A stretch of 48,146 nucleotides of DNA from Actinomycetes bacterium. GTDB taxonomy: Bacteria; Actinomycetota; Acidimicrobiia; Acidimicrobiales; Bog-793. A program made the position numbers and the translations under genes. The stretch is taken from contig JAJYVX010000005.1 of assembly GCA_021791795.1 (NCBI GenBank), positions 293 to 48,438 on the forward strand, in the 5' to 3' direction. Positions within the stretch are counted from its first letter, which is position 1. Every line of letters begins with the position of its first letter. Below are positions 1 through 48,146 of this stretch, piece by piece. Below the pieces are notes generated by a model that was not told the DNA's origin, did not search any database, and was given only the letters and a program-made list of their open reading frames with translations.

Positions 1-996
1 CTCGACTGGCGCTTCACCATGTACGTCAACGTCGTCTTCGCCGTCGTGGCCGCCATCGGCGGGACGATCCTGCTCGCCGGCCACGAAAAAGAGGCGCGGC
101 AGCGGATCGACCGCTCCGGGACGTTGCTCGCAGGCGCCGGCATGTTCTCGATCGTCTACGGTTTCGCCAATGCCGCGACCAAGTCCGGCAGCGCCGGTTG
201 GACGGACCCGCTGACGATCTCCTTCCTCGTCGCCGGGCTGGTCTTCTTGATCGCCTTCGTCTTGACGGAGATGCGCGTGCGGCACCCCTTGCTGCCGCTC
301 AGAGTGGTCGCCGACCGCAACCGCGGCGGGGCTTATGCGGCCATGTTCCTCGCCTCGATCGGCATGTTCGGCGTCTTCCTCTTCGTGACCTACTACCTCG
401 AGACAGTCCTCGGCTACAGCCCGATCCGCGCCGGGCTCGCATTCCTCCCCCTCACCGGGGCGGTGATGGTGAGCGCCGGGCTCGCCAACACCGTGCTGAT
501 CGCCCGCTACAGCCCGCGGCTGCTCATCCCGGTCGGACTCGTGCTCGGAGCGGGAGGCATGGCGCTCATGACGAGGATCGGGCTGCACTCCTCCTACGCC
601 ACCTCGATCCTGCCGCCCCTGCTCCTCGTGGCTGTGGGGCTCGGCCTCGTCTTCGCACCGTGCTTCAGCCTCGGTACCCTCGGCGTGGCCGGGCGAGATG
701 CCGGCGTGGCATCAGCCACCGTCAACGTCGCCCAGCAGATCGGCGGGTCGATCGGGACCGCTCTTCTCAACACGATCGCCACGAGCGCGGCAGCGAGCTT
801 CGTCACCGCCCATGCCATCGGGTTGCCGTCCCGCCTCCTCCTCGCGGAAGGCGCCGTGCACAGCTACGTCGTCTCGTTCTGGGTCGGCGCCGTCATCTTC
901 CTCGGAGCGGCCGTCGTCGTGGCCCCACTCCTGCGTCCGGGCGTCCCCGACCTCGCCGCGAACGAGACCATCGAGGCACCGTCACTCGAGGGATGA
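1..996 (+). CDS. MFS transporter, DHA2/EmrB-QacA-like drug:H+ antiporter (C-terminal ~330 aa; 5' end outside window)
   Basis: The frame of ORF 19..996 is open to the window edge. It has multiple hydrophobic helices and motifs such as LPLRVVADRNRGGAY and VNVAQQIGGSIGTALL, typical of 14-TMS MFS exporters. Its stop overlaps the next start (ATGA 993-996). Confidence 0.8.
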   Translation, partial: LDWRFTMYVNVVFAVVAAIGGTILLAGHEKEARQRIDRSGTLLAGAGMFSIVYGFANAATKSGSAGWTDPLTISFLVAGLVFLIAFVLTEMRVRHPLLPLRVVADRNRGGAYAAMFLASIGMFGVFLFVTYYLETVLGYSPIRAGLAFLPLTGAVMVSAGLANTVLIARYSPRLLIPVGLVLGAGGMALMTRIGLHSSYATSILPPLLLVAVGLGLVFAPCFSLGTLGVAGRDAGVASATVNVAQQIGGSIGTALLNTIATSAAASFVTAHAIGLPSRLLLAEGAVHSYVVSFWVGAVIFLGAAVVVAPLLRPGVPDLAANETIEAPSLEG

Positions 997-1655
997 CGAC
1001 GAGCGCACATCCACGCCAGCTGAGGGCGGACGCCGCCCGCAACAGGCGTGCGCTCATGGATGCGGCGGAGCGGCTCTTCGCCGCAAGAGGGCTCTGCGTC
1101 ACGCTCGACGACATAGCGGCTGAGGCGGGCGTGAACGTCGCCACCGCTTACAGGCACTTCGCCAACAAGCACGAGCTCATCGCCGCTTCCCTCCGACAGA
1201 AGATCGACCAGGCGGTCCTCATCGCCGAAGAGGCCGCCGGCACGGAGGACCCGTGGGAGGGACTGATCCAGTTCCTCGAGCGCACGCTCGCTCTCATGAC
1301 AGAGAACCGGGCGCTGCACGACGTCTTCTTGCCCGGGCAGGGAGGCGACTGGCTGGAGCGCCTCGAGGAGAGGATGCAGCCCGTCGTGAGCCACCTGCTC
1401 CTGAGGGCGCGGGAGGCGGGCGAGGTTCGGAGCGAGCTCGAACCGGGCGACCTCGGGGTCGCGCTGCAGATGCTCGCGACCGTGGGCGACGTGCCGGTCG
1501 CCGAGCCGCCCGCCCTCCTCCGCCGCTACCTCGAGCTCCTGCTCGCGGGCATGCGCCCGAGCGACACGCCGCTTCCGGGCTCGGCGCCGAGCCCGTCCGA
1601 GGTGCTCGCCGCCATGCCCGAGGCTCGCAACCTCTCCCCGCGCCTGAGACGCTGA
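993..1655 (+). CDS. TetR/AcrR family transcriptional regulator
   Basis: The N-terminal HTH (RNRRALMDAAERLFAARGLCVTLDDIAAEAGVNVATAYRHFANKHELI) is a classic TetR signature. ATG 993 lies in frame inside ORF 198..1655 and overlaps the stop of the upstream MFS gene. Confidence 0.9.
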   Translation: MTTSAHPRQLRADAARNRRALMDAAERLFAARGLCVTLDDIAAEAGVNVATAYRHFANKHELIAASLRQKIDQAVLIAEEAAGTEDPWEGLIQFLERTLALMTENRALHDVFLPGQGGDWLERLEERMQPVVSHLLLRAREAGEVRSELEPGDLGVALQMLATVGDVPVAEPPALLRRYLELLLAGMRPSDTPLPGSAPSPSEVLAAMPEARNLSPRLRR

Positions 1656-1908
1656 TCAGGAGACTTGCCGGTCCATCTCCTCGTGCGGCCGGTTCCCGCT
1701 GCGCATCCGCACGGCCGACCTCTCGTCGCCGGAGTTCTCGCTCTCACCCCGCGGCCCCCGCACGCCTCGCCCCGGCATGCAGCAAGCCGCTCCGTGTGGC
1801 CAGATGCCAGAAAGGGGTCGCGCGAGCAGGCTCAGCCGGGCTGGGCTGGCCCCGCTCGCGCGATCCCAGGCAAGGGCGCGCCGAGACTGCCGCGGCGCGT
1901 GTGAGGCT

Positions 1909-2616
1909 ATGGCCATGCCGCGACGATTCATCCTCTGGGACATAGACGGAACGCTTCTCACGACCGGACCGGTCGGCCGGCTCGCCATCGAGAGTGGGGC
2001 GCGACTGGTAACGGGCCTCGACGAACTTCCTCACGTGGTGATGAGCGGGAAGACGGATCCGCAGATCGTGCGCGAGATCCTCTCGTCGGCGGGTGTCCCC
2101 CACCGGGAGATCGACGAGGTGCTCCCGAGAGCACTCGAGGAGTCCGAGCGGTTCCTCGAGCACGAGGGCCAGCGCATGCGGAGCGAAGGAAGAGTTCACC
2201 CGGGCGTAGCCGATCTGCTCGAGGCGCTGTCGACCACGATCAGCGTGCGCCAGTCCCTCCTCACGGGCAACATCGCTCCGAACGCGTACCTGAAGGTGCA
2301 CGCGTTCGGTCTCGAGCACTTCCTCGACCTCCCCATCGGCGCCTACGGCACCGACCACGCGGACCGCAATCTGCTCGTGCCTTTCGCCCTCCGGAGGGTA
2401 CGCGAGCTGCGGGGAGAGGACTACCGGCCAGACGAGGTGTGGGTCATCGGCGACACCGCCAACGACCTCTCCTGCGCAAGGGCAGGCGGGGTGAGGTGCC
2501 TGATCGTCGGGACCGGCCACGACGGCTTCGACGCGGTGCAGGACCTCGAAGCCGACGCCGTGCTCGAGGACCTGAGCGACACCGAACTGGTGCTGAAGAT
2601 CCTCCTCGCCAGCTGA
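1909..2616 (+). CDS. HAD-superfamily hydrolase (phosphoglycolate phosphatase-like)
   Basis: Contains HAD motif I (ILWDIDGTLL), a later GDTANDLSCARAGG (motif IV-like) and SGKTD. The internal ATG at 1909 (MAMPRRF) of ORF 1777..2616 was chosen as the start. Confidence 0.85.
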   Translation: MAMPRRFILWDIDGTLLTTGPVGRLAIESGARLVTGLDELPHVVMSGKTDPQIVREILSSAGVPHREIDEVLPRALEESERFLEHEGQRMRSEGRVHPGVADLLEALSTTISVRQSLLTGNIAPNAYLKVHAFGLEHFLDLPIGAYGTDHADRNLLVPFALRRVRELRGEDYRPDEVWVIGDTANDLSCARAGGVRCLIVGTGHDGFDAVQDLEADAVLEDLSDTELVLKILLAS

Positions 2617-2700
2617 CTGGGCGCAGGTTCCGGTCCGGGGCAGCATGGCGTCTCCCTCTACGGGTGGAAGGCGAGGGGTGACGGGGGCTTCACCGAGGGT

Positions 2701-3126
2701 CACCCGGAGATGCGGACGCGCACGGGCACCATCAGGCTCCGGGTGGAAGACGCCGCGGCCATCTCCGACGACGAGCTACGGGCGCGCGCAAGGGCGGTGC
2801 TCACCGACTGAACGCTCAGTCCCAGGTCTCTCGTGGCGCTCCTCGACCCAGATGCCGCACCGAGGGCGGACGCGGCCGCGGACGCCCTCGGTGCGCCCGA
2901 GGAGGTGTCCGGTGCTGGCAGCGTGGCAGGCTTCCTTCGGCGTGCCCGAGGCGCGAAGGCGGCCATCGACGAAGGAGAGCCTGCGCTCGTCTGGGCTCCG
3001 GGTGGCAGGCTGCGCGTGATCCTGCGGCTCTCGGCGGCAGGCAGGTCCGGCAAGGTCACCCGGATCGACGCCGTCGCCGAGCCGAGCGGGCGCGAACGCC
3101 TCGCTCCCGTCGTCACGGATCTCTGA
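2701..3126 (+). pseudogene. Remnant of SigJ-type sigma-70 factor (only the C-terminal SnoaL/NTF2-like domain), in-frame TGA at 2809-2811
   Basis: LVALLDPDAAPRAD...GEPALVWAPGGRLRVILRLSAAGRSGKVTRIDAVAEP resembles the C-terminal domain of SigJ-like ECF sigma factors. No sigma region 2/4 can fit upstream because the HAD gene ends at 2616. The same frame is interrupted by TGA 2809. Confidence 0.4.
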
Positions 3127-3248
3127 CGGCAAAACACAGCCCGTACAAACCCGACTTGAGCCGCACGCCCTCGGTCGTGGAGCCGCCGTCGTAGTCTTCG
3201 TGCCGGTGGCAGTCACGATCGACGACGTGAGGACGGTCGTAGCCGGTC

Positions 3249-3545
3249 TTCCCGGTGTCGCCCGCCGTCGCATCGACGGCGGGCCTGAGCGAGCGGCAAC
3301 TGCACCGACGGTTCCTCGCCTCCGTCGGATAGGGACCCAAGTACCTGCACCGTGTGCTCCGTTTCCAGGCTTTCCTAGGGCTCAGCGCGAGCCCTCGGCT
3401 CCGGCTGGGAGACATCGCCTACCGCTGCGGATACGCCGACCAGTCGCACCTCACAAGAGAGACCTCGTCGCTCGCCGGCCGCACACCTGGCCAGCTGCGG
3501 GCAGCCCGGGCACCAGGTGTCCGAAACGTCCAAGACTTCGCCTGA
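3249..3545 (+). pseudogene. AraC-family HTH domain remnant with in-frame amber stop (TAG 3330-3332)
   Basis: A single frame reads ..STAGLSERQLHRRFLASVG*GPKYLHRVLRFQAFLGL...LGDIAYRCGYADQSHLTRETSSLAGRTPGQL, which is both AraC HTH motifs interrupted by TAG. No intact N-terminal domain lies upstream. Confidence 0.6.
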
Positions 3546-3566
3546 CTCTTCAACTTAACCGGTGGC

Positions 3567-4431
3567 ATGACGGTCACTGCATCTCTCCAATCCGCTCGGC
3601 GATTCCTTCTCGCCGAGGCCCGGCTCCTCGAAAGGCGGGTGTTCGCCACTGTCTTCGAGGGCGCCGACGCCGGCGGAGCACTCGACGCTCTCACCGGCTA
3701 CAGGAACGAGGACGGCGGCTACGGACACGGCCTCGAGACCGACAAGCGCGCTCCGACGAGCCAACCCCTCGACGTCGAGACGGCTTTCGGAGTCATGGAC
3801 GCCGTCGGCCGTGTCGACGAGAAAGCGGTGCTCGGCGCGTGCGAATTCCTCGGGGGCATCGGTCCCGGAGTCGGATGCCTGGTCGAAAGCGCCCTCGAGT
3901 ACCCGCGGGCGCCCCACTGGCAGGAATGGGCGCTCACACCCTCGATCAATCCGACCGCCGGCATCGTCGCCCGGCTCGTCCGGTGGGGCATCGGTCACGC
4001 CTGGCGGGAGGGAGCGACGGCGTACGTCTGGGCCGAGCTCGAGGCGGGGCTGCCGAAGGACGCTCACGCGATGAGCGAGGCGCTCCTCTTCCTCGAGGCC
4101 TCCCCCGACCGCACCAGGGCGGAGGCGGTGGCGAAGGACGTCAAAGCGAAGCTGGGAGCGCTCGAGCTCTTCAACGCCGACCCGAGCGGCACCGACTACG
4201 GCCTCACACCGCTCCACCTCGCGCCGACTCCCGACAGCCGATGGCTCGGGCTCTTCGATGAGGACGTCGTCGAGGCGAATCTCGACGCGCTGGCTCAGGC
4301 GCAGCGTGACGACGGCGGCTGGCCGGCCGATCAGCTGGGAGACGGTCGGTCCCGCGGCGGTGCAGGAGAGTCGCGGTGTGGAGACGCTGCGAGCCCTTCG
4401 CACGCTGCGGGCGTTCGGGCGGCTCGCCTGA
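3567..4431 (+). pseudogene. Alpha/alpha-toroid (prenyltransferase/squalene-oxidase-repeat-like) protein with a +1 frameshift near 4327-4330
   Basis: Repeat motifs YRNEDGGYGHGLETDKRAPTSQP and RDDGGWP are present. After DDGGWPA the annotated frame becomes an Arg/Gly-rich tail. Shifting +1 at about 4330 gives ISWETVGPAAVQESRGVETLRALRTLRAFGRLA*, ending at TGA 4429-4431 and looking like a genuine C-terminus. Confidence 0.6.
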
Positions 4432-4432
4432 G

Positions 4433-5131
4433 CTACGAGCGGAAGTATGCAGCCGGCGTGAGGCCGGTCTCGCGCCGGAACGCCGACACGAAGGCGCTCG
4501 TCGACTCGTAGCCCACCTCAAAGGCGACGTTGGAGACAGCGGCACCGCCGGCCAGGGCGACCATCGCTGCCCGTATGCGCCCGAGCGAACGCCACCGCCC
4601 GAAGGGAAGGCCTGTGTCCGCGATGAATGCCCGAGCGAGCGTCCGGCTGCTCGCGCCCACCTCCGCGCCCCACTCGGCGAGTGTGCGGCGATCCGACGGG
4701 CAGACCGAGAGGGCTTCTGCGACACGGCGCGCCCGGTCGTCCGCCGGCATCGGCACGTCGACCGCGGTCGACCGGATCGGCTCGAGGAGGTCCGTCAGCA
4801 TCGCCTCGGCGTGAAGGCGGCGTCCGGCGTCGAGCGCCCGATCCTCGAGGTAGCCGATCAGCTCGGACAGGAGAGGGCGAGCCACCGAGCCACCACGGGT
4901 GTGCACTCGGTCCACACGACGGGGCACGGCTCGGGCCCGAGATAGCAGGCGCGCATCGTGGCGCCACCCTCCGACAGCGTCTCGCGCCGGACCCCGCCGG
5001 GATGAAGAGCGCTCTCGTAGGCGGGAGCACCCGGGCCGACGTCTCGCTGCGGACGACGAGGAACCGGTCGGCGCCCAGGCGAGCTGATGGTCCTCGTGCG
5101 TGTGCCACTCGAACACGAGGCCTCTCGGCAT
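4433..5131 (-). pseudogene. AraC-family regulator with N-terminal cupin domain, disrupted by three frameshifts
   Basis: Homologous segments sit in three different minus frames. In order: FEWHTHEDHQLAWAPTG (frame of 4433..5518); RFLVVRSETSARVLPPTRALFIPAG (frame of 4518..5621); GVRRETLSEGGATMRACYLGPEPCPVVWTECTPVVA (frame of 4858..5184). The reading then returns to the first frame for LLSELIGYLEDR and the intact HTH ...VGYESTSAFVSAFRRETGLTPAAYFRS. Confidence 0.7.
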
Positions 5132-5258
5132 GGCGAACGTGCAGACGACGACCGACGGCGCCTCGGCTTCCTCTTGCGCCGCACATTGTCCGTCCAGCGA
5201 CACGAGTCGGCAGCTTACGGCCTTGGCCTGGACAAGACCTGTCCGTACCCTGACGCAC

Positions 5259-5577
5259 GTGAACGCGAACCACGAGCGTCTCTGCCCGAGCCCCGAGTGG
5301 GCGCGGTACATGCAGGAAGAGGTCCTCCCCTCGGTCGTCGAAGGAGCGGATCTCGGTGAGGACATGCTCGAGATCGGCCCCGGTCCGGGAGCGGCGACGG
5401 ATTGGCTCCGCCGCCGCGTCGCACGGCTCACCGCCGTCGAGATCGACGCCGCCGCCGCCGAGCGCCTCAAAGGCAAGTTCGGCGGGACGAACGTGCACGT
5501 CGCCGTGGGCGACGCCACCTCGCTCGACTACGCCGACGGATCCTTCGACTCCGTCGGGAGCTTCACCATGCTTCGCC
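5259..5577 (+). pseudogene. Class I SAM-dependent methyltransferase, 3'-truncated
   Basis: Starts at a GTG (VNANHERLCPSPEWARYMQEEVL). It has SAM motif I (MLEIGPGPGAAT) and motif II/III-like VAVGDATSLDYADGSFDSVGSFTML, then runs into an Arg-rich nonsense tail. About 90 expected C-terminal residues are missing. Confidence 0.6.
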
Positions 5578-5952
5578 GTCGTCGGAGAGCCCGGCGCCGC
5601 GGACTGGTTCGAGCTGCACACGACGGATCACGCGCGGGCCGTCGCGTTCTACCGCGACGTCTTCGGCTATGAGATGAGCGCGGTGGCGGATACGGACGAG
5701 TTTCGCTATTTCACGTTCCGCAACCCCGGGACAGGCGAGGACTTCGGCGGGTTGATGGACTCGAAGCGCTTCCTCGCGCCCGGAGCCGAGCACTGGGACA
5801 TCTACTGGCGAGTCGACGACGCCGACGCCGCGGTCGAGAAGAGCAGGACGCTCGCGGGTTCCATCAAGCAAGATCCGGACCACACACCCTACGGAGTGCT
5901 CGTCCTCGCCGCCGACCCCGCCGGTGCGGACTTCAAGCTCAGGGCCGGTTGA
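5572..5952 (+). pseudogene. VOC/glyoxalase-family domain without its own start codon (5'-truncated)
   Basis: GEPGAADWFELHTTDHARAVAFYRDVFGYEM...HWDIYWRVDDADAAVEKSRTLAGSI...GVLVLAADPAGADFKL is a single VOC domain. I found no ATG/GTG/TTG in frame near its beginning. It directly abuts the truncated methyltransferase in a different frame. Confidence 0.55.
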
Positions 5953-6144
5953 CGACGGCGCGTGACCCTGGCGCCGCGCGGGATCTCAGCCGCCGGCACG
6001 GGTTGAGCCCCTCCGGTAGTGGGATGACGCACCGGGGCGTCGGGTCGGCGCAGTTCTGACAAGCTCCGGTCATGCCCCTTGCGACGATCTGTCGCCTGGG
6101 CGGGTGCGCCGCGACAGGCCGGTGAGCGCTGCTTTGGTCCCACG

Positions 6145-7092
6145 ATGAGGACGAGCATCCCGCTCTGGGCCTGGATCGCGGCTGTCGGCGTGATCGCGGG
6201 CCTGCTCGCCGGCGACATCGTCCTGCACCGGAACCGAGACCTCGCCGGAGTCCGCGTAGCGCTTGTCGAGAGCGCGGCGTGGATCGCCGTGTCCGTCTGT
6301 TTCGGCTTGGTGCTCGGGCTCACGTCGGGCTGGGGGCTGTCGGGTCAGTACTTCTCGGGCTACTTGCTCGAGAAGTCGCTCAGCGTCGACAACGTCGTCG
6401 TGTTCGCGCTGCTGCTACAGGCATTCCGTGTACCACCAGCCGAGCAGCGGCGCGTTCTTTACTGGGGCGTGGTCGGGGCTCTCGCCCTCCGCGGCGCCTT
6501 CGTCGCTGCAGGGGCCGCCTTCGTGGAGAACGTCAGCTGGGCCTTCTATCCCTTCGGCGCCATCGTGCTTCTCGCCGGGCTGCGCATGGCGCGCGGAGCT
6601 CCGGAGATCGACATCGAGCACGGCCGTCTCGTCTCCACGGTGAGGCGCTTCATCCCGGTCACCTCAGCCGGCGCTGACGGGCGGTTCGTCATCCGCCGAC
6701 AGGACGGCCGGCGCGTCGCGACGTCGCTACTGCTCGCTCTCGTCGTCATCGAGCTCACCGACGTCGTCTTCGCGGCCGACTCGATCCCGGCCGTCTTCGG
6801 CGTGACGACCAACGTGTTCGTCGTCTTCATGTCGAACGCGTTCGCCGTGCTCGGCTTGCGGTCGCTCTACTTCGTGTTCGCCGGAGCGATGGACCGCACC
6901 GCCAACCTGAACAAGGGGCTCGCCGTGCTGCTCGCCTTCATCGGCGTGAAGATGCTGCTCCGGCCCGTCGTCGAGATCCCCACTTCTGTCACGCTCGCCG
7001 TGATAGTCGGCGTCGTGGGGATCACCGCGGCTCTCGGCCTGCGCACGAGCGGGAGGCGCCACACGCACTCGTCGCGGGACCTTCGCCTCTAG
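6145..7092 (+). CDS. TerC-family integral membrane protein
   Basis: GYLLEKSLSVDNVVVFALLL and ELTDVVFAADSIPAVFGVTTNVFVVFMSNAFAVLGLRSLYF are the paired TerC signature repeats. The internal ATG 6145 (MRTSIPLWAW) was chosen as the start. Confidence 0.85.
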   Translation: MRTSIPLWAWIAAVGVIAGLLAGDIVLHRNRDLAGVRVALVESAAWIAVSVCFGLVLGLTSGWGLSGQYFSGYLLEKSLSVDNVVVFALLLQAFRVPPAEQRRVLYWGVVGALALRGAFVAAGAAFVENVSWAFYPFGAIVLLAGLRMARGAPEIDIEHGRLVSTVRRFIPVTSAGADGRFVIRRQDGRRVATSLLLALVVIELTDVVFAADSIPAVFGVTTNVFVVFMSNAFAVLGLRSLYFVFAGAMDRTANLNKGLAVLLAFIGVKMLLRPVVEIPTSVTLAVIVGVVGITAALGLRTSGRRHTHSSRDLRL

Positions 7093-7175
7093 CTGAGAGC
7101 CATGCACCTCCCTAGGCTCGGTTTGAGAGAGGAACGACCGGTGGGGTCCGCCACAGCTCGAGGGAGTTGGTCCGC

Positions 7176-7577
7176 ATGACTCTCACGGAGAGGCCCGCCG
7201 AACGGCCGCAGCCGCCGCCGGACGACTCGGCGACAGCGCGGCTCATCCGTTGGTCCTGGGCGATGGTTCCCGCTTTCCTGCTCATCTGGCTTCTTGCCGG
7301 GAGTCTTCTCTTCTACCTGCTCAAGGGGCCTCTCGGGCTGCAGGAAGGCGAAGTCCTCCTGATGGCCCGCAGCGTGGCCGGTTGGTTCGCCGAGGTCGGA
7401 TCCTTCCTCCTCGTCGGGGCAACGCCCCTGGCGGGCGTCGCCTTCGGGGTTGCAGCCCTCCGACGCGGGCAGTCCATCGCTCTTTCGGCTGTGGTCGTGA
7501 ACGCGGCCTTGTGGCTCCTCACGCTCTACACATTCATCGACGACATCCACATGACGTACTTTCCGAGCTGGTGGTGA
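7176..7577 (+). CDS. Hypothetical small membrane protein (3-4 predicted TM helices)
   Basis: An AGGGAG Shine-Dalgarno lies 9 nt before ATG 7176. Hydrophobic segments include WAMVPAFLLIWLLAGSLLFYLL, VGSFLLVGATPLAGVAFGVAAL and ALSAVVVNAALWLLTLY. I recognise no family. Confidence 0.5.
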   Translation: MTLTERPAERPQPPPDDSATARLIRWSWAMVPAFLLIWLLAGSLLFYLLKGPLGLQEGEVLLMARSVAGWFAEVGSFLLVGATPLAGVAFGVAALRRGQSIALSAVVVNAALWLLTLYTFIDDIHMTYFPSWW

Positions 7578-7597
7578 GCCAGGCTCGTCCCGCTCGG

Positions 7598-7881
7598 TCA
7601 GTCGCCTGACCCACGAGCCGGTATCCGACGGCCGGGTCGCTCTGGAGGACCTCGCCGCCCTCGTCGTCGAGCTTCCGCCGTGTTCGATATGCGACACCTT
7701 GAGTAGTTGGTCTCGGTCCTGTACCCCGGCCCCCACACGTTCTCGAGGAAGATCCTGCGCGTGCGACCTTCCCGGCGTGGCGAGCGAGGTACGCAAGGAA
7801 GTCGAACTCCTTCGGCGCGAGGTCGAGCGATCGGCCCTCGAGGGTCACCTCCCGACGTACGAGATCGAGTCGGAGGCGGCG
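7598..7881 (-). pseudogene. OmpR/PhoB-type winged-helix DNA-binding domain remnant (no receiver domain, frameshifted)
   Basis: Reads RLDLVRREVTLEGRSLDLAPKEFDFLAYLARHAGKV. The expected continuation RIFLENVWGPGY is in a second frame, and TRRKLDDEGGEVLQSDPAVGYRLV is back in the first frame. It starts immediately after the MMPL stop codon. Confidence 0.55.
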
Positions 7882-10071
7882 TCAGTGGGCGAACTCCACC
7901 TTCGGCAGCACACGCGCCAGCCAACGGGGCTGGTGCCAGGCGGCGTGGCGGGTGAGGCGCAACAACGCCGGCAGGAGGACGAGCCGCACGACCAGCGCGT
8001 CGAGCGCGACAGCGACGGCGAGGATGACGCCCATCTCCTTCGGCGCGAGGGGCCCTGACAGGGCGAAGGTGAGGAACACGGCGATCATGACTGCCGCGGC
8101 CGACAGGACGACGCGTCCCGACGTCCTGACCGACCCGACCATCGAGTGCTCGGGGTCGGCGTGGGTCTCGTAGCGCTCCTTCGCCACCGAGAGGAGGAAG
8201 AGCGTGTAGTCCATGGCGACGCCGAAGACCATCGCCCCGAAGAACAGCGGAGCCCATGCGTCGACGAAGCCCTGCGGCCGGAAGTGGAGAAGTCCGGAAA
8301 GGTCGCCGTTCTGGAAGATGAGGCGGGCGATCCCGAATGCGCCGGCCACCGAGAGGCTCGTGACGACGACGCCGGCGAAGGCGACGAGAGGAGCGCCGAG
8401 GGCCACGAGCATGAGAAGGAAGCCAAGTCCGGCGAGCATCGCGAACACCACGGGCGTACGGCTGGCCAGTGCCTGCTCGAGGTCATAGTTCTCCGCCGCC
8501 GCACCACCGACGAGGGAGCCCGGGGGGAGACCGGCGCGGAGCCGCTCGATGGTGGCACCGGTCGCCGCGCTCGACGGTCCGCTCGCCGGCACCACCTGGT
8601 CGAGGACGAAGCCCCCGCTCGCCGGTCCCGGCAGCACCTCCGCCACGCCCGGTGTCTTCCTCGCCACCTCCAGCGCCGCCCTTGCGTCGGGCGAAGGGAC
8701 CACCACCTGGAGCGTCCCCGGAAAGCCCTGGCCGAAGGCAGTCGAGACCTGCTCGTAGCCGATGCGGGCGTTGGCGGACGGCGGGACGATCGTGATCGAC
8801 GGCATCGAGGTGCGGAGGCCGAAGACTGGCAGGGCGGCGAGTACGAGCAGCGACAGCCCGGCGATGGCGGCCGGCCAGGGATGTCTCCAGACGAAGCGCC
8901 CCCAGGAGTGCATGCGCTCCTCGAGCTTCCCGCCGGCCGGTCCCTGGCGCCGGGCCCGCCGGAGGCGGACCGGGACGGCGTTCACCCTCGTGCCGAGTCT
9001 GCCGAGGACAGCCGGGAGCAGCGTGAGCGTCGCGGCGAGGACGGCCACGACCGCGAGCATGATGCCGAGCGCCATGGAGCGGAAGGCGGGGCTCGGCACG
9101 ATGAGGATCGACGCGAGTGAGGCGAGGACCGTCACGGCCGAGAAAGCGACCGCCTTGCCCGCCGTGGCGAGGGTCTCGGCGACCGCCTCCGCCGAGGTCG
9201 CACGGTCGCCCGGTTTGGCGATGCGGCGCTCGAGTGCAGCCCGGAAACGCACGACGAGGAAGAGGGCGTAGTCGATCCCGAGCGCGAGGGCGAACATGAG
9301 TGCGAAGTTGAGGGCCCAGATCGACACGGGCGCGAGGTGGTTAGCCAGGACGAGCGCCCCCGCAGCCACGAGCAGGCCGACCATCGTGAGCATGAGCGGC
9401 AAGCCGGCGGCGACGAGGCTCCCGAAGGCGATCACGAGGATGGCGAGGGTGACCGGCCAGGAGAGCATCTCCGAGCGCATCATCGCCGCGTGGTTGGCGG
9501 AGTTGAAGTCGGCCCAGAGAGCGCTGTCCCCCGTGAGCGTCACGGAGACCGCTCGTGTGCCTGACCGCGAGAGCGGCCCCGCCAGCCCGGAGGCGGCGGC
9601 GACCATCTGGTTCGTGTCTGCGGCCGCTCCGGCGACGACGACCGCCGTACGGCCGTCGGCCGAGATCGACACCCCGGGCCGCGGGGCGACGACCGTGCTC
9701 ACGTCGTTGCTGGCTCTGAGCATCGATTCGACACGGGCGATGACCGCTCTTGCGGAAGGGTCGGCCGCGATCCGTCCCGAGTGATCCACGACGACGACCT
9801 GCAGGGCGCTCGCCCCGAGCCCGGCGAAGTCCTTACGGATGATCTGGCGGGCGTGTACCGACTGGCTCGTCGAGTCCTGCCACCCGGCACCGGCGAGGGC
9901 CGACTCGACCTTGGGGGCAAACGTGCCGAAGAGCACCAGCACGCCGAGCCAGCCGAGCAGCACGGGTCGTAGGTGCGTTCCCGTCCAGGTGCCGAGGCGG
10001 GCGAAGATGCCGCCTGGTACTCCAGCGGGCAGGGCGTCCATCACGGCGGTCGGCGACTCTGGGCTCGTCAT
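7882..10071 (-). CDS. MMPL-family (RND superfamily) membrane transporter
   Basis: 729 aa from ATG 10071 (MTSPESPTAV). It has two 6-TM bundles with large soluble loops and typical MMPL motifs: WADFNSANHAAMMRSEMLSWP, ALALGIDYALFLVVRFR and AMDYTLFLLSVAKERY. Confidence 0.9.
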   Translation of the reverse strand: MTSPESPTAVMDALPAGVPGGIFARLGTWTGTHLRPVLLGWLGVLVLFGTFAPKVESALAGAGWQDSTSQSVHARQIIRKDFAGLGASALQVVVVDHSGRIAADPSARAVIARVESMLRASNDVSTVVAPRPGVSISADGRTAVVVAGAAADTNQMVAAASGLAGPLSRSGTRAVSVTLTGDSALWADFNSANHAAMMRSEMLSWPVTLAILVIAFGSLVAAGLPLMLTMVGLLVAAGALVLANHLAPVSIWALNFALMFALALGIDYALFLVVRFRAALERRIAKPGDRATSAEAVAETLATAGKAVAFSAVTVLASLASILIVPSPAFRSMALGIMLAVVAVLAATLTLLPAVLGRLGTRVNAVPVRLRRARRQGPAGGKLEERMHSWGRFVWRHPWPAAIAGLSLLVLAALPVFGLRTSMPSITIVPPSANARIGYEQVSTAFGQGFPGTLQVVVPSPDARAALEVARKTPGVAEVLPGPASGGFVLDQVVPASGPSSAATGATIERLRAGLPPGSLVGGAAAENYDLEQALASRTPVVFAMLAGLGFLLMLVALGAPLVAFAGVVVTSLSVAGAFGIARLIFQNGDLSGLLHFRPQGFVDAWAPLFFGAMVFGVAMDYTLFLLSVAKERYETHADPEHSMVGSVRTSGRVVLSAAAVMIAVFLTFALSGPLAPKEMGVILAVAVALDALVVRLVLLPALLRLTRHAAWHQPRWLARVLPKVEFAH

Positions 10072-10107
10072 CGTCTCTCTTTCTCGGGTCGTCGAAGGTC
10101 GGGCACT

Positions 10108-10123
10108 ATACCCCCCTTGGTAT
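10108..10123. promoter_or_regulatory. Candidate CsoR-family operator (ATACC-N6-GGTAT inverted repeat) upstream of the MMPL gene
   Basis: The sequence ATACCCCCCTTGGTAT lies 37 bp upstream of the MMPL start. It has the same TACC-N6-GGTA architecture as the site at 10243. Confidence 0.4.
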
Positions 10124-10223
10124 CGGGTGCAAGATTCCTGCAGGGCAACCCGATCGCCGGCATCGCGGTTCACCCAGGGTGGGCGGGTCCTCCTCCGGTA
10201 GGTCTGGTCAGGTACACCGGTAG

Positions 10224-10574
<351 letters not shown>

Positions 10575-10632
10575 TTCATCGAGCCGCCGGACCTTCCGAA
10601 TGGATGGCCGCACCTCGGACTGGAGGAGACCA

Positions 10633-11043
10633 GTGGGATACACGACGACGATCACCCTCGCCATCGGCTTCGACGAGGCCGTGCCCCTCGTGAAGGAGGC
10701 TCTGAAGACGAAGGGCTTCGGCACCCTCACCGAGATCGACGTCCGCGCCACGTTGAAGGAGAAGCTCGGCGAGGAGATGGAGCCGTACCTCATCATCGGT
10801 GCCTGCAACCCGAGGCTCGCCCACCAGGCCCTCGACGCGGAGCGCCGGATCGGCGCACTCCTGCCCTGCAACGTGGTCGTCCGCGAGGGCGGCGACGGTG
10901 TCATCATCGACGCGCTCGACCCGGCGATCATGGCGACAGTGACGGAGAACGCCGCCCTCCGCCCTGTGGCCGAGGAGGCGGCCCAGCTCATCGGCGAGGC
11001 GCTCTCAGGCCTTCAAAGCGGTGGCGAGCGAGCTGCCTCCTGA
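10633..11043 (+). CDS. DUF302 domain-containing protein
   Basis: The GTG start is preceded by GGAGGAG. The sequence GFDEAVPLVKEALKTKGFGTLTEIDVRATLKEKLGEEMEPYLIIGACNPRLAHQAL...LLPCNVVV is typical of DUF302. Confidence 0.85.
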   Translation: MGYTTTITLAIGFDEAVPLVKEALKTKGFGTLTEIDVRATLKEKLGEEMEPYLIIGACNPRLAHQALDAERRIGALLPCNVVVREGGDGVIIDALDPAIMATVTENAALRPVAEEAAQLIGEALSGLQSGGERAAS

Positions 11044-11082
11044 GCGCGGCGCGGCGGCGGCCGGCCGCCAACCGTCCCGCGG

Positions 11083-13914
11083 TCAACGGGCCGGGCGGAA
11101 TGCCTTTCGCTTGGGCTTCACGGGCCGCATGAGGAACTCGGGGCGGCGCTCGCCGTCCGGTCCGCTACTCGGTCGGGTCATCGCCAGCCACTCGCGGTAG
11201 ACCTCGCGGGAACGGCTCCGGTCGACGTACACGTCCCCGTAGCGGTCGTCCGGTCGAGCCGGCGTCAACTTCACCTTCTGCAACCAGCAGTGCATGCCGG
11301 ACAGTGGGTCGGGCTGGACGCCGAAGGCGAGGTTCTGGTGCACTCCCGGGTCCGACCAGGTGATGCGGGCGGAATCCGGGTCCGAGGACGAGAACGGCTG
11401 CACGTGACTGCGGTAGCGCAGCAGGAAGCTCTCGGGACCGTCGGGATGAGTGATGTCCACCTGGCCGCTCACCCAGCGACTGCCTTCACCCTCATGGAGC
11501 CGCCACCGACCCATGTGGTGGCTGAGGGCGCACACGCCTGGGCGGATCGCCTCGGTGACCCAGACCCGGACGACGAAGTAGCCGATCGAGGTCGTGAGCC
11601 GCACGAGGTCACCGGTCGCGACGCCGTGGCGATCGGCGTCGCCGCGGTTCAGCCAGAGCGGGTGTGAGTTGGCGATCTCGTTCAGATACTTGGCGTTGCC
11701 CGATCGGGTGTGGATGAGGACCGGCAGCCTGAACGTCGGTACGAGCACGAGCTCGCCGGCAGCCACGTCGATCTTGTGCCGCGACACGTGCGACTCGATG
11801 TAGCCGGGAGTCGCATACTCGGGCCATCCCCAGTCGCGCACGGCGGCCGAGTAGACCTCGAGCTTGCGCGAGGGGGTGGGGAACCCGAACGTCTCGCTTC
11901 CGTCGTCGTGGCGAACGCCGACCGAGCCGGCTTCGCCTATGAGGGGCGGCTGATCGTCGTGGCTGGACGGGCGCCGCAGCACGCCTCGGTCGTCAGCCTC
12001 GGTCCCGTCTGTCTGTTCGGCGGTGAGCTCGCGCTCGTCGAGCCGGTGGGAGGGAACCTCGACCTCGACAGCGCCGAACTTGCGCATGTACTGAAGAGGG
12101 GTGAGGCCCGCCGCCTCCGCCTTCTCGGGCAGCCCTGGCACCTCGTGCTCGAAGATCCAGCGGTAGTACTCCTCGACGGTGATCTTCTCGCCCGGGCGGT
12201 AGGGCGACTCGAAGTTGCGGCGGATGCCCAGGCTGCCGTCGGGGTCGATCCGCCAGGAGAGCTCGAACCAGAACTCGTTCTCCTCCCACACCTCGCCCGG
12301 GTTCGCGTCTCGGGTGTCATTGAAGGGAAGGCCGAGCCGCTCCATCGCGACCCGACGGACCGGCTGGCGGAAGCTGAGCCACCTCGCCCCATGCGTCTCG
12401 TAGGACATCGTGTCGTGCCTCTCGGCGGAGTGGCCCATCGGCAGCACGTAGTCGGCGAACTCAGCAGTCTCCGACCACGTCGGCGTGAGCGCCACGTGGA
12501 GGCCGACCTTCTCGTCGTCTAAGAGCGCGTTCATCCAGCTGAACCCGTCGGGTGCGGTCCAGATCGGGTTCCACACCCGGGAGAAGTACACCTCGAGCCT
12601 GCCTCGCCCCTCCTCGAGGAAGTGCGGGAGGAGGATCGACATCTCGTTCGTGGCGAGCGGGTACTCGGCCGGCCACGTCAGGTCGTTCCAGTGATCGTGC
12701 GCCTCCGGCACGGCCGGACCCTCGGGGATGAACTTGTTCCAGCCGTTGGGGCTCGTGCCGCCGACGGTGCCTATCGAGCCGGTGAGCGCGAGCAGGAACC
12801 AGAGCGCCCGCGCCACCTGCCAGCCGCCGAGGTTCCCCGCACAGGCCGAGCGCCAGACGTGAGCGGCGAGACGGTGGTCGCACCCGGCGACGAGTGCTGC
12901 CAGCTCCTCGATCTGGGCCACGTCGATCTGAGCCTCGGAGGCCGCGAATTCGAACGTGAACGACTCGTAGTCGGCTTCGAGCTGCTCGAGGAAGGACTCG
13001 AAGGTCCCGGGCGCGTCGGGGTGCAGGTTCGCGAGGTAGTCGCGCCAGTTGAACCACCGGCGTACGTACTCCTCGTCTATCTGGCGAGTCCGCAGCAGGT
13101 ACGAGGCGATGGAGAGGAGGATCGCCGCCTCACTGCCCGGCCAGGGCGAGAGCCAGAGGTCGGCGTGCGCCGCCGTGTTCGACAGGCGGGGGTCGACGAC
13201 GACGAGCTTCGCGCCGTCGACCTTGCCCTCCATGATCCGCTGAGCGTGCGGGTTGAAGTAGTGGCCCGTCTCGAGATGGCTCGACAGGAGGAGGATCACC
13301 TTCGCGTTCGCGTGGTCCGGGCTCGGGCGGTCGTAGCCGGTCCACAGGGTCATCCCGAAGCGGGCACCCGAGGAGCACACGTTGGTGTGGCTGTTGTGCC
13401 CGTCGACACCCCAGGCCTGGAGGAATCTCTCGGCGAAACCGTCCTCCCCCGGCCGGCCGACGTGGTACATGACCTCTTCCTGCCGGCCCTCGACGATGGC
13501 CCGGCGAATCCGCCCGGCGATGTCGTCGAGCGCCTCGTCCCAGCTGACGCGCTGCCACTGCCCACCACCGCGTCCTCCCGTGCGGCGCAGCGGGAAGAGG
13601 ATCCGCTCCGGATCGTCGAGCTGGTTCACCGTCGCCGGCCCCTTGGCACAGTTGCGGCCGCGTGAGCCCGGGTGGGCGGGATTGCCCTCGAGCTTGCGGA
13701 CAGAGAGGTCCTTCTTGTCCACGTAGGCGAGCAAGCCGCAACCGGACTCGCAGTTGAAGCACGTCGTCGGAACGAGCATGTACTCGTGCGCAACCTTGCG
13801 CGGATGCGCCCTCGCGTCATGCTCGATGTGGTGGTCCCAGCTCTCCGGCGGAGGGAAGTTGGCAAGGTGTTCGTGATTGCGGGCGCCGGGAAGCGGCATC
13901 GACTGCTCCTTCAT
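11083..13914 (-). CDS. Molybdopterin (bis-MGD) oxidoreductase catalytic subunit, Psr/Phs/Soe-like branch of the DMSO-reductase family, no Tat signal
   Basis: 943 aa. It has an N-terminal FS0 motif (CFNCESGCG...NCAKG), a candidate Cys Mo-ligand region (HTNVCSSGAR) and MopB-like segments such as KLVVVDPRLSNTAAHADLWL. The first 50 residues are hydrophilic, with no RRxFLK motif or h-region. The start overlaps the upstream stop (ATGA 13911-13914). Confidence 0.9.
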   Translation of the reverse strand: MKEQSMPLPGARNHEHLANFPPPESWDHHIEHDARAHPRKVAHEYMLVPTTCFNCESGCGLLAYVDKKDLSVRKLEGNPAHPGSRGRNCAKGPATVNQLDDPERILFPLRRTGGRGGGQWQRVSWDEALDDIAGRIRRAIVEGRQEEVMYHVGRPGEDGFAERFLQAWGVDGHNSHTNVCSSGARFGMTLWTGYDRPSPDHANAKVILLLSSHLETGHYFNPHAQRIMEGKVDGAKLVVVDPRLSNTAAHADLWLSPWPGSEAAILLSIASYLLRTRQIDEEYVRRWFNWRDYLANLHPDAPGTFESFLEQLEADYESFTFEFAASEAQIDVAQIEELAALVAGCDHRLAAHVWRSACAGNLGGWQVARALWFLLALTGSIGTVGGTSPNGWNKFIPEGPAVPEAHDHWNDLTWPAEYPLATNEMSILLPHFLEEGRGRLEVYFSRVWNPIWTAPDGFSWMNALLDDEKVGLHVALTPTWSETAEFADYVLPMGHSAERHDTMSYETHGARWLSFRQPVRRVAMERLGLPFNDTRDANPGEVWEENEFWFELSWRIDPDGSLGIRRNFESPYRPGEKITVEEYYRWIFEHEVPGLPEKAEAAGLTPLQYMRKFGAVEVEVPSHRLDERELTAEQTDGTEADDRGVLRRPSSHDDQPPLIGEAGSVGVRHDDGSETFGFPTPSRKLEVYSAAVRDWGWPEYATPGYIESHVSRHKIDVAAGELVLVPTFRLPVLIHTRSGNAKYLNEIANSHPLWLNRGDADRHGVATGDLVRLTTSIGYFVVRVWVTEAIRPGVCALSHHMGRWRLHEGEGSRWVSGQVDITHPDGPESFLLRYRSHVQPFSSSDPDSARITWSDPGVHQNLAFGVQPDPLSGMHCWLQKVKLTPARPDDRYGDVYVDRSRSREVYREWLAMTRPSSGPDGERRPEFLMRPVKPKRKAFRPAR

Positions 13915-15458
13915 GACAGCGGAACGTCCTGTCCCGCCCGGACGAACACTGACTCGTAGGCGAGCAGGGCGACCTGGCCGAGCACCCCGGCGAGCGCTGC
14001 TCGGCGGAGCCTACGACCCTTCACGGCCGGCGTGGCGAGCCCGGCCGCCAAGCCACCGAGGCCGACAGCGCCAGCCCAGAACAGCTTGCGATAACGGCCC
14101 TTCGTGATCATCTCGGCCGCGGCGGCCGCCTGCGGGGTCTTGTGGCTGCGCCCGTACTCGGTGGCAATGGTGGCGAGGTTCGCGGCCGAAGAAGCCACAA
14201 ACGTACCTGCGAGCATCTTCGTGACCCGGGTCTGTCCGGCGGTGAGCGCCGACAGGGTGAGCAGCACGCCTGAACCACCCTGCAACGCCTGCACGAGAAG
14301 GTGGGGCAGGAGGAGCCGCGACTGCCAGAGATCGCGACCCTCGGCCTGGCCGAACAAGAAGGCGGTGTAACCGGCGGCCGCGGCGGCCGAGGGCACTGCC
14401 AACCACCGCAGCACCGAGACGGCCCTCTTCGTCGTCGACGAACTGACCAACCCGACGGACTCGCCGAGGGCGGCCGCCAGCCACGAGCCGGAGACGGCCG
14501 AGTAGCCGGCGAGGCACGCCGAGCCGAGGAAGAGCCAGGAGCGCGGGTTCGCCTTGGCGAAGATGTACCAGAAGCGCTCGGGACGTTTCAGGTCCCAGAC
14601 GAGGAGCCCTCCGGTGAGGGCGGTGGCGCCCACGCCGATCGCCGGAGCGGCGAGGGCCAGCACCCCTTCGGGCTGTTCGCCGCCGAGCAGCGCACCGGCC
14701 GCCACGAGCAGGGCGCCCGCACCGACGCCCTTGGTCCAGAGGTAGGTGGTGACCCGCCACCCCCACGGACGAGGGTGCGCCGTGTTGAGGGTCGTGCGGG
14801 CGCCCGTCGCCGCCGCGATCGCCATGAGGTCCTCAGACACCGCCTTGCGATGCGGGTCCGGCTGCGACCAGATGTACGAGCCGTCCACCGGTGCGAGCAT
14901 CGGGTTGAGGACGGCCCGGTCGGCGCCGATGTAGAAGACGTTCGGTCCCGTGTTCTGCTCAGGCGCCCGCACCGTGGTCGCGTTCGACGCGACGAGCTGC
15001 GCTATGCCGCTCGCCGGGTCGTCGAGATCCCCGGCCCAGATCGAGTGAGTCGGGCACACGACGACGCAAGCCGGCTCCAAACCGTCGTCCACCCGGTGGG
15101 CGCAGAAGTTGCACTTCGCCGCCGTGTGGGTGTCCTCGTCGATGTAGATCGCGTCGTAGGGACACGCCTGCATGCAGCTCTTGCAGCCGATGCAGCGCTC
15201 CGAGTCGAAGTCGACGATGCCGTCGTCGCGCTTGAACAACGCCTTGGTGGGACAGATGGCAACGCACGGCGCGTCGGTGCAGTGGTTGCACCGCATGACC
15301 CCGAAGGCCCGCGTCGAGTCCGGCCACTCCCCTTTGTCGATGTACTTCACCCATGTGCGGAACTGCCCGATCGGCACCTGGTGTTCCGTCTTGCATGCGA
15401 CGGTGCAGGCATGGCAGCCGATGCAGGTTCGTTGGTCGATGGCAAAGCCGTAGCGCAA
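13911..15458 (-). CDS. Fused 4x[4Fe-4S] ferredoxin subunit (PsrB/SoeB-like) and NrfD/PsrC-like polytopic membrane anchor
   Basis: TTG start with a GGAGGAG SD. There are four Cys clusters (CIGCHACTVAC, CNHCTDAPCVAIC, CIGCKSCMQAC, CNFC...ACVVVC). About 290 aa follow with multiple TM helices and NrfD-like motifs (WDLKRPERFWYIF, FGQAEGRDLWQS). Confidence 0.85.
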   Translation of the reverse strand: MRYGFAIDQRTCIGCHACTVACKTEHQVPIGQFRTWVKYIDKGEWPDSTRAFGVMRCNHCTDAPCVAICPTKALFKRDDGIVDFDSERCIGCKSCMQACPYDAIYIDEDTHTAAKCNFCAHRVDDGLEPACVVVCPTHSIWAGDLDDPASGIAQLVASNATTVRAPEQNTGPNVFYIGADRAVLNPMLAPVDGSYIWSQPDPHRKAVSEDLMAIAAATGARTTLNTAHPRPWGWRVTTYLWTKGVGAGALLVAAGALLGGEQPEGVLALAAPAIGVGATALTGGLLVWDLKRPERFWYIFAKANPRSWLFLGSACLAGYSAVSGSWLAAALGESVGLVSSSTTKRAVSVLRWLAVPSAAAAAGYTAFLFGQAEGRDLWQSRLLLPHLLVQALQGGSGVLLTLSALTAGQTRVTKMLAGTFVASSAANLATIATEYGRSHKTPQAAAAAEMITKGRYRKLFWAGAVGLGGLAAGLATPAVKGRRLRRAALAGVLGQVALLAYESVFVRAGQDVPLS

Positions 15459-15504
15459 TTACTCCTCCGGCGTCAGGGGCGGGTGATGTCGTCTTCGTGA
15501 CAGC

Positions 15505-16887
15505 TCAGGGTGCGGTTTCGATCGGGAGGCCGAGCTCGGCCGCGCGACCCCAGTCGTCGTCGACAAGGACGGCTGACCGCCCCGTACGATCCAGGATGGA
15601 GGCGCTGATCGAGGCGCGCAGACCGCTCGCGCAGTACACCCAGATCTCGCCGTCCGGCAATTCGTCGACACGTTCTGCGAGGTCCCAGAAGGGGATGTGC
15701 AGTGCGCCGGCGAGATGAGCCGCGTCCCACTCGTCCCGTCGCCGTACGTCTAGGAGCAGCTGCCCGGGACGGCCGAAGGCTTCGGCGAGCGTCGCAAAAC
15801 CGGCCACCTCGTAGCCGCCGGTCCGCCCGCCCGCCAAGGCCTCGACACGACCGAGCGCCGCTCCGGCGAGATCGTCGATCCCGATGCGCGTCAGCTGGCG
15901 GCGGGCGTTGCTCAGGTCCTCGAGCCTGTCGCCGACGAGCGTCACCGGTGCCTGCCACGGCACCGTCCAGCCGAAGTACGTGGCGAAGGGGTCGCCGAGT
16001 TCTATCGAGACGGTCCCGGCGATGTGGGTCCGTGCGAAGGCGCGACGCTCGCGGAGGTCGACCACCCACTCGCCTCTCGCGATCCGCTCGCGAAGCACGC
16101 CGGGATCGACGAGCTCGGGCGGTGAGAGATCGGGCGCCGACGGGCCGGCCGCGTTCCGAGGCGCCATGTGAACGTAGTAGCGGGGATAGGCGTTCAGGCC
16201 CGACATCAGCTCGTGCACGAAGCGGTCCTCGTCCTCGGTGACGAGCGCTATGTTGCGGCTCAGCTCTCCACCGATCGTGGAGGAGTCGCCGGACGTCTCG
16301 GTCGCCGAGCAGAAGCTGCCGAAGCCGTGTGTGGGGTGCACCGAGACATGGGCGGGAAGCTCGCTCGCAAGGCGCCGCACCGACCGGTACTGGGCGCGGG
16401 TCAGCTCCTCGGTCCGGTCCTTGCTGATGAGGTCGGTGCGCCCGACTGCTCCGAACAGCATCGAGCCGCCCGTGAGGACGGCGACGGGTGCGCCTTCCTC
16501 CCGCACAAGGTAGGCCATGTGGTTCGGGGTGTGGCCGGGCGTGTGTCGGGCCACGACCGATAGCCGCCCGGTGGCCAGCTCGTGCCCGTCGGTGGCAGGT
16601 GTCCTCTCGAAGGCCACCTCGTCGCCCGCGGGCACGACGTACTCGGCGCCCGTCTCCTTCGCGAGGACGAACCCTCCGGTCACGTAGTCGTTGTGCAAGT
16701 GGGTCTCGAGCACGTGGGAGACGCTCACCCCGAGAGCGTCGACCACCTCGAGCACGCGGTCTATGTCGCGCTGCGGATCGACCACCACGCCCGCCTCGCC
16801 GTCGTGGACGAGGTAGCTCCGGTCGCCGAGCTCCGGGGTCTCTATCGTGACGACCTCGGCGCGGGCCGTCTCCTCTCGGTTCGTCAC
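15505..16887 (-). CDS. CstB-like persulfide dioxygenase (MBL fold) fused to a pseudo-rhodanese and a catalytic rhodanese domain
   Basis: The MBL motifs THLHNDYVTGG and HTPGHTPNH are present. A middle rhodanese-like domain lacks an active-site Cys. The C-terminal rhodanese carries the catalytic loop VYCASGLRAS (CxxxxR). Confidence 0.85.
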   Translation of the reverse strand: MTNREETARAEVVTIETPELGDRSYLVHDGEAGVVVDPQRDIDRVLEVVDALGVSVSHVLETHLHNDYVTGGFVLAKETGAEYVVPAGDEVAFERTPATDGHELATGRLSVVARHTPGHTPNHMAYLVREEGAPVAVLTGGSMLFGAVGRTDLISKDRTEELTRAQYRSVRRLASELPAHVSVHPTHGFGSFCSATETSGDSSTIGGELSRNIALVTEDEDRFVHELMSGLNAYPRYYVHMAPRNAAGPSAPDLSPPELVDPGVLRERIARGEWVVDLRERRAFARTHIAGTVSIELGDPFATYFGWTVPWQAPVTLVGDRLEDLSNARRQLTRIGIDDLAGAALGRVEALAGGRTGGYEVAGFATLAEAFGRPGQLLLDVRRRDEWDAAHLAGALHIPFWDLAERVDELPDGEIWVYCASGLRASISASILDRTGRSAVLVDDDWGRAAELGLPIETAP

Positions 16888-17116
16888 CTCGCTATTACTA
16901 CCCTATGTACGAATGTACGTACCAATTGCCCCGTACCATCGTCGTTCGCAAGCTTCCTCCAAGGTGTCCCGACTCTCCCAGCTGTCATGAGGTCTCCATG
17001 CGAACCATCGCCAGCCTCCGGAGAGCTCGACGAGCACATTACCCCGCAGGGTATCGAGACGGGCAGCACCGTCGACTCGCACCCTGTGCCGACGACCCGA
17101 AACGGAGCATGAGGAG

Positions 17117-18532
17117 ATGGACGGGATCACGACGACGGAGCAGGAGAACGATGTCGAGACCGCTGAGGGCGCCCGCGGCTTCACCCGTGTCCGGGTCCCG
17201 GCGCCGCTCCTCAAGCGGCGGCTGCCCTCGGGGCGTGGCGCAACCGAGCAACCGAACAACACCGACGACGGCGATGCACCGCTCACCGTGCGCTTCTGGC
17301 TCGCACTGCTCTTCACCGGAGTGGCCACAGGGCTGTTCGGCGTCCTCATGATGGTGGTGCTGTTCAACCTCGAGCACCTGGCGTTCGGCACGGGCTCCGG
17401 CGACTATCAGAGCCGCGTCGAGCAGGCGTCGGCCGTCCACCGGGTCCTCTCGCTCGTCATCGCCGGCGCGTTCGCCGGACCGGCCTGGTACCTGCTGCGC
17501 AAGTACACGAAAGGCGAGAAGTCAGAGGTCGACGAAGTGATCTGGGCCGGCGACGGGAGGCTCTCTTTGCGCCGCAGCCTCCTCACCGGGATCATCTCCG
17601 AGGTGGCGGTCGGCATGGGCGCCTCGATCGGACGGGAGGCAGCGCCGAAGCTCATGGGTGGCGTGTCCGGCAGCATGGCCGCGGGCTGGTTCGGGCTCAC
17701 GACCTCCCAGCGACGACTGTTGGTGGCCTGCGGCGCAGGAGCCGGGCTCGCCGCCGTCTACAACGTGCCGCTCGGCGGAGCACTGTTCACCGCCGAGGTC
17801 CTCGTCGGCTCGGTGTCACTGCCGGTGGTGCTGCCGGCAGCGGCCACGAGCTTCATCGCCGCGGCCGTCGCCTGGGTGTACCTCCCCCAGCACGCGACCT
17901 ACGTGGACCTCCCCTCGTATCACTTCTCCACGACTCTGCTCGTGTGGGCGATCGTTGCGGGACCGGTCATCGGCCTCCTCGCGTCCGGCTACATCCGCCT
18001 CATGGGCTGGGTGTCGCACCACCGGCTGAGAGGGCGCATCGCCATCGGAGGACCGCTCGTCGCCTTCACCATCCTCGGCGTGATCGGCATCGCCTACCCG
18101 GCACTGTTCGGCAACGGCAAGGACATGGCGCACCGGGCCTTCCTCGGACAGGGCACGTTCCTCGTGCTGCTCGCCCTGTTTGCCCTGAAGCCCCTCGTGA
18201 CCGCGCTGTGCCTCGGGAGCGGGGCGTCGGGAGGACTGTTCACACCCTTCATGAGCACCGGGGCGGTCTTCGGTGCCATGGCAGGGATCGCCTGGTCACA
18301 TGTGTGGCCTGGAGAGGCGGTGGGGGGTTTTGCCCTGGTGGGCGCTGCAGCCATGCTCGGTTCGTCCATCCAAGCACCTCTTGCGGGGCTCGTGCTCGTC
18401 GTCGAGCTCACCCATACCGGCTTCTCGCTTCTCGTGCCGATCATGACCGCAACCGTGCTCGCCACGGCCGTGGCGCGCCACATCGACGGCTACTCCATCT
18501 ACTCTGCGAGGCTCCCCGCCGCTCACGAGTGA
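17117..18532 (+). CDS. ClC-family chloride channel / H+-Cl- antiporter
   Basis: Contains GASIGREAAPKLMGG (GREGP-like), AAVYNVPLGGALFTAEVL and GSGASGGLFTPFMSTGAVFG (GxFxP), with about 10 or more TM segments. Confidence 0.85.
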   Translation: MDGITTTEQENDVETAEGARGFTRVRVPAPLLKRRLPSGRGATEQPNNTDDGDAPLTVRFWLALLFTGVATGLFGVLMMVVLFNLEHLAFGTGSGDYQSRVEQASAVHRVLSLVIAGAFAGPAWYLLRKYTKGEKSEVDEVIWAGDGRLSLRRSLLTGIISEVAVGMGASIGREAAPKLMGGVSGSMAAGWFGLTTSQRRLLVACGAGAGLAAVYNVPLGGALFTAEVLVGSVSLPVVLPAAATSFIAAAVAWVYLPQHATYVDLPSYHFSTTLLVWAIVAGPVIGLLASGYIRLMGWVSHHRLRGRIAIGGPLVAFTILGVIGIAYPALFGNGKDMAHRAFLGQGTFLVLLALFALKPLVTALCLGSGASGGLFTPFMSTGAVFGAMAGIAWSHVWPGEAVGGFALVGAAAMLGSSIQAPLAGLVLVVELTHTGFSLLVPIMTATVLATAVARHIDGYSIYSARLPAAHE

Positions 18533-18593
18533 CCGTGGCGCTCGTGGACCCGCCGCGGTGCGGCGCCGCCTCGCCAGTCGAACCGCTGTCGCC

Positions 18594-19406
18594 CTAGCCC
18601 AGTCCGGTGGCTCCTGCCCGCTCTGGGTCTCGACCCGCCGGCTTGGCCTCTTCGAACTCGAGAGGCGCCTCGAAGGCTGCGTCGAGCCGCCCGTGCGACC
18701 AACGCGCCACGAAGGCGAACCGGTCGGCACGGATGACCCCGTGCCGCCACTCGACGGGGACCGTCCCCTCGCTCGCCAGGCGCTCGATGGCAAAGGCCGC
18801 CGAGCGCGGGCCGATCTCGAGCAGGCGCCGCTGTTCTGCCGTCGGGATCACGGGGGTGAGCCGCTCCCAACCCGAGTCCGGCCTTATTCCACAACGCTGC
18901 TCGAGCTCCTTGTACAGGGCGGTGCGACGGAAGTCGGCGCTCAGCAGGCGACGGGCCAGCCGTGCGGGCAGCCAGGAGCAGTCGAGAACCGCCGGACTCC
19001 CGTCGAGGAGCCGCAGGCGCTCTATGTAGACGAGGGGTTCGTCAGGTCCGAAACCGAGCATTGCGGCCGCGTCCGCGTCCCGTCGCTCCTCCAGGTGCCG
19101 TACGAGGCTCACCTGGTCGAAGCCCTGCTCCTCAGCTGATCGGTAGAGGCTGTACATGGCGCCGAGCGACTGCTCGATCGGACGGCGGCGCACGGAGGTG
19201 CCCTGCCCCCGCACGCGCTCGACGAGACCTTCCTGCTGCAGGTGGCGCACGGCCTCCCGCACCGTCTGGCGGCTGACCGCGTACTGGCTCACGAGCTCGA
19301 CGTCACTCGGAAACCGCTCGGCGAACTCACCGGCCGCCATCCTCGCACGCAGGTCCCCCAGTATCTGGACCCAGAGCGGCACCGGGCTGCGTCTGTTCAC
19401 GCGCAC
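18594..19406 (-). CDS. GntR-family regulator, HutC subfamily (wHTH + UTRA domain); start uncertain (GTG 19406/19400 or TTG 19454)
   Basis: PLWVQILGDLRARMAAGEFAERFPSDVELVSQYAVSRQTVREAVRHLQQEGLVERVRGQGTSV is a GntR wHTH. The C-terminal ~170 aa is UTRA-like. Confidence 0.8.
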   Translation of the reverse strand: MRVNRRSPVPLWVQILGDLRARMAAGEFAERFPSDVELVSQYAVSRQTVREAVRHLQQEGLVERVRGQGTSVRRRPIEQSLGAMYSLYRSAEEQGFDQVSLVRHLEERRDADAAAMLGFGPDEPLVYIERLRLLDGSPAVLDCSWLPARLARRLLSADFRRTALYKELEQRCGIRPDSGWERLTPVIPTAEQRRLLEIGPRSAAFAIERLASEGTVPVEWRHGVIRADRFAFVARWSHGRLDAAFEAPLEFEEAKPAGRDPERAGATGLG

Positions 19407-19450
19407 CGCACAAGTATGTGCGCGTGGAGGCCGCGCCCTGCCGCGGTCGC

Positions 19451-19621
19451 TCAATCGCGCGAGAACAGCCGCCGCAGCATCGACCGCCGTTCGCCGGCCT
19501 CTTTAGCGTGCCCGGGGCAGCGCTGGGACGTCGCCACTCGCCGCATGACCTGCTCGACATGCATCCCGCAGCCGGCCCACGTCGTCTTGCCACAGGTTCG
19601 GCACCTCACCGCGCGGCACAT
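19451..19621 (-). CDS. Small Cys-rich protein (56 aa) of a type I recall from other actinobacteria
   Basis: MCRAVRCRTCGKTTWAGCGMHVEQVMRRVATSQRCPGHAKE... has a CxxC...C...C/H pattern. The last 56 codons of the otherwise implausible ORF 19451..20287 were chosen. An alternative ATG lies at 19660. Confidence 0.55.
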   Translation of the reverse strand: MCRAVRCRTCGKTTWAGCGMHVEQVMRRVATSQRCPGHAKEAGERRSMLRRLFSRD

Positions 19622-20046
19622 CTTCTTCTCGTCCTCCTCGTCTCGGGGTTGGCACACCATACCCGCCCCGGTATCCGTCGGGACACCGGCACATGGGAGA
19701 CGCGCCTGCGCTGGCAGCGCCGGAGGACGCGCCGAAGGACTTTCGGGGTCGTCGCTGAGGCGCTGGTAGCAAAGGAGGCTGGTGAAGAGGCCGGTGAGGA
19801 ACCCGATCATGTCCAGAGGGGCGAGCGAGATGCCCGCGCCGAGGTCGCCCGAGGTCGCCCGAGGCGACGCCGAGCGGCACGAGCCGCAGGAGCGAAACCG
19901 TCGCGGTGAAGTCGCCGAGGCCACGCTCAGAGTTCGCTCGGGGCCGGAGCGCCGCTCCGAGGAACGTGTCCGCCGCGAGATCGCCTCGTCCCTCGAGAGT
20001 GGCGGGCGGTCCGCACGGGTTTCGCGGACCACCGGGCGAGGCCGGG

Positions 20047-20505
20047 GTGGCGGGAGGCCACAGGGCGGCGGGCGGCCACAGGGCGGCGGGCGGCCACAGG
20101 GCGGCGGGCGGCCACAGGGCGGCGGGCGGCCACAGGGCGGCGGGCGGCAGGTCGAGCCGTGCCGGCATCGCCCGGGTCTACGACGACCCTGCTCCGGGCT
20201 CGGTGAGGGTGCTGGTCGACCGGCTGTGGCCGCGCGGCCTCGCCAAGGAGACCGCACCCTTCGACGAGTGGTGCAAGCAAGTCGCACCGAGCAGCGAGCT
20301 CCGCAAGTGGTACGGACACGACCCGGCGCGGTTCGACGAATTCGCCCGCCGTTACCGGGAGGAACTCACGAGCGCTTCCCTCGCCGAGGTTCTTGAGGGC
20401 TTGCGCGACAAGGCGCGGGCGGGACGGCTGATCCTCGTGACCGCCACGAGGGCTCTCGACCGCTCGGGCGCCGCCGTGCTGCGAGACGTGCTCTCCGGCG
20501 CCTGA
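20047..20505 (+). CDS. DUF488 (YeaO-like) family protein; start uncertain, nearest in-frame start lies upstream of the 18-bp repeat array
   Basis: [65 protein letters not shown] is a canonical DUF488 core beginning at about 20173. No ATG/GTG/TTG lies between the repeat and the core. In-frame candidates are GTG 20047 and ATG 19906. Confidence 0.7.
20056..20145. repeat. Perfect tandem repeat, 18-bp unit GGCCACAGGGCGGCGGGC x5 (with degenerate flanking copies)
   Basis: Counted directly. Copies lie at 20056-20073, 20074-20091, 20092-20109, 20110-20127 and 20128-20145. The array encodes (GGHRAA)n in the DUF488 frame. Confidence 0.95.
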
Positions 20506-20536
20506 GAGCCCCGCGCCAGAAGGCGGGGTCGGCGCG

Positions 20537-20878
20537 TCAGCGGGTCCGGGTGAACCGGTGAATCGCCTCGAGCAGCTCGTTCGTCTTCTCGGCTGCCACC
20601 GCGTCGTCGCCCGACGAAAGGGCGTGACGCACACAGTGGGTCACGTGGTCCTCGAGGATCTTGACGGCGACCGCGTCCAGTGCCGTCGTGACTGCGGCGA
20701 TCTGGGTGAGGATGTCGATGCAGTACCGGTCGTCCGTGATCATCTTCTCGATGCCGCGAGTCTGGCCCTCGATCCGCCGCATCCGCTTCACGAGTGCGTC
20801 CTTGTCGGCGACGTATCCGTAGGGTGGCCCGGATACCGCTCCCGCCGAGCCCCGCGGCGCATGCGGAGCGTCGGTCAT
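20537..20878 (-). CDS. csoR: Copper-sensing CsoR repressor (x-C-H-C type)
   Basis: [53 protein letters not shown] carries the Cys/His/Cys ligand set. The start overlaps the copA stop (ATGA 20875-20878). Confidence 0.9.
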
Positions 20879-23094
20879 GGGGCCTCCTCTGCCGGGCGGA
20901 AGCGGCGCAGTCTCAGCGAATTGCTGACGACGAAGACGCTCGAGAACGCCATGGCCGCTGCGGCGACGATCGGGTTGACGACACCGGCGACCGCGAGCGG
21001 CAGGGCGGCAACGTTGTAGCCGAAGGCCCAGAACAAATTGCCCTTGATCGTCGACAGGGTGCGGCGCGACAGGCTGATGGCGACAGCCGCCGCCCGGACG
21101 TCACCGGCGACGAGCGTCAGGTCCGATGCCTCTATGGCCACGTCCGTACCGGTGCCGACCGCTATCCCGAGATCCGCCTGAGCAAGGGCGGGTGCGTCGT
21201 TCACCCCGTCGCCCACCATGGCGACGACCTCGCCGGATTCCTGCAGACGGGAGACCTCGGCCGCCTTGTCTCCGGGCAGCACGTTCGCGAGCACACGGTC
21301 GATGCCCACCTCTGCCGCCACTGCCCGCGCGGTTCGCTCGTTGTCACCGGTGAGCAGCACGGGTGTGAGCCCGAGCGCCCGCAGATCAGCGACGGCCCGG
21401 CGACTCGTCGCCCTGGTGCGGTCGCCCACCGCGACGAGCCCGCGTGCCGAACCCTCCCAGGCGACACCGACCACGGTGGTCCCTTGGGACTCGAACCGAT
21501 CCGCCTCCGAGGCGAGGTCCGCCGGCATCTTCACTCCCCAATCAGCGAGGAGACCGAAGCGCCCGACGACTACGGCTCGCCCGTCGACGACGGCCTCGAC
21601 ACCTAGGCCGGCGCGAGACGAGAACGACTCGGCCGGAGGAAGATCCCCGAGGCGTTCTCTTCCGAAGGAGGCGACGGCCTGGGCGATCGGATGCTCGCTC
21701 GGATCCTCCGCTGCTGCTGCCAACCGCAAGAGCTCCACCTCGTCGACGCCGTCCGCAGGTATGACTCCTGCGACGACCATCCTCCCCTCGGTGAGTGTGC
21801 CCGTCTTGTCGAGGACGACGGTCGTGACCTTGCGCGTCCGCTCCAGGACCTCCGGCCCTCTGATGACTATGCCGAGCTGGGCGCCACGCCCCGTCCCCAC
21901 CATGAGGGCGGTCGGTGTGGCGAGCCCCAGAGCGCAAGGGCAGGCGATGACCACGACCGCCACCGCGGTAGAGAAGGCGGTCGCCGTGCTGGCATCACCT
22001 ATGACGAGCCACCCGAGAAGTGTGAGCGCCGAAAGGGCGATAACGATCGGGACGAAGACGGCCGACACGCTGTCGGCGAGGCGTTGCACCGGCGCTTTGC
22101 GGGCCTGCGCCTCTGCCACGAGACGGGCGACCTGCGCGAGTGCGGTGGACGCCCCGACACGTGTCGCCTCTACTACGAGGCGCCCCGAGGTGTTGACCGT
22201 CGCACCGGCGACGACATCGCCTGGACCGACGTCGAGCGGGACCGACTCACCGGTTAGCATCGACTGGTCCACGGCGGAGGTCCCGACCTGCACTATGCCG
22301 TCGGTTGCGATCTTCTCGCCGGGCCGGACGACGAAGCGATCGCCGACGGCGAGATCCTCCACCGGGATGACGACTTCCGCGCCGCCGCGCAGTACGCGGG
22401 CGTCCTTCGCACCGAGCTCGAGCAACCTGCGGAGGGCGTCTCCCGAACGCCGCTTGGCCCGCGCCTCCAGGTACCGGCCGAGTAGGATCAGAGCGGTGAT
22501 CGCCCCCGCGCTGTCGAAGTAGATGCTCGTGGACATGTTTGCGAGCAGCACGACCGTGGACCATGTCCAGGCCGCAAGGGTCCCGACCGAGATCAGCGTG
22601 TCCATCGTCGCCACCCCGTGCCGGGCATTCGCAGCCGCGGCGCGGTGGAAGGGCCAGCCGGCATAGAAGACGACGGGTGTGGCGAGGGCGAAGGAGACCC
22701 ACTCCCAGCCAGGCGGCCGGGAATCAGGCACCCAGGCGAGCACGGCGAGCACCAAGCCGAAGGCCGCAGCCAGAACGAGGCGCCGGCGGTAGGGCCGAGC
22801 GGGATCGTCCTCCACGACCTCCTCCGGCAGAGATGCCCCGTAGCCGGCGGCCTCCACCGCGCCGATCAGCTCGTCGAGGTCCACCTGCGCCGGGTCGAAC
22901 GCGACCGCGGCGTGCTCGCTCGCGAAGTTCACGCTCGCGGCCACACCGTCGAGCTTGTTGAGGCGTTTCTCTATGCGAGCCGCGCACGATGCACACGTCA
23001 TGCCCGATATGGCGAGCTCCACGTACTGGCGACTGTCAAGCGGTTCGGCTTCGGTCCGCCTCGGCTGCTCCAGGTCGGCGACGGGCAACGTCAC
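20875..23094 (-). CDS. copA: Copper-translocating P1B-type ATPase
   Basis: Contains an N-terminal HMA domain ([15 protein letters not shown]), the CPC motif ([11 protein letters not shown]), DKTGTLT, TGD, and [11 protein letters not shown]. The GTG start overlaps the copZ stop. Confidence 0.92.
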
Positions 23095-23294
23095 GAAGCC
23101 TCGTAACCCGCCTCTTCGATCGCGGCGCGAAGCACCTCGTCGTCGAGACTCTCGCCGGTCACTGTGACGAGCTTCGTGTCGAGGTCGACATCAACCGCGT
23201 CCACCCCGAAGACCGCTCCGAGCTCGCCCGACACTGCCCGCTTGCAGTGGTCGCACGTCATGCCGGGGACTTGGTACGTGATCGTTTCTGACAT
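23091..23294 (-). CDS. copZ: Copper chaperone CopZ (HMA domain)
   Basis: [25 protein letters not shown]... carries the MxCxxC motif. A GGAGGAGG SD precedes ATG 23294. Confidence 0.85.
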
Positions 23295-23318
23295 CACCGA
23301 CCTCCTCCGCTCATGTAT

Positions 23319-23335
23319 ATACCCTACCCCTGTAT
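23319..23335. promoter_or_regulatory. Candidate CsoR operator upstream of copZ (ATAC-N9-GTAT around a C-tract)
   Basis: ATACCCTACCCCTGTAT sits inside an AT-richer patch (TGTATATACCCTACCCCTGTATTGA), 25-41 bp upstream of the copZ start. From memory, it resembles the Bacillus CsoR box TACCCTACGGGGGTA. Confidence 0.45.
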
Positions 23336-23645
23336 TGACCGACGTTCGGCAGCCGGCATCGAGCGCGGCCGCCGCAGGCATGTTCCGGCTGTGGCGGGAT
23401 CGCCGCGAGAACGGGATCGTGCCGCCCAACGGTCGGCCAGTAGCCGGCCGGCCAAAAGAAGGCCGCTCGTCACCGACGGCGCGCTACCAACGCTTCCAGC
23501 CGTGGGTCCGGGAGCAGATGAGACCATTCGGGGCCCCTTTGAACGACCCGGAGCGCATCCTCGACGAGCGGCTGGCCCGCGTTGAGATCGCGCAGTCGAG
23601 TACCGGCGGTTGGGCGACCTGCTGCGAGGAGGCGAGGGCCAGCGG

Positions 23646-24398
23646 CTAGGCCGGACGGCGGAAGAGGGCGGCCAGCGCAGTCGAGTCGACGGCATCGACT
23701 GCCCAGTAGGCGACGGGGCGCAGCAGCGAGACGACGACCACCACGAGAAACGACAGCAGGTAGCCGGCGACCACGTCACCCGGATAGTGCGCACCGACAT
23801 ATACCCGGGCAAAACAAAGAAACAACCCGAGTATCACGTTCGTCACCGCCAGGACGGCGAGGAGCCAACCCGCTCTACGATCACGAGGTCGTCGGAAGTC
23901 GCCAGCCTTCCCGCCCGCATGGCGCCTCGACCAGACGCTCTTGCCGAGCACGAGCAGGAGCGACGCCGTCAATCCCCCTGCGACGATCGAGTGATCGGAT
24001 GGGAACGAGTAGTCGCCCGTCCTCGCTACGAGGACGAGAGCATGAGGGTAGGTGACGTAGGGACGGAGCTCCTCGGCAGCGCGCGCCACGAGCTGGTTGA
24101 GGCCGAGCGCCATGATCGTCCCGACGCCGCCGAGGATGAGCACGGCGGCGGCTTGCGGTGCCCGGCGCCGCCACACCACAGCGTAGGCGACGACGAACAG
24201 GAGGGTGAGGAGCACCGGCCCCAGCCAGAGCGCATAAGCGTGCATGAAGGGGTGCGCCCAGGCAGTGTTCCGTGAGAAGCGATTGAGGTCGAGGTAGACG
24301 GAGGTGTTGAGGGACTTCGGAGGGAGCACACGGACATCGGCGAGGACCGGCGCCACGCCCGTCACATGTGGCGTCTCGACGAAACCCAGGTGTCCCAA
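23646..24398 (-). CDS. PAP2-superfamily phosphatase (membrane)
   Basis: PAP2 motifs SFPSDHSIVAGG and ARVYVGAHYPGDVVAG are present, with multiple TM helices. Confidence 0.85.
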   Translation of the reverse strand: MGHLGFVETPHVTGVAPVLADVRVLPPKSLNTSVYLDLNRFSRNTAWAHPFMHAYALWLGPVLLTLLFVVAYAVVWRRRAPQAAAVLILGGVGTIMALGLNQLVARAAEELRPYVTYPHALVLVARTGDYSFPSDHSIVAGGLTASLLLVLGKSVWSRRHAGGKAGDFRRPRDRRAGWLLAVLAVTNVILGLFLCFARVYVGAHYPGDVVAGYLLSFLVVVVVSLLRPVAYWAVDAVDSTALAALFRRPA

Positions 24399-24549
24399 GA
24401 TGCTCCTCGGCGGCGGACCGGTCTCCCCGCCCTATTCGGCCGCTCCGTTCAACTTAGCAAGGACCCTGCGCGGGCGACCCGGTGGCAGCACCATCGGCCG
24501 TGACGTCTGCAGGCATCGTCGGCGGACGACCGGTGAGGCCACGATGCCA

Positions 24550-26037
24550 TCAGCGCGGGCGGAAGAAAGTGTGGACCTGCCCGGCTATGGACGGCCAGAG
24601 AAGCGCCGCCAGCAGGATGCCCGCCACGACGGAACCGCCCACAAGCCAGAGCCGCACCAGCCGGCCCTTGGGGCTCGCCCGGCGGTAGCTCCGCCGGGCG
24701 CTGAGGTCCCGCCTCAGCACGCCGGGCACCTGCCACATGTAGGCGAGGACGTGGACGGCGAGGATGAAGAACCAGAGCAGGAAGTCGTACCGGTGCACCA
24801 CATAGAGCCAGCCGTTGGGATCGTGGATGGCGACGAGAGCTATCCCCGAGGCGAAGAGAACCACCGTGGTGAGGACGAGCAACGGAGCGAGGACGCGAAG
24901 AAGCGTCTTCGGCGGCCCTTTGCGGACGAAGTCCGGGTGCCCTGTGTAGTAGCGATAGAACCGCCAGCTCGTGCTGCCGAGTTTGATGAGCAGCGGCGGC
25001 ACGAGGATGAGGCCCACGACGACGTGCATCGTCATCAAGCCCCCGATGTTCAAGAGGGTGATGCCCTCGACGAAGATGAGCACGAAGAGGGCCGCAGCCG
25101 CAGCCGCGGTCACGCGCTCGTTCGCCCCCGCTTGATTCCGCTCTCCGACGCCCGCGCCCGGAGCCGCGAGGCGCTTCACGAGCGCCAGGAGCTCCTCACG
25201 GGGATTCGGCATGTCGACGAGCCCTGGGCCGCCGACCGCGCCACCCCGGGCGACAGCCGGCGAAACGGGCCTGCTGTACGCCCCACGCCCGGCGAACTGG
25301 CCCGTCGGTGGGCTGGCACGTTCCCAACGCACCGACGCTCCGACCAGCGGAGCGGTCCCGGCCGGGCCTGGGCGCACTGAGAGGCTCGGTGCACCACCTT
25401 GCGACACTCTGCCGTTCACGTGTCCGGCTCGTCGCATTTCGGCCCCGTAGGCGCGCCAGCGGTGGACCACCAGCAGGACGATGGCGACCACTGCGAGCGC
25501 GCCCAGCACGTAGCCGGCGTCGCTGAAGGCATGGATGATCGCGTGCCACCGGCTCCCGAGCCCGTAGCCGATGGCCGCCATCGCCCCGTCCCAGATGAGG
25601 CTCCCGACCGCCGTGAGGATCCCGAACGAGAGAAGCGGCACCTCGGCGACACCGGCGGGCAGCGCCACGAAGTTCCGGATGACTGGCACGAGGCGCCCGC
25701 TGAAGACACCAGAACGAGGGTGGCGGGCGTACCAGGCCTCGGCTCGGTCGAGGTCGTGTTGGCTCAACAGGACGTACTTGCCATACCGCTGGACGAACGC
25801 TCTGCCGGCCGTCCGCCCGATGAACCAGGCGATGTACGCCCCTACGACCTCGCCGGTGGCACCCACGAGGATCGCCCCGACGAGGTTCAGGTGGCCGGTG
25901 GCCGCCAGCGCTCCGGCAAATCCGAGGGTCAGCTCGGAGGAGGTCGGCACGCAACACGACTGGGCCACGCTCAAGAAGAAGATCGCGACGTATCCGAACG
26001 AGCTGACCAGGTTCAGCGGGTTGATGAGGGCGTCCAT
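24550..26037 (-). CDS. DedA/SNARE-associated family membrane protein read through, in frame, into a second ~220-aa polytopic membrane domain
   Basis: ATG 26037 (MDALINPLNLV) has a GGAG SD. The DedA core reads GYVAIFFLSVAQSCCVPTSSELTLGFAG...GRLVPVIRNFVALPAGVAEVP. No stop follows before 24550. After a ~70-aa low-complexity linker, an internal ATG at 25212 opens a 4-TM domain (FVLIFVEGITLLN..., STSWRFYRYYTGHPDFVRKGPP). Confidence 0.7.
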   Translation of the reverse strand: MDALINPLNLVSSFGYVAIFFLSVAQSCCVPTSSELTLGFAGALAATGHLNLVGAILVGATGEVVGAYIAWFIGRTAGRAFVQRYGKYVLLSQHDLDRAEAWYARHPRSGVFSGRLVPVIRNFVALPAGVAEVPLLSFGILTAVGSLIWDGAMAAIGYGLGSRWHAIIHAFSDAGYVLGALAVVAIVLLVVHRWRAYGAEMRRAGHVNGRVSQGGAPSLSVRPGPAGTAPLVGASVRWERASPPTGQFAGRGAYSRPVSPAVARGGAVGGPGLVDMPNPREELLALVKRLAAPGAGVGERNQAGANERVTAAAAAALFVLIFVEGITLLNIGGLMTMHVVVGLILVPPLLIKLGSTSWRFYRYYTGHPDFVRKGPPKTLLRVLAPLLVLTTVVLFASGIALVAIHDPNGWLYVVHRYDFLLWFFILAVHVLAYMWQVPGVLRRDLSARRSYRRASPKGRLVRLWLVGGSVVAGILLAALLWPSIAGQVHTFFRPR

Positions 26038-26465
26038 TAGATCTCCGTCGGTGGTTGCCGACACTCGGTCGGTAGCCGGTCCCCTCCATGATTGCCGTTG
26101 GCGGCGGCGCGGTCCTGGCAGCCGGTCGGCGCCAGCACCGCGCGCGGTCGCTTCAGCGCCACCGCCGGACCAGGTGGTGACACGAACGAAAGGGGTTGGG
26201 CCAGGCAAGACCCTACCGGGTACCTCGGCCATGCGCGCCTTTGCGACGGGTCCGCCGTCCCCTGCCGCACCAGAAGATCCGTTCATCGATCGTCGGCAGC
26301 TCGTCGGTCAGTTAGCTGAGCTACTCGGCAGCATCTCGTCGTCCGGCGCTGGCTCCCGTCCCGCCGTGGTCCCGCGGCTGACGCCTTTGCGCCGCCGGGG
26401 GGTCTGCCGCTCGCCTACACGGCCTCCTTCGGCGACGGCCCGCAGGAGGTGGCCCGATCGCGTGG

Positions 26466-26921
26466 GTGAGGGACAAGCCGGCTTCGGAGAAGCACCTGCA
26501 GGACCTCGCATGGCTGCGACGGGTCCGGGACAGGATCGACCGGGAGTACGCTCAACCGCTCGACGTGGAGGCGCTCGCACGTGGGGTGCACATGTCGGCT
26601 GGGCATCTGAGCCGGCAGTTTCGCCTTGCCTATGGCGAGTCGCCGTACAGCTATCTCATGACGCGACGCATCGAGCGCGCGATGGCGCTACTGCGTCGGG
26701 GAGACCTTGGGGTCACCAAGGTCTGTGTTGCCGTGGGCTGCTCGTCGCTCGGCACGTTCAGCACCCGCTTCACCGAGCTCGTCGGCATGTCTCCCAGCGC
26801 CTATAGGCGCCGGGCTCAGGCTGCGCGCAGCACCGCAGGGCCACCCTCCTCACTCGAGAAGCAGGTGACGAGACCGGTCAGGAATCGAGAAGCAGCGGTG
26901 AGAGCGCCAGGCTTAGCGTGA
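26466..26921 (+). CDS. Short AraC-family HTH regulator
   Basis: Contains two AraC HTH motifs: LDVEALARGVHMSAGHLSRQFRLAYGESPYSYLMTRRIERAMALL and VCVAVGCSSLGTFSTRFTELVGMSPSAYRR. The stop overlaps the next start (GTGA). Confidence 0.8.
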   Translation: MRDKPASEKHLQDLAWLRRVRDRIDREYAQPLDVEALARGVHMSAGHLSRQFRLAYGESPYSYLMTRRIERAMALLRRGDLGVTKVCVAVGCSSLGTFSTRFTELVGMSPSAYRRRAQAARSTAGPPSSLEKQVTRPVRNREAAVRAPGLA

Positions 26922-27337
26922 CACCCATGGACATCACCATTTACGCGAGCTCACTGCCGCACGATGACCCGGAGGCTTCGCTTGCCTTCTACCGCGACGC
27001 GCTCGGCTTCGAGGTCCGGACCGACGTCGGGTCCGGCAAGATGCGCTGGATCACGGTCGGGCCGCCGAGCCAGCCGGACACGTCCATCCTGCTGGCGCCT
27101 CCGGCGCTCGATCCCGGCCTTACCGACGACGAGCGGCGCACGATCGCAGAGATGATGGCAAAGGGCACTTACGGCTGGATCCTTCTTGCCACGAAGGACG
27201 TCGACAGCACGTTCGAGCGGGTGCAGGGCGCCGGCGCCGAGGTGGTGCAGGAGCCGACGTATCAGCCTTACGGGATGAGAGACTGCGCGTTCCGCGATCC
27301 AGCAGGAAACCTCATCCGGATCCAACAAAGGCCGTGA
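26918..27337 (+). CDS. VOC family protein (glyoxalase/bleomycin-resistance fold)
   Basis: ASLAFYRDALGFEVRTDVGSGKMRWITVGP...EVVQEPTYQPYGMRDCAFRDPAGNLIRI is a typical VOC domain. An alternative ATG lies at 26927. Confidence 0.85.
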   Translation: MTPMDITIYASSLPHDDPEASLAFYRDALGFEVRTDVGSGKMRWITVGPPSQPDTSILLAPPALDPGLTDDERRTIAEMMAKGTYGWILLATKDVDSTFERVQGAGAEVVQEPTYQPYGMRDCAFRDPAGNLIRIQQRP

Positions 27338-27372
27338 GTCGTCGTTTACGAGCCGCCCGCTCCTGCCAGGAC

Positions 27373-28060
27373 CTAGGTAGGTGCCGAAGCTCCAGACACT
27401 GCCTCCGGGTCGCTCACGGTGAACCCGCGAGGTACGTAGTCCTCGTCCCTCAGTCCCCTCGCCACGGGGGCTCCGTGGTCGGCGGCCCTCTCCATGTGCG
27501 CCTGGTCCAAGTAGGCGGCGGCGGCGGCGATCGCAGCGGGGCTCGCCTCCCCTCGTGGCGACGAGCCGCCTGCGACCGCTCGCATCGCAAGACTCGCGCC
27601 GCGGCCTTCGGCGCGAGACCAGACTCACGCCGGAAGAGATCGGTGGGATGCCGGCGGCTGTGACCGACTTGAGCGACAAGGGACGACGACACCCTCACAG
27701 AGCCGGCGCTGGAGACGAGCGCGCCCAGGTGAAGGCGACCTCCGGTAGGGGGTCGGATCGTCGTTCAGGCTCGCAAGGAAGAACTCGTCGAGGATGCCGG
27801 ATCGCCCACCCACCCTGGTGCGAGGGCCAGGCGCTCGAGCAAACGATCGCCGGAGGGCAACACAGTTTCTCGAGCGGGACAGCTGCGTGGGCGAGCTGGC
27901 CCGCCGGCACGCCGAACAAGCGGCGGACCCCGAAGGGCCGGCACTCGATCGAGCGCCGTGCTGGCGGTCGCTGTGGCGACCCCGATCGAGAGAACTGCCC
28001 CGCGAAAAGGCCCCCCTTGGCCACCCCTAGGCCAGATCGAGGGGCCAGTTCGCGGGGCAC
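27373..28060 (-). pseudogene. Decayed AraC-family regulator (same subtype as the 3249..3545 remnant), pieces in at least 3 frames
   Basis: The N-terminal-domain-like piece CRPFGVRRLFGVPAGQLAHAAVPLEKL is in ORF 27695..28060. SGDRLLERLALAPG is in another frame. HTH1 (VAQVGHSRRHPTDLFRRESGLAPKAAARVLRCER) is in ORF 27450..27698. HTH2 (IAAAAAYLDQAHMERAADHGAPVARG) is in ORF 27373..27585. Confidence 0.5.
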
Positions 28061-28109
28061 TTCGGATTTCCGCTAGTGCGCCGACCCGCGCCGACCCGCA
28101 CCGCGCCGA

Positions 28110-28139
28110 CCCGCACCCGCACCCGCACCCGCACCCGCG
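28110..28139. repeat. Hexanucleotide microsatellite (CCCGCA)x4 plus one CCCGCG, preceded by three copies of GCCGACCCGC
   Basis: Counted directly at 28110-28115, 28116-28121, 28122-28127 and 28128-28133, with an imperfect copy at 28134-28139. Confidence 0.9.
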
Positions 28140-28193
28140 CGGCTCGGGTCGCAATCCGGCAGCAGGTGGCCTGAGCCTCGAACGCCGACGAGC

Positions 28194-29252
28194 TCACGGT
28201 CCGCTCGCAACCTTGATCCCGAGCAGACGGACGGCCAACGCCACGATGGTCCGGCCGCCGATCAGCGTCAGACCCCTCTTGCCGTTCACCGTCACGCCGA
28301 CCGCGCCACAGCCGAACTTGTCGGCATGCACGACTGCTACCGGCGGGCCGGACTGTGCAGCGCGGAACACGAGCTCGACGAGTCCGCCCGCCAGGTCAGC
28401 CGCGCAGGACGCGGTGCCGGGGAGCTCGACCGGCAGATGATTGACGGCTGCGCGCAGCTTGTCGATCACCGCGAGGCTATGGGTAGTCACAGGTGCCGAG
28501 CCGCCGGGGAAACCGGGCACCGTAGCGACAAGCACCTTCACACCACCGGGAACGCGGTCGGCAGCGTTCTTCTCGGGAAGCCATGTCACCTCGCTGTCGA
28601 CGCGAAGTGCTGCCCTGCTTTCCGGAAGGGCGGCCAACTCGATCACGAGGCTGCGCCAGCCGAAGATGCCGGTAACAGGTCCGCTCGCTGGCCAGCTGAT
28701 GGCGAGCTCCCATAGCACGGTCCGGCCCCCGTCGCTGCTCGTCCCACTCTGCGAGGCAGTCCCGCCTCCCGGAAGGTGACCCTTGATCCAGGAGATGGCG
28801 GCCTCAGGCGCCATGGGGACGATGAAATAGTGGGCAAGGTCGACGACGTCCGGGGTCGCGGGGAGCTCGAACGGCGAGCGCAGCAAGGATCCGGAGCCCG
28901 GCGGAGCCGAGCTCGAAAACTCGCTCCCCGGCGGCAGCCGAAGAAGGTGCAGCAGATGCTCCGCCTCTCGCCGCGCCGAAGCCGACCGGCTGAGTGCTCG
29001 GGACGTGACGTAAGTCGCGCCTCGTCGGCTGTCCGGGGTGCGCGCGTGGTCGACCGCGCCGGCCCATATCCCGGCGCCCGCCCCGGCAAGGAGCACAGCT
29101 GCTAGGGCAAGCGTGGCAGAGCGACGCAGACGCGACGCCCGCTGGTCAAATCGAGGGTCCGGCTGATCGGGCTCGCGTTGCGCGACCGTGGGCCAGAGGT
29201 CTGGGCTCTCGAGGTGGTCGAGCGCGCGCAGGCGGTCGGAGAGATCATGCAT
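28194..29252 (-). CDS. Single-pass membrane protein co-transcribed with the ECF sigma (putative anti-sigma / sigma-associated sensor)
   Basis: ATG 29252 (MHDLSDRLRALDHLESPDLWPTV) overlaps the sigma stop by 8 nt. It has one TM helix (ATLALAAVLLAGAGAGIWAGAV) and a ~270-aa extracytoplasmic domain with no family I recognise. Confidence 0.6.
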   Translation of the reverse strand: MHDLSDRLRALDHLESPDLWPTVAQREPDQPDPRFDQRASRLRRSATLALAAVLLAGAGAGIWAGAVDHARTPDSRRGATYVTSRALSRSASARREAEHLLHLLRLPPGSEFSSSAPPGSGSLLRSPFELPATPDVVDLAHYFIVPMAPEAAISWIKGHLPGGGTASQSGTSSDGGRTVLWELAISWPASGPVTGIFGWRSLVIELAALPESRAALRVDSEVTWLPEKNAADRVPGGVKVLVATVPGFPGGSAPVTTHSLAVIDKLRAAVNHLPVELPGTASCAADLAGGLVELVFRAAQSGPPVAVVHADKFGCGAVGVTVNGKRGLTLIGGRTIVALAVRLLGIKVASGP

Positions 29253-29721
29253 CGTCGTCCTCCAGCAGTCCGCGGAGCTTTCGCCTGGCTTGGCTGAGGT
29301 GCATCCGCACGGTTCCGGGGGCGCAGCCGGAGATGGCTGCAACCTCTTTCGGCGAGTAGCCCGCATAGAGGCAGAGCACCACCACGGCGCGCTGGCGCGC
29401 GCTCAGCTTGCCGAGCAGCTCGGCCACCTCGGCGGGGATGTCGGAGCCTTCGGTGATAGACCGGTGCTGGCCGACGTCTCCGAGCGGTCTCAGGCGGGAC
29501 CTTCGGGACAGCTCGCCCGAAGCGATCTTGAACGCCGCTCGCCACACCCAGCGCTGCGGGTCCCGGATGGCCTCGCCTCGACGGAGGGCTTGAGCAAACG
29601 CCTCGGCGACGGCGTCGGTGGCGAGCTCCCGGTCGCCCGTGTAGCCCACAAGGGAGCGCCACAGGCGCGCGCCGTCCTCCCGGTAGACGCGCTCGATCAC
29701 CCCGTCATCCCGGACCGGCAT
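29245..29721 (-). CDS. ECF-type RNA polymerase sigma-70 factor
   Basis: Region 2 reads ERVYREDGARLWRSLVGYTGDRELATDAVAEAF. Region 4 reads LSARQRAVVVLCLYAGYSPKEVAAISGCAPGTVRMHLSQARRKL. ATG 29721 has a GAGGTGGG SD; an alternative ATG lies at 29748. Confidence 0.85.
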   Translation of the reverse strand: MPVRDDGVIERVYREDGARLWRSLVGYTGDRELATDAVAEAFAQALRRGEAIRDPQRWVWRAAFKIASGELSRRSRLRPLGDVGQHRSITEGSDIPAEVAELLGKLSARQRAVVVLCLYAGYSPKEVAAISGCAPGTVRMHLSQARRKLRGLLEDDDA

Positions 29722-29998
29722 GCCGCCCACCTCGACATCCTGCAACACATCCGTATAGGGACGGAATCAGCCGCAAGCGCATAGGCGCTCTTCAGCCGGT
29801 AGTGCGGTCGACTGCACCGGGGGTACGCAAGTCGCTCAATGAAGCGGGAACAGCCGGCGTGAACGGGCACCCTCAGCGGACACCGGGATGCCGAGGTGCC
29901 TGGCAAGGAGAGCGGTCAGACCGCTTGCAGCAGAGAGACGCAAGCGAGCGAGCGAGCGGCGACGATGGCCGGCCGCCCGGGCTCTCGGACCTCGGCGG

Positions 29999-30166
29999 TC
30001 AGGCAGTGTTGCCGGGACCGCCGAACGGGCCGCGCCGGAACGGTCCCCGGCCGCCTCCGCGGCGCATCCGCCAGAACCTGAACCCGAAGAGCGCCACGAC
30101 GAGGGGAACGGCGACGTACCACGGGCTGGTCCTGTGAACGAGACCGACGAACAGGCTCAGCTCCAT
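29999..30166 (-). CDS. Small membrane peptide (55 aa) with an Arg/Gly-rich tail
   Basis: A strong SD (AAGAGGAGGACCA) precedes ATG 30166. The sequence is MELSLFVGLVHRTSPWYVAVPLVVALFGFRFWRMRRGGGRGPFRRGPFGGPGNTA, with one TM helix. Confidence 0.45.
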   Translation of the reverse strand: MELSLFVGLVHRTSPWYVAVPLVVALFGFRFWRMRRGGGRGPFRRGPFGGPGNTA

Positions 30167-30191
30167 TGGTCCTCCTCTTTGTTGTGGCGCT

Positions 30192-31133
30192 TCATTTCGT
30201 AGATCCACCGGAAGCTCTTCGCAAGACGGGCGATCCGAAGATGACCCGCTCGTTGGCCAGGTCGAACGTGACGCGGAACCTCCGCAGGAAGGCCGTCCCG
30301 AGAAGACCGTCGTAGATGATCTTCTGGAACATCACGTCGGGGTCGTCCTCGAAGACATCCGGCGCCGAGCTCAAGCGGACGCCTCCTGCGATCTTCGTGA
30401 AGTGACGGGCGTACTCGTGCCCTGTCTCGTCGGTGCCGTCGAGTCTCTTCACATCCTCACTGCCGAGGTCGACGCCCAGGCGCCCGGCGTGAGCGGCGTC
30501 GAGGATGAGGCAGTCGCTCCCCATGTCGACCTCGACGCGGATCGGGTCGCCACCGCCCGGCAGGTCGAGCGACATGTGGACGGTGGCGGAAGGCCCGTCC
30601 CGCTCGACCTCGACAGGGACGACCATCCCCTCCGCGACCCTCCGAGCAAGCGAAACGTCGTCCTCGACCACGACCGTCCCCCTCAGGTAGTCGATCGTCA
30701 CAGCCCCCGGATCGAAGACCGAGAGCGAGAGGAAGCCCGACACCCCTTCGATCCCGGCGAGCGCCCCCATGTCGAGGACGGCGACATCCACGTCCTTCAT
30801 GCTGTGTCCGCCCAGCTCCATTGAGGGGAGCGTCGCGAGCGGGACCTCGACCTCCTGTCCCGACATCCGGCGCCCCTTAAAGGAGGTACCCGTCAACTGA
30901 CAGCCCGCGGAGGTGGCGAGGTCGTCCGAGACGAGGGTGACGCCCATCCCGGAGTCGAAGATGAACTCCTTCTCGAGGCCGCCGACGCGCACGGGCACGA
31001 CGACGAAGTGACCCAGATAGCGAAACCCGACCGGATCCACAACAAGCCATGATGCCACCAGCACGCCTCGGCAGACGACCACCGGAGCGCTGCCGCACGG
31101 GCTGGACTCTCGCTCCGGGTGGCGTGCGATCAT
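30192..31133 (-). CDS. Retropepsin-like (clan AA) aspartyl protease family protein with two tandem half-domains
   Basis: The first half-domain reads FVVVPVRVGGLEKEFIFDSGMGVTLV (D-S-G). The second reads PIRVEVDMGSDCLILD (D-M-G). The C-terminus LLGTAFLRRFRVTFDLANERVIF is typical. Only the 3' third of ORF 30192..32453 was used; the remainder is antisense to the XDH gene. Confidence 0.7.
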   Translation of the reverse strand: MIARHPERESSPCGSAPVVVCRGVLVASWLVVDPVGFRYLGHFVVVPVRVGGLEKEFIFDSGMGVTLVSDDLATSAGCQLTGTSFKGRRMSGQEVEVPLATLPSMELGGHSMKDVDVAVLDMGALAGIEGVSGFLSLSVFDPGAVTIDYLRGTVVVEDDVSLARRVAEGMVVPVEVERDGPSATVHMSLDLPGGGDPIRVEVDMGSDCLILDAAHAGRLGVDLGSEDVKRLDGTDETGHEYARHFTKIAGGVRLSSAPDVFEDDPDVMFQKIIYDGLLGTAFLRRFRVTFDLANERVIFGSPVLRRASGGSTK

Positions 31134-31184
31134 GCAAGGCGAGGCGAGGCGAGGCGCTGACACCGCCGGCCGGAGAGGAGCGGG

Positions 31185-33542
31185 ATGGAGGGCCGAACTG
31201 AAGACGTAGCGCATCCGCCGCTCCTCGACGCCGAAGACAGGGTCACCGGCCGCACTCCTTTCGTCGTGAACGAGGAGGTCTCCGGAATGCTGCACGGCAA
31301 GCTGGTGCGCTCGTCGGCAGCCCATGCCCACCTCGTAGGTGTCGACACAGGCGCGGCGCTCGCCCACCCGGGGGTTCGCGCCGTTGTCACAGGCGCCCTG
31401 CTCGTGGCCCGAGGCGGCATGGAGTTGGAATTCGGCCCGGTCGTGCGTGACCAACCGGTGCTCGCCTACGACGCCGTCCGCTACATAGGCGAACCGATCG
31501 CGCTCGTCGTCGCCTCCGATCCCTTCGTGGCCGAGGAGGCGGCCAGCCTCGTGGAGGTCACCTACGACCACCTGCCTGCAGTGTTCGACGTCGACGAGGC
31601 GACGGCCCCCGGCGCCCCCGTCCTGTTCCGAGCCGAGCCCGAGCGAGACCCGGCCTTCGTCGACGTCACGCTGCGGGCCGACTACGAGCGCAACGTGTGC
31701 AACGTCTTCAGCGTCGTGCGGGGGGATGCCTCGGCGGCGATCTCCTCCGCCGACCACGTCTTCGAGCACGTCTTCGAGAGCCCGGCTGCGGGCGCCGCTC
31801 CGCTCGAGACGCACGTCGTGGTCGCCGATGCCCGCGGCGACCGGGTCACCGTCTGGACCTCGACCCAGACTCCGCACATCGTGAGGCGGCAGCTCGCCCT
31901 CCTCTTCTCCCTCCCTCTCAACCGCGTCCGGGTGGTGGTCTCCGCTCTCGGCGGGGGCTTCGGCGCCAAGGCATATGCGGCCATCGAGCCGGTCGCAGCC
32001 GTGGCATCCCGCCTGGTCGGAGCGCCCGTGCGCATCCACCTCGCGCGCGACGAGGAATTCGTCACCTCCACCAAGCACGCCATGCGGGTGCGCCTGCGCA
32101 CCGCGGTGACGAACGACGGCCTGATCGTCGCCCGCCAGGCGCTCGCCCGCTACAACGCCGGAGCGTACGCAGGCATCAGCCCGCGCAAGGTGATGTTCGG
32201 GGCGTACGGGCTGAACGGGCCCTATCACATAGCGAACGTGGACATCCACGTCGAGGCCGTGTGCACGAACACGCCGCCTGCTGGCGCATATCGGGGTTTC
32301 GCCATCAATCAGGCGGCCTGGGCGTATGAGCAGCAGATGGACATCATCGCCGAGGCTCTCGGTATCGATGCCGCCGAGATGCGCCGGCGCAACCTGCTCC
32401 GCGACGGCGACACCTTCTGCACCGGCGAGACCCTCGAGCACCTGCACTTCCACGAGTTGCTCGACACCGTCACAGAACGGATCGGCTGGGACCCGGACGC
32501 GAAGCCGGAGCGCGATGGAGACCTAGTTAGGGCAAAGGGCATCTCGTGCGTCATCGAAGGGACGATCACGCCTTCCACCTCCACCGCGACGGTCCGCCTG
32601 AACGGCGACGGGAGCGTGGACGTGCTCACGAGCTCTGTCGAGATGGGTCAAGGGATGAGGCCGGCGCTCGCCTCGCTCGTCGCCCGGCGCCTCGGAATCG
32701 ACCCGGGTCTCGTCGGAGTCTCATATGTCGACACCGACCTCACCCCCTACGATCAGCAGACGACTGCGAGCAGGTCGATGGCATCCATGGGGAGAGCTTC
32801 GGAGCTCGCCACCGACGACATGGTCGAGAAGGTGCGCCAGCTGGCGGCGGAGCTGCTCGAGGCCGATCCGTCCGACGTCGCGGTCGTCGGCGGACATGCC
32901 CAGGTGGTGGGAGTCCCGAGCCGCCGCCTGAGTCTGGCAGAGGTCGTAGGGCGGAGTCGGGTGGGAAATTTGCACGGAGAGGGCACGTTTGTCACCGAGG
33001 GCGGCCTCGACCCGTTCAGCGGGCAGGGTGTCGGTTCGGCTCACTGGCACCAGTCGCTCGGGGCCGCGGAGATCGAGGTGGACATCGCGACGGGCAAGGT
33101 GCGGATCCTGCGCTACGCGGGTGCCCTCTTCGCCGGCGACGTCGTAGATGCGGTCGGTGCCGACCACCAGTGCGAGGGGTGCCTCGTGTTCGGGGTCGGT
33201 AATGCTCTGTTCGAGGAGCTCGTCTTCGACAAGGGCCAGCTTACGAACGCCAGCCTGGCGGACTACATGGTCCCGAGCCTCGACGACATGCCCGACGCGT
33301 ACGGGTTCGACCTGGCGACGGACGAGAACCGCGACGTGCACGGCCTCGGCGAGCCGGCGCTCCCTCCCGTCGCACCGGCAGTGGCGAACGCGCTCTACCG
33401 GGCGACCGGAGTGCGGATCCACTCGCTCCCGATCAGCGCCGAGAGGGTGCTGCGCGGCGTGCAGGCTGAGAGGCGCAGCGGTGGGGCAGGCGGCGGAACA
33501 GGCGGCGGAACAGGCGGCGGCGGCACGGGATCGCGGGCATGA
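31185..33542 (+). CDS. XDH/aldehyde-oxidase/CoxL-family molybdopterin-binding large subunit (enzyme 1)
   Basis: 785 aa. Contains GGGFGAKAYAAIEP and PPAGAYRGFAINQAAWAYEQQMD, with a GGAGAGGAG SD. It ends in a Gly-rich repeat tail. Confidence 0.9.
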   Translation: MEGRTEDVAHPPLLDAEDRVTGRTPFVVNEEVSGMLHGKLVRSSAAHAHLVGVDTGAALAHPGVRAVVTGALLVARGGMELEFGPVVRDQPVLAYDAVRYIGEPIALVVASDPFVAEEAASLVEVTYDHLPAVFDVDEATAPGAPVLFRAEPERDPAFVDVTLRADYERNVCNVFSVVRGDASAAISSADHVFEHVFESPAAGAAPLETHVVVADARGDRVTVWTSTQTPHIVRRQLALLFSLPLNRVRVVVSALGGGFGAKAYAAIEPVAAVASRLVGAPVRIHLARDEEFVTSTKHAMRVRLRTAVTNDGLIVARQALARYNAGAYAGISPRKVMFGAYGLNGPYHIANVDIHVEAVCTNTPPAGAYRGFAINQAAWAYEQQMDIIAEALGIDAAEMRRRNLLRDGDTFCTGETLEHLHFHELLDTVTERIGWDPDAKPERDGDLVRAKGISCVIEGTITPSTSTATVRLNGDGSVDVLTSSVEMGQGMRPALASLVARRLGIDPGLVGVSYVDTDLTPYDQQTTASRSMASMGRASELATDDMVEKVRQLAAELLEADPSDVAVVGGHAQVVGVPSRRLSLAEVVGRSRVGNLHGEGTFVTEGGLDPFSGQGVGSAHWHQSLGAAEIEVDIATGKVRILRYAGALFAGDVVDAVGADHQCEGCLVFGVGNALFEELVFDKGQLTNASLADYMVPSLDDMPDAYGFDLATDENRDVHGLGEPALPPVAPAVANALYRATGVRIHSLPISAERVLRGVQAERRSGGAGGGTGGGTGGGGTGSRA

Positions 33543-34174
33543 CGGCGCTTCACGAAGTCCCTGCCGAGGGCGGAGGCGGCGACGTCAAGGTGCCCGATGC
33601 CGACGGCCGGGTGCCGGTGGTGCTCTTGGTGAACGGCGCACCCCACCGGGTGCACGTGCGGACCACCGAGGTGCTGCTCGACGTCCTGCGAGAAGACCTG
33701 AAGCTGGTAGGTGCCCGTAACGGCTGCGGGGTGGGCATGTGCGGCGCGTGCACCATCTTGAGGGACGGTCGGGCGGTGAGCAGTTGCCTCACACTCGCCG
33801 TCCTCTGCGAAGGAGCCGACCTCCGCACCATCGAAGGGCTGCGCGGAGGCGGCGGAGAAGGCGGCGAGGGCGGCGAGGGCGGGGGCCTGAGCCGAGTCCA
33901 GCGGGCCTTCCTCGAGCACCGGGCGTTCCAGTGCTCGTACTGCACGTCCGGTTTCATCCTCGCCCTCGAGGCACTTCTCGCCGTGGACTCGCATCCCACC
34001 GAGGCCGCCGTCCGCGAGGCCTTCAGCGGGCATCTCTGCCGGTGCGGCAGCTACTCGCGCATCATGGCCGCCGCTCGCCAGGCGGCCGGGCTGCCCTCCC
34101 GAGGAGGCTTGGCGAGGGGCGCGGTGACAGGCGGGGTGACAGGCTGCGCGCCGGACGAGGAGCCCGGGCGATGA
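33539..34174 (+). CDS. (2Fe-2S)-binding small subunit (enzyme 1)
   Basis: Contains GCGVGMCGACTIL and QCSYCTSGFIL...GHLCRCGSY. The ATGA start overlaps the large-subunit stop. Confidence 0.9.
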   Translation: MTALHEVPAEGGGGDVKVPDADGRVPVVLLVNGAPHRVHVRTTEVLLDVLREDLKLVGARNGCGVGMCGACTILRDGRAVSSCLTLAVLCEGADLRTIEGLRGGGGEGGEGGEGGGLSRVQRAFLEHRAFQCSYCTSGFILALEALLAVDSHPTEAAVREAFSGHLCRCGSYSRIMAAARQAAGLPSRGGLARGAVTGGVTGCAPDEEPGR

Positions 34175-35058
34175 GCCAACCGCTCGTGTTCTTCCCCACT
34201 ACGGTCGCCGAGGCGGTCGAGGTCCTCGACAGGTACGGGGGGGAGGCGAAGGTGGTGGCCGGTGGTACGGCCGTGAGCCTCATGCTGCAGCATCGCCTGA
34301 TCCAACCCGCAGCCCTCGTCTCCCTGCAACGGGTGGACGGCCTACGCGAGGTGGGCCGCACCGAGGAAGGGACGGCGGTCCGGCTCGGCGCGCTCGTCAC
34401 CCACGCCGAGGCGGCGCGCCACCCCTTCCTGAGATCAGCGGCCCCTCTCGTCGCCGACGCATTCGCCGTCGTGGGCAACCCGCAGGTGCGGGCCGCGGCC
34501 ACCGTCGGCGGTGTCCTCACCGAGGCCGACTACGCCTCCGACCCGCCCGCGGCGCTGCGGGCGATCGACGCCGTGGTGATCGCGCAGGGCCCGGCGGGCG
34601 CGCGCATCATCCCGGTCTACGACCTGCTGCTCGGCTTCTACGAGACGGCGCTCGCCGACAACGAGATCGTCTCGTCGGTCGTCGTGCCGTTGCTTCCCGA
34701 AGGAGCGGGCAGCGCGTATCTCAAGTACTCCTCGCGCTCGAGCGAGGACCGGCCCTGCGTCGGCGTGGCAGCGGTGGTCCGCCAGGCTCCCGACGGTTCG
34801 TGCGCAGAAGTGCGTGTCGTGCTCGGTGCCATCGCCGCGGTACCGGTACGGGTCCCGGAACTGGAGGCGGCAGCAGTCGGACGGCCGCTCGACCCTGCAG
34901 GCCTCGGTGACGCCTACGCCGAGGCGGTGGATCCGCTCGAGGATGTGCGAGGCTCGGCCTGGTACCGCCGCGAGATGGTACGAGTGTGGGTGGCGAGAGC
35001 GGTCACGGCCGCCCGGCACCGCTGCACCGGCGGCCCGCAGCCGCCGCCCGCCGGGTGA
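34171..35058 (+). CDS. FAD-binding (CoxM/XdhB-like) medium subunit (enzyme 1)
   Basis: Contains KVVAGGTAVSLMLQHRL, the NPQVRAAATVGGVL motif and DVRGSAWYRREM. The ATGA start overlaps the small-subunit stop. Confidence 0.9.
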   Translation: MSQPLVFFPTTVAEAVEVLDRYGGEAKVVAGGTAVSLMLQHRLIQPAALVSLQRVDGLREVGRTEEGTAVRLGALVTHAEAARHPFLRSAAPLVADAFAVVGNPQVRAAATVGGVLTEADYASDPPAALRAIDAVVIAQGPAGARIIPVYDLLLGFYETALADNEIVSSVVVPLLPEGAGSAYLKYSSRSSEDRPCVGVAAVVRQAPDGSCAEVRVVLGAIAAVPVRVPELEAAAVGRPLDPAGLGDAYAEAVDPLEDVRGSAWYRREMVRVWVARAVTAARHRCTGGPQPPPAG

Positions 35059-35098
35059 CAGGCGACAGGCGACAGGCGACAGGCGACAGGCGACAGGC
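35057..35098. repeat. Heptanucleotide microsatellite (GACAGGC)x6
   Basis: Counted directly. The first copy shares its first two bases with the stop TGA (35056-35058) of the preceding gene. The array lies about 100 bp upstream of the next operon's start. Confidence 0.95.
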
Positions 35099-35195
35099 AG
35101 GACAGCACGACCGCTGCCCGCATGTCGTCGGGGCCACGGCGCAACCACCACCTGGCTGCATACTCTGGTATACAGAGATCGACGAAGGGAGGGGG

Positions 35196-36074
35196 ATGGC
35201 ACGACTGCTCCGTCCGGAGACGGTCTCTCAGGCTTTGCGCCTGCTGGCGGATGGCGAGGTGGGCACGAAGCTCGTCGCGGGTGGCACGGCGGTCATGCTC
35301 ATGATGCGGGCCGGGTTGCTCTTCCCCGAGCGGCTCGTCGCCCTCGAGCACGTGGCAGACCTCGACTACGTCGAGGTCGAGCCCGACGCGGTGCGGCTAG
35401 GTGCGCTCACACGCCTGCGGGACCTCGAGCGATCCGTCCCGCTCGCCTCGGCGCTTCCGACGCTCGCGCGTGCGATCGGCTTCGTGGCCAACCACCGCGT
35501 CCGCAACAGGGCGACCATCGGGGGATGCCTCAGCGAGGCTGACTACGCCTCTGACCCTCCGGCGGTGCTCGCGAGCCTCGGGGCACGCGTGCGCTTGCGG
35601 AGCGTCCGGGGCGAACGGGAGGTCCCCGTCACCGACTTCCTCGTCGGCTACTACGAGACCGTGCTCGAGCACGACGAGCTTCTCACCGAGGTCGTCATCC
35701 CCCGGCCCGGGCCCCGGGTCCGAACGACCTACCTCAAGTACGTGAGCCGCTCGGCGGAGGACAGACCGTGCGTGGGCGTGGCGGCATACGTAGATGCCGA
35801 CGAGTCGGGCCGGACCGAAGAGGTCCGTGTGGCCGTCGGCGCCGCGACCGCAAACCCCTTCATGCTCGGCGACGTCGCGCAGATGCTCGGCGGTGGCCCC
35901 CTCGACGCGGGCGCCTGCCGGGCCGTGGGAGAGGCCTACGAGCGCGCGATCGAGCCGATCGGCGACGTCCGGGGCTCTTCGGACTACCGGCGCAAGGTGA
36001 CCGGCCGTCTCGTCGCAAGGGCGCTCGAGACAACCGCTCTCTCCGGCCACGGCAACGGGGCATTCCGGCTGTGA
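35196..36074 (+). CDS. FAD-binding (CoxM/XdhB-like) medium subunit (enzyme 2)
   Basis: A GAAGGGAGGGGG SD precedes the start. Contains KLVAGGTAVMLMMRAGL, NHRVRNRATIGGCL and DVRGSSDYRRKV. Confidence 0.9.
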   Translation: MARLLRPETVSQALRLLADGEVGTKLVAGGTAVMLMMRAGLLFPERLVALEHVADLDYVEVEPDAVRLGALTRLRDLERSVPLASALPTLARAIGFVANHRVRNRATIGGCLSEADYASDPPAVLASLGARVRLRSVRGEREVPVTDFLVGYYETVLEHDELLTEVVIPRPGPRVRTTYLKYVSRSAEDRPCVGVAAYVDADESGRTEEVRVAVGAATANPFMLGDVAQMLGGGPLDAGACRAVGEAYERAIEPIGDVRGSSDYRRKVTGRLVARALETTALSGHGNGAFRL

Positions 36075-38485
36075 GCGGGACTCTCGACGACTCGGGGGCA
36101 GCCGACTCGAGGGCAGGCGACTCGAGGGCAGCGGTGCCGGTCGCCGTCGGTGCCGCCGTCGGCCAGAGCATCGACGTCCTGCAGGCGAGGTCGCGGGTCG
36201 ACGGCACGGTCGAGTTCGCCCTCAACGCCGAGGTGCCCGGCATGACCCATGCAAGGCTGCTGCGCAGCCCCTACGCCCACGCGCGCATCGTCTCCATGGA
36301 CGTCAGCGCGGCCGAGAGGCTGCCTGGTGTCGTCTCGGTGCTCACGGCTGCGGACTTCGACCGGCCCGGCGCCCCTCACCGCTACCACGGGCCGGTCGTG
36401 AGGGATCAACCGGTGGTTTGTGGGAGGAGGGTGCGTTTCGCCGGGGATCCGGTCGCAGCCGTGGCGGCCGAGTCAGAGGAGATCGCTACGGCGGCCCTCG
36501 ATCGCATCGAAGTCGTCTACGAGGAGCTGCCCCGGGTGACCACCGTCGAGGAGGCCATGGCAGACGGAGCGCCTCTCGTCCACGACCGGCCGCCCGAGGT
36601 GCGCGACCACGGCTACGCCGACGTCCGGCTCGCAGGTGTGGGGGGCAACGTCTGCACGAAGTTCCAGCTGCGAAAGGGCGACGTCGATGCCGCCCTTGCC
36701 GGGTCCGACGTGGTCGTCGACCGCACCTACCACACTCCGGCAGTGCAGCACGTGACGATGGAGCCACACGTGGTGCTCGCCACCTACGACCGGCGGGCCT
36801 GTGCCCTCTCGGTGCTGAGCAGCACGCAGGGGCCGTTCGCCGTGCGTGACGCCCTCTGCGAGATGTTCCGCCTCCCGAGCTCCTCGGTGAGAGTCGTCGT
36901 CCCCCCGCTCGGGGGTGGCTACGGGGCGAAGACCTACGCCAAGTTCGAGCCGGTGGCCGCTGCGCTCTCCTGGAAGGCGGGGCGACCGGTGAAGCTCGTG
37001 CTGCCGCGCGACGAGGACTTCCTCTCGCTCACCAAGCACGCGGCGACGATCCGGATGCGGACAGGCGCCACCTTCGAGGGACGCCTCGTCGCGCGGGACG
37101 TCCAGATCTTCTTCAACGGCGGGGCGTATGCCGACATCAGCCCTCGTCTCATCAAGAACGGCGGCTACAGCTGTGTCGGCCCCTACGACATCCCCCACGT
37201 CCGCATCGACTCCTACGCTCTCTACACCAACCTCCCTCCTGCCGGCGCCTACCGCGGCTACGGCGTATCGCAGGCCGCGTGGGCCTACGAGCAGCAGATG
37301 GACGAGCTCGCCGACGTGCTCGGCATCGACCCCGTCGAGCTAAGGCGGCGCAACCTGCTCGTAAAGGGCGAGGCGTACGCGACCGGCGAGATCATGGACG
37401 AGGCGCACTGGGAGGCCCTGCTCGACAAGGCGGCGGCTGCCGTCGACTGGTCCCCCGATTCGCGGAGAGGCACGGGACCTTCTGGTCGGCTCCGGGGGAA
37501 GGGAGTTGCCGTCATCCTCAAGTCCACCGTCACGCCGTCCACGACGCATGCGGCGGTCCGTCTCGACGCCGACGGCACCATGCAGGTGTTCAGCTCGGCG
37601 GTGGAGATGGGGCAGGGCGCCCATACGGTGCTCGCCCAGCTGGCGGCTGACGCGGCGGGCATCCCCGTCGCGAACGTGCACGTGACCGCCCCCGACACCC
37701 AGTACACGCCTTACGACCAGACGACGAGCTCGAGCCGGACCACGCGCGCCATGGGCGGGGCGGTAACGAAGGCGGCTCGTGTCGTGCGTGACCGCGTCAG
37801 GCGCCTCGCCTCCGAGTTGCTCGAGGCCGACCCCGACGACCTCGTGGTCTCCGGCGGTACGGTCTTCGTCGCCGGCGTGCCCTCACGGAACCTCTCGGTC
37901 GCCGAGGTCTGCTATAGGACGAGGACCGGCAGCATCAGCGGCGACGGCGACGTCGTCACCTCCGGCGGACTCGACCCCGAGACGGGTCAGGGTGTGGCGA
38001 GCGACCACTGGCACGAGGGGGCGGCGTCCGCCGAGGTGGAGATAGATCCGGCGACCGGCAAGGTCTACGTGACCAACCTCTACGTGGCGGCATATGCGGG
38101 CCGCGTCGTCAACCCGAAGCTCGCCCGCCTGCAGATGCACGGAAGCGCTCTCTTCGGGATGAGCCACGCCCTGTACGAGGAGCTCGTGTTCGACAACGGC
38201 GTGCTCACCAACCCGAACCTGTCCGAGTACTCGATCGTCTCCATGGGCGACATGCCTCGACACCTCGAGGTCGAGCTCCTCGAGGAGCCCGGCGAGGCGG
38301 GGATCCACGGCCTCGGCGAGACGGGACTGCCTCCGGTGATCGCCGCCCTCGGCAACGCCGTGGCGAGCGCGACCGGGGCGCGGGTGCGGCAACTGCCGAT
38401 GACGCCCGAAAGAGTCCTGCAGGCGATGGAGGCGCGGGGGGCGACGGAGGAGCGGGACGCCTTGAGGGGACTGGAGGAGCGATGA
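36071..38485 (+). CDS. XDH/aldehyde-oxidase/CoxL-family molybdopterin-binding large subunit (enzyme 2)
   Basis: The GTG start overlaps the upstream stop (GTGA). Contains PLGGGYGAKTYAKFEP, PPAGAYRGYGVSQAAWAYEQQMD and SSVEMGQGAHTVLAQ. Confidence 0.9.
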   Translation: MSGTLDDSGAADSRAGDSRAAVPVAVGAAVGQSIDVLQARSRVDGTVEFALNAEVPGMTHARLLRSPYAHARIVSMDVSAAERLPGVVSVLTAADFDRPGAPHRYHGPVVRDQPVVCGRRVRFAGDPVAAVAAESEEIATAALDRIEVVYEELPRVTTVEEAMADGAPLVHDRPPEVRDHGYADVRLAGVGGNVCTKFQLRKGDVDAALAGSDVVVDRTYHTPAVQHVTMEPHVVLATYDRRACALSVLSSTQGPFAVRDALCEMFRLPSSSVRVVVPPLGGGYGAKTYAKFEPVAAALSWKAGRPVKLVLPRDEDFLSLTKHAATIRMRTGATFEGRLVARDVQIFFNGGAYADISPRLIKNGGYSCVGPYDIPHVRIDSYALYTNLPPAGAYRGYGVSQAAWAYEQQMDELADVLGIDPVELRRRNLLVKGEAYATGEIMDEAHWEALLDKAAAAVDWSPDSRRGTGPSGRLRGKGVAVILKSTVTPSTTHAAVRLDADGTMQVFSSAVEMGQGAHTVLAQLAADAAGIPVANVHVTAPDTQYTPYDQTTSSSRTTRAMGGAVTKAARVVRDRVRRLASELLEADPDDLVVSGGTVFVAGVPSRNLSVAEVCYRTRTGSISGDGDVVTSGGLDPETGQGVASDHWHEGAASAEVEIDPATGKVYVTNLYVAAYAGRVVNPKLARLQMHGSALFGMSHALYEELVFDNGVLTNPNLSEYSIVSMGDMPRHLEVELLEEPGEAGIHGLGETGLPPVIAALGNAVASATGARVRQLPMTPERVLQAMEARGATEERDALRGLEER

Positions 38486-38988
38486 CGGAGGGCGGCAAGA
38501 TCACCGTCTCCTGCGTCCTCAACGGCGCCAAGACCGATCTCTGCGGGGAGGCCGCCCAACCGGCGTCCGAAGCGCTTCGCCGTGAGGGGCTGTTCGGGGT
38601 GCGCGAGACCTGCTCGCTCGGTGTCTGCGGCACCTGCACGGTGCTGCTCGACGGCGAACCCGTCAGTGCCTGCATCCTGCCCTTCTACGCTCTTGAGGGG
38701 TCTGAGGTACGCACAGTCGAGGGCCTCGAGTCGGGCGGGCGGCTCAGCGCCCTGCAGCAGCAGTTCATCGAGTCGCAAGCGTTCCAGTGCTCTTTCTGCA
38801 CGCCCGGTTTCCTGCTGAGCGCCGCGGCCCTGCTCGACTCCACCGAGGGGGCGCTCACCGACGAGCAGGTGGAGGAGGGCCTGCAGGGCCATCTCTGCCG
38901 GTGCGGGTGCTACGAGACCGTCAAGGAGGCCGTGCGAGCCGTAGCCGCGAGACGGCACGGTCAGGACGCCGGCCGAGGCGCCCGATGA
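38482..38988 (+). CDS. (2Fe-2S)-binding small subunit (enzyme 2)
   Basis: Contains CSLGVCGTCTVLL and QCSFCTPGFLL...GHLCRCGCY. The start is an ATGA overlap. Confidence 0.9.
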   Translation: MTEGGKITVSCVLNGAKTDLCGEAAQPASEALRREGLFGVRETCSLGVCGTCTVLLDGEPVSACILPFYALEGSEVRTVEGLESGGRLSALQQQFIESQAFQCSFCTPGFLLSAAALLDSTEGALTDEQVEEGLQGHLCRCGCYETVKEAVRAVAARRHGQDAGRGAR

Positions 38989-39983
38989 GCTGGCCGCACC
39001 GGCGCCCGTTCGCTGCCGTCCACGACCGGATCCCCTACTCGCCCATCGTCGACCGTGCGCCGATCGAATGGCCCGGTGGCGCCCTCGTGGCGGTGTGGGT
39101 CGTCCCGAACATCGAGCACTACGAGTACCTGCCTCCGCCGGGCACGGTCGACGCCTACCCCCGCACCCCCCACCCAGACGTGCGCAAGTACGCGTACCAC
39201 GACTACGGCAACCGGGTCGGCTTCTGGCGGATGCTCGAGGTCCTCGACCGCCACTCCGTTCCTTGCACGGTCTCGCTCAATGCGGCAGTGCTCGACCACT
39301 ACCCCGAGGTGGCGGCGGCGATGGTCGAGCGGCAGTGGGAATTCATGAGCCATGGCCTGTACAACACCCGCTACCTCTGGGGGATGAGCCGCGACGAGGA
39401 GCTCGCCTTCCTCCAGCAGTGCAACCGGGTGCTCGAGCGCCACACCGGCCGGCGCTTTGACGGGATGCTCGGCCCGAACATAAGCGCCAGCCCGTGGACC
39501 CCGGATCTCATGGCCGAAGTGGGCATGCGCTACCACGCGGACTGGGTGCACGACGAAAGGCCCACTCCTCTGCTCACGGCAAGCGGACGCCCGATGGTGG
39601 CGCTTCCCTACAGCTACGAGCTGAACGACGCTCCGCTCCTCATGCGAGGCCACGTCGAGGGTCCCGCCTACGCCGAAAGGGCGATGGCCCAGTTCGACCG
39701 CCTCTATGCGGAGGCGGCAACCGCCCGAGCCGGCGCGGGAGCCGGCGCGGGAGCCGCGGGCGGAACCGCCGGGGGCGGACGACTCATGTGCCTCCCGCTC
39801 CACCCCTTCGCCGTCGGCCAACCCCACCGAGTCCGGCACCTCGACAGGCTCCTCGGGCACATCAGGGAGCACGACCGGGTCTTCATGGCGCGGGGCGGGG
39901 AGATCGTCGAGCACTACCTGTCGCACAACTTCGAGGCGGATCTGGCCCAGGCAACCGGCGAGGGGACGAGGCGAGATGGATGA
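38985..39983 (+). CDS. Polysaccharide-deacetylase-fold hydrolase, PuuE (allantoinase)-like, paralog 1
   Basis: WPGGALVAVWVVPNIEHYE, DYGNRVGFWRMLEVLDRHSVPCTVSLNAAVLDHYPE, EFMSHG and ALPYSYELND give the same block order as PuuE-type cyclic-amide hydrolases. The start is an ATGA overlap. Confidence 0.8.
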   Translation: MSWPHRRPFAAVHDRIPYSPIVDRAPIEWPGGALVAVWVVPNIEHYEYLPPPGTVDAYPRTPHPDVRKYAYHDYGNRVGFWRMLEVLDRHSVPCTVSLNAAVLDHYPEVAAAMVERQWEFMSHGLYNTRYLWGMSRDEELAFLQQCNRVLERHTGRRFDGMLGPNISASPWTPDLMAEVGMRYHADWVHDERPTPLLTASGRPMVALPYSYELNDAPLLMRGHVEGPAYAERAMAQFDRLYAEAATARAGAGAGAGAAGGTAGGGRLMCLPLHPFAVGQPHRVRHLDRLLGHIREHDRVFMARGGEIVEHYLSHNFEADLAQATGEGTRRDG

Positions 39984-40923
39984 GGCGGCACGCAACGTCA
40001 TCCCGGCGTCGTCCGACGGAACGAGTGCTGCTCGACCCGGCTACGACCACGACTGGTTCGAGTGGGCTCCGATCCCCGACCGTCCACGGCTCTCCTGGCC
40101 CGACGGTGCCTCGCTCGCCGTGGCGGTGGTCGTCAACCTCACGGCGGTGGAGTGGGAGGCGGACGGACCCGGACCGGTCCCACCGCCGGGCGGCCGGGGC
40201 GTCGGGGCTCATCCTGACTTCCCCCGCATGTCTCACCGGGAGTTCGGCCACCGGGTGGGCGTCTTCCGCCTCCTCGCCATCGCGACGGATCTCGGTCTAC
40301 CGGTCGCGGCGGCCGTGGACGTGCTCACCGCCGAGCACTACCCTTCGCTCCTCGCCCATCTCCTGCCCGCGGCCGACGAGGTGCTCGCAGGGGGACTCAG
40401 CGCCAGCCGACCGGTCACCTCGCTCATGAGCAAGGAGGAGGAAGCCGACTACGTGACGGTCACCCTGGAACGCCTGGAGCGCGCCATCGGCGTCCGCCCG
40501 AGAGGGTGGATCAGCCCGGAGAACAGCCAGTCCGATCGGACGCCGGCCGTGCTCGCCGCCGCAGGGGTCGACTACCTGGCCGACTGGGGCAACGACGACC
40601 AGCCATACCCCTTAAGCGGGCTCGGCGCGGGCCTGTGGTCGTTTCCCCTCTCATGGGAGCTGAGCGACCTCTCCGCCATGTTCCTCCGGGGAGTGAGCCC
40701 GGGCGACTACATGGCGAGCGTGGACGAAGCGGCCGCTGTCCTCTCCGCCGAGGGCGACGCCGGGCCGGGCAGAGTCCTCGGCCTCCATCTGCACCCTTGG
40801 GTGTCCGGGCAGGCGTTTCGCTCCGGCGCAGTCGAGCAGGCACTGACCCGGCTGCGCGAGCGCCCCCGGGTGTGGCTGTCCACTCCCGGCCGGATCGTCG
40901 AGTGGTGCAGAGGGGCGGCGTGA
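39976..40923 (+). CDS. Polysaccharide-deacetylase-fold hydrolase, PuuE-like, paralog 2 (more divergent)
   Basis: WPDGASLAVAVVVNLTAVEWE, EFGHRVGVFRLLAIATDLGLPVAAAVDVLTAEHYP and SFPLSWELSD are present. It overlaps the upstream gene by 8 nt. Confidence 0.75.
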   Translation: MDEAARNVIPASSDGTSAARPGYDHDWFEWAPIPDRPRLSWPDGASLAVAVVVNLTAVEWEADGPGPVPPPGGRGVGAHPDFPRMSHREFGHRVGVFRLLAIATDLGLPVAAAVDVLTAEHYPSLLAHLLPAADEVLAGGLSASRPVTSLMSKEEEADYVTVTLERLERAIGVRPRGWISPENSQSDRTPAVLAAAGVDYLADWGNDDQPYPLSGLGAGLWSFPLSWELSDLSAMFLRGVSPGDYMASVDEAAAVLSAEGDAGPGRVLGLHLHPWVSGQAFRSGAVEQALTRLRERPRVWLSTPGRIVEWCRGAA

Positions 40924-41918
40924 CTCGGCCGCGCATCGCTCTCATGTGCACCGGTGGCACCATCGACTCCCTCGGTGCCTCCCGCCTCGACCTCGCCTGG
41001 TACACCGAGACCGGCCAGAGGCTCGACGACGGCGAGATGCTGGCCGCGCTCCCCGAGCTGAGCGAGTTCGCGGACGTCGAGCAGATCGCCTCTCCTCGCC
41101 GGCCCAGCTACGAGATCACGTCCCGCGACTGGCTCGCCCTTGCAGGCGCGGTCAACGGCCTGCTTGCGAGGCCCGACATCGCCGGGGTGGTGGTCACCCA
41201 CGGGACGAACACGCTCGAAGAGACCGCCTACTTCCTCCATCTCGTGACCGTGCCACCCAAGCCGGTCGTCCTCGTCGGGGCGATGCGGCCGGCCAACGGG
41301 CCCGGCAGCGAGGGGCAGTTGAACCTGCTCCGCGCCGTGCAGGTCGCCGCCGACCCGGCGGCGCGCGGACTCGGGGCCCTCGTCGTCATGAACGACAACA
41401 TCCACGGAGCCCGGGACGTCACGAAGACCCATACGTTCCGGCCGGACACGTTCCGGTCGCCCGATGCCGGACCGCTCGGGATCGCGGATGCCGACGGGAG
41501 GATCGTCTTCTATCACCGCCCCTTTCACCCACCCTCAGGACGCCCCCTATTCGCCGTGGACCAGCTGAGCGACCTGCCCCGGGTCGACGTGGTCGTATCT
41601 CACGTCGGAGCCGACGGAGCTCTCGTCGACGCCGCGGTGGCGGCCGGGTGCAGGGGTCTCGTCAACGCGGGCACTGGAGCCGGCAGGCCGACGGCCGGCG
41701 AGCAGGCCGCAATGGACCGGGCGGCGCAGGCGGGCGTGGTCGTCTGCCAGGCGAGCCGCGTGGGCTCGGGTCGCGTCTCCCGCTCGCCCGGGATGGCGGC
41801 CCGCGGCGTCGTGGCGGCGGACAACCTCCCCGCATGGAAGGCACGTGTGCTGCTCTTGCTCGCCCTCACGAAGACCTCCGACCCGGAGGCCGTCCAGGAC
41901 ATGTTCGACCGCCTGTGA
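40920..41918 (+). CDS. L-asparaginase/glutaminase-family amidohydrolase (type II-like, no signal peptide)
   Basis: Contains IALMCTGGTIDS (the TGGTI catalytic Thr motif), VVVTHGTNTLEETAYFL (HGTDT-like) and VLVGAMRPA. The start is a GTGA overlap. Confidence 0.85.
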   Translation: MTRPRIALMCTGGTIDSLGASRLDLAWYTETGQRLDDGEMLAALPELSEFADVEQIASPRRPSYEITSRDWLALAGAVNGLLARPDIAGVVVTHGTNTLEETAYFLHLVTVPPKPVVLVGAMRPANGPGSEGQLNLLRAVQVAADPAARGLGALVVMNDNIHGARDVTKTHTFRPDTFRSPDAGPLGIADADGRIVFYHRPFHPPSGRPLFAVDQLSDLPRVDVVVSHVGADGALVDAAVAAGCRGLVNAGTGAGRPTAGEQAAMDRAAQAGVVVCQASRVGSGRVSRSPGMAARGVVAADNLPAWKARVLLLLALTKTSDPEAVQDMFDRL

Positions 41919-41967
41919 GACGCTCTCGCTCCGTCCCTCGCTCCCGCCGGCACACGGCAGGCGAGCG

Positions 41968-43656
41968 ATGAGCAAAACCCAGCCTGTGCGCAACACGCTG
42001 CTTACCCTCCTCGACGCCGCTCAGCTGACCGGCTACTACGCGGCGGGCCACTGGCAGGAGGACACCATCTACGCGCTCGTCGCGAGGCGGGCGAGTCTCG
42101 AGCCGGAGAAGGTCGCCGTGCGAGAGGCCGGCCGCCACGTCACCTACGCCGAGCTGGTCGACGCGGCCGACCGCCTGGCCGGAGCACTCGAGGCGGCCGG
42201 CCTTCGACCCGGCCAGCGCGTCGCCGCATGGCTCTCGAGCCGCATCGAGACCGCGGCGGCCGTGCTCGCCTGCTCACGCAACGGCTACGTGTGCTCCCCC
42301 TCGCTGCACCGCGACCACACCGTCGCAGAGGTGACGGACCTGCTCAGCCGCATGCGTGCCGCCGCCCTCGTCGCCGAGAGGGGATACGGAGCCGATGCCG
42401 GCCGCGACGACATCTTCTCTCGCGCAGAAGAGCTCGACACGCTGAGACTGACGCTCGCGGTGCCTCCCCGCGAGGCTTCGAGCGGTGTCCTTCCCGAGAT
42501 CACCGGGCGATCCACCGGCAGGCCTGTCTCGAGTCCGGACACCGTCGTGTACCTCGCCTTCACCTCGGGCACGACCGGGGCACCGAAGGGCGTCATGCAC
42601 TCGGACAACACCCTGCTCGCCCCGGTCCGGGCGCTCGCGGCGGACTGGCAGCTCGGGGCTGACTCGGTCATCTACTCCTTGTCTCCGCTCAGCCACAACC
42701 TAGGTTTCGGGGCGATGATCCTCGCCCTCACCCAGGGGGGGGAGCTCGTCGTCCACGACCTGCCCCGCGGTGCCAGCCTGCTCGACCGCCTCGTAGAGAC
42801 GGGCACCACCTTCATCTTCGGCGTGCCGACGCATGCCATCGACCTCCTCGCCGAGCTGAGGGTGCGCGGGCTCGACCGGGTCGGCGCTGTGAAAGGGTTC
42901 CGCATCTCCGGATCCGCCGTGCCGCCCGCCGTGGCCGAGGGGCTGCTCGCCCACGGCGTCCTGCCGCAGAGCGGATACGGCATGACCGAGGCCGGCTCGC
43001 ACCACTACACGAGGCCGGACGACCCCGCCGAGATCGTCGTGCGCACGTCGGGCCGCGCCTGCGCAGGGTACGAGGTGAGGATCTTCTCGCGCGACGAGCC
43101 CGACCGGGAGCTCCCGAACGGCGAGGTGGGCCAGATCGGTGGTCGTGGCGCCGGGCTGATGCTCGGGTACTTCGACGACCAGACCGGGACGGAGGAGTCG
43201 TTCAACCGCGGGGGCTGGTTTCTCACGGGAGACCTCGGGTGGTTGGACGACGCGGGGAACATCCGGATCACGGGCAGGAAGAAAGACATCATCATCCGCG
43301 GCGGCCACAACATCTTCCCGGCGAAGATCGAGGCGCTCGCCCTCCGCCATCCCGCCCTGGACAAGGCCGCAGCCGTCCCCGTTCCCGACGAGCGCCTGGG
43401 CGAGCGGGTGTGCCTCGTCGTCGTCCTGGAGCCCGGAGCGGTGCTCGAGCCGGACGGTCTGCTCGAGCACCTCGACGAGAGCGGCCTTTCTCGCTACGAC
43501 ATGCCCGAGTACGTGCTCATGCTCGACGAGATCCCGCTCATGCCGTCCGGCAAGATCTTCAAGCGGCGGCTGGTCGAGTGGGTCGAGAGCGGCCGGGTCA
43601 CGCCGACCCCGGTGCGCTTCACGCGGAAGCGGCCCCCCGCAGGCGAGGCAGAGTGA
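41968..43656 (+). CDS. AMP-forming acyl-CoA synthetase/ligase (ANL superfamily)
   Basis: Contains LAFTSGTTGAPKGV, QSGYGMTE, WFLTGDLG, GRKKDIIIRGGHNIFP and the terminal PSGKIFKR. Confidence 0.9.
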   Translation: MSKTQPVRNTLLTLLDAAQLTGYYAAGHWQEDTIYALVARRASLEPEKVAVREAGRHVTYAELVDAADRLAGALEAAGLRPGQRVAAWLSSRIETAAAVLACSRNGYVCSPSLHRDHTVAEVTDLLSRMRAAALVAERGYGADAGRDDIFSRAEELDTLRLTLAVPPREASSGVLPEITGRSTGRPVSSPDTVVYLAFTSGTTGAPKGVMHSDNTLLAPVRALAADWQLGADSVIYSLSPLSHNLGFGAMILALTQGGELVVHDLPRGASLLDRLVETGTTFIFGVPTHAIDLLAELRVRGLDRVGAVKGFRISGSAVPPAVAEGLLAHGVLPQSGYGMTEAGSHHYTRPDDPAEIVVRTSGRACAGYEVRIFSRDEPDRELPNGEVGQIGGRGAGLMLGYFDDQTGTEESFNRGGWFLTGDLGWLDDAGNIRITGRKKDIIIRGGHNIFPAKIEALALRHPALDKAAAVPVPDERLGERVCLVVVLEPGAVLEPDGLLEHLDESGLSRYDMPEYVLMLDEIPLMPSGKIFKRRLVEWVESGRVTPTPVRFTRKRPPAGEAE

Positions 43657-43670
43657 CCGCCTCGGCGGCC

Positions 43671-44672
43671 ATGCGGGCCGTCCGGGTCCGGTCGTTCGGC
43701 TTCCCACCCGATGCGGCCCTGGAGGAATGCGAGACGCCGGAGCCCGGACCGGGCGAGTTGCTGATCGCCGTGCGCGCAGCTCCGGTCAACTACGTCGACC
43801 TTCTCACCATGCGAGGTGAGTACCAGTTCAAGCCGGAGCTGCCCTACACGCCGGGCAAGGGCCCTGCGGGAGTGGTCGTCGCCACCGGGCCGGGCGCAGA
43901 CGGCTGGGCCGTCGGGACCCGGGTGCTCGCCATGGCGGAGTACGGGGGCTACGCCGAAGCTGTCGTCGTCCCGCAACAAAGCGCCTACCTGCTTCCCGAC
44001 AGCCTCCCCTTCACCGCCGCCGGCGCCATGTCGCTCGCATTCGACACGGCATGGGTGTCCTTGCGCGAGCGTGCCCGCCTGGTGCCGGGCGAGTCGGTTC
44101 TCGTCCTCGGGGCGAACGGGGCCGTCGGCAGCGCGGCTGTGCAGCTGGCCGTGGCGATGGGAGCGTCGCCCGTGCTTGCCGGCGTCTCCTCGCCCGAGAG
44201 GTACGCGGACCTCGACCACCTCGGTGCCGGCGGGATGGTCGATCTCTCTCGCCCGGGCTTGCGCGACAGCGTTCGCGAGCAGGTGTTCGCCCTCACCGAT
44301 GGGCGGGGCGTGGACGTCGTCGTCGACCCGCTCGGCGGAGATCCCTTCGACGGCGCCGTCCGGGCGTTGGCGTGGCGTGGGCGGTTGGTGGTGGTCGGCT
44401 TCGCTTCCGGCCGGATCCCGACGCTCGCGGCGAACTACCTCCTCTTGAAGAACATAGAGGTGTCCGGTATCCAGATAAGCGACTATCGGAAGAAGACGCC
44501 CGAGCTGCTGGAGGAGTGCTACCGGGATGTCTTCTCGCTCTACGTCGCCGGCAAGGTGGTCGCACCGGCGATCGTCAGGTACCCGCTCGAGTCCTGGCAA
44601 GCCGCCGTCAGCGATTTCGCGTCGCACAGGGCCAAGGGGCGAGTGCTGCTCGTCCCGGACGGCGAGGATTGA
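43671..44672 (+). CDS. MDR-superfamily NADPH:quinone-oxidoreductase/zeta-crystallin-like reductase
   Basis: Contains ELLIAVRAAPVNYVDLL, GESVLVLGANGAVGSAAVQLA (AxxGxxG) and GRLVVVGFASG. No catalytic Zn ligand pattern is present. An alternative GTG 43653 overlaps the upstream stop. Confidence 0.85.
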   Translation: MRAVRVRSFGFPPDAALEECETPEPGPGELLIAVRAAPVNYVDLLTMRGEYQFKPELPYTPGKGPAGVVVATGPGADGWAVGTRVLAMAEYGGYAEAVVVPQQSAYLLPDSLPFTAAGAMSLAFDTAWVSLRERARLVPGESVLVLGANGAVGSAAVQLAVAMGASPVLAGVSSPERYADLDHLGAGGMVDLSRPGLRDSVREQVFALTDGRGVDVVVDPLGGDPFDGAVRALAWRGRLVVVGFASGRIPTLAANYLLLKNIEVSGIQISDYRKKTPELLEECYRDVFSLYVAGKVVAPAIVRYPLESWQAAVSDFASHRAKGRVLLVPDGED

Positions 44673-44690
44673 CGCGGTGGCGGGCGCGTG

Positions 44691-45197
44691 TCACCGGAAG
44701 GGCAGCACCAGTTGCGTGCAGGTGAAGCGCGCCATCAGGCGCCGGGTGGCGTTGCGCTCGTCGGCTGCGGAGAAGACGTCGACGTCCTGCACGATCGAGC
44801 GACGCCCGATGTGCACCGGGCGGGCCTCGGCCACGAGCGTCGTGCCCGCATCAGCCCGGCTGAGCAGGTGGCAGGTCAGGTCGAAGGTCGCGAAGTTGCC
44901 GGCTGGCACTGCACCGTCGCTCGCCCATCCGGCGACGGCATCGGCGAAGGCGACGAGCGCCCCACCCTGGGGACCCCCCCGCTGGTTGAGGTGCAGGGGT
45001 GTGAGCATCATCTCCGCCCTGGCCCGTCCGACGCCGATGTGGGTGAGGCGCATGCCCATCGCGTCGAGGAAGCAGCCCGGCGGCGTGCCCGCCAATTCCT
45101 CGGGCACGGCCACCATGCCTTCCGTCGGAGCGAGGCCGGCCAGCTCGAAGAGAGGGGTGGTGCTCGAGGGTTCCTGCACGAGTTGCTCACCTTTCAT
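44691..45197 (-). CDS. PaaI/hotdog-fold thioesterase
   Basis: GMRLTHIGVGRARAEMMLTPLHLNQRGGPQGGALVAFADAVAG...GRRSIVQDVDVF is a typical PaaI-family core. The internal ATG 45197 of ORF 44691..45377 was chosen. Confidence 0.8.
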   Translation of the reverse strand: MKGEQLVQEPSSTTPLFELAGLAPTEGMVAVPEELAGTPPGCFLDAMGMRLTHIGVGRARAEMMLTPLHLNQRGGPQGGALVAFADAVAGWASDGAVPAGNFATFDLTCHLLSRADAGTTLVAEARPVHIGRRSIVQDVDVFSAADERNATRRLMARFTCTQLVLPFR

Positions 45198-45419
45198 CAC
45201 TCGCCACCCGGCGCGCTGCCTTCTCGGTCCCATTTGGCCGCGGCACGGTCGGTATGCCGCTGCATACATTACGATCCGGCCCGGATCGAGTACGGACGCC
45301 GCGGCGATCCACCGAGAAGAGACGGATCTGTCGTTGGAACGCTGCGACCTCGGCGGCCGCTGGGACGTCTGCGACACCGCGTTTCGCCCGGTGCCCGTCC
45401 GAACCCGCGGGAGGCAGTG

Positions 45420-46097
45420 ATGGCCAAGAGATCGACGGCAGGGCGAGCTGTGCCGGCACGCCTCTCACCTACCCGGCGAGTCGTGCCCTACGAGCGCATC
45501 AAGCAGGCCATCATGTCCGGCGACCTCGAACCCGGTGCCCCGCTCGTCGAGCTGGCGCTGGCGGAGTGGTGCGAGGTGAGCAGGACACCGGTGCGCGAAG
45601 CGCTTCTCAGGCTCGAGCAGGACGGGCTCGTCGTCCGTGGCGACCAGGGCCTCTCGGTCCGGGAGAGCAGCCCGGAAGAGATCCTCGACATCTACGACAC
45701 GCGCATCGTGCTCGAAGCTCGGGCTGCGGCTGTGGCTGCCGAGCGCCGCACCTCCCACGACCTCATGGCCATGCGCCGCCTGACAGACAAGTTCTCCCAC
45801 TGCGACGCGGAGGAGGCGAGCGCGCTCGCCGAGACGAACCGCGAATTCCATCGCTCCGTCTGGCGCGCCAGCCACAACGACTCGCTTGTCGACCTGCTCG
45901 AACGGCTGAATCTGCTGCTCGGCCGATACCCTGCCACGACGCTCGCCTTCCCCGGCCGGTGGAAGACGGCGAGCGTTGAGCACAACAAGCTCCTGCTCGC
46001 CATCGAAGCCCGAGACGAGGAGGAAGCCGCCGCGGTGGCCACGCGTCACTTCTCCGCAGCGCGCGACATCCGGCTTCGCTTGTGGGAGGGCGAGTAG
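45420..46097 (+). CDS. GntR-family regulator, FadR subfamily (wHTH + FCD domain)
   Basis: The wHTH reads YERIKQAIMSGDLEPGAPLVELALAEWCEVSRTPVREALLRLEQDGLV. The FCD-like helical domain contains IYDTRIVLEARAA, NREFHRSVW and EHNKLLLAIEARDEEEA. A GGGAGG SD precedes the start. Confidence 0.85.
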   Translation: MAKRSTAGRAVPARLSPTRRVVPYERIKQAIMSGDLEPGAPLVELALAEWCEVSRTPVREALLRLEQDGLVVRGDQGLSVRESSPEEILDIYDTRIVLEARAAAVAAERRTSHDLMAMRRLTDKFSHCDAEEASALAETNREFHRSVWRASHNDSLVDLLERLNLLLGRYPATTLAFPGRWKTASVEHNKLLLAIEARDEEEAAAVATRHFSAARDIRLRLWEGE

Positions 46098-46265
46098 CCA
46101 TCGGGATCACGCACTGCTCGGTTGGAGGGGACACCAGCTGCCGACGTCGCTCGGTCTCGGCGAGCGGCACCTTGCGACGCCTAGGAGCATTGGAGCACCA
46201 TATGATTGCATGCGTAGGTACACCGTTGCATGCAGAGGAGAGGCTGTGACGGGAGTGCCGGCGAG

Positions 46266-47741
46266 ATGACGGCTCGACGGGTGATCGTGGTGGGCGCGGG
46301 CAACGCAGCGCTGTGCGCAGCTCTCTCCGCCCGGGAGCGTGGTGCCGACGTCCTCGTCCTCGAGCGGGCGCCACAGCGTCTGCGCGGCGGCAACACCGCT
46401 TTCACCGCGGGAGCGATGCGCGTCGCATACCAAGGTGTCGATGACCTGCGGCAGCTCATGCCCGAGCTCAGCGACGAAGAAGTCGCCGTGACCGACTTCG
46501 GCCACTACCCGGTACAAGCGTTCCTCGAAGACATGGCACGGGTGACCGAGTACCGCACGGATCCCGAGCTGGCGGCGACCCTTGTCGAGGAGAGCTTCCC
46601 GACTCTGTTGTGGATGCGGGAGAAGGGCGTGCGCTTCCTCCCCATCTATGGCCGCCAGGCGTTCAAGGTCGACGGCCGGTTCACTTTCTGGGGTGGCCTC
46701 ACCGTCGAGGTGTCGGGCGGTGGACCAGGTCTCGTCGATTGCCTGACGGCGGCCTGCGGTCGGGAGGGCGTGAGGATCGAGTACGGCGCCCGAGCGCTGT
46801 CGCTCGTGCAGGATGATGCCGGCATCCACGGCGTGACACTTCGCCAGGATGGGAGGACGCGCGTGGAGCCGGCGGGTGCCGTCGTCCTCGCCTGCGGCGG
46901 CTTCCAGGCCAACGCCGAGTGGCGGACGCGTTACCTCGGGCCTTCGTGGGACCTCGCGAAGGTGCGCGGCACGATGTACAACACCGGGGACGGCCTCAAG
47001 ATGGCGCTCGACGCCGGGGCGAGCCCTACCGGCAACTGGTCCGGCTGCCACGCCGTGGGCTGGGACCGCAACGCCCCCGAGTTCGGCGACCTGAGCGTGG
47101 GAGACGGCTACCAGAAGCACAGCTATCCCTTCGCCATCATGATCAACGCACAAGGCAAGCGCTTCGTCGACGAGGGCGCCGACTTCCGCAACTACACCTA
47201 CGCGAAGTACGGACGCCGCATTCTCGAACAGCCTGGTCAGTTCGCCTGGCAGATCTTCGACCAGAAGGTGGTGCATCTTCAGCGGGACGAGTACCGCATC
47301 CGCCAGGTCACCAAGGTCACAGCCGGCACTCTCGAGGAGCTCGCCGGAAAGCTCGAGGGCGTCGACGCGGCCGGGTTCCTCGAAGAAGTCGCCGCCTACA
47401 ACGCCGCCGTCGATGTAGGCACGCCCTTCAATCCGAACGTCAAGGACGGGCGCTCTACGAAGGGGCTGGCCGTGAACAAGACCAACTGGGCCAACCGCGT
47501 CGACGAGGGGCCGTTCGAGGCATACGCGGTCACCTGCGGGATCACTTTCACCTTCGGAGGCCTCAGAATCAACACCAAAGCGCAGGTCCTCGACACCGAC
47601 ATGACGCCGATGCCAGGTCTCTACGCCGCGGGCGAGCTCACTGGTGGCATCTTCTACTTCAACTACCCCGGCGGTACCGGGCTCACGAACGGCTCCGTCT
47701 TCGGCCGGATCGCGGGATACGAGGCGGCGTCCGGCTCGTAG
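46266..47741 (+). CDS. tcuA: FAD-dependent tricarballylate dehydrogenase TcuA-like flavoprotein
   Basis: Contains VIVVGAGNAALCAALSARERGADVLVLERAP...RGGNTAFTAGA (dinucleotide fold), RFTFWGGLTVEVSGGGPGLVD and GLYAAGELTGGIFYFNYPGGTGLTNGSVFGRIAG. It matches my recollection of actinobacterial proteins annotated as TcuA. The specific substrate is unverified. Confidence 0.75.
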   Translation: MTARRVIVVGAGNAALCAALSARERGADVLVLERAPQRLRGGNTAFTAGAMRVAYQGVDDLRQLMPELSDEEVAVTDFGHYPVQAFLEDMARVTEYRTDPELAATLVEESFPTLLWMREKGVRFLPIYGRQAFKVDGRFTFWGGLTVEVSGGGPGLVDCLTAACGREGVRIEYGARALSLVQDDAGIHGVTLRQDGRTRVEPAGAVVLACGGFQANAEWRTRYLGPSWDLAKVRGTMYNTGDGLKMALDAGASPTGNWSGCHAVGWDRNAPEFGDLSVGDGYQKHSYPFAIMINAQGKRFVDEGADFRNYTYAKYGRRILEQPGQFAWQIFDQKVVHLQRDEYRIRQVTKVTAGTLEELAGKLEGVDAAGFLEEVAAYNAAVDVGTPFNPNVKDGRSTKGLAVNKTNWANRVDEGPFEAYAVTCGITFTFGGLRINTKAQVLDTDMTPMPGLYAAGELTGGIFYFNYPGGTGLTNGSVFGRIAGYEAASGS

Positions 47742-47762
47742 CCTCGTCCGGCTCGTAGCCTC
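47729..47762. repeat. Perfect 17-bp tandem duplication (GTCCGGCTCGTAGCCTC x2) spanning the tcuA-like stop codon
   Basis: Counted directly at 47729-47745 and 47746-47762. The first copy contains the TAG stop (47739-47741). Confidence 0.95.
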
Positions 47763-48146
47763 CGCCCGGATCCCGTTGAATCCTGACGGGAGCAGGGTCG
47801 CATTCGGCCGCACACGAGAACCCGAACGGCAAGCGATTCGCGGTGGAAGCGTCGCGAGCGACCTGGGCGAGCGCTCGCAAAGGCAGACATTCCTGTCAGG
47901 TCAGGCGAGCACCTGTCACTTCTCGCCGGTGCGGCGGCGTTCGCGCCCTGTCGCGACCGGCCATACGGCTGGAGAGTCACGAGGCGCTCCGCGGCCGCTC
48001 AGCACCGAAGCAGCGTTAGCTGCTCGTCGTCACCGCAGGTCGCGTCGTCGCCGCGCAACTCGCCGCCGAACGCCGGCTCCGGCTCCGGCTCAGGCGCCGG
48101 CGCGGGGTCGGTCGCCTCGGCGCCCCTCGCCTCGGGGCCCGTCGCC

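What the first reader, a model, noticed from the sequence alone, without database searches (positions are those of the whole stretch)
11083..16887. Operon linking a CstB-type persulfide dioxygenase-rhodanese to a cytoplasm-facing Psr/Soe-like molybdoenzyme
Seen in sequence: the operon reads (minus strand) MBL-PDO + pseudo-rhodanese + active rhodanese (CASGLR), then a ferredoxin/NrfD fusion, then a 943-aa bis-MGD catalytic subunit. The last two genes are coupled by an ATGA overlap. The catalytic subunit has the FS0 Cys motif but no twin-arginine signal, and the Fe-S subunit starts directly with its first cluster motif. The active site is therefore predicted to face the cytoplasm.

Established knowledge: periplasmic Psr/Phs/Ttr enzymes carry Tat signals, the sulfite-oxidising SoeABC complex does not, and CstB-type enzymes produce thiosulfate or sulfite from persulfides.

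Inference: this would be a self-contained module in which persulfide is converted to sulfite or thiosulfate, and a membrane-anchored Mo enzyme passes the electrons to the quinone pool. As far as I know, direct operonic coupling of these two activities is not a described system.
Basis: partly seen in the sequence, partly recalled or inferred. Interest (0 to 1): 0.8.

Follow-up and report, generated by a model that had tools for sequence, protein, structure and literature searches.

The report
Cytoplasm-facing molybdoenzyme in a persulfide-detox operon
An actinobacterial operon joins a persulfide-destroying enzyme to an uncharacterised membrane-anchored molybdenum enzyme that faces the cell interior, which most likely oxidises the resulting sulfite and passes the electrons to the respiratory chain.

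Summary
Three minus-strand genes encode:
- a CstB-type persulfide dioxygenase-rhodanese (15505-16887);
- a fusion of a four-cluster ferredoxin with an 8-helix NrfD anchor (13911-15458);
- a 943-aa bis-MGD enzyme with an FS0 cluster motif and a Cys Mo-ligand (11083-13914), joined to the previous gene by an ATGA overlap.

Neither Mo-enzyme gene can be extended to include a Tat signal. Across 71 homologues the positive-inside rule places the Fe-S domain in the cytoplasm (71/71).

The ferredoxin/NrfD plus catalytic-subunit pair is a widespread, unnamed family. It occurs in Actinomycetota, Thermomicrobium, Dormibacterota, Acidobacteriota and haloarchaea. Its nearest sequence relatives carry Tat signals.

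52 of 76 loci carry sulfur genes within 8 kb. These include CstB-like genes (42 of all 83 loci), DsrE2/TusA, sHdr-like genes, SulP and TauE. CstR-type regulators and TACCC-N4-GGGTA operators sit at these promoters, including in the window.

The best reading is a persulfide-sensor-controlled module whose Mo enzyme works like SoeABC (sulfite:menaquinone oxidoreductase). Substrate, direction of catalysis and orthology to SoeA remain untested. The tight operon fusion occurs only in a subclade. I rate it a new variant of a known kind, of moderately high interest.

The parts
15505..16887 (-). CstB-type persulfide dioxygenase: metallo-beta-lactamase dioxygenase domain, pseudo-rhodanese domain, and active rhodanese domain (Cys419, CASGLR)
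   Evidence: Pfam finds Lactamase_B and Rhodanese. It aligns full length to CstB 3r2u (E 1e-47) and to 3tp9 (E 3e-63).
13911..15458 (-). Fusion of a four-[4Fe-4S] ferredoxin (residues 1-~190) with an 8-helix NrfD-type quinone-interacting membrane anchor (~225-510)
   Evidence: Pfam finds Fer4_11 and NrfD. Sixteen Cys form four motifs, and a stop codon directly precedes the TTG start. K+R counts place the N-terminal domain in the cytoplasm in 71 of 71 homologues. NCBIfam's best matches are TtrB at 196.6 bits (cut-off 416) and DsrO at 170.3 bits (cut-off 200), so neither is met.
11083..13914 (-). 943-aa bis-MGD catalytic subunit with an FS0 cluster motif (C52/C55/C59/C89) and a Cys180 Mo ligand; no Tat signal
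   Evidence: Pfam finds three MopB domains. Cys180 aligns to the PsrA and ArrA ligand Cys. No longer ORF is possible. The N-terminus is conserved across the family and has no twin-arginine motif.
13911..13914 (-). ATGA stop/start overlap coupling the ferredoxin/NrfD gene to the catalytic-subunit gene
   Evidence: The sequence reads ...CTG TCA TGA AGG..., read directly.
17040..17054 (.). CsoR/CstR-type operator palindrome (TACCCCGCAGGGTAT) in the intergenic region shared by the dioxygenase operon and the divergent ClC gene
   Evidence: The pattern TACCC-N2-8-GGGTA gives 2 hits in the window against 0.01 expected. The same motif lies upstream of CstB-like or ferredoxin/NrfD genes in many related loci.
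10275..10574 (+). CstR-like regulator (CsoR family with only Cys45 and Cys74 and no His), convergent with the Mo-enzyme operon
   Evidence: Pfam finds Trns_repr_metal. NCBIfam RicR, FrmR and RcnR cut-offs are not met. It aligns to E. faecalis CstR 7mq1, with ...LREC against ...LTEC, where Cu-sensing CsoRs have H-x-x-x-C.
10600..11043 (+). DUF302 protein directly downstream of the CstR-like gene
   Evidence: Pfam finds DUF302, E 1e-24. The same CsoR-like plus DUF302 pair occurs in L004 and L027; L008 shows DUF302 only. The start at 10600 is inferred from the first ATG after the regulator's stop codon.
10108..10123 (.). Operator-like palindrome ATACCCCCCTTGGTAT upstream of the CstR-like gene
   Evidence: The pattern ATACC-N4-10-GGTA gives 5 strand-hits at 3 sites in the window against 0.16 expected.
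10243..10256 (.). Operator palindrome TACCCCGGGGGGTA, ending 18 nt before the start codon of the CstR-like gene
17117..18532 (+). ClC-family anion channel/exchanger, divergent from the operon and sharing the operator-bearing intergenic region; a possible co-regulated partner
   Evidence: Pfam finds Voltage_CLC, E 1e-71. A ClC gene lies next to the Mo operon in 7 loci.
19451..19621 (-). 56-aa Cys-rich ORF behind a fourth operator (19659-19674) and ahead of the GntR gene (18594-19454); a probable member of the same regulon
   Evidence: The operator is. There is no Pfam hit. Homologues occur in 8 related loci; one search shows the same operator type directly upstream in six of them (L003, L006, L007, L022, L029, L081).

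Best explanation
This is a sulfane-sulfur detoxification and oxidation module, probably controlled by a CstR-type persulfide sensor.

Proposed mechanism:
1. The CstB-type dioxygenase-rhodanese oxidises low-molecular-weight thiol persulfides in the cytoplasm, using O2, to sulfite or thiosulfate.
2. The two-gene molybdoenzyme sits on the cytoplasmic face of the membrane. It consists of the bis-MGD catalytic subunit with a Cys-ligated Mo, plus the four-cluster ferredoxin fused to an inverted NrfD anchor.
3. This enzyme oxidises the sulfite to sulfate.
4. The two electrons pass through FS0 and the four [4Fe-4S] clusters to menaquinone bound in the NrfD domain. They then enter the aerobic respiratory chain.

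In function it works like SoeABC. In sequence it is a separate, unnamed, widespread Tat-less family with fused B and C subunits.

What is shown: gene structure, cofactor motifs, absence of export signals, cytoplasmic orientation, family distribution, and the neighbourhood and operator statistics. What is inferred: substrate, direction of catalysis, quinone type and regulation.
For: Architecture and cofactor motifs are established.

No export is possible:
- Both ORFs are maximal and have no twin-arginine motif.
- 41 of 71 homologues of the ferredoxin/NrfD fusion begin exactly at MRYGFAIDQRTCIGC.
- The catalytic subunit's N-terminus, 'LPGxRxHExLxNFPP..WDxHVExDAxAHPRKV', is conserved and has no signal.

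Orientation: K+R averages 11.7 on the Fe-S side and 1.8 on the opposite side, with the same sign in 71 of 71.

Sulfur context is found in 52 of 76 loci:
- CstB-like genes in 42 of all 83 loci, SulP in 15, TusA in 13, rhodanese-YgaP in 10, DsrE2 in 9, TauE in 5.
- R. jostii RHA1 plasmid pRHL3 carries dsrE-tusA-ferredoxin/NrfD-catalytic subunit-mrp, divergent from two metallo-beta-lactamase genes and ArsR regulators.
- In Gordonia and L025, HdrA/B/C-like genes with TusA or DsrE diverge from the operon. The enzyme therefore sits beside two different cytoplasmic systems that generate sulfite.

Regulation:
- The window's CsoR-family protein has the CstR fingerprint.
- Three TACCC-N4-GGGTA sites plus one N6 variant (10108-10123) occur in the window, against 0.01-0.16 expected.
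- The same site lies directly ahead of the ferredoxin/NrfD gene in L010 and L031, and ahead of CstB-like genes in at least 12 loci.
- In T. roseum a His-free CsoR-like gene is the first gene of the operon.

Host lineages named are, to my knowledge, largely aerobic. That fits an electron-donating dehydrogenase better than an anaerobic reductase.

From established knowledge: the sulfite/sulfate couple (about -516 mV) can reduce menaquinone (about -74 mV). SoeABC is the precedent for a cytoplasm-facing NrfD-anchored sulfite dehydrogenase (PMC8076601).
Against: - No bona fide SoeA sequence could be obtained, so orthology is untested.
- Among the best 150 library representatives, I read the N-termini of 13 hits outside the family. 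Seven full-length ones, 818-1123 aa, carry Tat signals (P0127, P0143, P0185, P0189, P0192, P0237, P0242, P0269). The Tat-less ones were a 737-aa protein (P0228) or looked frameshifted. None looks like SoeA (Tat-less, about 950-990 aa).
- JGI names family members with a generic COG label, not the SoeA KEGG name.
- CstB is reported to release thiosulfate rather than free sulfite. The true substrate could therefore be thiosulfate or a persulfide.
- DsrE2/TusA in the same operon could mean that protein-bound sulfane sulfur is the substrate.
- 24 of 76 loci, including the one haloarchaeal locus I opened (Natrinema), show no sulfur gene within 8 kb.
- The window also encodes a true Cu-type CsoR (C53/H78/C82) next to copZ-copA. 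This regulator might be the one that binds the operators.
- No experimental data were found for any family member.
Confidence: 0.55

Rival explanations
1. The architecture and orientation are the same, but the substrate is sulfane sulfur or thiosulfate rather than sulfite. The Mo enzyme would oxidise thiosulfate, a low-molecular-weight persulfide or TusA/DsrE-bound persulfide sulfur directly and reduce menaquinone. This would be an O2-independent cytoplasmic route parallel to rDsr and sHdr.
For: - dsrE2-tusA lie directly upstream in the same operon in RHA1 and in Nocardioides-type loci (TusA in 13 loci, DsrE2 in 9).
- CstB-type enzymes are reported to yield thiosulfate (abstract of PMC12934615).
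- The best curated-model match is PhsA, the thiosulfate reductase.
Against: - The association with two different sulfite producers (the dioxygenase and sHdr-like genes) and with SulP and TauE is explained most simply by sulfite.
- No precedent is known to me for a bis-MGD enzyme oxidising protein persulfides.
- The PhsA match is far below its cut-off (158.7 against 694 bits).
Confidence: 0.2
2. It is a cytoplasm-facing reductase. It would draw electrons from menaquinol to reduce polysulfide, persulfide, thiosulfate or tetrathionate inside the cell, lowering sulfane sulfur to H2S or thiol.
For: - The closest solved structure and closest curated families are reductases: PsrA 2vpw (E 1e-28), PhsA and TtrB.
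- A. aeolicus SoeABC was first described as a sulfur reductase, and Sre and Soe share a branch (PMC4378227).
Against: - Menaquinol is a poor donor for thiosulfate or polysulfide reduction (established redox potentials).
- Making H2S in the cytoplasm under a persulfide-stress regulon alongside an O2-dependent dioxygenase is counter-productive.
- Host lineages are, to my knowledge, largely aerobic.
- Sulfate and sulfite transporters are neighbours.
Confidence: 0.12
3. The enzyme acts on a non-sulfur substrate (for example arsenite, selenite, formate or an N- or S-oxide). Its proximity to sulfur genes would then reflect shared regulation or genomic-island structure only.
For: - 24 of 76 loci have no sulfur-marker gene within 8 kb, including the Natrinema locus.
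- No curated family cut-off is met, so sequence alone does not fix the substrate.
- The most constant partner is an Mrp/NBP35 Fe-S carrier (49 of 83 loci), which says nothing about substrate.
Against: - Several independent sulfur gene families are enriched across phyla.
- Persulfide-sensor-type regulators or operators sit directly at the Mo-enzyme promoter in L010, L031 and T. roseum.
- By rough estimate, a CstB-like gene would lie within 16 kb by chance in about 1% of loci. The observed figure is about 50%.
Confidence: 0.08
4. The complex is exported after all, through a cryptic or partner-borne signal, and works in the periplasm-equivalent space like Psr/Phs/Ttr.
For: The nearest sequence relatives are Tat-dependent. 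P0127 is 47% identical and begins MAMHRRTFLKAAAL. P0185, P0143, P0189, P0242 and the Azoarcus homologue also carry Tat signals.
Against: - Neither ORF can be extended.
- There is no twin-arginine motif family-wide.
- An N-terminal four-cluster domain fused ahead of eight helices has no route across the membrane.
- The K+R bias is 11.7 against 1.8, in 71 of 71 homologues.
Confidence: 0.03

Closest known systems
SoeABC sulfite:quinone oxidoreductase (Allochromatium vinosum, Aquifex aeolicus)
   Same: - It is a complex iron-sulfur molybdoenzyme: a bis-MGD subunit, a four-cluster ferredoxin and a cofactor-less NrfD anchor.
- It has no Tat signals.
- Its peripheral subunits are predicted on the cytoplasmic (N) side, with an inverted NrfD (PMC8076601).
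- It functions downstream of cytoplasmic systems that produce sulfite.
   Different: - Here the B and C subunits are one polypeptide, and the gene order is BC-A rather than A-B-C.
- An Mrp/NBP35 gene often follows the catalytic-subunit gene.
- The hosts are Gram-positive bacteria, Chloroflexota and archaea.
- The control appears to be of the CstR type.
- Sequence kinship with SoeA was not testable here. Indirect evidence suggests a separate lineage whose nearest relatives are Tat-exported.
PsrABC/PhsABC polysulfide and thiosulfate reductases (T. thermophilus PsrABC, PDB 2vpw)
   Same: - This is the best structural and curated sequence match (2vpw E 1e-28; NCBIfam PhsA is the top hit).
- It shares the FS0 motif, the Cys Mo-ligand position, the four-cluster B subunit and the 8-helix NrfD anchor.
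   Different: - Psr and Phs are Tat-exported and face the periplasm; this enzyme is not.
- The catalytic subunit here is about 180 aa longer.
- The PhsA score of 158.7 bits is far below the 694-bit cut-off.
- Psr and Phs act as reductases in anaerobes.
TtrBCA tetrathionate reductase
   Same: - The gene order is B-C-A.
- The ferredoxin domain's best curated match is TtrB (196.6 bits).
   Different: - TtrA matches only a 49-residue stretch, 96.8 bits against a 1750 cut-off.
- The TtrB cut-off of 416 is not met.
- Ttr subunits carry Tat signals (PMC12949373).
- No TorD-type chaperone gene is present here.
cst operon of Staphylococcus aureus (CstR, CstA, CstB, SQR)
   Same: - It has a CstB-type three-domain persulfide dioxygenase-rhodanese.
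- It has a CsoR-family regulator with two Cys and no Cu-ligand His.
- It has GC-rich palindromic operators at the promoters.
   Different: - No Mo enzyme belongs to the described cst operon.
- Here the sulfite or thiosulfate end-product appears to be oxidised through the respiratory chain instead of (or as well as) being exported.
- The regulator gene is convergent, not divergent.
sHdr-LbpA (type II) cytoplasmic sulfur oxidation systems of Actinomycetota, Chloroflexota and Bacillota
   Same: - It is a cytoplasmic pathway from sulfane sulfur to sulfite that uses TusA and DsrE carriers.
- It is present in the same phyla (PMC11094781).
- It is physically adjacent to this Mo enzyme in Gordonia and L025.
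   Different: - It is a different enzyme system, a partner rather than a homologue.
- The window itself has no Hdr-like genes.

Membership tests
SoeABC (sulfite dehydrogenase, quinone) | Modules: bis-MGD catalytic subunit with FS0, four-[4Fe-4S] subunit, and a haem-free NrfD/PsrC anchor | tested here: met
   Pfam domains and Cys motifs are present. The B and C modules are fused into one protein, which is a variation on the scheme.
SoeABC (sulfite dehydrogenase, quinone) | No signal peptides; catalytic and Fe-S subunits on the cytoplasmic side | tested here: met
   Both ORFs are maximal and lack a twin-arginine motif. The conserved N-termini across the family have no signal. K+R is 11.7 against 1.8, in 71 of 71 homologues.
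SoeABC (sulfite dehydrogenase, quinone) | Catalytic subunit falls in the SoeA clade of the DMSO-reductase family | tested here: inconclusive
   No SoeA reference sequence or model was reachable. There is none in NCBIfam, PDB or PLSDB, and no named hit. Indirectly, none of the 13 outgroup representatives whose N-termini I read among the best 150 is SoeA-like.
SoeABC (sulfite dehydrogenase, quinone) | Sulfite:quinone oxidoreductase activity | not testable with these tools
   This needs enzyme assays.
PhsA/PsrA (thiosulfate/polysulfide reductase) | Score at or above the curated NCBIfam cut-off for NF012032 | tested here: not met
   158.7 bits against a cut-off of 694.
Periplasmic Psr/Phs/Ttr/Arr-type enzymes | Twin-arginine signal on the catalytic subunit | tested here: not met
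   There is no RR in residues 1-60, and an in-frame stop 33 codons upstream with no start codon in between.
TtrBCA tetrathionate reductase | TtrA, TtrB and TtrC curated cut-offs | tested here: not met
   TtrA 96.8 against 1750; TtrB 196.6 against 416; TtrC 32 against 314.
ArrAB arsenate reductase | ArrA and ArrB curated cut-offs | tested here: not met
   ArrA 87.2 against 1600; ArrB 157.8 against 450.
CstB-type (type III) persulfide dioxygenase | Three-domain architecture: metallo-beta-lactamase dioxygenase domain, pseudo-rhodanese, and rhodanese with catalytic Cys | tested here: met
   It aligns full length to CstB 3r2u (E 1e-47). Asp sits at the pseudo-rhodanese loop, and Cys419 aligns with the CstB catalytic Cys.
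CstB-type (type III) persulfide dioxygenase | Persulfide dioxygenase and sulfurtransferase activity | not testable with these tools
   This needs an enzyme assay. The metal motif H-x-H-x-D is present (THLHNDY).
CstR persulfide-sensing repressor | CsoR-family fold with the two sensing Cys and without the Cu(I)-ligand His | tested here: met
   Pfam finds PF02583. The protein has only C45 and C74 and no His at all. It aligns to E. faecalis CstR 7mq1, with Gly at the position where Cu-sensing CsoRs have His. A Cu-type paralogue with C/H/C in the same window serves as contrast.
CstR persulfide-sensing repressor | Binds operators at the promoters of sulfur-detoxification genes and is released by persulfide | tested here: inconclusive
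   Operator-like palindromes lie at the promoters of the regulator gene, the dioxygenase/ClC pair and the small ORF, and are conserved in related loci. Which CsoR paralogue binds them, and how it responds to persulfide, needs experiments.

The most novel reading that the evidence does not exclude
The fused ferredoxin/NrfD plus catalytic-subunit (plus Mrp/NBP35) family is an independent lineage. It moved from the periplasmic to the cytoplasmic face separately from SoeABC. It oxidises sulfane sulfur or thiosulfate directly, delivered by DsrE2/TusA or released by CstB, with menaquinone as acceptor. That would be a third, Mo-dependent and O2-independent cytoplasmic sulfur-oxidation route alongside rDsr and sHdr, wired to a persulfide sensor in aerobic Actinomycetota, Chloroflexota, Dormibacterota and haloarchaea.
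Probability: 0.12. Interest if true: 0.85.

Novelty: new variant of a known kind. Interest (0 to 1): 0.6.

Why it matters
CstR-type persulfide stress regulons and type II sHdr systems both make sulfite inside the cell. As far as I could find, how Gram-positive aerobes, Chloroflexota and their relatives dispose of that sulfite has not been described.

A cytoplasm-facing, menaquinone-linked Mo enzyme under persulfide-sensor control would close that gap. It would turn a detoxification pathway into an energy-yielding one. It would also add many unrecognised sulfite or sulfur oxidisers from soil and acidic environments to sulfur-cycle inventories. Public annotation currently labels all of these proteins 'molybdopterin-dependent oxidoreductase' or 'anaerobic selenocysteine-containing dehydrogenase'.

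The family also offers a natural case of an NrfD-anchored enzyme with inverted membrane orientation whose close relatives face the other way. That bears on how these anchors couple quinone chemistry to the proton gradient.

Culturable carriers make it directly testable. They include R. jostii RHA1 (plasmid pRHL3), Gordonia, Mycolicibacterium moriokaense, Pseudonocardia and T. roseum.

Tried and rejected
Attempts to obtain a true SoeA for a direct comparison all failed:
- No SoeA model exists in NCBIfam and no SoeABC chain in the PDB.
- tblastn against 72,556 plasmids gave 14 records, none SoeA-like. The Caballeronia hit is a soluble 732-aa enzyme next to an aldehyde dehydrogenase. The Mesorhizobium hit is a 1099-aa enzyme next to a 2Fe-2S gene.
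- Two cluster look-ups of 20 distant representatives returned no SoeA name.
- A second homologue search seeded with the divergent P0122 only widened the same family to Acidobacteriota, Chloroflexota, Dormibacterota and Thermodesulfobacteriota.

Literature:
- Ten full-text searches found no paper describing this family or this coupling. They covered SoeABC with Actinobacteria, Actinomycetota and Acidimicrobiia, Thermomicrobium, CstR with molybdopterin, NrfD fusions, and Alvin_2491.
- The T. roseum transcriptome paper reports the sHdr cluster but does not mention this operon.
- The HMS-S-S paper is not held.

Methods that misled me:
- A hydropathy threshold of 1.3 found only 5 of the 8 helices. 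I replaced it with manual boundaries checked on a 71-sequence alignment.
- My GC3-based gene caller picked an antisense ORF (10242-10991) instead of the CstR-like and DUF302 genes.
- My Tat regular expression missed obvious signals in P0185 and the Azoarcus homologue. I read the N-termini by eye instead.
- Several 'Tat-less' representatives (P0141, P0165, P0179, P0195, P0206) look like frameshifted assemblies, and I ignored them.
- The promoter and terminator scan was uninformative in this 69% G+C DNA.

I rejected assigning all four operators to CstR with confidence. A Cu-type CsoR is encoded 1 kb from the fourth site.

Full report
**1. The observation**

The window is about 69% G+C. At 11083-16887 it carries three consecutive minus-strand ORFs of 460, 515 and 943 aa.

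Pfam assigns these domains:
- First ORF: Lactamase_B plus Rhodanese.
- Second ORF: a 4Fe-4S dicluster domain (Fer4_11, residues 55-144) plus NrfD (residues 225-510).
- Third ORF: Molybdop_Fe4S4, Molybdopterin and Molydop_binding.

The first protein aligns over its whole length with S. aureus CstB (PDB 3r2u, E 1e-47) and with 3tp9 (E 3e-63).
- It has the THLHNDY metal motif.
- Its middle rhodanese-like domain has Asp at the catalytic-loop position, as CstB does.
- Its C-terminal rhodanese carries Cys419 in CASGLR.

The ferredoxin domain has sixteen Cys in four canonical cluster motifs, starting at residue 12.

The catalytic subunit has the FS0 motif (C52, C55, C59, C89). Cys180 aligns to the Mo-ligand Cys position of PsrA and ArrA.

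The ferredoxin/NrfD gene and the catalytic-subunit gene overlap by ATGA. The dioxygenase gene and the ferredoxin/NrfD gene are 46 nt apart, with a GGAGGAG ribosome-binding site.

**2. Export and orientation**

The catalytic subunit's ATG is preceded by an in-frame TAG 33 codons upstream, with no ATG, GTG or TTG in between. The ferredoxin/NrfD TTG start is directly preceded by a stop codon. A 'cryptic upstream Tat signal' is therefore excluded for this sequence.

Across 83 homologous loci the catalytic subunit's N-terminus is a conserved, non-hydrophobic segment (LPGxRxHExLxNFPP..WDxHVExDAxAHPRKV) with no twin-arginine motif. In 41 of 71 homologues the maximal ORF of the ferredoxin/NrfD fusion begins exactly at MRYGFAIDQRTCIGC.

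I mapped eight transmembrane helices onto a 71-sequence alignment.
- Loops on the same side as the N-terminal Fe-S domain hold on average 11.7 Lys+Arg.
- Loops on the other side hold 1.8.
- The sign is the same in 71 of 71 sequences.

By the positive-inside rule, the Fe-S domain and hence the Mo subunit are cytoplasmic. The NrfD module is inverted relative to Psr-type enzymes. This is what has been proposed for SoeC (PMC8076601).

**3. The Mo-enzyme family**

The catalytic subunit has thousands of close homologues (70-87% identity), none with a functional name.

A scan of one genome per species returned 80 loci. They come from Acidimicrobiia-like MAGs, Acidiferrimicrobium, Pseudonocardia, Actinomycetospora, Saccharopolyspora, Amycolatopsis, Gordonia, Mycolicibacterium, Mycobacterium sherrisii, Actinomadura, Nocardioides, Kribbella and Dormibacterota.

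Further copies:
- R. jostii RHA1 plasmid pRHL3, 69% identity.
- The Thermomicrobium roseum megaplasmid, 61.5%.
- Haloarchaeal plasmids, about 51%.
- Acidobacteriota, Chloroflexota and Thermodesulfobacteriota.

L008 (Acidiferrimicrobium sp. IK) has nearly the same gene order as the window: GntR, ClC, dioxygenase, ferredoxin/NrfD, catalytic subunit, DUF302, MMPL. The CstR-like gene was not detected there.

No curated family cut-off is met:

| NCBIfam model | Score (bits) | Cut-off (bits) |
|---|---|---|
| PhsA | 158.7 | 694 |
| TtrA | 96.8 | 1750 |
| ArrA | 87.2 | 1600 |
| TtrB | 196.6 | 416 |
| DsrO | 170.3 | 200 |

The best solved structure is T. thermophilus PsrA (E 1e-28).

I searched 1.84 billion cluster representatives and read the N-termini of 13 hits from outside the family. 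I also read the Azoarcus plasmid homologue.
- Seven full-length representatives, 32-38% identical, carry clear Tat signals (P0143, P0185, P0189, P0192, P0237, P0242, P0269). P0127 (47% identical) and the Azoarcus homologue do too.
- P0127 and P0185 even keep the 'YPPxExW' N-terminal motif behind their signals.
- The Tat-less ones were a 737-aa protein (P0228) or looked frameshifted.
- These relatives also meet no curated cut-off.

The family is therefore a Tat-less clade whose visible neighbours are exported enzymes.

I could not obtain a true SoeA sequence. None of the hits I inspected has SoeA's expected features (Tat-less, about 950-990 aa). JGI gives family members a generic COG name, while it gives a Tat-bearing relative the PhsA/PsrA KEGG name. 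Taken together, this weakly suggests the family is not a close SoeA orthologue.

**4. Genomic context**

I compared 83 loci in all: the 80 genome loci, the window, RHA1 and T. roseum. ORF clustering and Pfam annotation gave these counts:

| Neighbour within about 8 kb | Loci |
|---|---|
| Ferredoxin/NrfD fusion directly upstream | all 76 that reach that far |
| Mrp/NBP35 Fe-S carrier ATPase | 49 |
| CstB-like dioxygenase-rhodanese | 42 |
| GntR | 30 |
| DUF202 | 18 |
| SulP sulfate permease | 15 |
| TusA | 13 |
| Rhodanese-YgaP | 10 |
| DsrE2 | 9 |
| ArsR-type regulator | 9 |
| CsoR-type regulator | 8 |
| TauE/SafE | 5 |
| SQR-like | 4 |
| HdrA/B/C-like | 4 |

The Mrp/NBP35 gene overlaps the catalytic-subunit stop codon in RHA1 and Natrinema.

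At least one sulfur marker is present in 52 of 76 loci.

The dioxygenase gene lies directly upstream on the same strand in about 14 loci, mostly those with at least 82% catalytic-subunit identity. It is divergent in about 15-18 loci and elsewhere in the flank in the rest.

Specific arrangements:
- RHA1 has dsrE-tusA-ferredoxin/NrfD-catalytic subunit-mrp. This operon diverges from two metallo-beta-lactamase genes, DUF202 genes, ArsR regulators and thioredoxin.
- T. roseum has a CsoR-like gene, then ferredoxin/NrfD, then the catalytic subunit.
- Gordonia and L025 have HdrC/HdrB(CCG)/HdrA-like genes with TusA or DsrE. These diverge from DUF59-ferredoxin/NrfD-catalytic subunit-Mrp.

Type II sHdr systems are reported in Actinobacteriota and Chloroflexota (PMC11094781). 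The T. roseum sHdr-type cluster (hdrABC, etfAB, tusA, dsrE, lbpA) is strongly induced in stationary phase (PMC6776052).

The Mo enzyme thus sits beside two unrelated cytoplasmic systems whose common product is sulfite.

**5. Regulation**

Convergent with the operon lies a CsoR-family gene (10275-10574), followed by a DUF302 gene.
- Its product has only Cys45 and Cys74 and no His.
- It fails the RicR, FrmR and RcnR cut-offs.
- It aligns with E. faecalis CstR (7mq1), with Gly where Cu-sensing CsoRs have the ligand His.

A second CsoR paralogue (20537-20878) closes a copZ-copA operon. It has the full Cu ligand set, C53/H78/C82.

The window holds four operator-type palindromes, against 0.01-0.16 expected by chance:
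- Two lie just upstream of the CstR-like gene (10108-10123 and 10243-10256).
- One lies in the intergenic region between the dioxygenase gene and ClC (17040-17054).
- One lies upstream of a conserved 56-aa Cys-rich ORF and the GntR gene (19659-19674).

The 14-bp form TACCC-N4-GGGTA recurs in related loci:
- upstream of CstB-like genes in at least 12 loci;
- directly upstream of the ferredoxin/NrfD gene in L010, which has no dioxygenase gene in between, and in L031;
- upstream of CsoR-like genes.

The CsoR-like protein co-transcribed with the enzyme in T. roseum also lacks His.

Which paralogue binds the window's sites is not proven.

**6. Mechanism**

The best-supported reading is as follows.
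1. Persulfide stress releases a CstR-type repressor.
2. CstB oxidises thiol persulfides with O2.
3. The cytoplasm-facing Mo enzyme oxidises the sulfite formed to sulfate.
4. It reduces menaquinone in the inverted NrfD domain.
5. Sulfate leaves through SulP, ClC or a similar transporter.

Energetically, sulfite can readily reduce menaquinone (established redox potentials). Such a reaction at the cytoplasmic face would be electroneutral unless the NrfD module moves ions. Energy would then be conserved further down the respiratory chain.

Steps shown: architecture, cofactor motifs, orientation, conserved context and operator placement. Steps inferred: substrate, direction, quinone type, and the identity of the regulator that binds the operators.

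Rival readings are:
- oxidation of thiosulfate or sulfane sulfur, suggested by DsrE2/TusA in the operon;
- a cytoplasmic reductase;
- a non-sulfur substrate, suggested by 24 of 76 loci without sulfur neighbours, including Natrinema;
- cryptic export, which is essentially excluded.

**7. Comparison with known systems, and novelty**

The enzyme works like SoeABC and is built like Psr, Phs and Ttr. It differs in four ways:
- it is not exported;
- its B and C subunits are fused;
- it has an Mrp/NBP35 companion;
- it belongs to no curated family.

Its link to a CstB/CstR system was not described in any paper I could find in ten full-text searches.

I rate it a new variant of a known kind. The idea of a cytoplasm-facing sulfite-type Mo enzyme already has the SoeABC precedent. 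The strict operon fusion is a subclade feature.

Even so, the family is large, unnamed and testable in culturable strains. It plausibly fills a real gap, the fate of cytoplasmic sulfite in Gram-positive and Chloroflexota sulfur metabolism. I score interest at 0.6.

Noticed in passing
window 19451-19621 (-), operator 19659-19674; also L003, L006, L007, L010, L022, L029, L069, L081: A conserved 56-aa Cys-rich ORF (MCRAVRCRTCGKTTWAGCG...RCPGH) has no Pfam match. In the window and in six of the eight related loci it sits directly behind a TACCC-N4-GGGTA-type site. It sits ahead of a GntR/UTRA regulator (L003, L006, L010) or the CstB-like gene (L007, L029). In RHA1 it is annotated only as a hypothetical protein. 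It looks like an unrecognised member of the same regulon.
   Followed up: partly
window 20537-23429 (-): A copZ (HMA) - copA (P-type ATPase) - csoR operon, with a Cu-type CsoR (C53/H78/C82). The window therefore encodes two CsoR paralogues with different sensing sites. Both could recognise similar GC-rich palindromes. A one-mismatch site (GACCCTACCGGGTA) lies at 26209-26222, further upstream.
   Followed up: partly
window 17117-18532 (+): A ClC-family anion channel/exchanger diverges from the dioxygenase operon and shares its operator-bearing intergenic region. A ClC gene neighbours the Mo operon in 7 related loci, for example L008, L010 and L055. It may export an anion such as sulfate, sulfite or thiosulfate.
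   Followed up: partly
L081 (R. jostii RHA1 pRHL3) 11826-12995; L085 (Natrinema) 9897-11057; 49 of 83 loci: An Mrp/NBP35 Fe-S carrier ATPase (ParA/NUBPL plus a DUF59 domain) is the most constant extra partner of the Mo enzyme. It often overlaps the catalytic-subunit stop codon. Some loci add a separate DUF59 gene upstream. The window's operon lacks it. It may be a dedicated maturation factor for this cytoplasmic enzyme, in place of a TorD-type chaperone.
   Followed up: partly
L038/L039 (Gordonia) 1864-5073; L025 1866-5303: HdrA-like, HdrB-like (CCG domain) and HdrC-like genes, with TusA or DsrE, lie divergent from DUF59-ferredoxin/NrfD-catalytic subunit-Mrp. This is an sHdr-type sulfur oxidation cluster physically joined to the Mo enzyme.
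   Followed up: partly
P0127, P0185 (library representatives): The nearest outgroup proteins (47% and 36% identity, 1115 and 1123 aa) keep the family's N-terminal 'YPPxExW' motif but carry clear Tat signals. Exported and non-exported forms therefore exist within one wider clade.
   Followed up: partly
window 31185-34174 and 35768-38485 (+): Two aldehyde-oxidase/xanthine-dehydrogenase/CoxL-type molybdenum hydroxylase large subunits. The first is followed by a 2Fe-2S subunit. The region is rich in Mo enzymes unrelated to the finding.
   Followed up: no
window 7882-10275 (-): An MMPL-family transporter gene diverges from the CstR-like gene. The two operators at 10108-10256 lie in what is probably its promoter region, since the maximal ORF is likely over-extended at its 5' end. 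The same MMPL neighbour is present in L008.
   Followed up: no

What the first reader, a model, noticed from the sequence alone, without database searches (positions are those of the whole stretch)
31185..47741. Candidate gene cluster for pyridine-carboxylate catabolism via a CoA-thioester and tricarballylate (isonicotinate -> citrazinate -> citrazyl-CoA -> tricarballylate type route)
The sequence shows fourteen co-localised genes:
- two complete three-subunit XDH/CoxLSM-type Mo-hydroxylases
- two PuuE-like cyclic-amide-hydrolase-fold proteins
- an asparaginase-family amidase
- an AMP-forming CoA ligase
- a zeta-crystallin-type NADPH reductase
- a PaaI thioesterase
- a FadR-type GntR regulator
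- a TcuA-like tricarballylate dehydrogenase

Inference: this inventory maps one-to-one onto a route that, to my recollection, was worked out only enzymologically for isonicotinate degradation in Mycobacterium sp. INA1 in the early 1990s. The steps are:
1. Two successive Mo-dependent hydroxylations give 2,6-dihydroxyisonicotinate (citrazinate).
2. Citrazinate is activated with CoA.
3. The citrazyl-CoA ring is reduced with NADPH.
4. Hydrolytic C-N ring opening and deamidation yield propane-1,2,3-tricarboxylate (tricarballylate).
5. Tricarballylate is oxidised toward central metabolism.

TcuA is the distinctive link. Tricarballylate is not an intermediate of purine, nicotinate or picolinate pathways. 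I am not aware of a genetic assignment for this pathway, but I cannot check that here.
Basis: partly seen in the sequence, partly recalled or inferred. Interest (0 to 1): 0.85.

Follow-up and report, generated by a model that had tools for sequence, protein, structure and literature searches.

The report
Candidate isonicotinate (pyridine-4-carboxylate) breakdown gene cluster
A tightly packed, widely conserved 14-gene cluster in a soil actinomycete is the best candidate so far for the genes of a pyridine-4-carboxylate degradation route that has been known since the early 1990s only from enzyme assays, but no substrate has been tested.

Summary
All 14 genes are at 31185-47741, and 11 of them form one translationally coupled + strand block.

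The inventory:
- two complete Mo-hydroxylases, in the order L1-S1-M1 then M2-L2-S2
- two PuuE-like hydrolases
- an asparaginase-family amidase
- an aryl-acid-type AMP ligase
- a zinc-free MDR reductase
- a hotdog thioesterase
- a GntR/FCD regulator
- a TcuA-family flavoprotein

Comparative genomics supports one functional unit. The ligase, MDR, PuuE1, PuuE2 and asparaginase genes travel together in every related locus long enough to show them. The same two hydroxylase lineages recur in Pseudonocardia, Streptomyces, Nocardioides and MAGs. Every L1 orthologue whose context I looked up sits in this cluster type. TcuA-like genes are attached in 8 loci. One copy lies on a conjugative Arthrobacter crystallopoietes plasmid.

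PuuE1 keeps the catalytic Glu/His of glutarimide-hydrolysing imidases. PuuE2 has lost them.

No curated model, source name or searchable paper assigns these genes a function.

The isonicotinate → citrazinate → citrazyl-CoA → glutarimide-CoA → tricarballylate reading fits best (about 0.55), but substrates are untested. The TcuA-like protein is only 36% identical to Salmonella TcuA and has no TcuB partner. Interest: moderate to high, as candidate genes for an orphan pathway.

The parts
31185..33542 (+). L1: molybdopterin-binding large subunit of Mo-hydroxylase 1 (785 aa). Proposed isonicotinate 2-hydroxylase.
   Evidence: Pfam Ald_Xan_dh_C, MoCoBD_1 and MoCoBD_2. It passes no NCBIfam equivalog cut-off. 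GGGFG motif and GLGE catalytic Glu are present. Orthologues at 65-72% identity occur only inside this cluster type; the partly captured L1 of the L006/L007 MAGs was not scored. L1 is about 46% identical to L2.
33539..34174 (+). S1: 2x[2Fe-2S] small subunit of hydroxylase 1 (211 aa).
   Evidence: Fer2_2 and Fer2. 4-nt overlap with L1.
34171..35058 (+). M1: FAD-binding medium subunit of hydroxylase 1 (295 aa).
   Evidence: FAD_binding_5 and CO_deh_flav_C. 4-nt overlap with S1.
35196..36074 (+). M2: FAD-binding medium subunit of hydroxylase 2 (292 aa from the ATG at 35196; an alternative GTG at 35055 gives 339 aa).
   Evidence: FAD_binding_5 and CO_deh_flav_C. GGGAGG Shine-Dalgarno sequence before 35196. 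Orthologues are 290-291 aa.
36071..38485 (+). L2: large subunit of Mo-hydroxylase 2 (804 aa). Proposed 2-hydroxyisonicotinate 6-hydroxylase, forming citrazinate.
   Evidence: Pfam. GGGYG motif and GLGE Glu. Orthologues at 65-83% identity in the actinomycete clusters examined by tblastn. Best PDB relative is 1rm6_A.
38482..38988 (+). S2: [2Fe-2S] small subunit of hydroxylase 2 (168 aa).
   Evidence: Fer2_2.
38985..39983 (+). PuuE1: PuuE/imidase-fold hydrolase (332 aa). Proposed catalytic subunit of a glutarimide (2,6-dioxopiperidine-4-carboxyl-CoA) ring hydrolase.
   Evidence: Polysacc_deac_1. TIGR03212 gives 113 bits against a cut-off of 425. PDB hits to 1z7a, 3cl6 and 3s6o. The N-[IV]-E and S-H-G motifs, equivalent to Glu38 and His127 of imidase BpIH, are conserved in nearly every homologue compared (29 and 27 of 31; Glu and His invariant wherever covered).
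39976..40923 (+). PuuE2: degenerate PuuE-fold paralogue (315 aa), overlapping PuuE1 by 8 nt. Proposed non-catalytic or substrate-binding partner.
   Evidence: No Pfam hit. TIGR03212 gives 61 bits. PDB hits to 3rxz and 3s6o. The His127 position is Gly in nearly all cluster-type orthologues (Ala in the MAG group and L028) and the Glu38 position is G/R/T (also A or S). More distant PuuE2-type proteins keep the Glu (all but L012) and the His (all but L013).
40920..41918 (+). Asparaginase-family amidase (332 aa). Proposed half-amide deamidase releasing NH3.
   Evidence: PF00710 177 bits and PF17763 94 bits. TGGTIDS catalytic motif. Always follows PuuE2 in loci long enough to show it.
41968..43656 (+). 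AMP-forming acyl/aryl-CoA ligase (562 aa). Proposed citrazinate-CoA ligase.
   Evidence: AMP-binding and AMP-binding_C. No equivalog passed. Best PDB relatives are the 2,3-dihydroxybenzoate-AMP ligases EntE and DhbE.
43653..44672 (+). Zinc-free MDR NADPH oxidoreductase (339 aa). Proposed citrazyl-CoA ene-reductase (enoyl-thioester-type reduction).
   Evidence: ADH_N and ADH_zinc_N. PIG3/quinone-oxidoreductase family, with PKS enoyl-reductase domains as next hits. No GHE motif and only 2 Cys.
44691..45197 (-). Hotdog (4HBT/PaaI-like) thioesterase (168 aa from 45197; the longest ORF runs to 45377). Proposed tricarballylyl-CoA hydrolase.
   Evidence: PF03061. TIGR00369 gives 48.4 bits against a cut-off of 36.6. 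A start at 45197 matches orthologue lengths of 155-166 aa.
45252..45267 (.). Perfect palindrome GTATGC-N4-GCATAC in the thioesterase/GntR divergent intergenic region. Candidate GntR operator.
   Evidence: The only such site in the window; 0 expected by chance. Function is inferred only.
45420..46097 (+). GntR/FadR-type (FCD) transcriptional regulator (225 aa).
   Evidence: GntR and FCD domains. Orthologues at 57-62% identity lie next to the cluster in Streptomyces, on the Arthrobacter plasmid, and in L022 and L026.
46230..47741 (+). TcuA-family FAD flavoprotein (503 aa). Proposed tricarballylate to cis-aconitate dehydrogenase of a clade that lacks TcuB.
   Evidence: NF006130 gives 580.8 bits against a cut-off of 369. 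TIGR02485 gives 266 bits against a cut-off of 372. 36% identical to Salmonella TcuA. Closest homologues lie next to TctABC, PrpD/PrpF or ETF genes. TcuA-like genes are attached to the cluster in 8 loci.

Best explanation
The cluster encodes an oxygenase-free aerobic route for a pyridine-4-carboxylate, most likely isonicotinate and 2-hydroxyisonicotinate.

Proposed steps:
1. Two Mo-hydroxylases (L1S1M1, then M2L2S2) add hydroxyl groups from water at C2 and C6, giving citrazinate.
2. The aryl-acid-type AMP ligase makes citrazyl-CoA.
3. The zinc-free MDR reduces the C3=C4 bond, which is alpha,beta to the thioester, with NADPH. The product is 2,6-dioxopiperidine-4-carboxyl-CoA, a 3-substituted glutarimide.
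4. A PuuE-fold imidase opens the imide ring. PuuE1 is the catalytic subunit and the degenerate PuuE2 is its partner.
5. The asparaginase-type amidase releases NH3.
6. The hotdog thioesterase frees tricarballylate.
7. The TcuA-like flavoprotein oxidises tricarballylate to aconitate, which enters the TCA cycle.
8. The GntR/FCD protein regulates the cluster.

Shown here: gene presence, protein families, key catalytic motifs and conserved linkage. Inferred: all substrates, the order of the steps, the PuuE1/PuuE2 complex and the regulation.
For: Inventory and operon structure:
- The inventory is complete and the genes are translationally coupled.
- Both large subunits carry the hydroxylase-type GGG[FY]G and GLGE motifs.

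Conserved linkage:
- Ligase, MDR, PuuE1, PuuE2 and asparaginase genes are linked in all related loci long enough to show them. These include the Streptomyces, Pseudonocardia, Nocardioides and Arthrobacter plasmid loci, the MAGs and the soil metagenome contigs.
- L1 and L2 are distinct lineages, about 46% identical to each other. Both are conserved at 65-83% identity. Every L1 orthologue whose context I looked up lies in this cluster type.
- In L026 two non-orthologous hydroxylase sets flank the same lower module.

The tricarballylate link:
- TcuA-family genes are attached in the window, the MAGs, Streptomyces, Nocardioides, the Arthrobacter plasmid, L019 and L026.
- PrpF (aconitate-isomerase family) replaces TcuA in L018 and L021.
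- The closest TcuA-like homologues sit next to tricarboxylate transporters.
- By simple chemistry, only a carboxyl at ring C4 gives tricarballylate after ring opening.

Enzyme-level fit:
- PDB 3S6O is 91% identical to imidase BpIH, which hydrolyses 3-isobutylglutarimide (PMC11424739). Both PuuE-likes hit 3S6O.
- PuuE1 keeps the equivalents of Glu38 and His127.
- The ligase is closest to dihydroxybenzoate-adenylating enzymes.
- The MDR is zinc-free and related to enoyl reductases.

Prior knowledge:
- Two Mo-dependent hydroxylations of isonicotinate to the 2,6-dihydroxy product in Mycobacterium sp. INA1 are documented (Kretzer et al. 1993, PMID 8277257).
- No competing annotation exists in NCBIfam, source names or the searchable literature.
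Against: - No substrate was tested.
- The CoA, NADPH and tricarballylate steps of the INA1 pathway are cited from memory. The primary papers are not in the library.
- The TcuA-like protein is only 36% identical to characterised Salmonella TcuA, fails TIGR02485, and has no TcuB or ETF nearby.
- The TcuA-likes attached to different clusters are only 44-54% identical to each other and fall in two sub-branches.
- Pseudonocardia has no TcuA or thioesterase gene within the ~6 kb of flank captured beyond the last cluster gene.
- Some metagenome versions show no Mo-hydroxylase on the contig.
- The best solved relative of both large subunits is 4-hydroxybenzoyl-CoA reductase, so they could act on CoA esters.
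- The cluster is common in soil (251 PuuE2 clusters at E <= 1e-20), although isonicotinate is not a known abundant natural product.
- No Mycobacterium appeared among the named homologues.
- The window contains no XdhC or CoxG maturation gene and no transporter.
Confidence: 0.55

Rival explanations
1. Same chemistry, different or broader natural substrate. The ligase-MDR-PuuE1/2-asparaginase module is a general funnel for hydroxylated N-heteroaromatic carboxylates, for example decarboxylated pyridine dicarboxylates, a plant or microbial pyridone carboxylate, or citrazinate itself. Interchangeable Mo-hydroxylases feed it. The TcuA-like enzyme then oxidises whatever substituted succinate or tricarboxylate results, and isonicotinate is at best a side substrate.
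For: - The module is widespread in soil metagenomes.
- Hydroxylase content varies among loci: none on the contig, one, two, or two non-orthologous sets.
- A ligase 64% identical sits next to a UbiD decarboxylase and a different Mo-hydroxylase in Faunimonas.
- Accessory isochorismatase, PrpF and alpha/beta-hydrolase genes vary among loci.
- TcuA-likes appear to have been recruited from two sub-branches.
Against: - L1 and L2 orthologues are themselves conserved and cluster-specific in five actinomycete lineages, which argues for a defined two-step hydroxylation.
- The recurrent TcuA, PrpF and Tct associations point to a C4-carboxyl product.
Confidence: 0.22
2. Ligase-first order. The acid is activated to its CoA thioester first, and the Mo-enzymes hydroxylate the heteroaryl-CoA. 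The rest of the pathway is as in the best explanation.
For: The best solved relative of both L1 and L2 is the alpha subunit of 4-hydroxybenzoyl-CoA reductase, which acts on an aryl-CoA. Scores are 267 and 328 bits, ahead of quinoline oxidoreductase for L2. TIGR03194 is the top NCBIfam hit for L1.
Against: - Scores are far below the TIGR03194 cut-off: 398 and 478 bits against 995.
- The FAD subunits lack the [4Fe-4S]-bearing insertion of HcrB. The TIGR03195 match is split in two, and the subunits are 292-295 aa.
- The ligase resembles enzymes that act on dihydroxy-aryl acids.
- In INA1 the free acids were the hydroxylase substrates, since the isonicotinate dehydrogenase was purified as such (title of PMID 8277257).
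Confidence: 0.1
3. Nicotinate-type route. Nicotinate is converted to 6-hydroxynicotinate and then 2,6-dihydroxynicotinate, as in the two Mo enzymes of Bacillus niacini. CoA activation, ring reduction and hydrolysis follow.
For: Two successive Mo-hydroxylations to a 2,6-dihydroxy product are also known for nicotinate in B. niacini. The same enzyme families could in principle handle the 3-carboxy isomer.
Against: - Ring opening of the 3-carboxy isomer would give a 2-carboxyglutarate-type product, a malonyl-type acid prone to decarboxylation. It would not give tricarballylate. The conserved TcuA-like, PrpF and thioesterase genes would then have no role (chemical reasoning).
- No nicotinate-dehydrogenase equivalog was hit. 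The E. barkeri enzyme 3hrd is only a mid-rank PDB hit.
Confidence: 0.07
4. Purine/allantoin catabolism (xanthine dehydrogenases plus PuuE allantoinases), or a chance juxtaposition of unrelated operons.
For: The surface annotation reads as XDH family plus 'allantoinase', which is the JGI name for PuuE2 homologues.
Against: - No XDH equivalog cut-off is met.
- The PuuE model scores 113 and 61 bits against a cut-off of 425.
- A CoA ligase, an enoyl-reductase-type MDR, a thioesterase and TcuA have no role in purine catabolism.
- The genes are translationally coupled and syntenic across genera.
Confidence: 0.02

Closest known systems
Isonicotinate pathway of Mycobacterium sp. INA1 (Kretzer & Andreesen 1991; Kretzer, Frunzke & Andreesen 1993, PMID 8277257), known from enzymology only
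   Same: Two Mo-dependent hydroxylations lead to the 2,6-dihydroxy acid; this part is documented. From my recollection, the pathway continues with ATP/CoA-dependent activation, NADPH-dependent ring reduction to a dioxopiperidine-carboxyl-CoA, hydrolytic C-N cleavage and propane-1,2,3-tricarboxylate. Each step has a plausible gene in the cluster.
   Different: No sequence from INA1 is available, so orthology cannot be tested. Here two PuuE-fold proteins, one of them degenerate, cover one step. The host is an unnamed high-GC actinomycete. No Mycobacterium carrier was seen.
Aspergillus nidulans hxn nicotinate pathway (PMC9304392)
   Same: A Mo-hydroxylase starts the pathway. The pyridine ring is partly saturated to a piperidine-2,6-dione. 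A PuuE/HpPgdA-related cyclic imidase (HxnM) opens the ring, and an amidase (HxnN) then releases ammonia.
   Different: The fungal route uses monooxygenases, an OYE ene-reductase and a FAAH-type amidase, with no CoA thioester. Its product is alpha-hydroxyglutarate. The cluster here is oxygenase-free and CoA-dependent, uses an MDR reductase and an asparaginase-type amidase, and is predicted to yield tricarballylate.
Bacterial cyclic imidases of the PuuE fold (BpIH of Burkholderia phytofirmans, PDB 3S6O homologue; P. putida YZ-26 imidase) and PuuE allantoinase
   Same: The fold is shared. PuuE1 keeps the Glu and His of the Glu-His-Trp triad. BpIH hydrolyses 3-substituted glutarimides, which is the same ring and substitution pattern as the proposed substrate.
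   Different: Similarity to these enzymes is low (69-80 bits to the solved structures). The Trp is replaced by a conserved Asn. The known enzymes are homotetramers acting on free imides. Here there is an obligately paired, degenerate second paralogue, and the substrate is possibly a CoA ester.
Salmonella tcuRABC tricarballylate utilisation
   Same: A FAD_binding_2 flavoprotein that NCBI's model NF006130 names TcuA. The predicted reaction is tricarballylate to cis-aconitate.
   Different: Identity is 36%. The protein fails TIGR02485. There is no TcuB Fe-S partner, no TcuC and no LysR-type TcuR. It belongs to a TcuB-less clade found next to Tct transporters, PrpD/PrpF or ETF genes.
Genetically defined Mo-hydroxylase-initiated pyridine-carboxylate clusters (nic, pic), and the dip cluster for dipicolinate
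   Same: Three-subunit Mo-hydroxylases at the start, and GntR/FadR-type regulation as with DipR.
   Different: Those routes continue through monooxygenases, decarboxylases and ring-cleaving dioxygenases to maleamate-type products. The dip cluster is independent of molybdenum cofactor. None uses the combination of CoA ligase, ene-reductase and imidase.

Membership tests
INA1-type isonicotinate/citrazinate pathway | Two separate molybdenum hydroxylases for successive alpha-hydroxylations | tested here: met
   There are two complete L/S/M sets, with hydroxylase motifs in both large subunits. Both lineages are conserved and cluster-specific. Substrates were not tested.
INA1-type isonicotinate/citrazinate pathway | ATP/CoA-dependent activation of citrazinate | not testable with these tools
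   An AMP-forming ligase is present and is nearest to dihydroxybenzoate-AMP ligases. Its specificity is unknown.
INA1-type isonicotinate/citrazinate pathway | NADPH-dependent reduction of citrazyl-CoA | not testable with these tools
   A zinc-free MDR related to quinone and enoyl reductases is present and always linked to the ligase.
INA1-type isonicotinate/citrazinate pathway | Hydrolytic C-N ring opening and deamidation | tested here: inconclusive
   An imidase-fold PuuE1 with catalytic Glu and His, a degenerate PuuE2 and an asparaginase-family amidase are invariably linked. Activity was not tested.
INA1-type isonicotinate/citrazinate pathway | Tricarballylate as product, further oxidised | tested here: inconclusive
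   A TcuA-family gene is attached in 8 loci and PrpF in 2. It is absent near the Pseudonocardia cluster.
INA1-type isonicotinate/citrazinate pathway | Induction by, and requirement for growth on, isonicotinate | not testable with these tools
   No expression or growth data are available. There is no INA1 genome.
TcuA tricarballylate dehydrogenase | Score above the curated equivalog cut-offs | tested here: inconclusive
   NF006130 gives 580.8 bits against 369 (passes). TIGR02485 gives 266.3 bits against 372.55 (fails). Identity to Salmonella TcuA is 36%.
TcuA tricarballylate dehydrogenase | Adjacent TcuB Fe-S electron-transfer partner, as in tcuRABC | tested here: not met
   There is no TcuB in the window or in orthologous loci. 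The Salmonella reference has tcuR-tcuA-tcuB-MFS.
PuuE allantoinase | TIGR03212 cut-off, and the Glu-His-Trp triad | tested here: not met
   Scores are 113.4 and 61.5 bits against 424.6. PuuE1 has Glu-His-Asn. PuuE2 has Thr/Gly/Ala at the triad positions.
Xanthine dehydrogenase (purine catabolism) | NCBIfam XdhA/PucD/XdhB equivalog cut-offs | tested here: not met
   The best scores are 396-485 bits against cut-offs of 780-916.
4-Hydroxybenzoyl-CoA reductase | TIGR03194/TIGR03195 cut-offs, and the beta-subunit insertion that carries a [4Fe-4S] cluster | tested here: not met
   Alpha subunits score 398 and 478 bits against 995. Beta subunits score 88 and 109 bits against 405, with the match split in two stretches. 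M1 and M2 are 292-295 aa.
PaaI thioesterase | TIGR02286 equivalog cut-off | tested here: not met
   46.2 bits against 118.9. Only the generic hotdog domain model TIGR00369 is passed, with 48.4 bits against 36.6.

The most novel reading that the evidence does not exclude
The ligase, MDR reductase, PuuE1/PuuE2 and asparaginase genes together form a previously undescribed and widespread bacterial module for oxygenase-independent, CoA-dependent cleavage of a pyridine ring under aerobic conditions. Its ring-opening enzyme is a new heteromeric imidase: one catalytic PuuE-fold subunit paired with a pseudo-enzyme paralogue that lost its Glu and His, possibly to bind the CoA moiety. Interchangeable Mo-hydroxylases feed the module, and its true natural substrate in soil is still unknown.
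Probability: 0.3. Interest if true: 0.75.

Novelty: new variant of a known kind. Interest (0 to 1): 0.62.

Why it matters
The isonicotinate/citrazinate route is a pyridine-carboxylate pathway for which I found no genes in curated models, source names or the searchable literature. Candidate genes make it directly testable. Isonicotinate is the core of isoniazid and of many agrochemical and industrial pyridines, so the fate of these compounds in soil and wastewater could be tracked with gene markers.

The cluster would also supply several new enzymes:
- regiospecific Mo-hydroxylases for C2 and C6 of 4-substituted pyridines, useful for making hydroxypyridine building blocks
- a heteroaryl-CoA ligase
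- an ene-reductase that dearomatises a dihydroxypyridine thioester
- an imidase for 3-substituted glutarimides, the reaction class used industrially for pregabalin intermediates
- a TcuA that works without TcuB

It would also show that bacteria, like Aspergillus, can degrade pyridines aerobically by ring saturation followed by imide hydrolysis rather than by dioxygenase cleavage.

Tried and rejected
- My first coordinates for the asparaginase (40946-41971) were in the wrong frame. They gave an Arg/Pro-rich translation with no hits. The correct gene is 40920-41918.
- The single genome-contig scan was run with one protein and returned only one locus. Synteny had to be built from the look-up of encoding contigs, the plasmid collection and a metagenome scan.
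- I first read Streptomyces cellulosae as having one hydroxylase. A wider look showed the L1-S1-M1 unit placed divergently upstream.
- I looked for a shared GntR operator. TTGCATG occurs three times in the cluster's promoter regions, against 1.2 expected in the whole window. It is not conserved in orthologous loci, so I do not use it as evidence. The inverted-repeat scan added nothing. The promoter/terminator scan found nothing.
- I looked for TcuB, a transporter, XdhC or CoxG in the window and found none.
- The dipicolinate dip cluster is not related. It is monooxygenase-based and independent of molybdenum cofactor.
- Purine/allantoin and 4-hydroxybenzoyl-CoA reductase memberships were rejected on curated cut-offs.
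- The primary INA1 papers and the 1996 Microbiological Reviews article could not be retrieved.
- Literature on the carrier strains gave nothing relevant.

Full report
OBSERVATION

The window has 70% GC, so I called genes from third-position GC periodicity and checked them with Pfam and NCBIfam.

| Gene | Coordinates | Strand |
|---|---|---|
| L1 | 31185-33542 | + |
| S1 | 33539-34174 | + |
| M1 | 34171-35058 | + |
| M2 | 35196-36074 | + |
| L2 | 36071-38485 | + |
| S2 | 38482-38988 | + |
| PuuE-like 1 | 38985-39983 | + |
| PuuE-like 2 | 39976-40923 | + |
| asparaginase-family protein | 40920-41918 | + |
| AMP-forming ligase | 41968-43656 | + |
| MDR oxidoreductase | 43653-44672 | + |
| 4HBT thioesterase | 44691-45197 | - |
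| GntR/FCD regulator | 45420-46097 | + |
| TcuA-like flavoprotein | 46230-47741 | + |

Eight of the ten junctions in the first eleven-gene block overlap by 4-8 nt. The exceptions are the 137-nt gap between M1 and M2 and the 49-nt gap between the asparaginase and ligase genes. My first coordinates for the asparaginase were in the wrong frame and were corrected. Genes upstream of 31185 are unrelated: an MFS transporter, a HAD hydrolase, AraC regulators, TerC, MMPL, a bis-PGD molybdoenzyme, a CLC channel, a copper ATPase, an ECF sigma factor and an aspartyl-protease-like protein. The last 400 nt of the window show no clear gene.

WHAT THE PROTEINS ARE

*Mo-hydroxylases.* Neither hydroxylase reaches any NCBIfam equivalog cut-off. 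That covers xanthine dehydrogenase, CO dehydrogenase, aldehyde oxidoreductase and 4-hydroxybenzoyl-CoA reductase. Both large subunits carry the GGG[FY]G motif and the GLGE catalytic glutamate typical of hydroxylases in this family. Their best solved relatives are 4-hydroxybenzoyl-CoA reductase alpha, quinoline 2-oxidoreductase and the nicotine-pathway ketone dehydrogenase.

*Ligase.* It is nearest to the 2,3-dihydroxybenzoate-adenylating enzymes EntE and DhbE.

*MDR.* It belongs to the PIG3/quinone-oxidoreductase branch, and its next hits are polyketide enoyl-reductase domains. It has no GHE zinc motif and only two cysteines.

*Asparaginase-family protein.* It has the TGGTIDS catalytic motif.

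*TcuA-like protein.* It passes NF006130 with 580.8 bits against a cut-off of 369. It fails TIGR02485 with 266 bits against 372. It is 36% identical to Salmonella TcuA, which sits in a tcuR-tcuA-tcuB-MFS unit.

*PuuE-like proteins.* Both are far below the allantoinase cut-off, at 113 and 61 bits against 425. Both hit PuuE-fold structures, including 3S6O. According to PMC11424739, 3S6O is 91% identical to the imidase BpIH, which hydrolyses 3-isobutylglutarimide using a Glu38-His127-Trp131 triad.
- PuuE1 aligns N-I-E and S-H-G with that Glu and His. Both residues are invariant in the 31 homologues compared wherever the alignment covers them, and the surrounding N-x-E and S-H-G motifs are nearly so. 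Trp is replaced by Asn.
- PuuE2 has Thr, Gly and Ala at the triad positions. Cluster-type PuuE2 orthologues have Gly (Ala in the MAG group and L028) at the His position. More distant PuuE2-type proteins from other contexts still keep the Glu (all but L012) and the His (all but L013).
- PuuE2 therefore looks like a degenerate partner of PuuE1, whose gene it overlaps by 8 nt.

COMPARATIVE GENOMICS

The ligase has hundreds of relatives at 60-80% identity. PuuE2 has 251 clusters at E <= 1e-20, mostly from soil metagenomes and actinomycetes.

| Locus | Gene order found |
|---|---|
| MAGs L006/L007 | L1, unknown 262-aa protein, S1, M1, M2, L2, S2, PuuE1, PuuE2, asparaginase, ligase, MDR, thioesterase (minus strand), TcuA-like; the scored genes (S1 onward) are 71-88% identical to the window's, L1 is only partly captured |
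| Sister MAG L005 | a DDE transposase sits where L1-S1-M1 would be |
| Pseudonocardia bannensis (L008) | MFS, L1, S1, M1, CoxG, M2, L2, S2, PuuE1, PuuE2, asparaginase, ligase, MDR |
| Streptomyces cellulosae (L001 + L043) | two GntR genes and MFS-L1-S1-M1-CoxG, divergent from M2-L2-S2-PuuE1-PuuE2-asparaginase-MFS-CoxG-ligase-thioesterase-MDR-TcuA-XdhC |
| Nocardioides sp. T5 (L044) | PuuE2, asparaginase, CoxG, ligase, MDR, ABC transporter, L1, S1, M1, CoxG, XdhC, TcuA-like |
| 1.19-Mb contig (L045) | L1, S1, M1, CoxG, M2, L2, S2, PuuE1, PuuE2, asparaginase, ligase |
| Arthrobacter crystallopoietes DSM 20117, conjugative plasmid pLDW-10 (L004) | tcuA, moaE/A/D, GntR, PaaI, ABC transporter, M-L-S, PuuE1, PuuE2, asparaginase, SRPBCC, ligase, NADPH:quinone oxidoreductase, XdhC; flanked by IS110 and IS256 |

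In P. bannensis L1 is 72% and L2 71% identical to the window proteins. In the Arthrobacter plasmid the cluster lies beside genes that resemble a pyridine-degradation set; that resemblance is my recollection.

In metagenome contigs the PuuE1-PuuE2-asparaginase triad is never split, and ligase plus MDR are adjacent wherever the contig allows. TcuA-like genes occur in L019 and L026. L026 has two non-orthologous hydroxylase sets. L018 and L021 carry PrpF and isochorismatase-family genes and show no hydroxylase on the contig.

L1 and L2 are about 46% identical to each other, and each has its own orthologues at 65-83% identity. Every L1 orthologue whose context I looked up is in this cluster type.

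The TcuA-likes attached to clusters form a clade without TcuB. It is interleaved with proteobacterial proteins that lie next to TctABC, PrpD/PrpF or ETF genes.

In Proteobacteria the same PuuE1-type/PuuE2-type tandem occurs next to an isochorismatase-family amidase in other acid-catabolic contexts. This suggests a general module of paired imidase plus amidase.

MECHANISM

Two water-dependent hydroxylations give a 2,6-dihydroxypyridine-4-carboxylate. CoA activation makes the C3=C4 bond of the glutaconimide tautomer an enoyl-thioester, and the MDR reduces it with NADPH. The product is a 3-substituted glutarimide, which PuuE1/PuuE2 opens. The asparaginase-type enzyme removes the amide nitrogen. 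The thioesterase releases tricarballylate. The TcuA-like enzyme oxidises tricarballylate to aconitate.

Only a C4 carboxyl yields tricarballylate. A C3 carboxyl would yield a malonyl-type acid and would leave TcuA, PrpF and the thioesterase without a role.

Precedents exist for parts of this scheme:
- Ring saturation followed by a cyclic imidase and an amidase operates in Aspergillus nidulans nicotinate catabolism (PMC9304392).
- PuuE-fold enzymes are known to hydrolyse 3-substituted glutarimides (PMC11424739).
- The Mo-dependent double hydroxylation of isonicotinate in Mycobacterium sp. INA1 is documented in the library.
- The CoA, NADPH and tricarballylate steps of that pathway I cite from memory, because the primary papers are not held.

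CAVEATS

- No substrate has been tested.
- TcuA membership is only half met, and there is no TcuB.
- TcuA-likes differ between clusters, at 44-54% identity.
- Pseudonocardia lacks TcuA and the thioesterase near its cluster.
- The hydroxylases might act on CoA esters.
- The cluster is common in soil, so the natural substrate may be something other than isonicotinate.
- No Mycobacterium carrier was seen.

NOVELTY

None of the homologue lists carries a specific name. They read 'class I adenylate-forming enzyme', 'hypothetical protein', 'allantoinase' or 'xanthine dehydrogenase family protein'. NCBIfam of June 2026 has no equivalog for any gene except the generic TcuA model.

Nine of the ten full-text searches, which targeted the pathway, found no paper on genes for isonicotinate, 2-hydroxyisonicotinate or citrazinate catabolism, and 'citrazyl-CoA' occurs nowhere in the library; the tenth, on the carrier strains, found nothing relevant. 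Subscription-only papers are not covered, so an existing assignment cannot be excluded.

I rate the finding a new variant of a known kind: a Mo-hydroxylase-initiated pyridine-carboxylate catabolic cluster with a CoA-dependent, reductive and hydrolytic lower pathway that has not been described genetically.

VERDICT

Interest is 0.62.

Noticed in passing
window 39976-40923 (PuuE2), compared with L030-L039, L012 and L013: Cluster-type PuuE2 proteins have lost the Glu and His of the PuuE/imidase triad. The His position is Gly in nearly all of them (Ala in the MAG group and L028). More distant PuuE2-type paralogues in other gene contexts keep both residues (Glu absent only in L012, His only in L013). 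PuuE1 keeps both residues in every homologue where the alignment covers them. This suggests a catalytic subunit paired with a pseudo-enzyme subunit.
   Followed up: partly
L012 (Acidiphilium multivorum plasmid) 10357-16292; L013 (Comamonas endophytica plasmid) 10371-12909: Proteobacterial plasmids carry the same PuuE1-type/PuuE2-type tandem directly after an isochorismatase-family amidase. The neighbours are a CoA-transferase, HMG-CoA lyase, an aconitase-like dehydratase and a FAD oxidoreductase in one case, and an AMP-ligase and acyl-CoA dehydrogenase in the other. This looks like a wider, uncharacterised 'paired imidase + amidase' module.
   Followed up: partly
L004 (A. crystallopoietes pLDW-10) 1-23811 and 25320-31603: The one-hydroxylase version of the cluster lies on a conjugative plasmid between IS110 and IS256 elements. 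Moco-biosynthesis genes (moaE, moaA, moaD) are inside it. Beside it is a set comprising an LLM monooxygenase, a flavin reductase, an aldehyde dehydrogenase and an amidohydrolase, which resembles pyridine-degradation genes.
   Followed up: no
L005 1140-2669, compared with L006 1-3264: Two MAGs share an identical ligase protein and the same downstream gene order. They differ upstream: one has L1-S1-M1, and the other has a DDE transposase in its place. This looks like recent loss of the first hydroxylase.
   Followed up: partly
L002 (Faunimonas sp. B44) 4361-11713: A ligase 64% identical to the window's sits next to a UbiD-family decarboxylase, a different L-M-S Mo-hydroxylase and an NMT1-type ABC transporter. 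This may be a related route for a pyridine dicarboxylate.
   Followed up: no
window 31131-31137, 46206-46212 and 46226-46232; also 45252-45267: TTGCATG occurs three times in the cluster's promoter regions, against 1.2 expected in the whole window, but it is not conserved in orthologous loci. A perfect GTATGC-N4-GCATAC palindrome lies in the thioesterase/GntR intergenic region.
   Followed up: partly
window 39720-39785 (PuuE1, about aa 245-267) and 33480-33539 (L1 C-terminus): PuuE1 carries an Ala/Gly-rich insertion (ATARAGAGAGAGAAGGTAGGG), and L1 ends in a Gly-rich tail (GGAGGGTGGGTGGGGTG). Both are absent from the solved relatives.
   Followed up: no
window 11083-16902 (minus strand): A bis-PGD molybdopterin oxidoreductase and a fused 4Fe-4S/NrfD membrane protein lie next to a metallo-beta-lactamase-rhodanese protein. 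Together they look like a polysulfide/thiosulfate-reductase-like unit.
   Followed up: no
window 28194-31130 (minus strand): An ECF sigma factor (29245-29748) overlaps a 390-aa protein with no Pfam hit, which may be an anti-sigma factor. An Asp_protease_2-domain protein (30192 to about 31130) is divergent from the cluster.
   Followed up: no
L010 (Paracoccus versutus pTAV3) 13087-18937; L011 (Bradyrhizobium plasmid) 12285-19077: The closest TcuA-like homologues (63-67% identity) sit with a phosphosulfolactate-synthase-like gene, an NrtA/SsuA-type ABC transporter, PrpD/PrpF, and TctABC or ETF genes. These are TcuB-less 'TcuA' units whose substrate is unverified.
   Followed up: no

What the first reader, a model, noticed from the sequence alone, without database searches (positions are those of the whole stretch)
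38985..41918. Translationally coupled hydrolase trio (two PuuE-like deacetylase-fold paralogs plus an asparaginase-type amidase) directly behind a Mo-hydroxylase
The junctions are ATGA (38985), an 8-nt overlap (39976-39983) and GTGA (40920). All three genes are therefore chained to the enzyme-2 small subunit. The PuuE fold is established as a metal-independent cyclic-amide (allantoin) hydrolase, and asparaginases hydrolyse carboxamides. Together they look like a module that opens a ring imide or lactam and then releases NH3. No urate oxidase, HIU hydrolase, OHCU decarboxylase or allantoicase is present. Classical purine catabolism therefore does not explain the PuuE-like genes.
Basis: partly seen in the sequence, partly recalled or inferred. 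Interest (0 to 1): 0.6.

Follow-up and report, generated by a model that had tools for sequence, protein, structure and literature searches.

The report
Paired imide hydrolase plus amidase module
Three overlapping genes most likely open a ring imide and release ammonia during breakdown of a pyridine-4-carboxylate such as isonicotinate. The two PuuE-like proteins appear to work as one two-part enzyme, a pairing that is widespread in bacteria but that I found described nowhere.

Summary
Genes A (38985-39983), B (39976-40923) and C (40920-41918) overlap by ATGA, 8 nt and GTGA, directly behind the small subunit of a Mo-hydroxylase.

- **A** is a PuuE-family protein with an invariant Glu44, His123 and His273, but Asn127 where PuuE has Trp.
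- **B** is its 31%-identical paralog. In this actinobacterial cluster type it has lost the Glu and the His.
- **A and B as a pair:** A is followed by B in 83 of 84 fetched loci. All 49 long homologs are A-B fusions. A complex model supports binding (0.69 against 0.00 for controls).
- **C** has the type II asparaginase fold, but the residues that hold the amino group of L-Asn are replaced. HGTNT stands in place of HGTDT in 120 of 120 homologs.

The operon also holds two Mo-hydroxylases, a CoA ligase, an MDR reductase, a thioesterase and TcuA. This matches the isonicotinate, citrazinate, glutarimide-CoA, tricarballylate route of Mycobacterium sp. INA1. I found no published genes for that route.

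Purine catabolism and sugar deacetylation are rejected. All evidence is computational. First readers of this scan had already noted tandem PuuE-like pairs on other genomes.

The parts
38985..39983 (+). Gene A: PuuE-family (NodB-fold) putative catalytic subunit of a cyclic imide hydrolase, 332 aa. It carries a 17-residue Ala/Gly insertion that is unique to this copy.
   Evidence: Polysacc_deac_1 at 1.2e-10 and TIGR03212 at 113 bits, below the 424.6 cut-off. PDB 1z7a, 3cl6 and 3s6o at 1e-18 to 1e-21. N42, E44, H45, E47, H123, N127 and H273 are invariant in 65 family members.
39976..40923 (+). Gene B: paralog of A (31% identity), 315 aa. It lacks the PuuE Glu and His and is the putative non-catalytic partner subunit.
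   Evidence: BLASTP of A against B gives 4e-40. PDB 3rxz, 3s6o and 3cl6 at 1e-13 to 2e-17. T56 and G139 sit at the E44 and H123 columns. B follows A in 83 of 84 loci. 49 of 49 long homologs are A-B fusions. Complex model 0.69 against a best control of 0.00.
40920..41918 (+). Gene C: cytoplasmic amidase with the type II asparaginase fold and HGTNT in place of HGTDT, 332 aa.
   Evidence: Asparaginase at 2.7e-52 and Asparaginase_C at 7.5e-27. TIGR00520 at 282 bits, below the 314 cut-off. 1wsa at 3e-73. D90 to N in 12 of 12 orthologs and 120 of 120 homologs.
38482..38988 (+). 2Fe-2S small subunit of Mo-hydroxylase 2. Its stop codon overlaps the start of A.
   Evidence: Fer2_2 at 1.3e-24. ATGA junction.
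35196..38485 (+). FAD subunit (about 35196-36074) and Mo large subunit (about 36071-38485) of Mo-hydroxylase 2.
   Evidence: FAD_binding_5 and CO_deh_flav_C. Ald_Xan_dh_C, MoCoBD_1 and MoCoBD_2.
31185..35058 (+). Mo-hydroxylase 1: large subunit (31185-33542), 2Fe-2S subunit (33539-34174) and FAD subunit (about 34171-35058).
   Evidence: Pfam hits. Orthologous set in Pseudonocardia.
41968..43656 (+). AMP-forming acyl-CoA ligase, the candidate citrazinate-CoA ligase.
   Evidence: AMP-binding at 5.8e-64. Nearest NCBIfam models are acid-CoA ligases, all below cut-off. Conserved in the cluster.
43671..44672 (+). MDR-family NADPH reductase of the PIG3/quinone-reductase and enoyl-thioester-reductase kind, the candidate citrazyl-CoA reductase.
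   Evidence: ADH_N and ADH_zinc_N. TIGR02824 at 194 bits, with weaker hits to acrylyl- and crotonyl-CoA reductase models.
44691..45377 (-). Hotdog-fold (4HBT/PaaI-like) thioesterase. This is the longest ORF and the true start is probably further downstream.
   Evidence: 4HBT at 5e-09. TIGR00369 and PaaD. In Streptomyces it is co-directional between the ligase and the reductase.
45480..46097 (+). GntR/FCD-family regulator. The start is approximate.
   Evidence: GntR and FCD. Present beside the cluster in Streptomyces and Arthrobacter.
46230..47741 (+). TcuA, the FAD-dependent tricarballylate dehydrogenase.
   Evidence: NF006130 at 580.8 bits, above the 369 cut-off. Over the cut-off in 5 of 5 other cluster-bearing genomes, 0 of 60 other genomes of the same class and 0 of 14 controls.

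Best explanation
**Overall role.** The three genes form the ring-opening and deamidation module of a catabolic operon for a pyridine-4-carboxylate, most likely isonicotinate or citrazinate.

**Upstream steps (inferred from gene content).**
1. Two Mo-hydroxylases make 2,6-dihydroxyisonicotinate (citrazinate).
2. The ligase makes its CoA thioester.
3. The MDR reductase saturates the enoyl-thioester double bond to give 2,6-dioxopiperidine-4-carboxyl-CoA, which is a 3-substituted glutarimide.

**The A/B enzyme.** A and B together form one PuuE-family cyclic imide hydrolase. It is heteromeric, and related genomes encode it as a single fused polypeptide. A carries the catalytic residues (Glu44, His123, His273, with Asn127 in place of the PuuE Trp). 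In this cluster type B has lost them and probably shapes or covers the A pocket. The enzyme cuts one C-N bond of the imide and gives the mono-amide of tricarballylate.

**The C enzyme.** C is built on the asparaginase scaffold and keeps the Thr/Tyr/Thr/Lys catalytic residues. Its amino-group-binding residues are replaced, and an Arg-bearing insertion is added. It hydrolyses the terminal carboxamide to NH3 and tricarballylate (or its CoA ester).

**Downstream steps.** The hotdog thioesterase removes CoA, probably before C acts. TcuA oxidises tricarballylate to cis-aconitate.

**Shown by computation:** gene order, the family relations, the residue patterns, the A-B pairing and fusion, and the TcuA co-occurrence. 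**Inferred:** substrate identities, the order of thioester cleavage, which subunit is active, and metal independence.
For: **Anatomy and coupling.**

**A and B belong to the PuuE fold family but are not PuuE.** They score 113 and 61 bits against a 424.6 cut-off, and they match PuuE-type PDB entries.

**Residue patterns.**
- In A, N42, E44, H123, N127 and H273 are invariant in 65 of 65 sequences.
- Actinobacterial B has G, R or T at the Glu column and G or A at the His column in 11 of 11.
- B of the Chloroflexota-dominated group keeps Glu in 47 of 54 and His in 53 of 54.

**A and B work together.**
- They are adjacent in 83 of 84 loci drawn from at least 588 matching stretches.
- 49 of 49 long homologs are A-B fusions in the same order.
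- One fusion, 72% and 61% identical to A and B, lies beside a C-like asparaginase, a TcuA-like gene and a GntR regulator.
- The complex model scores 0.69 (runs 0.67, 0.72, 0.69) against a best control of 0.00. That mark was reached by 58 of 80 solved complexes and 2 of 110 mismatched pairs. Partner pLDDT is at least 87 and contact agreement at least 85%.
- The modelled interface includes A residues next to the catalytic ones (45, 47-49, 125-126, 129, 279-281).

**Known chemistry of the family.** The PuuE-family enzymes BpIH, AfIH, P. putida CIH and HxnM hydrolyse 3-substituted glutarimides or a hydroxy-glutarimide (PMC11424739, PMC9304392).

**C.** D90 to N, Q59 to Y/S/T and no E283 equivalent, with T, Y, S, T and K kept. 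Asp90 is described as invariant and critical for substrate binding, and Glu283 repels citrate, a tricarboxylate that otherwise fits the pocket (PMC6667453).

**Context.**
- Two Mo-hydroxylases, a ligase, an MDR reductase, a thioesterase, a GntR regulator and TcuA.
- The same set recurs in Pseudonocardia, Streptomyces, Arthrobacter, and Acidimicrobiia and Frankiales MAGs.
- TcuA is over the cut-off in 5 of 5 cluster genomes, against 0 of 60 class relatives and 0 of 14 controls.
- TcuA converts tricarballylate to cis-aconitate (reference cited in PMC10468695).
- Mycobacterium sp. INA1 degrades isonicotinate through a 2,6-dihydroxy product made by Mo-hydroxylases (PMC4548258).
Against: - No enzyme of this cluster has been assayed, and no bearer is known to grow on isonicotinate.
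- The later INA1 steps (citrazyl-CoA, 2,6-dioxopiperidine-4-carboxyl-CoA, propane-1,2,3-tricarboxylate) rest on my memory of Kretzer and Andreesen 1991/1993. I could not read those papers.
- The Streptomyces and Arthrobacter loci show only one Mo-hydroxylase set within 10 kb of A. Their substrate may therefore be 2-hydroxyisonicotinate or something else.
- The complex model may pass from memory of solved PuuE-type homotetramers. It does not separate a heteromer from two homomers.
- Asn127 in place of Trp and the many invariant His of A (45, 184, 189, 281) leave open a different, possibly metal-dependent, mechanism.
- Asp90 is considered indispensable for catalysis in asparaginases, so the chemistry of C with Asn there is unproven.
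- No TcuB was found, so the electron acceptor of TcuA is unknown.
Confidence: 0.6

Rival explanations
1. The module has the same chemistry, imide or lactam opening followed by amide hydrolysis, but serves a different N-heterocycle. Candidates are another hydroxylated pyridine or pyridone carboxylate, or a pyrimidine-like ring. On this reading TcuA acts on a tricarballylate analogue.
For: - The substrate is inferred only from gene content.
- The A-B pair occurs in many unrelated catabolic contexts, beside HpaB, LigB, Amidohydro_1, luciferase-like, GMC and amidase genes.
- HGTNT asparaginase homologs sit beside Mo-hydroxylases in clusters without A-B.
- Some cluster versions show only one hydroxylase.
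Against: - TcuA scores above an equivalog cut-off and tracks the cluster.
- Only a 4-carboxy-2,6-dioxopiperidine yields tricarballylate on hydrolysis (chemical reasoning).
- Two hydroxylases plus a CoA ligase plus an NADPH enoyl-reductase type enzyme match the INA1 scheme step for step.
Confidence: 0.22
2. A and B are two separate homomeric enzymes acting in sequence or on different substrates. Alternatively, B is a decaying duplicate without function.
For: - PuuE and HpPgdA are homotetramers (PMC3084791).
- B of the Chloroflexota-dominated group keeps the Glu and His, so it could be an enzyme in its own right.
- The complex model cannot exclude homomers.
Against: - The A-then-B order is kept in 83 of 84 loci across phyla.
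- 49 of 49 long homologs are A-B fusions.
- B keeps 36 invariant positions across 31 sequences, which does not fit decay.
- Loss of the catalytic pair occurs in B only, never in A.
Confidence: 0.12
3. A and B are PuuE allantoinases and the cluster is a purine (xanthine to urate to allantoin) pathway.
For: JGI annotations call many homologs 'allantoinase'. The nearest NCBIfam model is PuuE. Mo-hydroxylases of the XDH family are adjacent.
Against: - Scores of 113 and 61 bits against a cut-off of 424.6.
- Trp of the Glu-His-Trp triad is replaced in A, and all three positions are lost in B.
- No uricase in the genome and no ureide-pathway gene in the window.
- A CoA ligase, an enoyl-type reductase, a thioesterase and TcuA have no role in purine breakdown.
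- The genome has a separate canonical Glu-His-Trp paralog elsewhere.
Confidence: 0.03
4. A and B are polysaccharide or peptidoglycan deacetylases, and C is an ordinary L-asparaginase placed here by chance.
For: Pfam Polysacc_deac_1 hit for A. Database names read 'polysaccharide deacetylase family protein' and 'L-asparaginase'.
Against: - No Asp-His-His metal triad in either protein.
- No signal peptides are evident at the N-termini.
- All three are translationally coupled inside a catabolic operon conserved across genera.
- C lacks Asp90, Gln59 and Glu283.
Confidence: 0.02

Closest known systems
PuuE allantoinase (Pseudomonas fluorescens, PDB 3CL6; P. aeruginosa 1Z7A)
   Same: Same NodB-derived fold family, with significant sequence matches. 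A keeps the Asn-x-Glu of motif 1, the first His of motif 2 and the His of motif 5. It is cytoplasmic and acts on a small cyclic amide or imide rather than a polymer.
   Different: About 25-27% identity, far below the TIGR03212 cut-off. The Trp of the Glu-His-Trp triad is Asn in A, and B lacks Glu, His and Trp. The proteins are encoded as an obligate A-B pair or fusion rather than one homotetramer subunit. There is no ureide-pathway context.
PuuE-family cyclic imide hydrolases, EC 3.5.2.16 (BpIH, AfIH, P. putida YZ-26 CIH, Aspergillus HxnM)
   Same: The proposed reaction class is hydrolysis of a piperidine-2,6-dione (glutarimide) to a glutaramate. BpIH and AfIH accept 3-isobutylglutarimide, which carries its substituent at the same ring position as the 4-carboxyl(-CoA) proposed here (PMC11424739). 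In the fungal pathway HxnM is followed by an amide hydrolase, HxnN (PMC9304392).
   Different: Those enzymes are about 60% identical to PuuE and keep Glu-His-Trp. They are single-gene enzymes. A and B form a separate, deeply branching pair with Glu-His-Asn in A and a degenerate B.
Type II L-asparaginase (E. coli EcAII; Wolinella succinogenes, PDB 1WSA)
   Same: About 45% identity over the full length. The TGGTI Thr, loop Tyr, Ser58, Thr89 and Lys162 equivalents are all present.
   Different: Asp90 is Asn (HGTNT) throughout the clade. Gln59 is Tyr, Ser or Thr. There is no Glu283 equivalent. A 2-residue insertion with a near-invariant Arg precedes the Ser. There is no signal peptide. The score is below the TIGR00520 cut-off. 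The genomic partners are Mo-hydroxylases rather than amino-acid metabolism genes.
Isonicotinate pathway of Mycobacterium sp. INA1 (Kretzer, Frunzke and Andreesen 1993; biochemistry only)
   Same: Two successive Mo-hydroxylations give the 2,6-dihydroxy product (PMC4548258). From my memory of the original papers, the later steps are CoA activation, NADPH reduction to 2,6-dioxopiperidine-4-carboxyl-CoA and hydrolysis to propane-1,2,3-tricarboxylate. Each step has a candidate gene here.
   Different: No gene sequences from INA1 were available to compare. The present organism is an uncultured actinobacterium, probably of the class Acidimicrobiia. No Mycobacterium was among the 80 best loci.
Salmonella tcuABC tricarballylate utilisation
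   Same: A TcuA ortholog scores above the equivalog cut-off.
   Different: No TcuB and no TcuC next to it. Here tricarballylate would be produced inside the cell.

Membership tests
PuuE allantoinase (TIGR03212 equivalog) | Score above the curated cut-off of 424.6 bits | tested here: not met
   A scores 113.4 bits and B 61.5 bits. The canonical paralog of the same genome scores 275.6 bits.
PuuE allantoinase (TIGR03212 equivalog) | Glu-His-Trp triad in place of the NodB Asp-His-His (Ramazzina 2008, as quoted in PMC11424739) | tested here: not met
   A has Glu44, His123 and Asn127. B has Thr56, Gly139 and Ala143.
PuuE allantoinase (TIGR03212 equivalog) | Genomic association with urate and ureide pathway genes | tested here: not met
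   None in the window. No uricase in the genome.
PuuE-type cyclic imide hydrolase (EC 3.5.2.16) | PuuE/NodB fold with the motif-1 Glu, motif-2 His and motif-5 His | tested here: met
   Met for A only: E44, H123 and H273 are invariant in 65 of 65. B keeps only the motif-5 His.
PuuE-type cyclic imide hydrolase (EC 3.5.2.16) | Hydrolysis of cyclic imides such as glutarimides | not testable with these tools
   Requires an enzyme assay.
PuuE-type cyclic imide hydrolase (EC 3.5.2.16) | Metal independence | not testable with these tools
   A lacks the Asp-His-His triad but has several other invariant His residues.
NodB polysaccharide deacetylase (CE4) | Asp-His-His metal triad and catalytic Asp of motif 1 | tested here: not met
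   Motif 1 is N-I-E in A and N-L-T in B. Motif 2 is H-x3-N in A and G-x3-A in B.
Type II L-asparaginase (TIGR00520) | Score above the cut-off of 314.3 bits | tested here: not met
   282.1 bits.
Type II L-asparaginase (TIGR00520) | Thr12, Tyr25, Thr89, Asp90, Lys162, with Asp90 invariant (PMC6667453) | tested here: not met
   Thr, Tyr, Thr and Lys are present. Asp90 is Asn in 12 of 12 orthologs and 120 of 120 homologs.
Type II L-asparaginase (TIGR00520) | Binding of the substrate alpha-amino group by Gln59, Asp90 and Glu283 of the neighbouring protomer. The roles are from my own knowledge, with Glu283 and Asp90 partly supported by PMC6667453. | tested here: not met
   The equivalents are Tyr/Ser/Thr, Asn, and no acidic residue.
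TcuA tricarballylate dehydrogenase (NF006130) | Score above the cut-off of 369 bits | tested here: met
   580.8 bits. Partner TcuB not found.
Isonicotinate catabolic cluster (INA1-type pathway) | A candidate gene for every biochemical step: two Mo-hydroxylases, CoA ligase, NADPH reductase, imide hydrolase, amidase and tricarballylate oxidation | tested here: met
   Conserved across genera.
Isonicotinate catabolic cluster (INA1-type pathway) | Growth on, or induction by, isonicotinate, and identity with INA1 enzyme sequences | not testable with these tools
   No INA1 sequences and no physiological data were available. The literature searches found none.

The most novel reading that the evidence does not exclude
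A and B define an unrecognised, widespread class of two-part (heteromeric or fused) PuuE-fold cyclic imide hydrolases. In this class one protomer has repeatedly turned into a non-catalytic partner. Together with an Asp90-to-Asn asparaginase-fold amidase, they supply the missing ring-opening and deamidation genes of the orphan isonicotinate-to-tricarballylate pathway. That pathway has been known only as enzyme activities since the early 1990s.
Probability: 0.45. Interest if true: 0.7.

Novelty: new variant of a known kind. Interest (0 to 1): 0.62.

Why it matters
- **An orphan pathway gets candidate genes.** If right, the finding gives genes to a pathway known only from biochemistry: breakdown of isonicotinate, the core of isoniazid and of many pyridine pollutants.
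- **Misleading database names.** Thousands of proteins labelled 'allantoinase' or 'polysaccharide deacetylase' would in fact be halves of a two-part imide hydrolase. The pair is especially common in the Dehalococcoidia MAGs fetched here, one of them titled SAR202. In my understanding SAR202 is an abundant deep-ocean group credited with degrading recalcitrant organic nitrogen.
- **A new use of the asparaginase scaffold.** The finding points to a large asparaginase-fold clade that has given up L-asparagine, which warns against annotation by name.
- **Possible biocatalysts.** PuuE-type imidases are used to desymmetrise 3-substituted glutarimides for pregabalin synthesis. A natural enzyme evolved for a 3-carboxy-type glutarimide could be a useful new catalyst.

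Tried and rejected
**Literature.**
- Searches for published genes of isonicotinate or citrazinate catabolism, or for any link between TcuA and pyridines, found nothing relevant.
- A search for SAR202 plus 'polysaccharide deacetylase' found nothing.
- The original INA1 papers, the 1996 pyridine review and the PuuE structure paper are not held. Their content is cited second-hand or marked as memory.

**Searches that gave no usable result.**
- Two genome-search runs failed on accession format.
- No bona fide PuuE was found in 60 genomes of the same class. I therefore built no rooted tree of A and B against PuuE, and relied on pairwise scores and on the canonical paralog of the genome itself.
- The promoter and terminator scan of 34900-46300 found no sites. 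In 69% GC DNA this says little.
- TcuB and uricase were sought in the genome and not found. Completeness is 92%, so absence is not proven.

I did not run single-chain structure prediction or fold search. Sequence matches to solved PuuE-type structures were already significant, and the tools return no coordinates for inspecting the active site.

**Readings rejected.** Allantoinase with purine catabolism, sugar deacetylases, and a true L-asparaginase. The reasons are given under the rival explanations.

Full report
**1. Observation**

The three frames and their junctions are as described. A is 38985-39983, B is 39976-40923 and C is 40920-41918. The junctions are ATGA at the stop of the preceding 2Fe-2S subunit gene (38482-38988), an 8-nt overlap (ATGGATGA) and GTGA. 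The window is 69% GC and full of chance ORFs. Third-position GC nevertheless picks out exactly these frames. The same three genes with the same 8-nt and 4-nt overlaps are called in Pseudonocardia bannensis and a Streptomyces strain. The 8-nt A/B overlap recurs in 11 fetched loci. No terminator-like or promoter-like site lies between 34900 and 46300, which is weak evidence in this kind of DNA.

**2. The operon**

On the + strand, in order:
- Mo-hydroxylase 1: large subunit 31185-33542, 2Fe-2S subunit 33539-34174, FAD subunit to 35058.
- Mo-hydroxylase 2: FAD subunit from about 35196, large subunit to 38485, 2Fe-2S subunit to 38988.
- A, B and C.
- An AMP-forming acyl-CoA ligase (41968-43656).
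- An MDR reductase of the PIG3/quinone-reductase kind, which also resembles acrylyl- and crotonyl-CoA reductase models (about 43671-44672).

Then follow a convergent hotdog thioesterase, a GntR/FCD regulator and TcuA (46230-47741). TcuA scores 580.8 bits against NF006130, above the 369 cut-off. The contig ends 400 bases later. Genes upstream of 30 kb are unrelated. They encode an ECF sigma factor, a P-type ATPase, a CLC channel and a polysulfide-reductase-like Mo enzyme.

**3. A and B**

*Family relations.* A matches Polysacc_deac_1. Both A and B match the PuuE model far below its cut-off, at 113 and 61 bits against 424.6. Both match solved PuuE-type structures: 1Z7A, 3CL6, 3S6O (91% identical to the imidase BpIH according to PMC11424739) and 3RXZ. 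A and B are 31% identical to each other. They are 27-30% identical to a third, canonical PuuE-like paralog on another contig of the same genome.

*Catalytic positions.* PuuE and BpIH replace the NodB Asp-His-His metal triad with Glu-His-Trp. A motif-5 His has been proposed to be catalytic (PMC11424739, quoting Ramazzina 2008). I aligned 65 non-redundant A-B pairs and made a nine-sequence alignment with the canonical paralog.
- A has Asn42-x-Glu44, His123 and His273 without exception, and Asn127 where the Trp should be.
- B behaves differently in two groups. In the 54 pairs from Chloroflexota-dominated genomes it keeps the Glu (47 of 54) and the His (53 of 54).
- In all 11 actinobacterial pairs, which are the ones in this operon type, the Glu is Gly, Arg or Thr and the His is Gly or Ala.
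- B is not decaying. It has 36 invariant columns across 31 sequences.

**4. A and B are one unit**

A scan of one genome per species found at least 588 stretches encoding an A relative, and the 80 best were fetched.
- With the four loci fetched earlier, A is followed by B in 83 of 84 loci. The exception is a Blastococcus locus that looks degraded.
- Only the actinobacterial loci carry the rest of the operon. The remaining 69 loci come mostly from Dehalococcoidia and other Chloroflexota MAGs (one titled SAR202), plus one locus each from Myxococcota, Entotheonellaceae and an unclassified bacterium. There the neighbours vary: HpaB monooxygenases, an Amidohydro_1 enzyme directly downstream in 22 loci, LigB dioxygenases, luciferase-like and GMC oxidoreductases, and amidase-signature enzymes.
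- A search among longer proteins returned 49 homologs of 611-714 residues. All 49 are A-B fusions in the same order.
- One fusion, 72% and 61% identical to A and B, sits between a C-like asparaginase and a TcuA-like gene with a GntR regulator. It belongs to this same cluster type, although a single contig could hide a frameshift.
- In the fusions the A domain keeps His...Asn in 45 of 49. The B domain mostly has Arg at the His position. The catalytic pair has therefore been lost in B more than once and never in A.
- A complex model of A with B scored 0.69 (three runs: 0.67, 0.72, 0.69) against a best control of 0.00. That mark was reached by 58 of 80 solved complexes and 2 of 110 mismatched pairs. 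Partner pLDDT was at least 87 and contact agreement at least 85%.
- Homotetramers of this family are solved (PMC3084791). The pass may therefore reflect likeness to them rather than this pair in particular.
- The modelled interface includes A residues flanking Glu44, His123 and His273. This suggests, but does not show, that B helps form the pocket of A.

**5. C**

C is about 45% identical to Wolinella L-asparaginase over its full length. It keeps the TGGTI threonine, the loop Tyr, the Ser58 equivalent, Thr89 and Lys162. Three features differ:
- Asp90 is Asn (HGTNT) in all 12 cluster orthologs and in all 120 best database homologs.
- Gln59 is Tyr, Ser or Thr.
- The Glu283 region holds no acid, and a two-residue insertion with a near-invariant Arg precedes the Ser.

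[quoted passage not shown] They also show that citrate can occupy the pocket anchored on Ser58, while Glu283 repels it (PMC6667453). The changes in C remove the negative charges that hold an ammonium group and would repel a carboxylate. That is what an amidase for tricarballylate mono-amide would need (inference). C has no signal peptide. HGTNT homologs also occur next to Mo-hydroxylases in clusters without A-B. The clade therefore looks like a general amidase of N-heterocycle catabolism.

**6. Pathway reading**

Mycobacterium sp. INA1 hydroxylates isonicotinate twice with Mo-enzymes to the 2,6-dihydroxy compound (PMC4548258). From my memory of Kretzer and Andreesen, the later steps are a CoA ligase, an NADPH reductase giving 2,6-dioxopiperidine-4-carboxyl-CoA, and hydrolysis to propane-1,2,3-tricarboxylate. 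Each step has a candidate gene here.
- The reduced intermediate is a 3-substituted glutarimide. This is the compound class that the PuuE-family imidases BpIH and AfIH accept. HxnM opens a hydroxy-glutarimide in the fungal nicotinate pathway and is followed by the amide hydrolase HxnN.
- TcuA converts tricarballylate to cis-aconitate (Lewis and Escalante-Semerena 2006, cited in PMC10468695).
- TcuA is over its cut-off in 5 of 5 other cluster-bearing genomes. In Pseudonocardia sp. H11422 it lies on the same contig just beyond the fetched locus.
- TcuA is over its cut-off in none of 60 other genomes of the same class and none of 14 control genomes.
- Among pyridine mono-carboxylates, only the 4-carboxy isomer gives tricarballylate after 2,6-dihydroxylation, reduction and hydrolysis (chemical reasoning).

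The order of thioester cleavage relative to A/B and C is unknown. The retained Ser58-type carboxylate anchor in C suggests that CoA is removed before C acts (inference).

**7. What it is not**

- It is not an allantoinase pathway. The PuuE scores are too low, the Trp is missing, no ureide genes are present and no uricase was found in the genome.
- It is not a sugar deacetylase pair, because neither protein has the metal triad.
- C is not an L-asparaginase.

**8. Novelty and limits**

I found no paper describing genes for isonicotinate catabolism, the A-B pairing, or the HGTNT clade. The library lacks most subscription journals, so this is not proof of absence. First readers of this scan had noted the same pathway idea for this window. 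They had also noted tandem PuuE-like pairs in at least six other genomes. Those notes are unverified. I tested the pairing, the TcuB absence and the insertion myself. Everything here is computational. The substrate, the subunit composition and the activity of C with Asn at position 96 need experiments.

Noticed in passing
window 39729-39780: A carries a 17-residue Ala/Gly-rich insertion encoded by 12-bp repeats, between the FDRLY helix and the LHP motif. None of the other 64 aligned A-family sequences has it.
   Followed up: partly
G000 contig C65:24191-25072 (-), locus L085: The same genome has a third PuuE-like paralog with the canonical N-Y-E, H...W and LHE motifs (275.6 bits to TIGR03212). 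It lies next to a hydantoinase/dihydropyrimidinase-like gene and an ABC solute-binding protein. It is probably a conventional imidase or allantoinase-type enzyme.
   Followed up: partly
L090:10001-11005 and L091:10001-11005: HGTNT asparaginase homologs (about 62% identical to C) lie next to three-subunit Mo-hydroxylases, MFS transporters, GntR/FCD regulators and RraA-like genes. No A-B pair is present. This suggests a wider role for the clade in N-heterocycle catabolism.
   Followed up: no
window 46230-48146: TcuA stands without TcuB or TcuC. No TcuB was found in the 92%-complete genome. The ORF after TcuA (47644 to the contig end) has no family match.
   Followed up: partly
L015 (Blastococcus brunescens chromosome): The A match spans 1489 bases and no B passes the length filter, although C, the reductase and GntR are present. 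The cluster looks degraded or rearranged there.
   Followed up: no
L016-L084 (69 loci, mostly Dehalococcoidia and other Chloroflexota MAGs): The A-B pair is very common in Dehalococcoidia MAGs (one titled SAR202). It sits in variable oxidative and hydrolytic clusters with HpaB, LigB, luciferase-like, GMC, Amidohydro_1 and amidase genes. One locus (L071) has three A copies.
   Followed up: partly
L093 (G014, same order as the window's genome) 9828-11662 (-): A distant A-B pair (40% and 35% identity) stands alone, without hydroxylase, ligase, C or TcuA within 10 kb.
   Followed up: partly
L094:8001-9992 (Candidatus Poriferisodalis, a 3.9-Mb contig): A natural A-B fusion of 663 aa lies beside two large CoA-transferase genes and a luciferase-like monooxygenase. 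This is a further context for the fused form.
   Followed up: no
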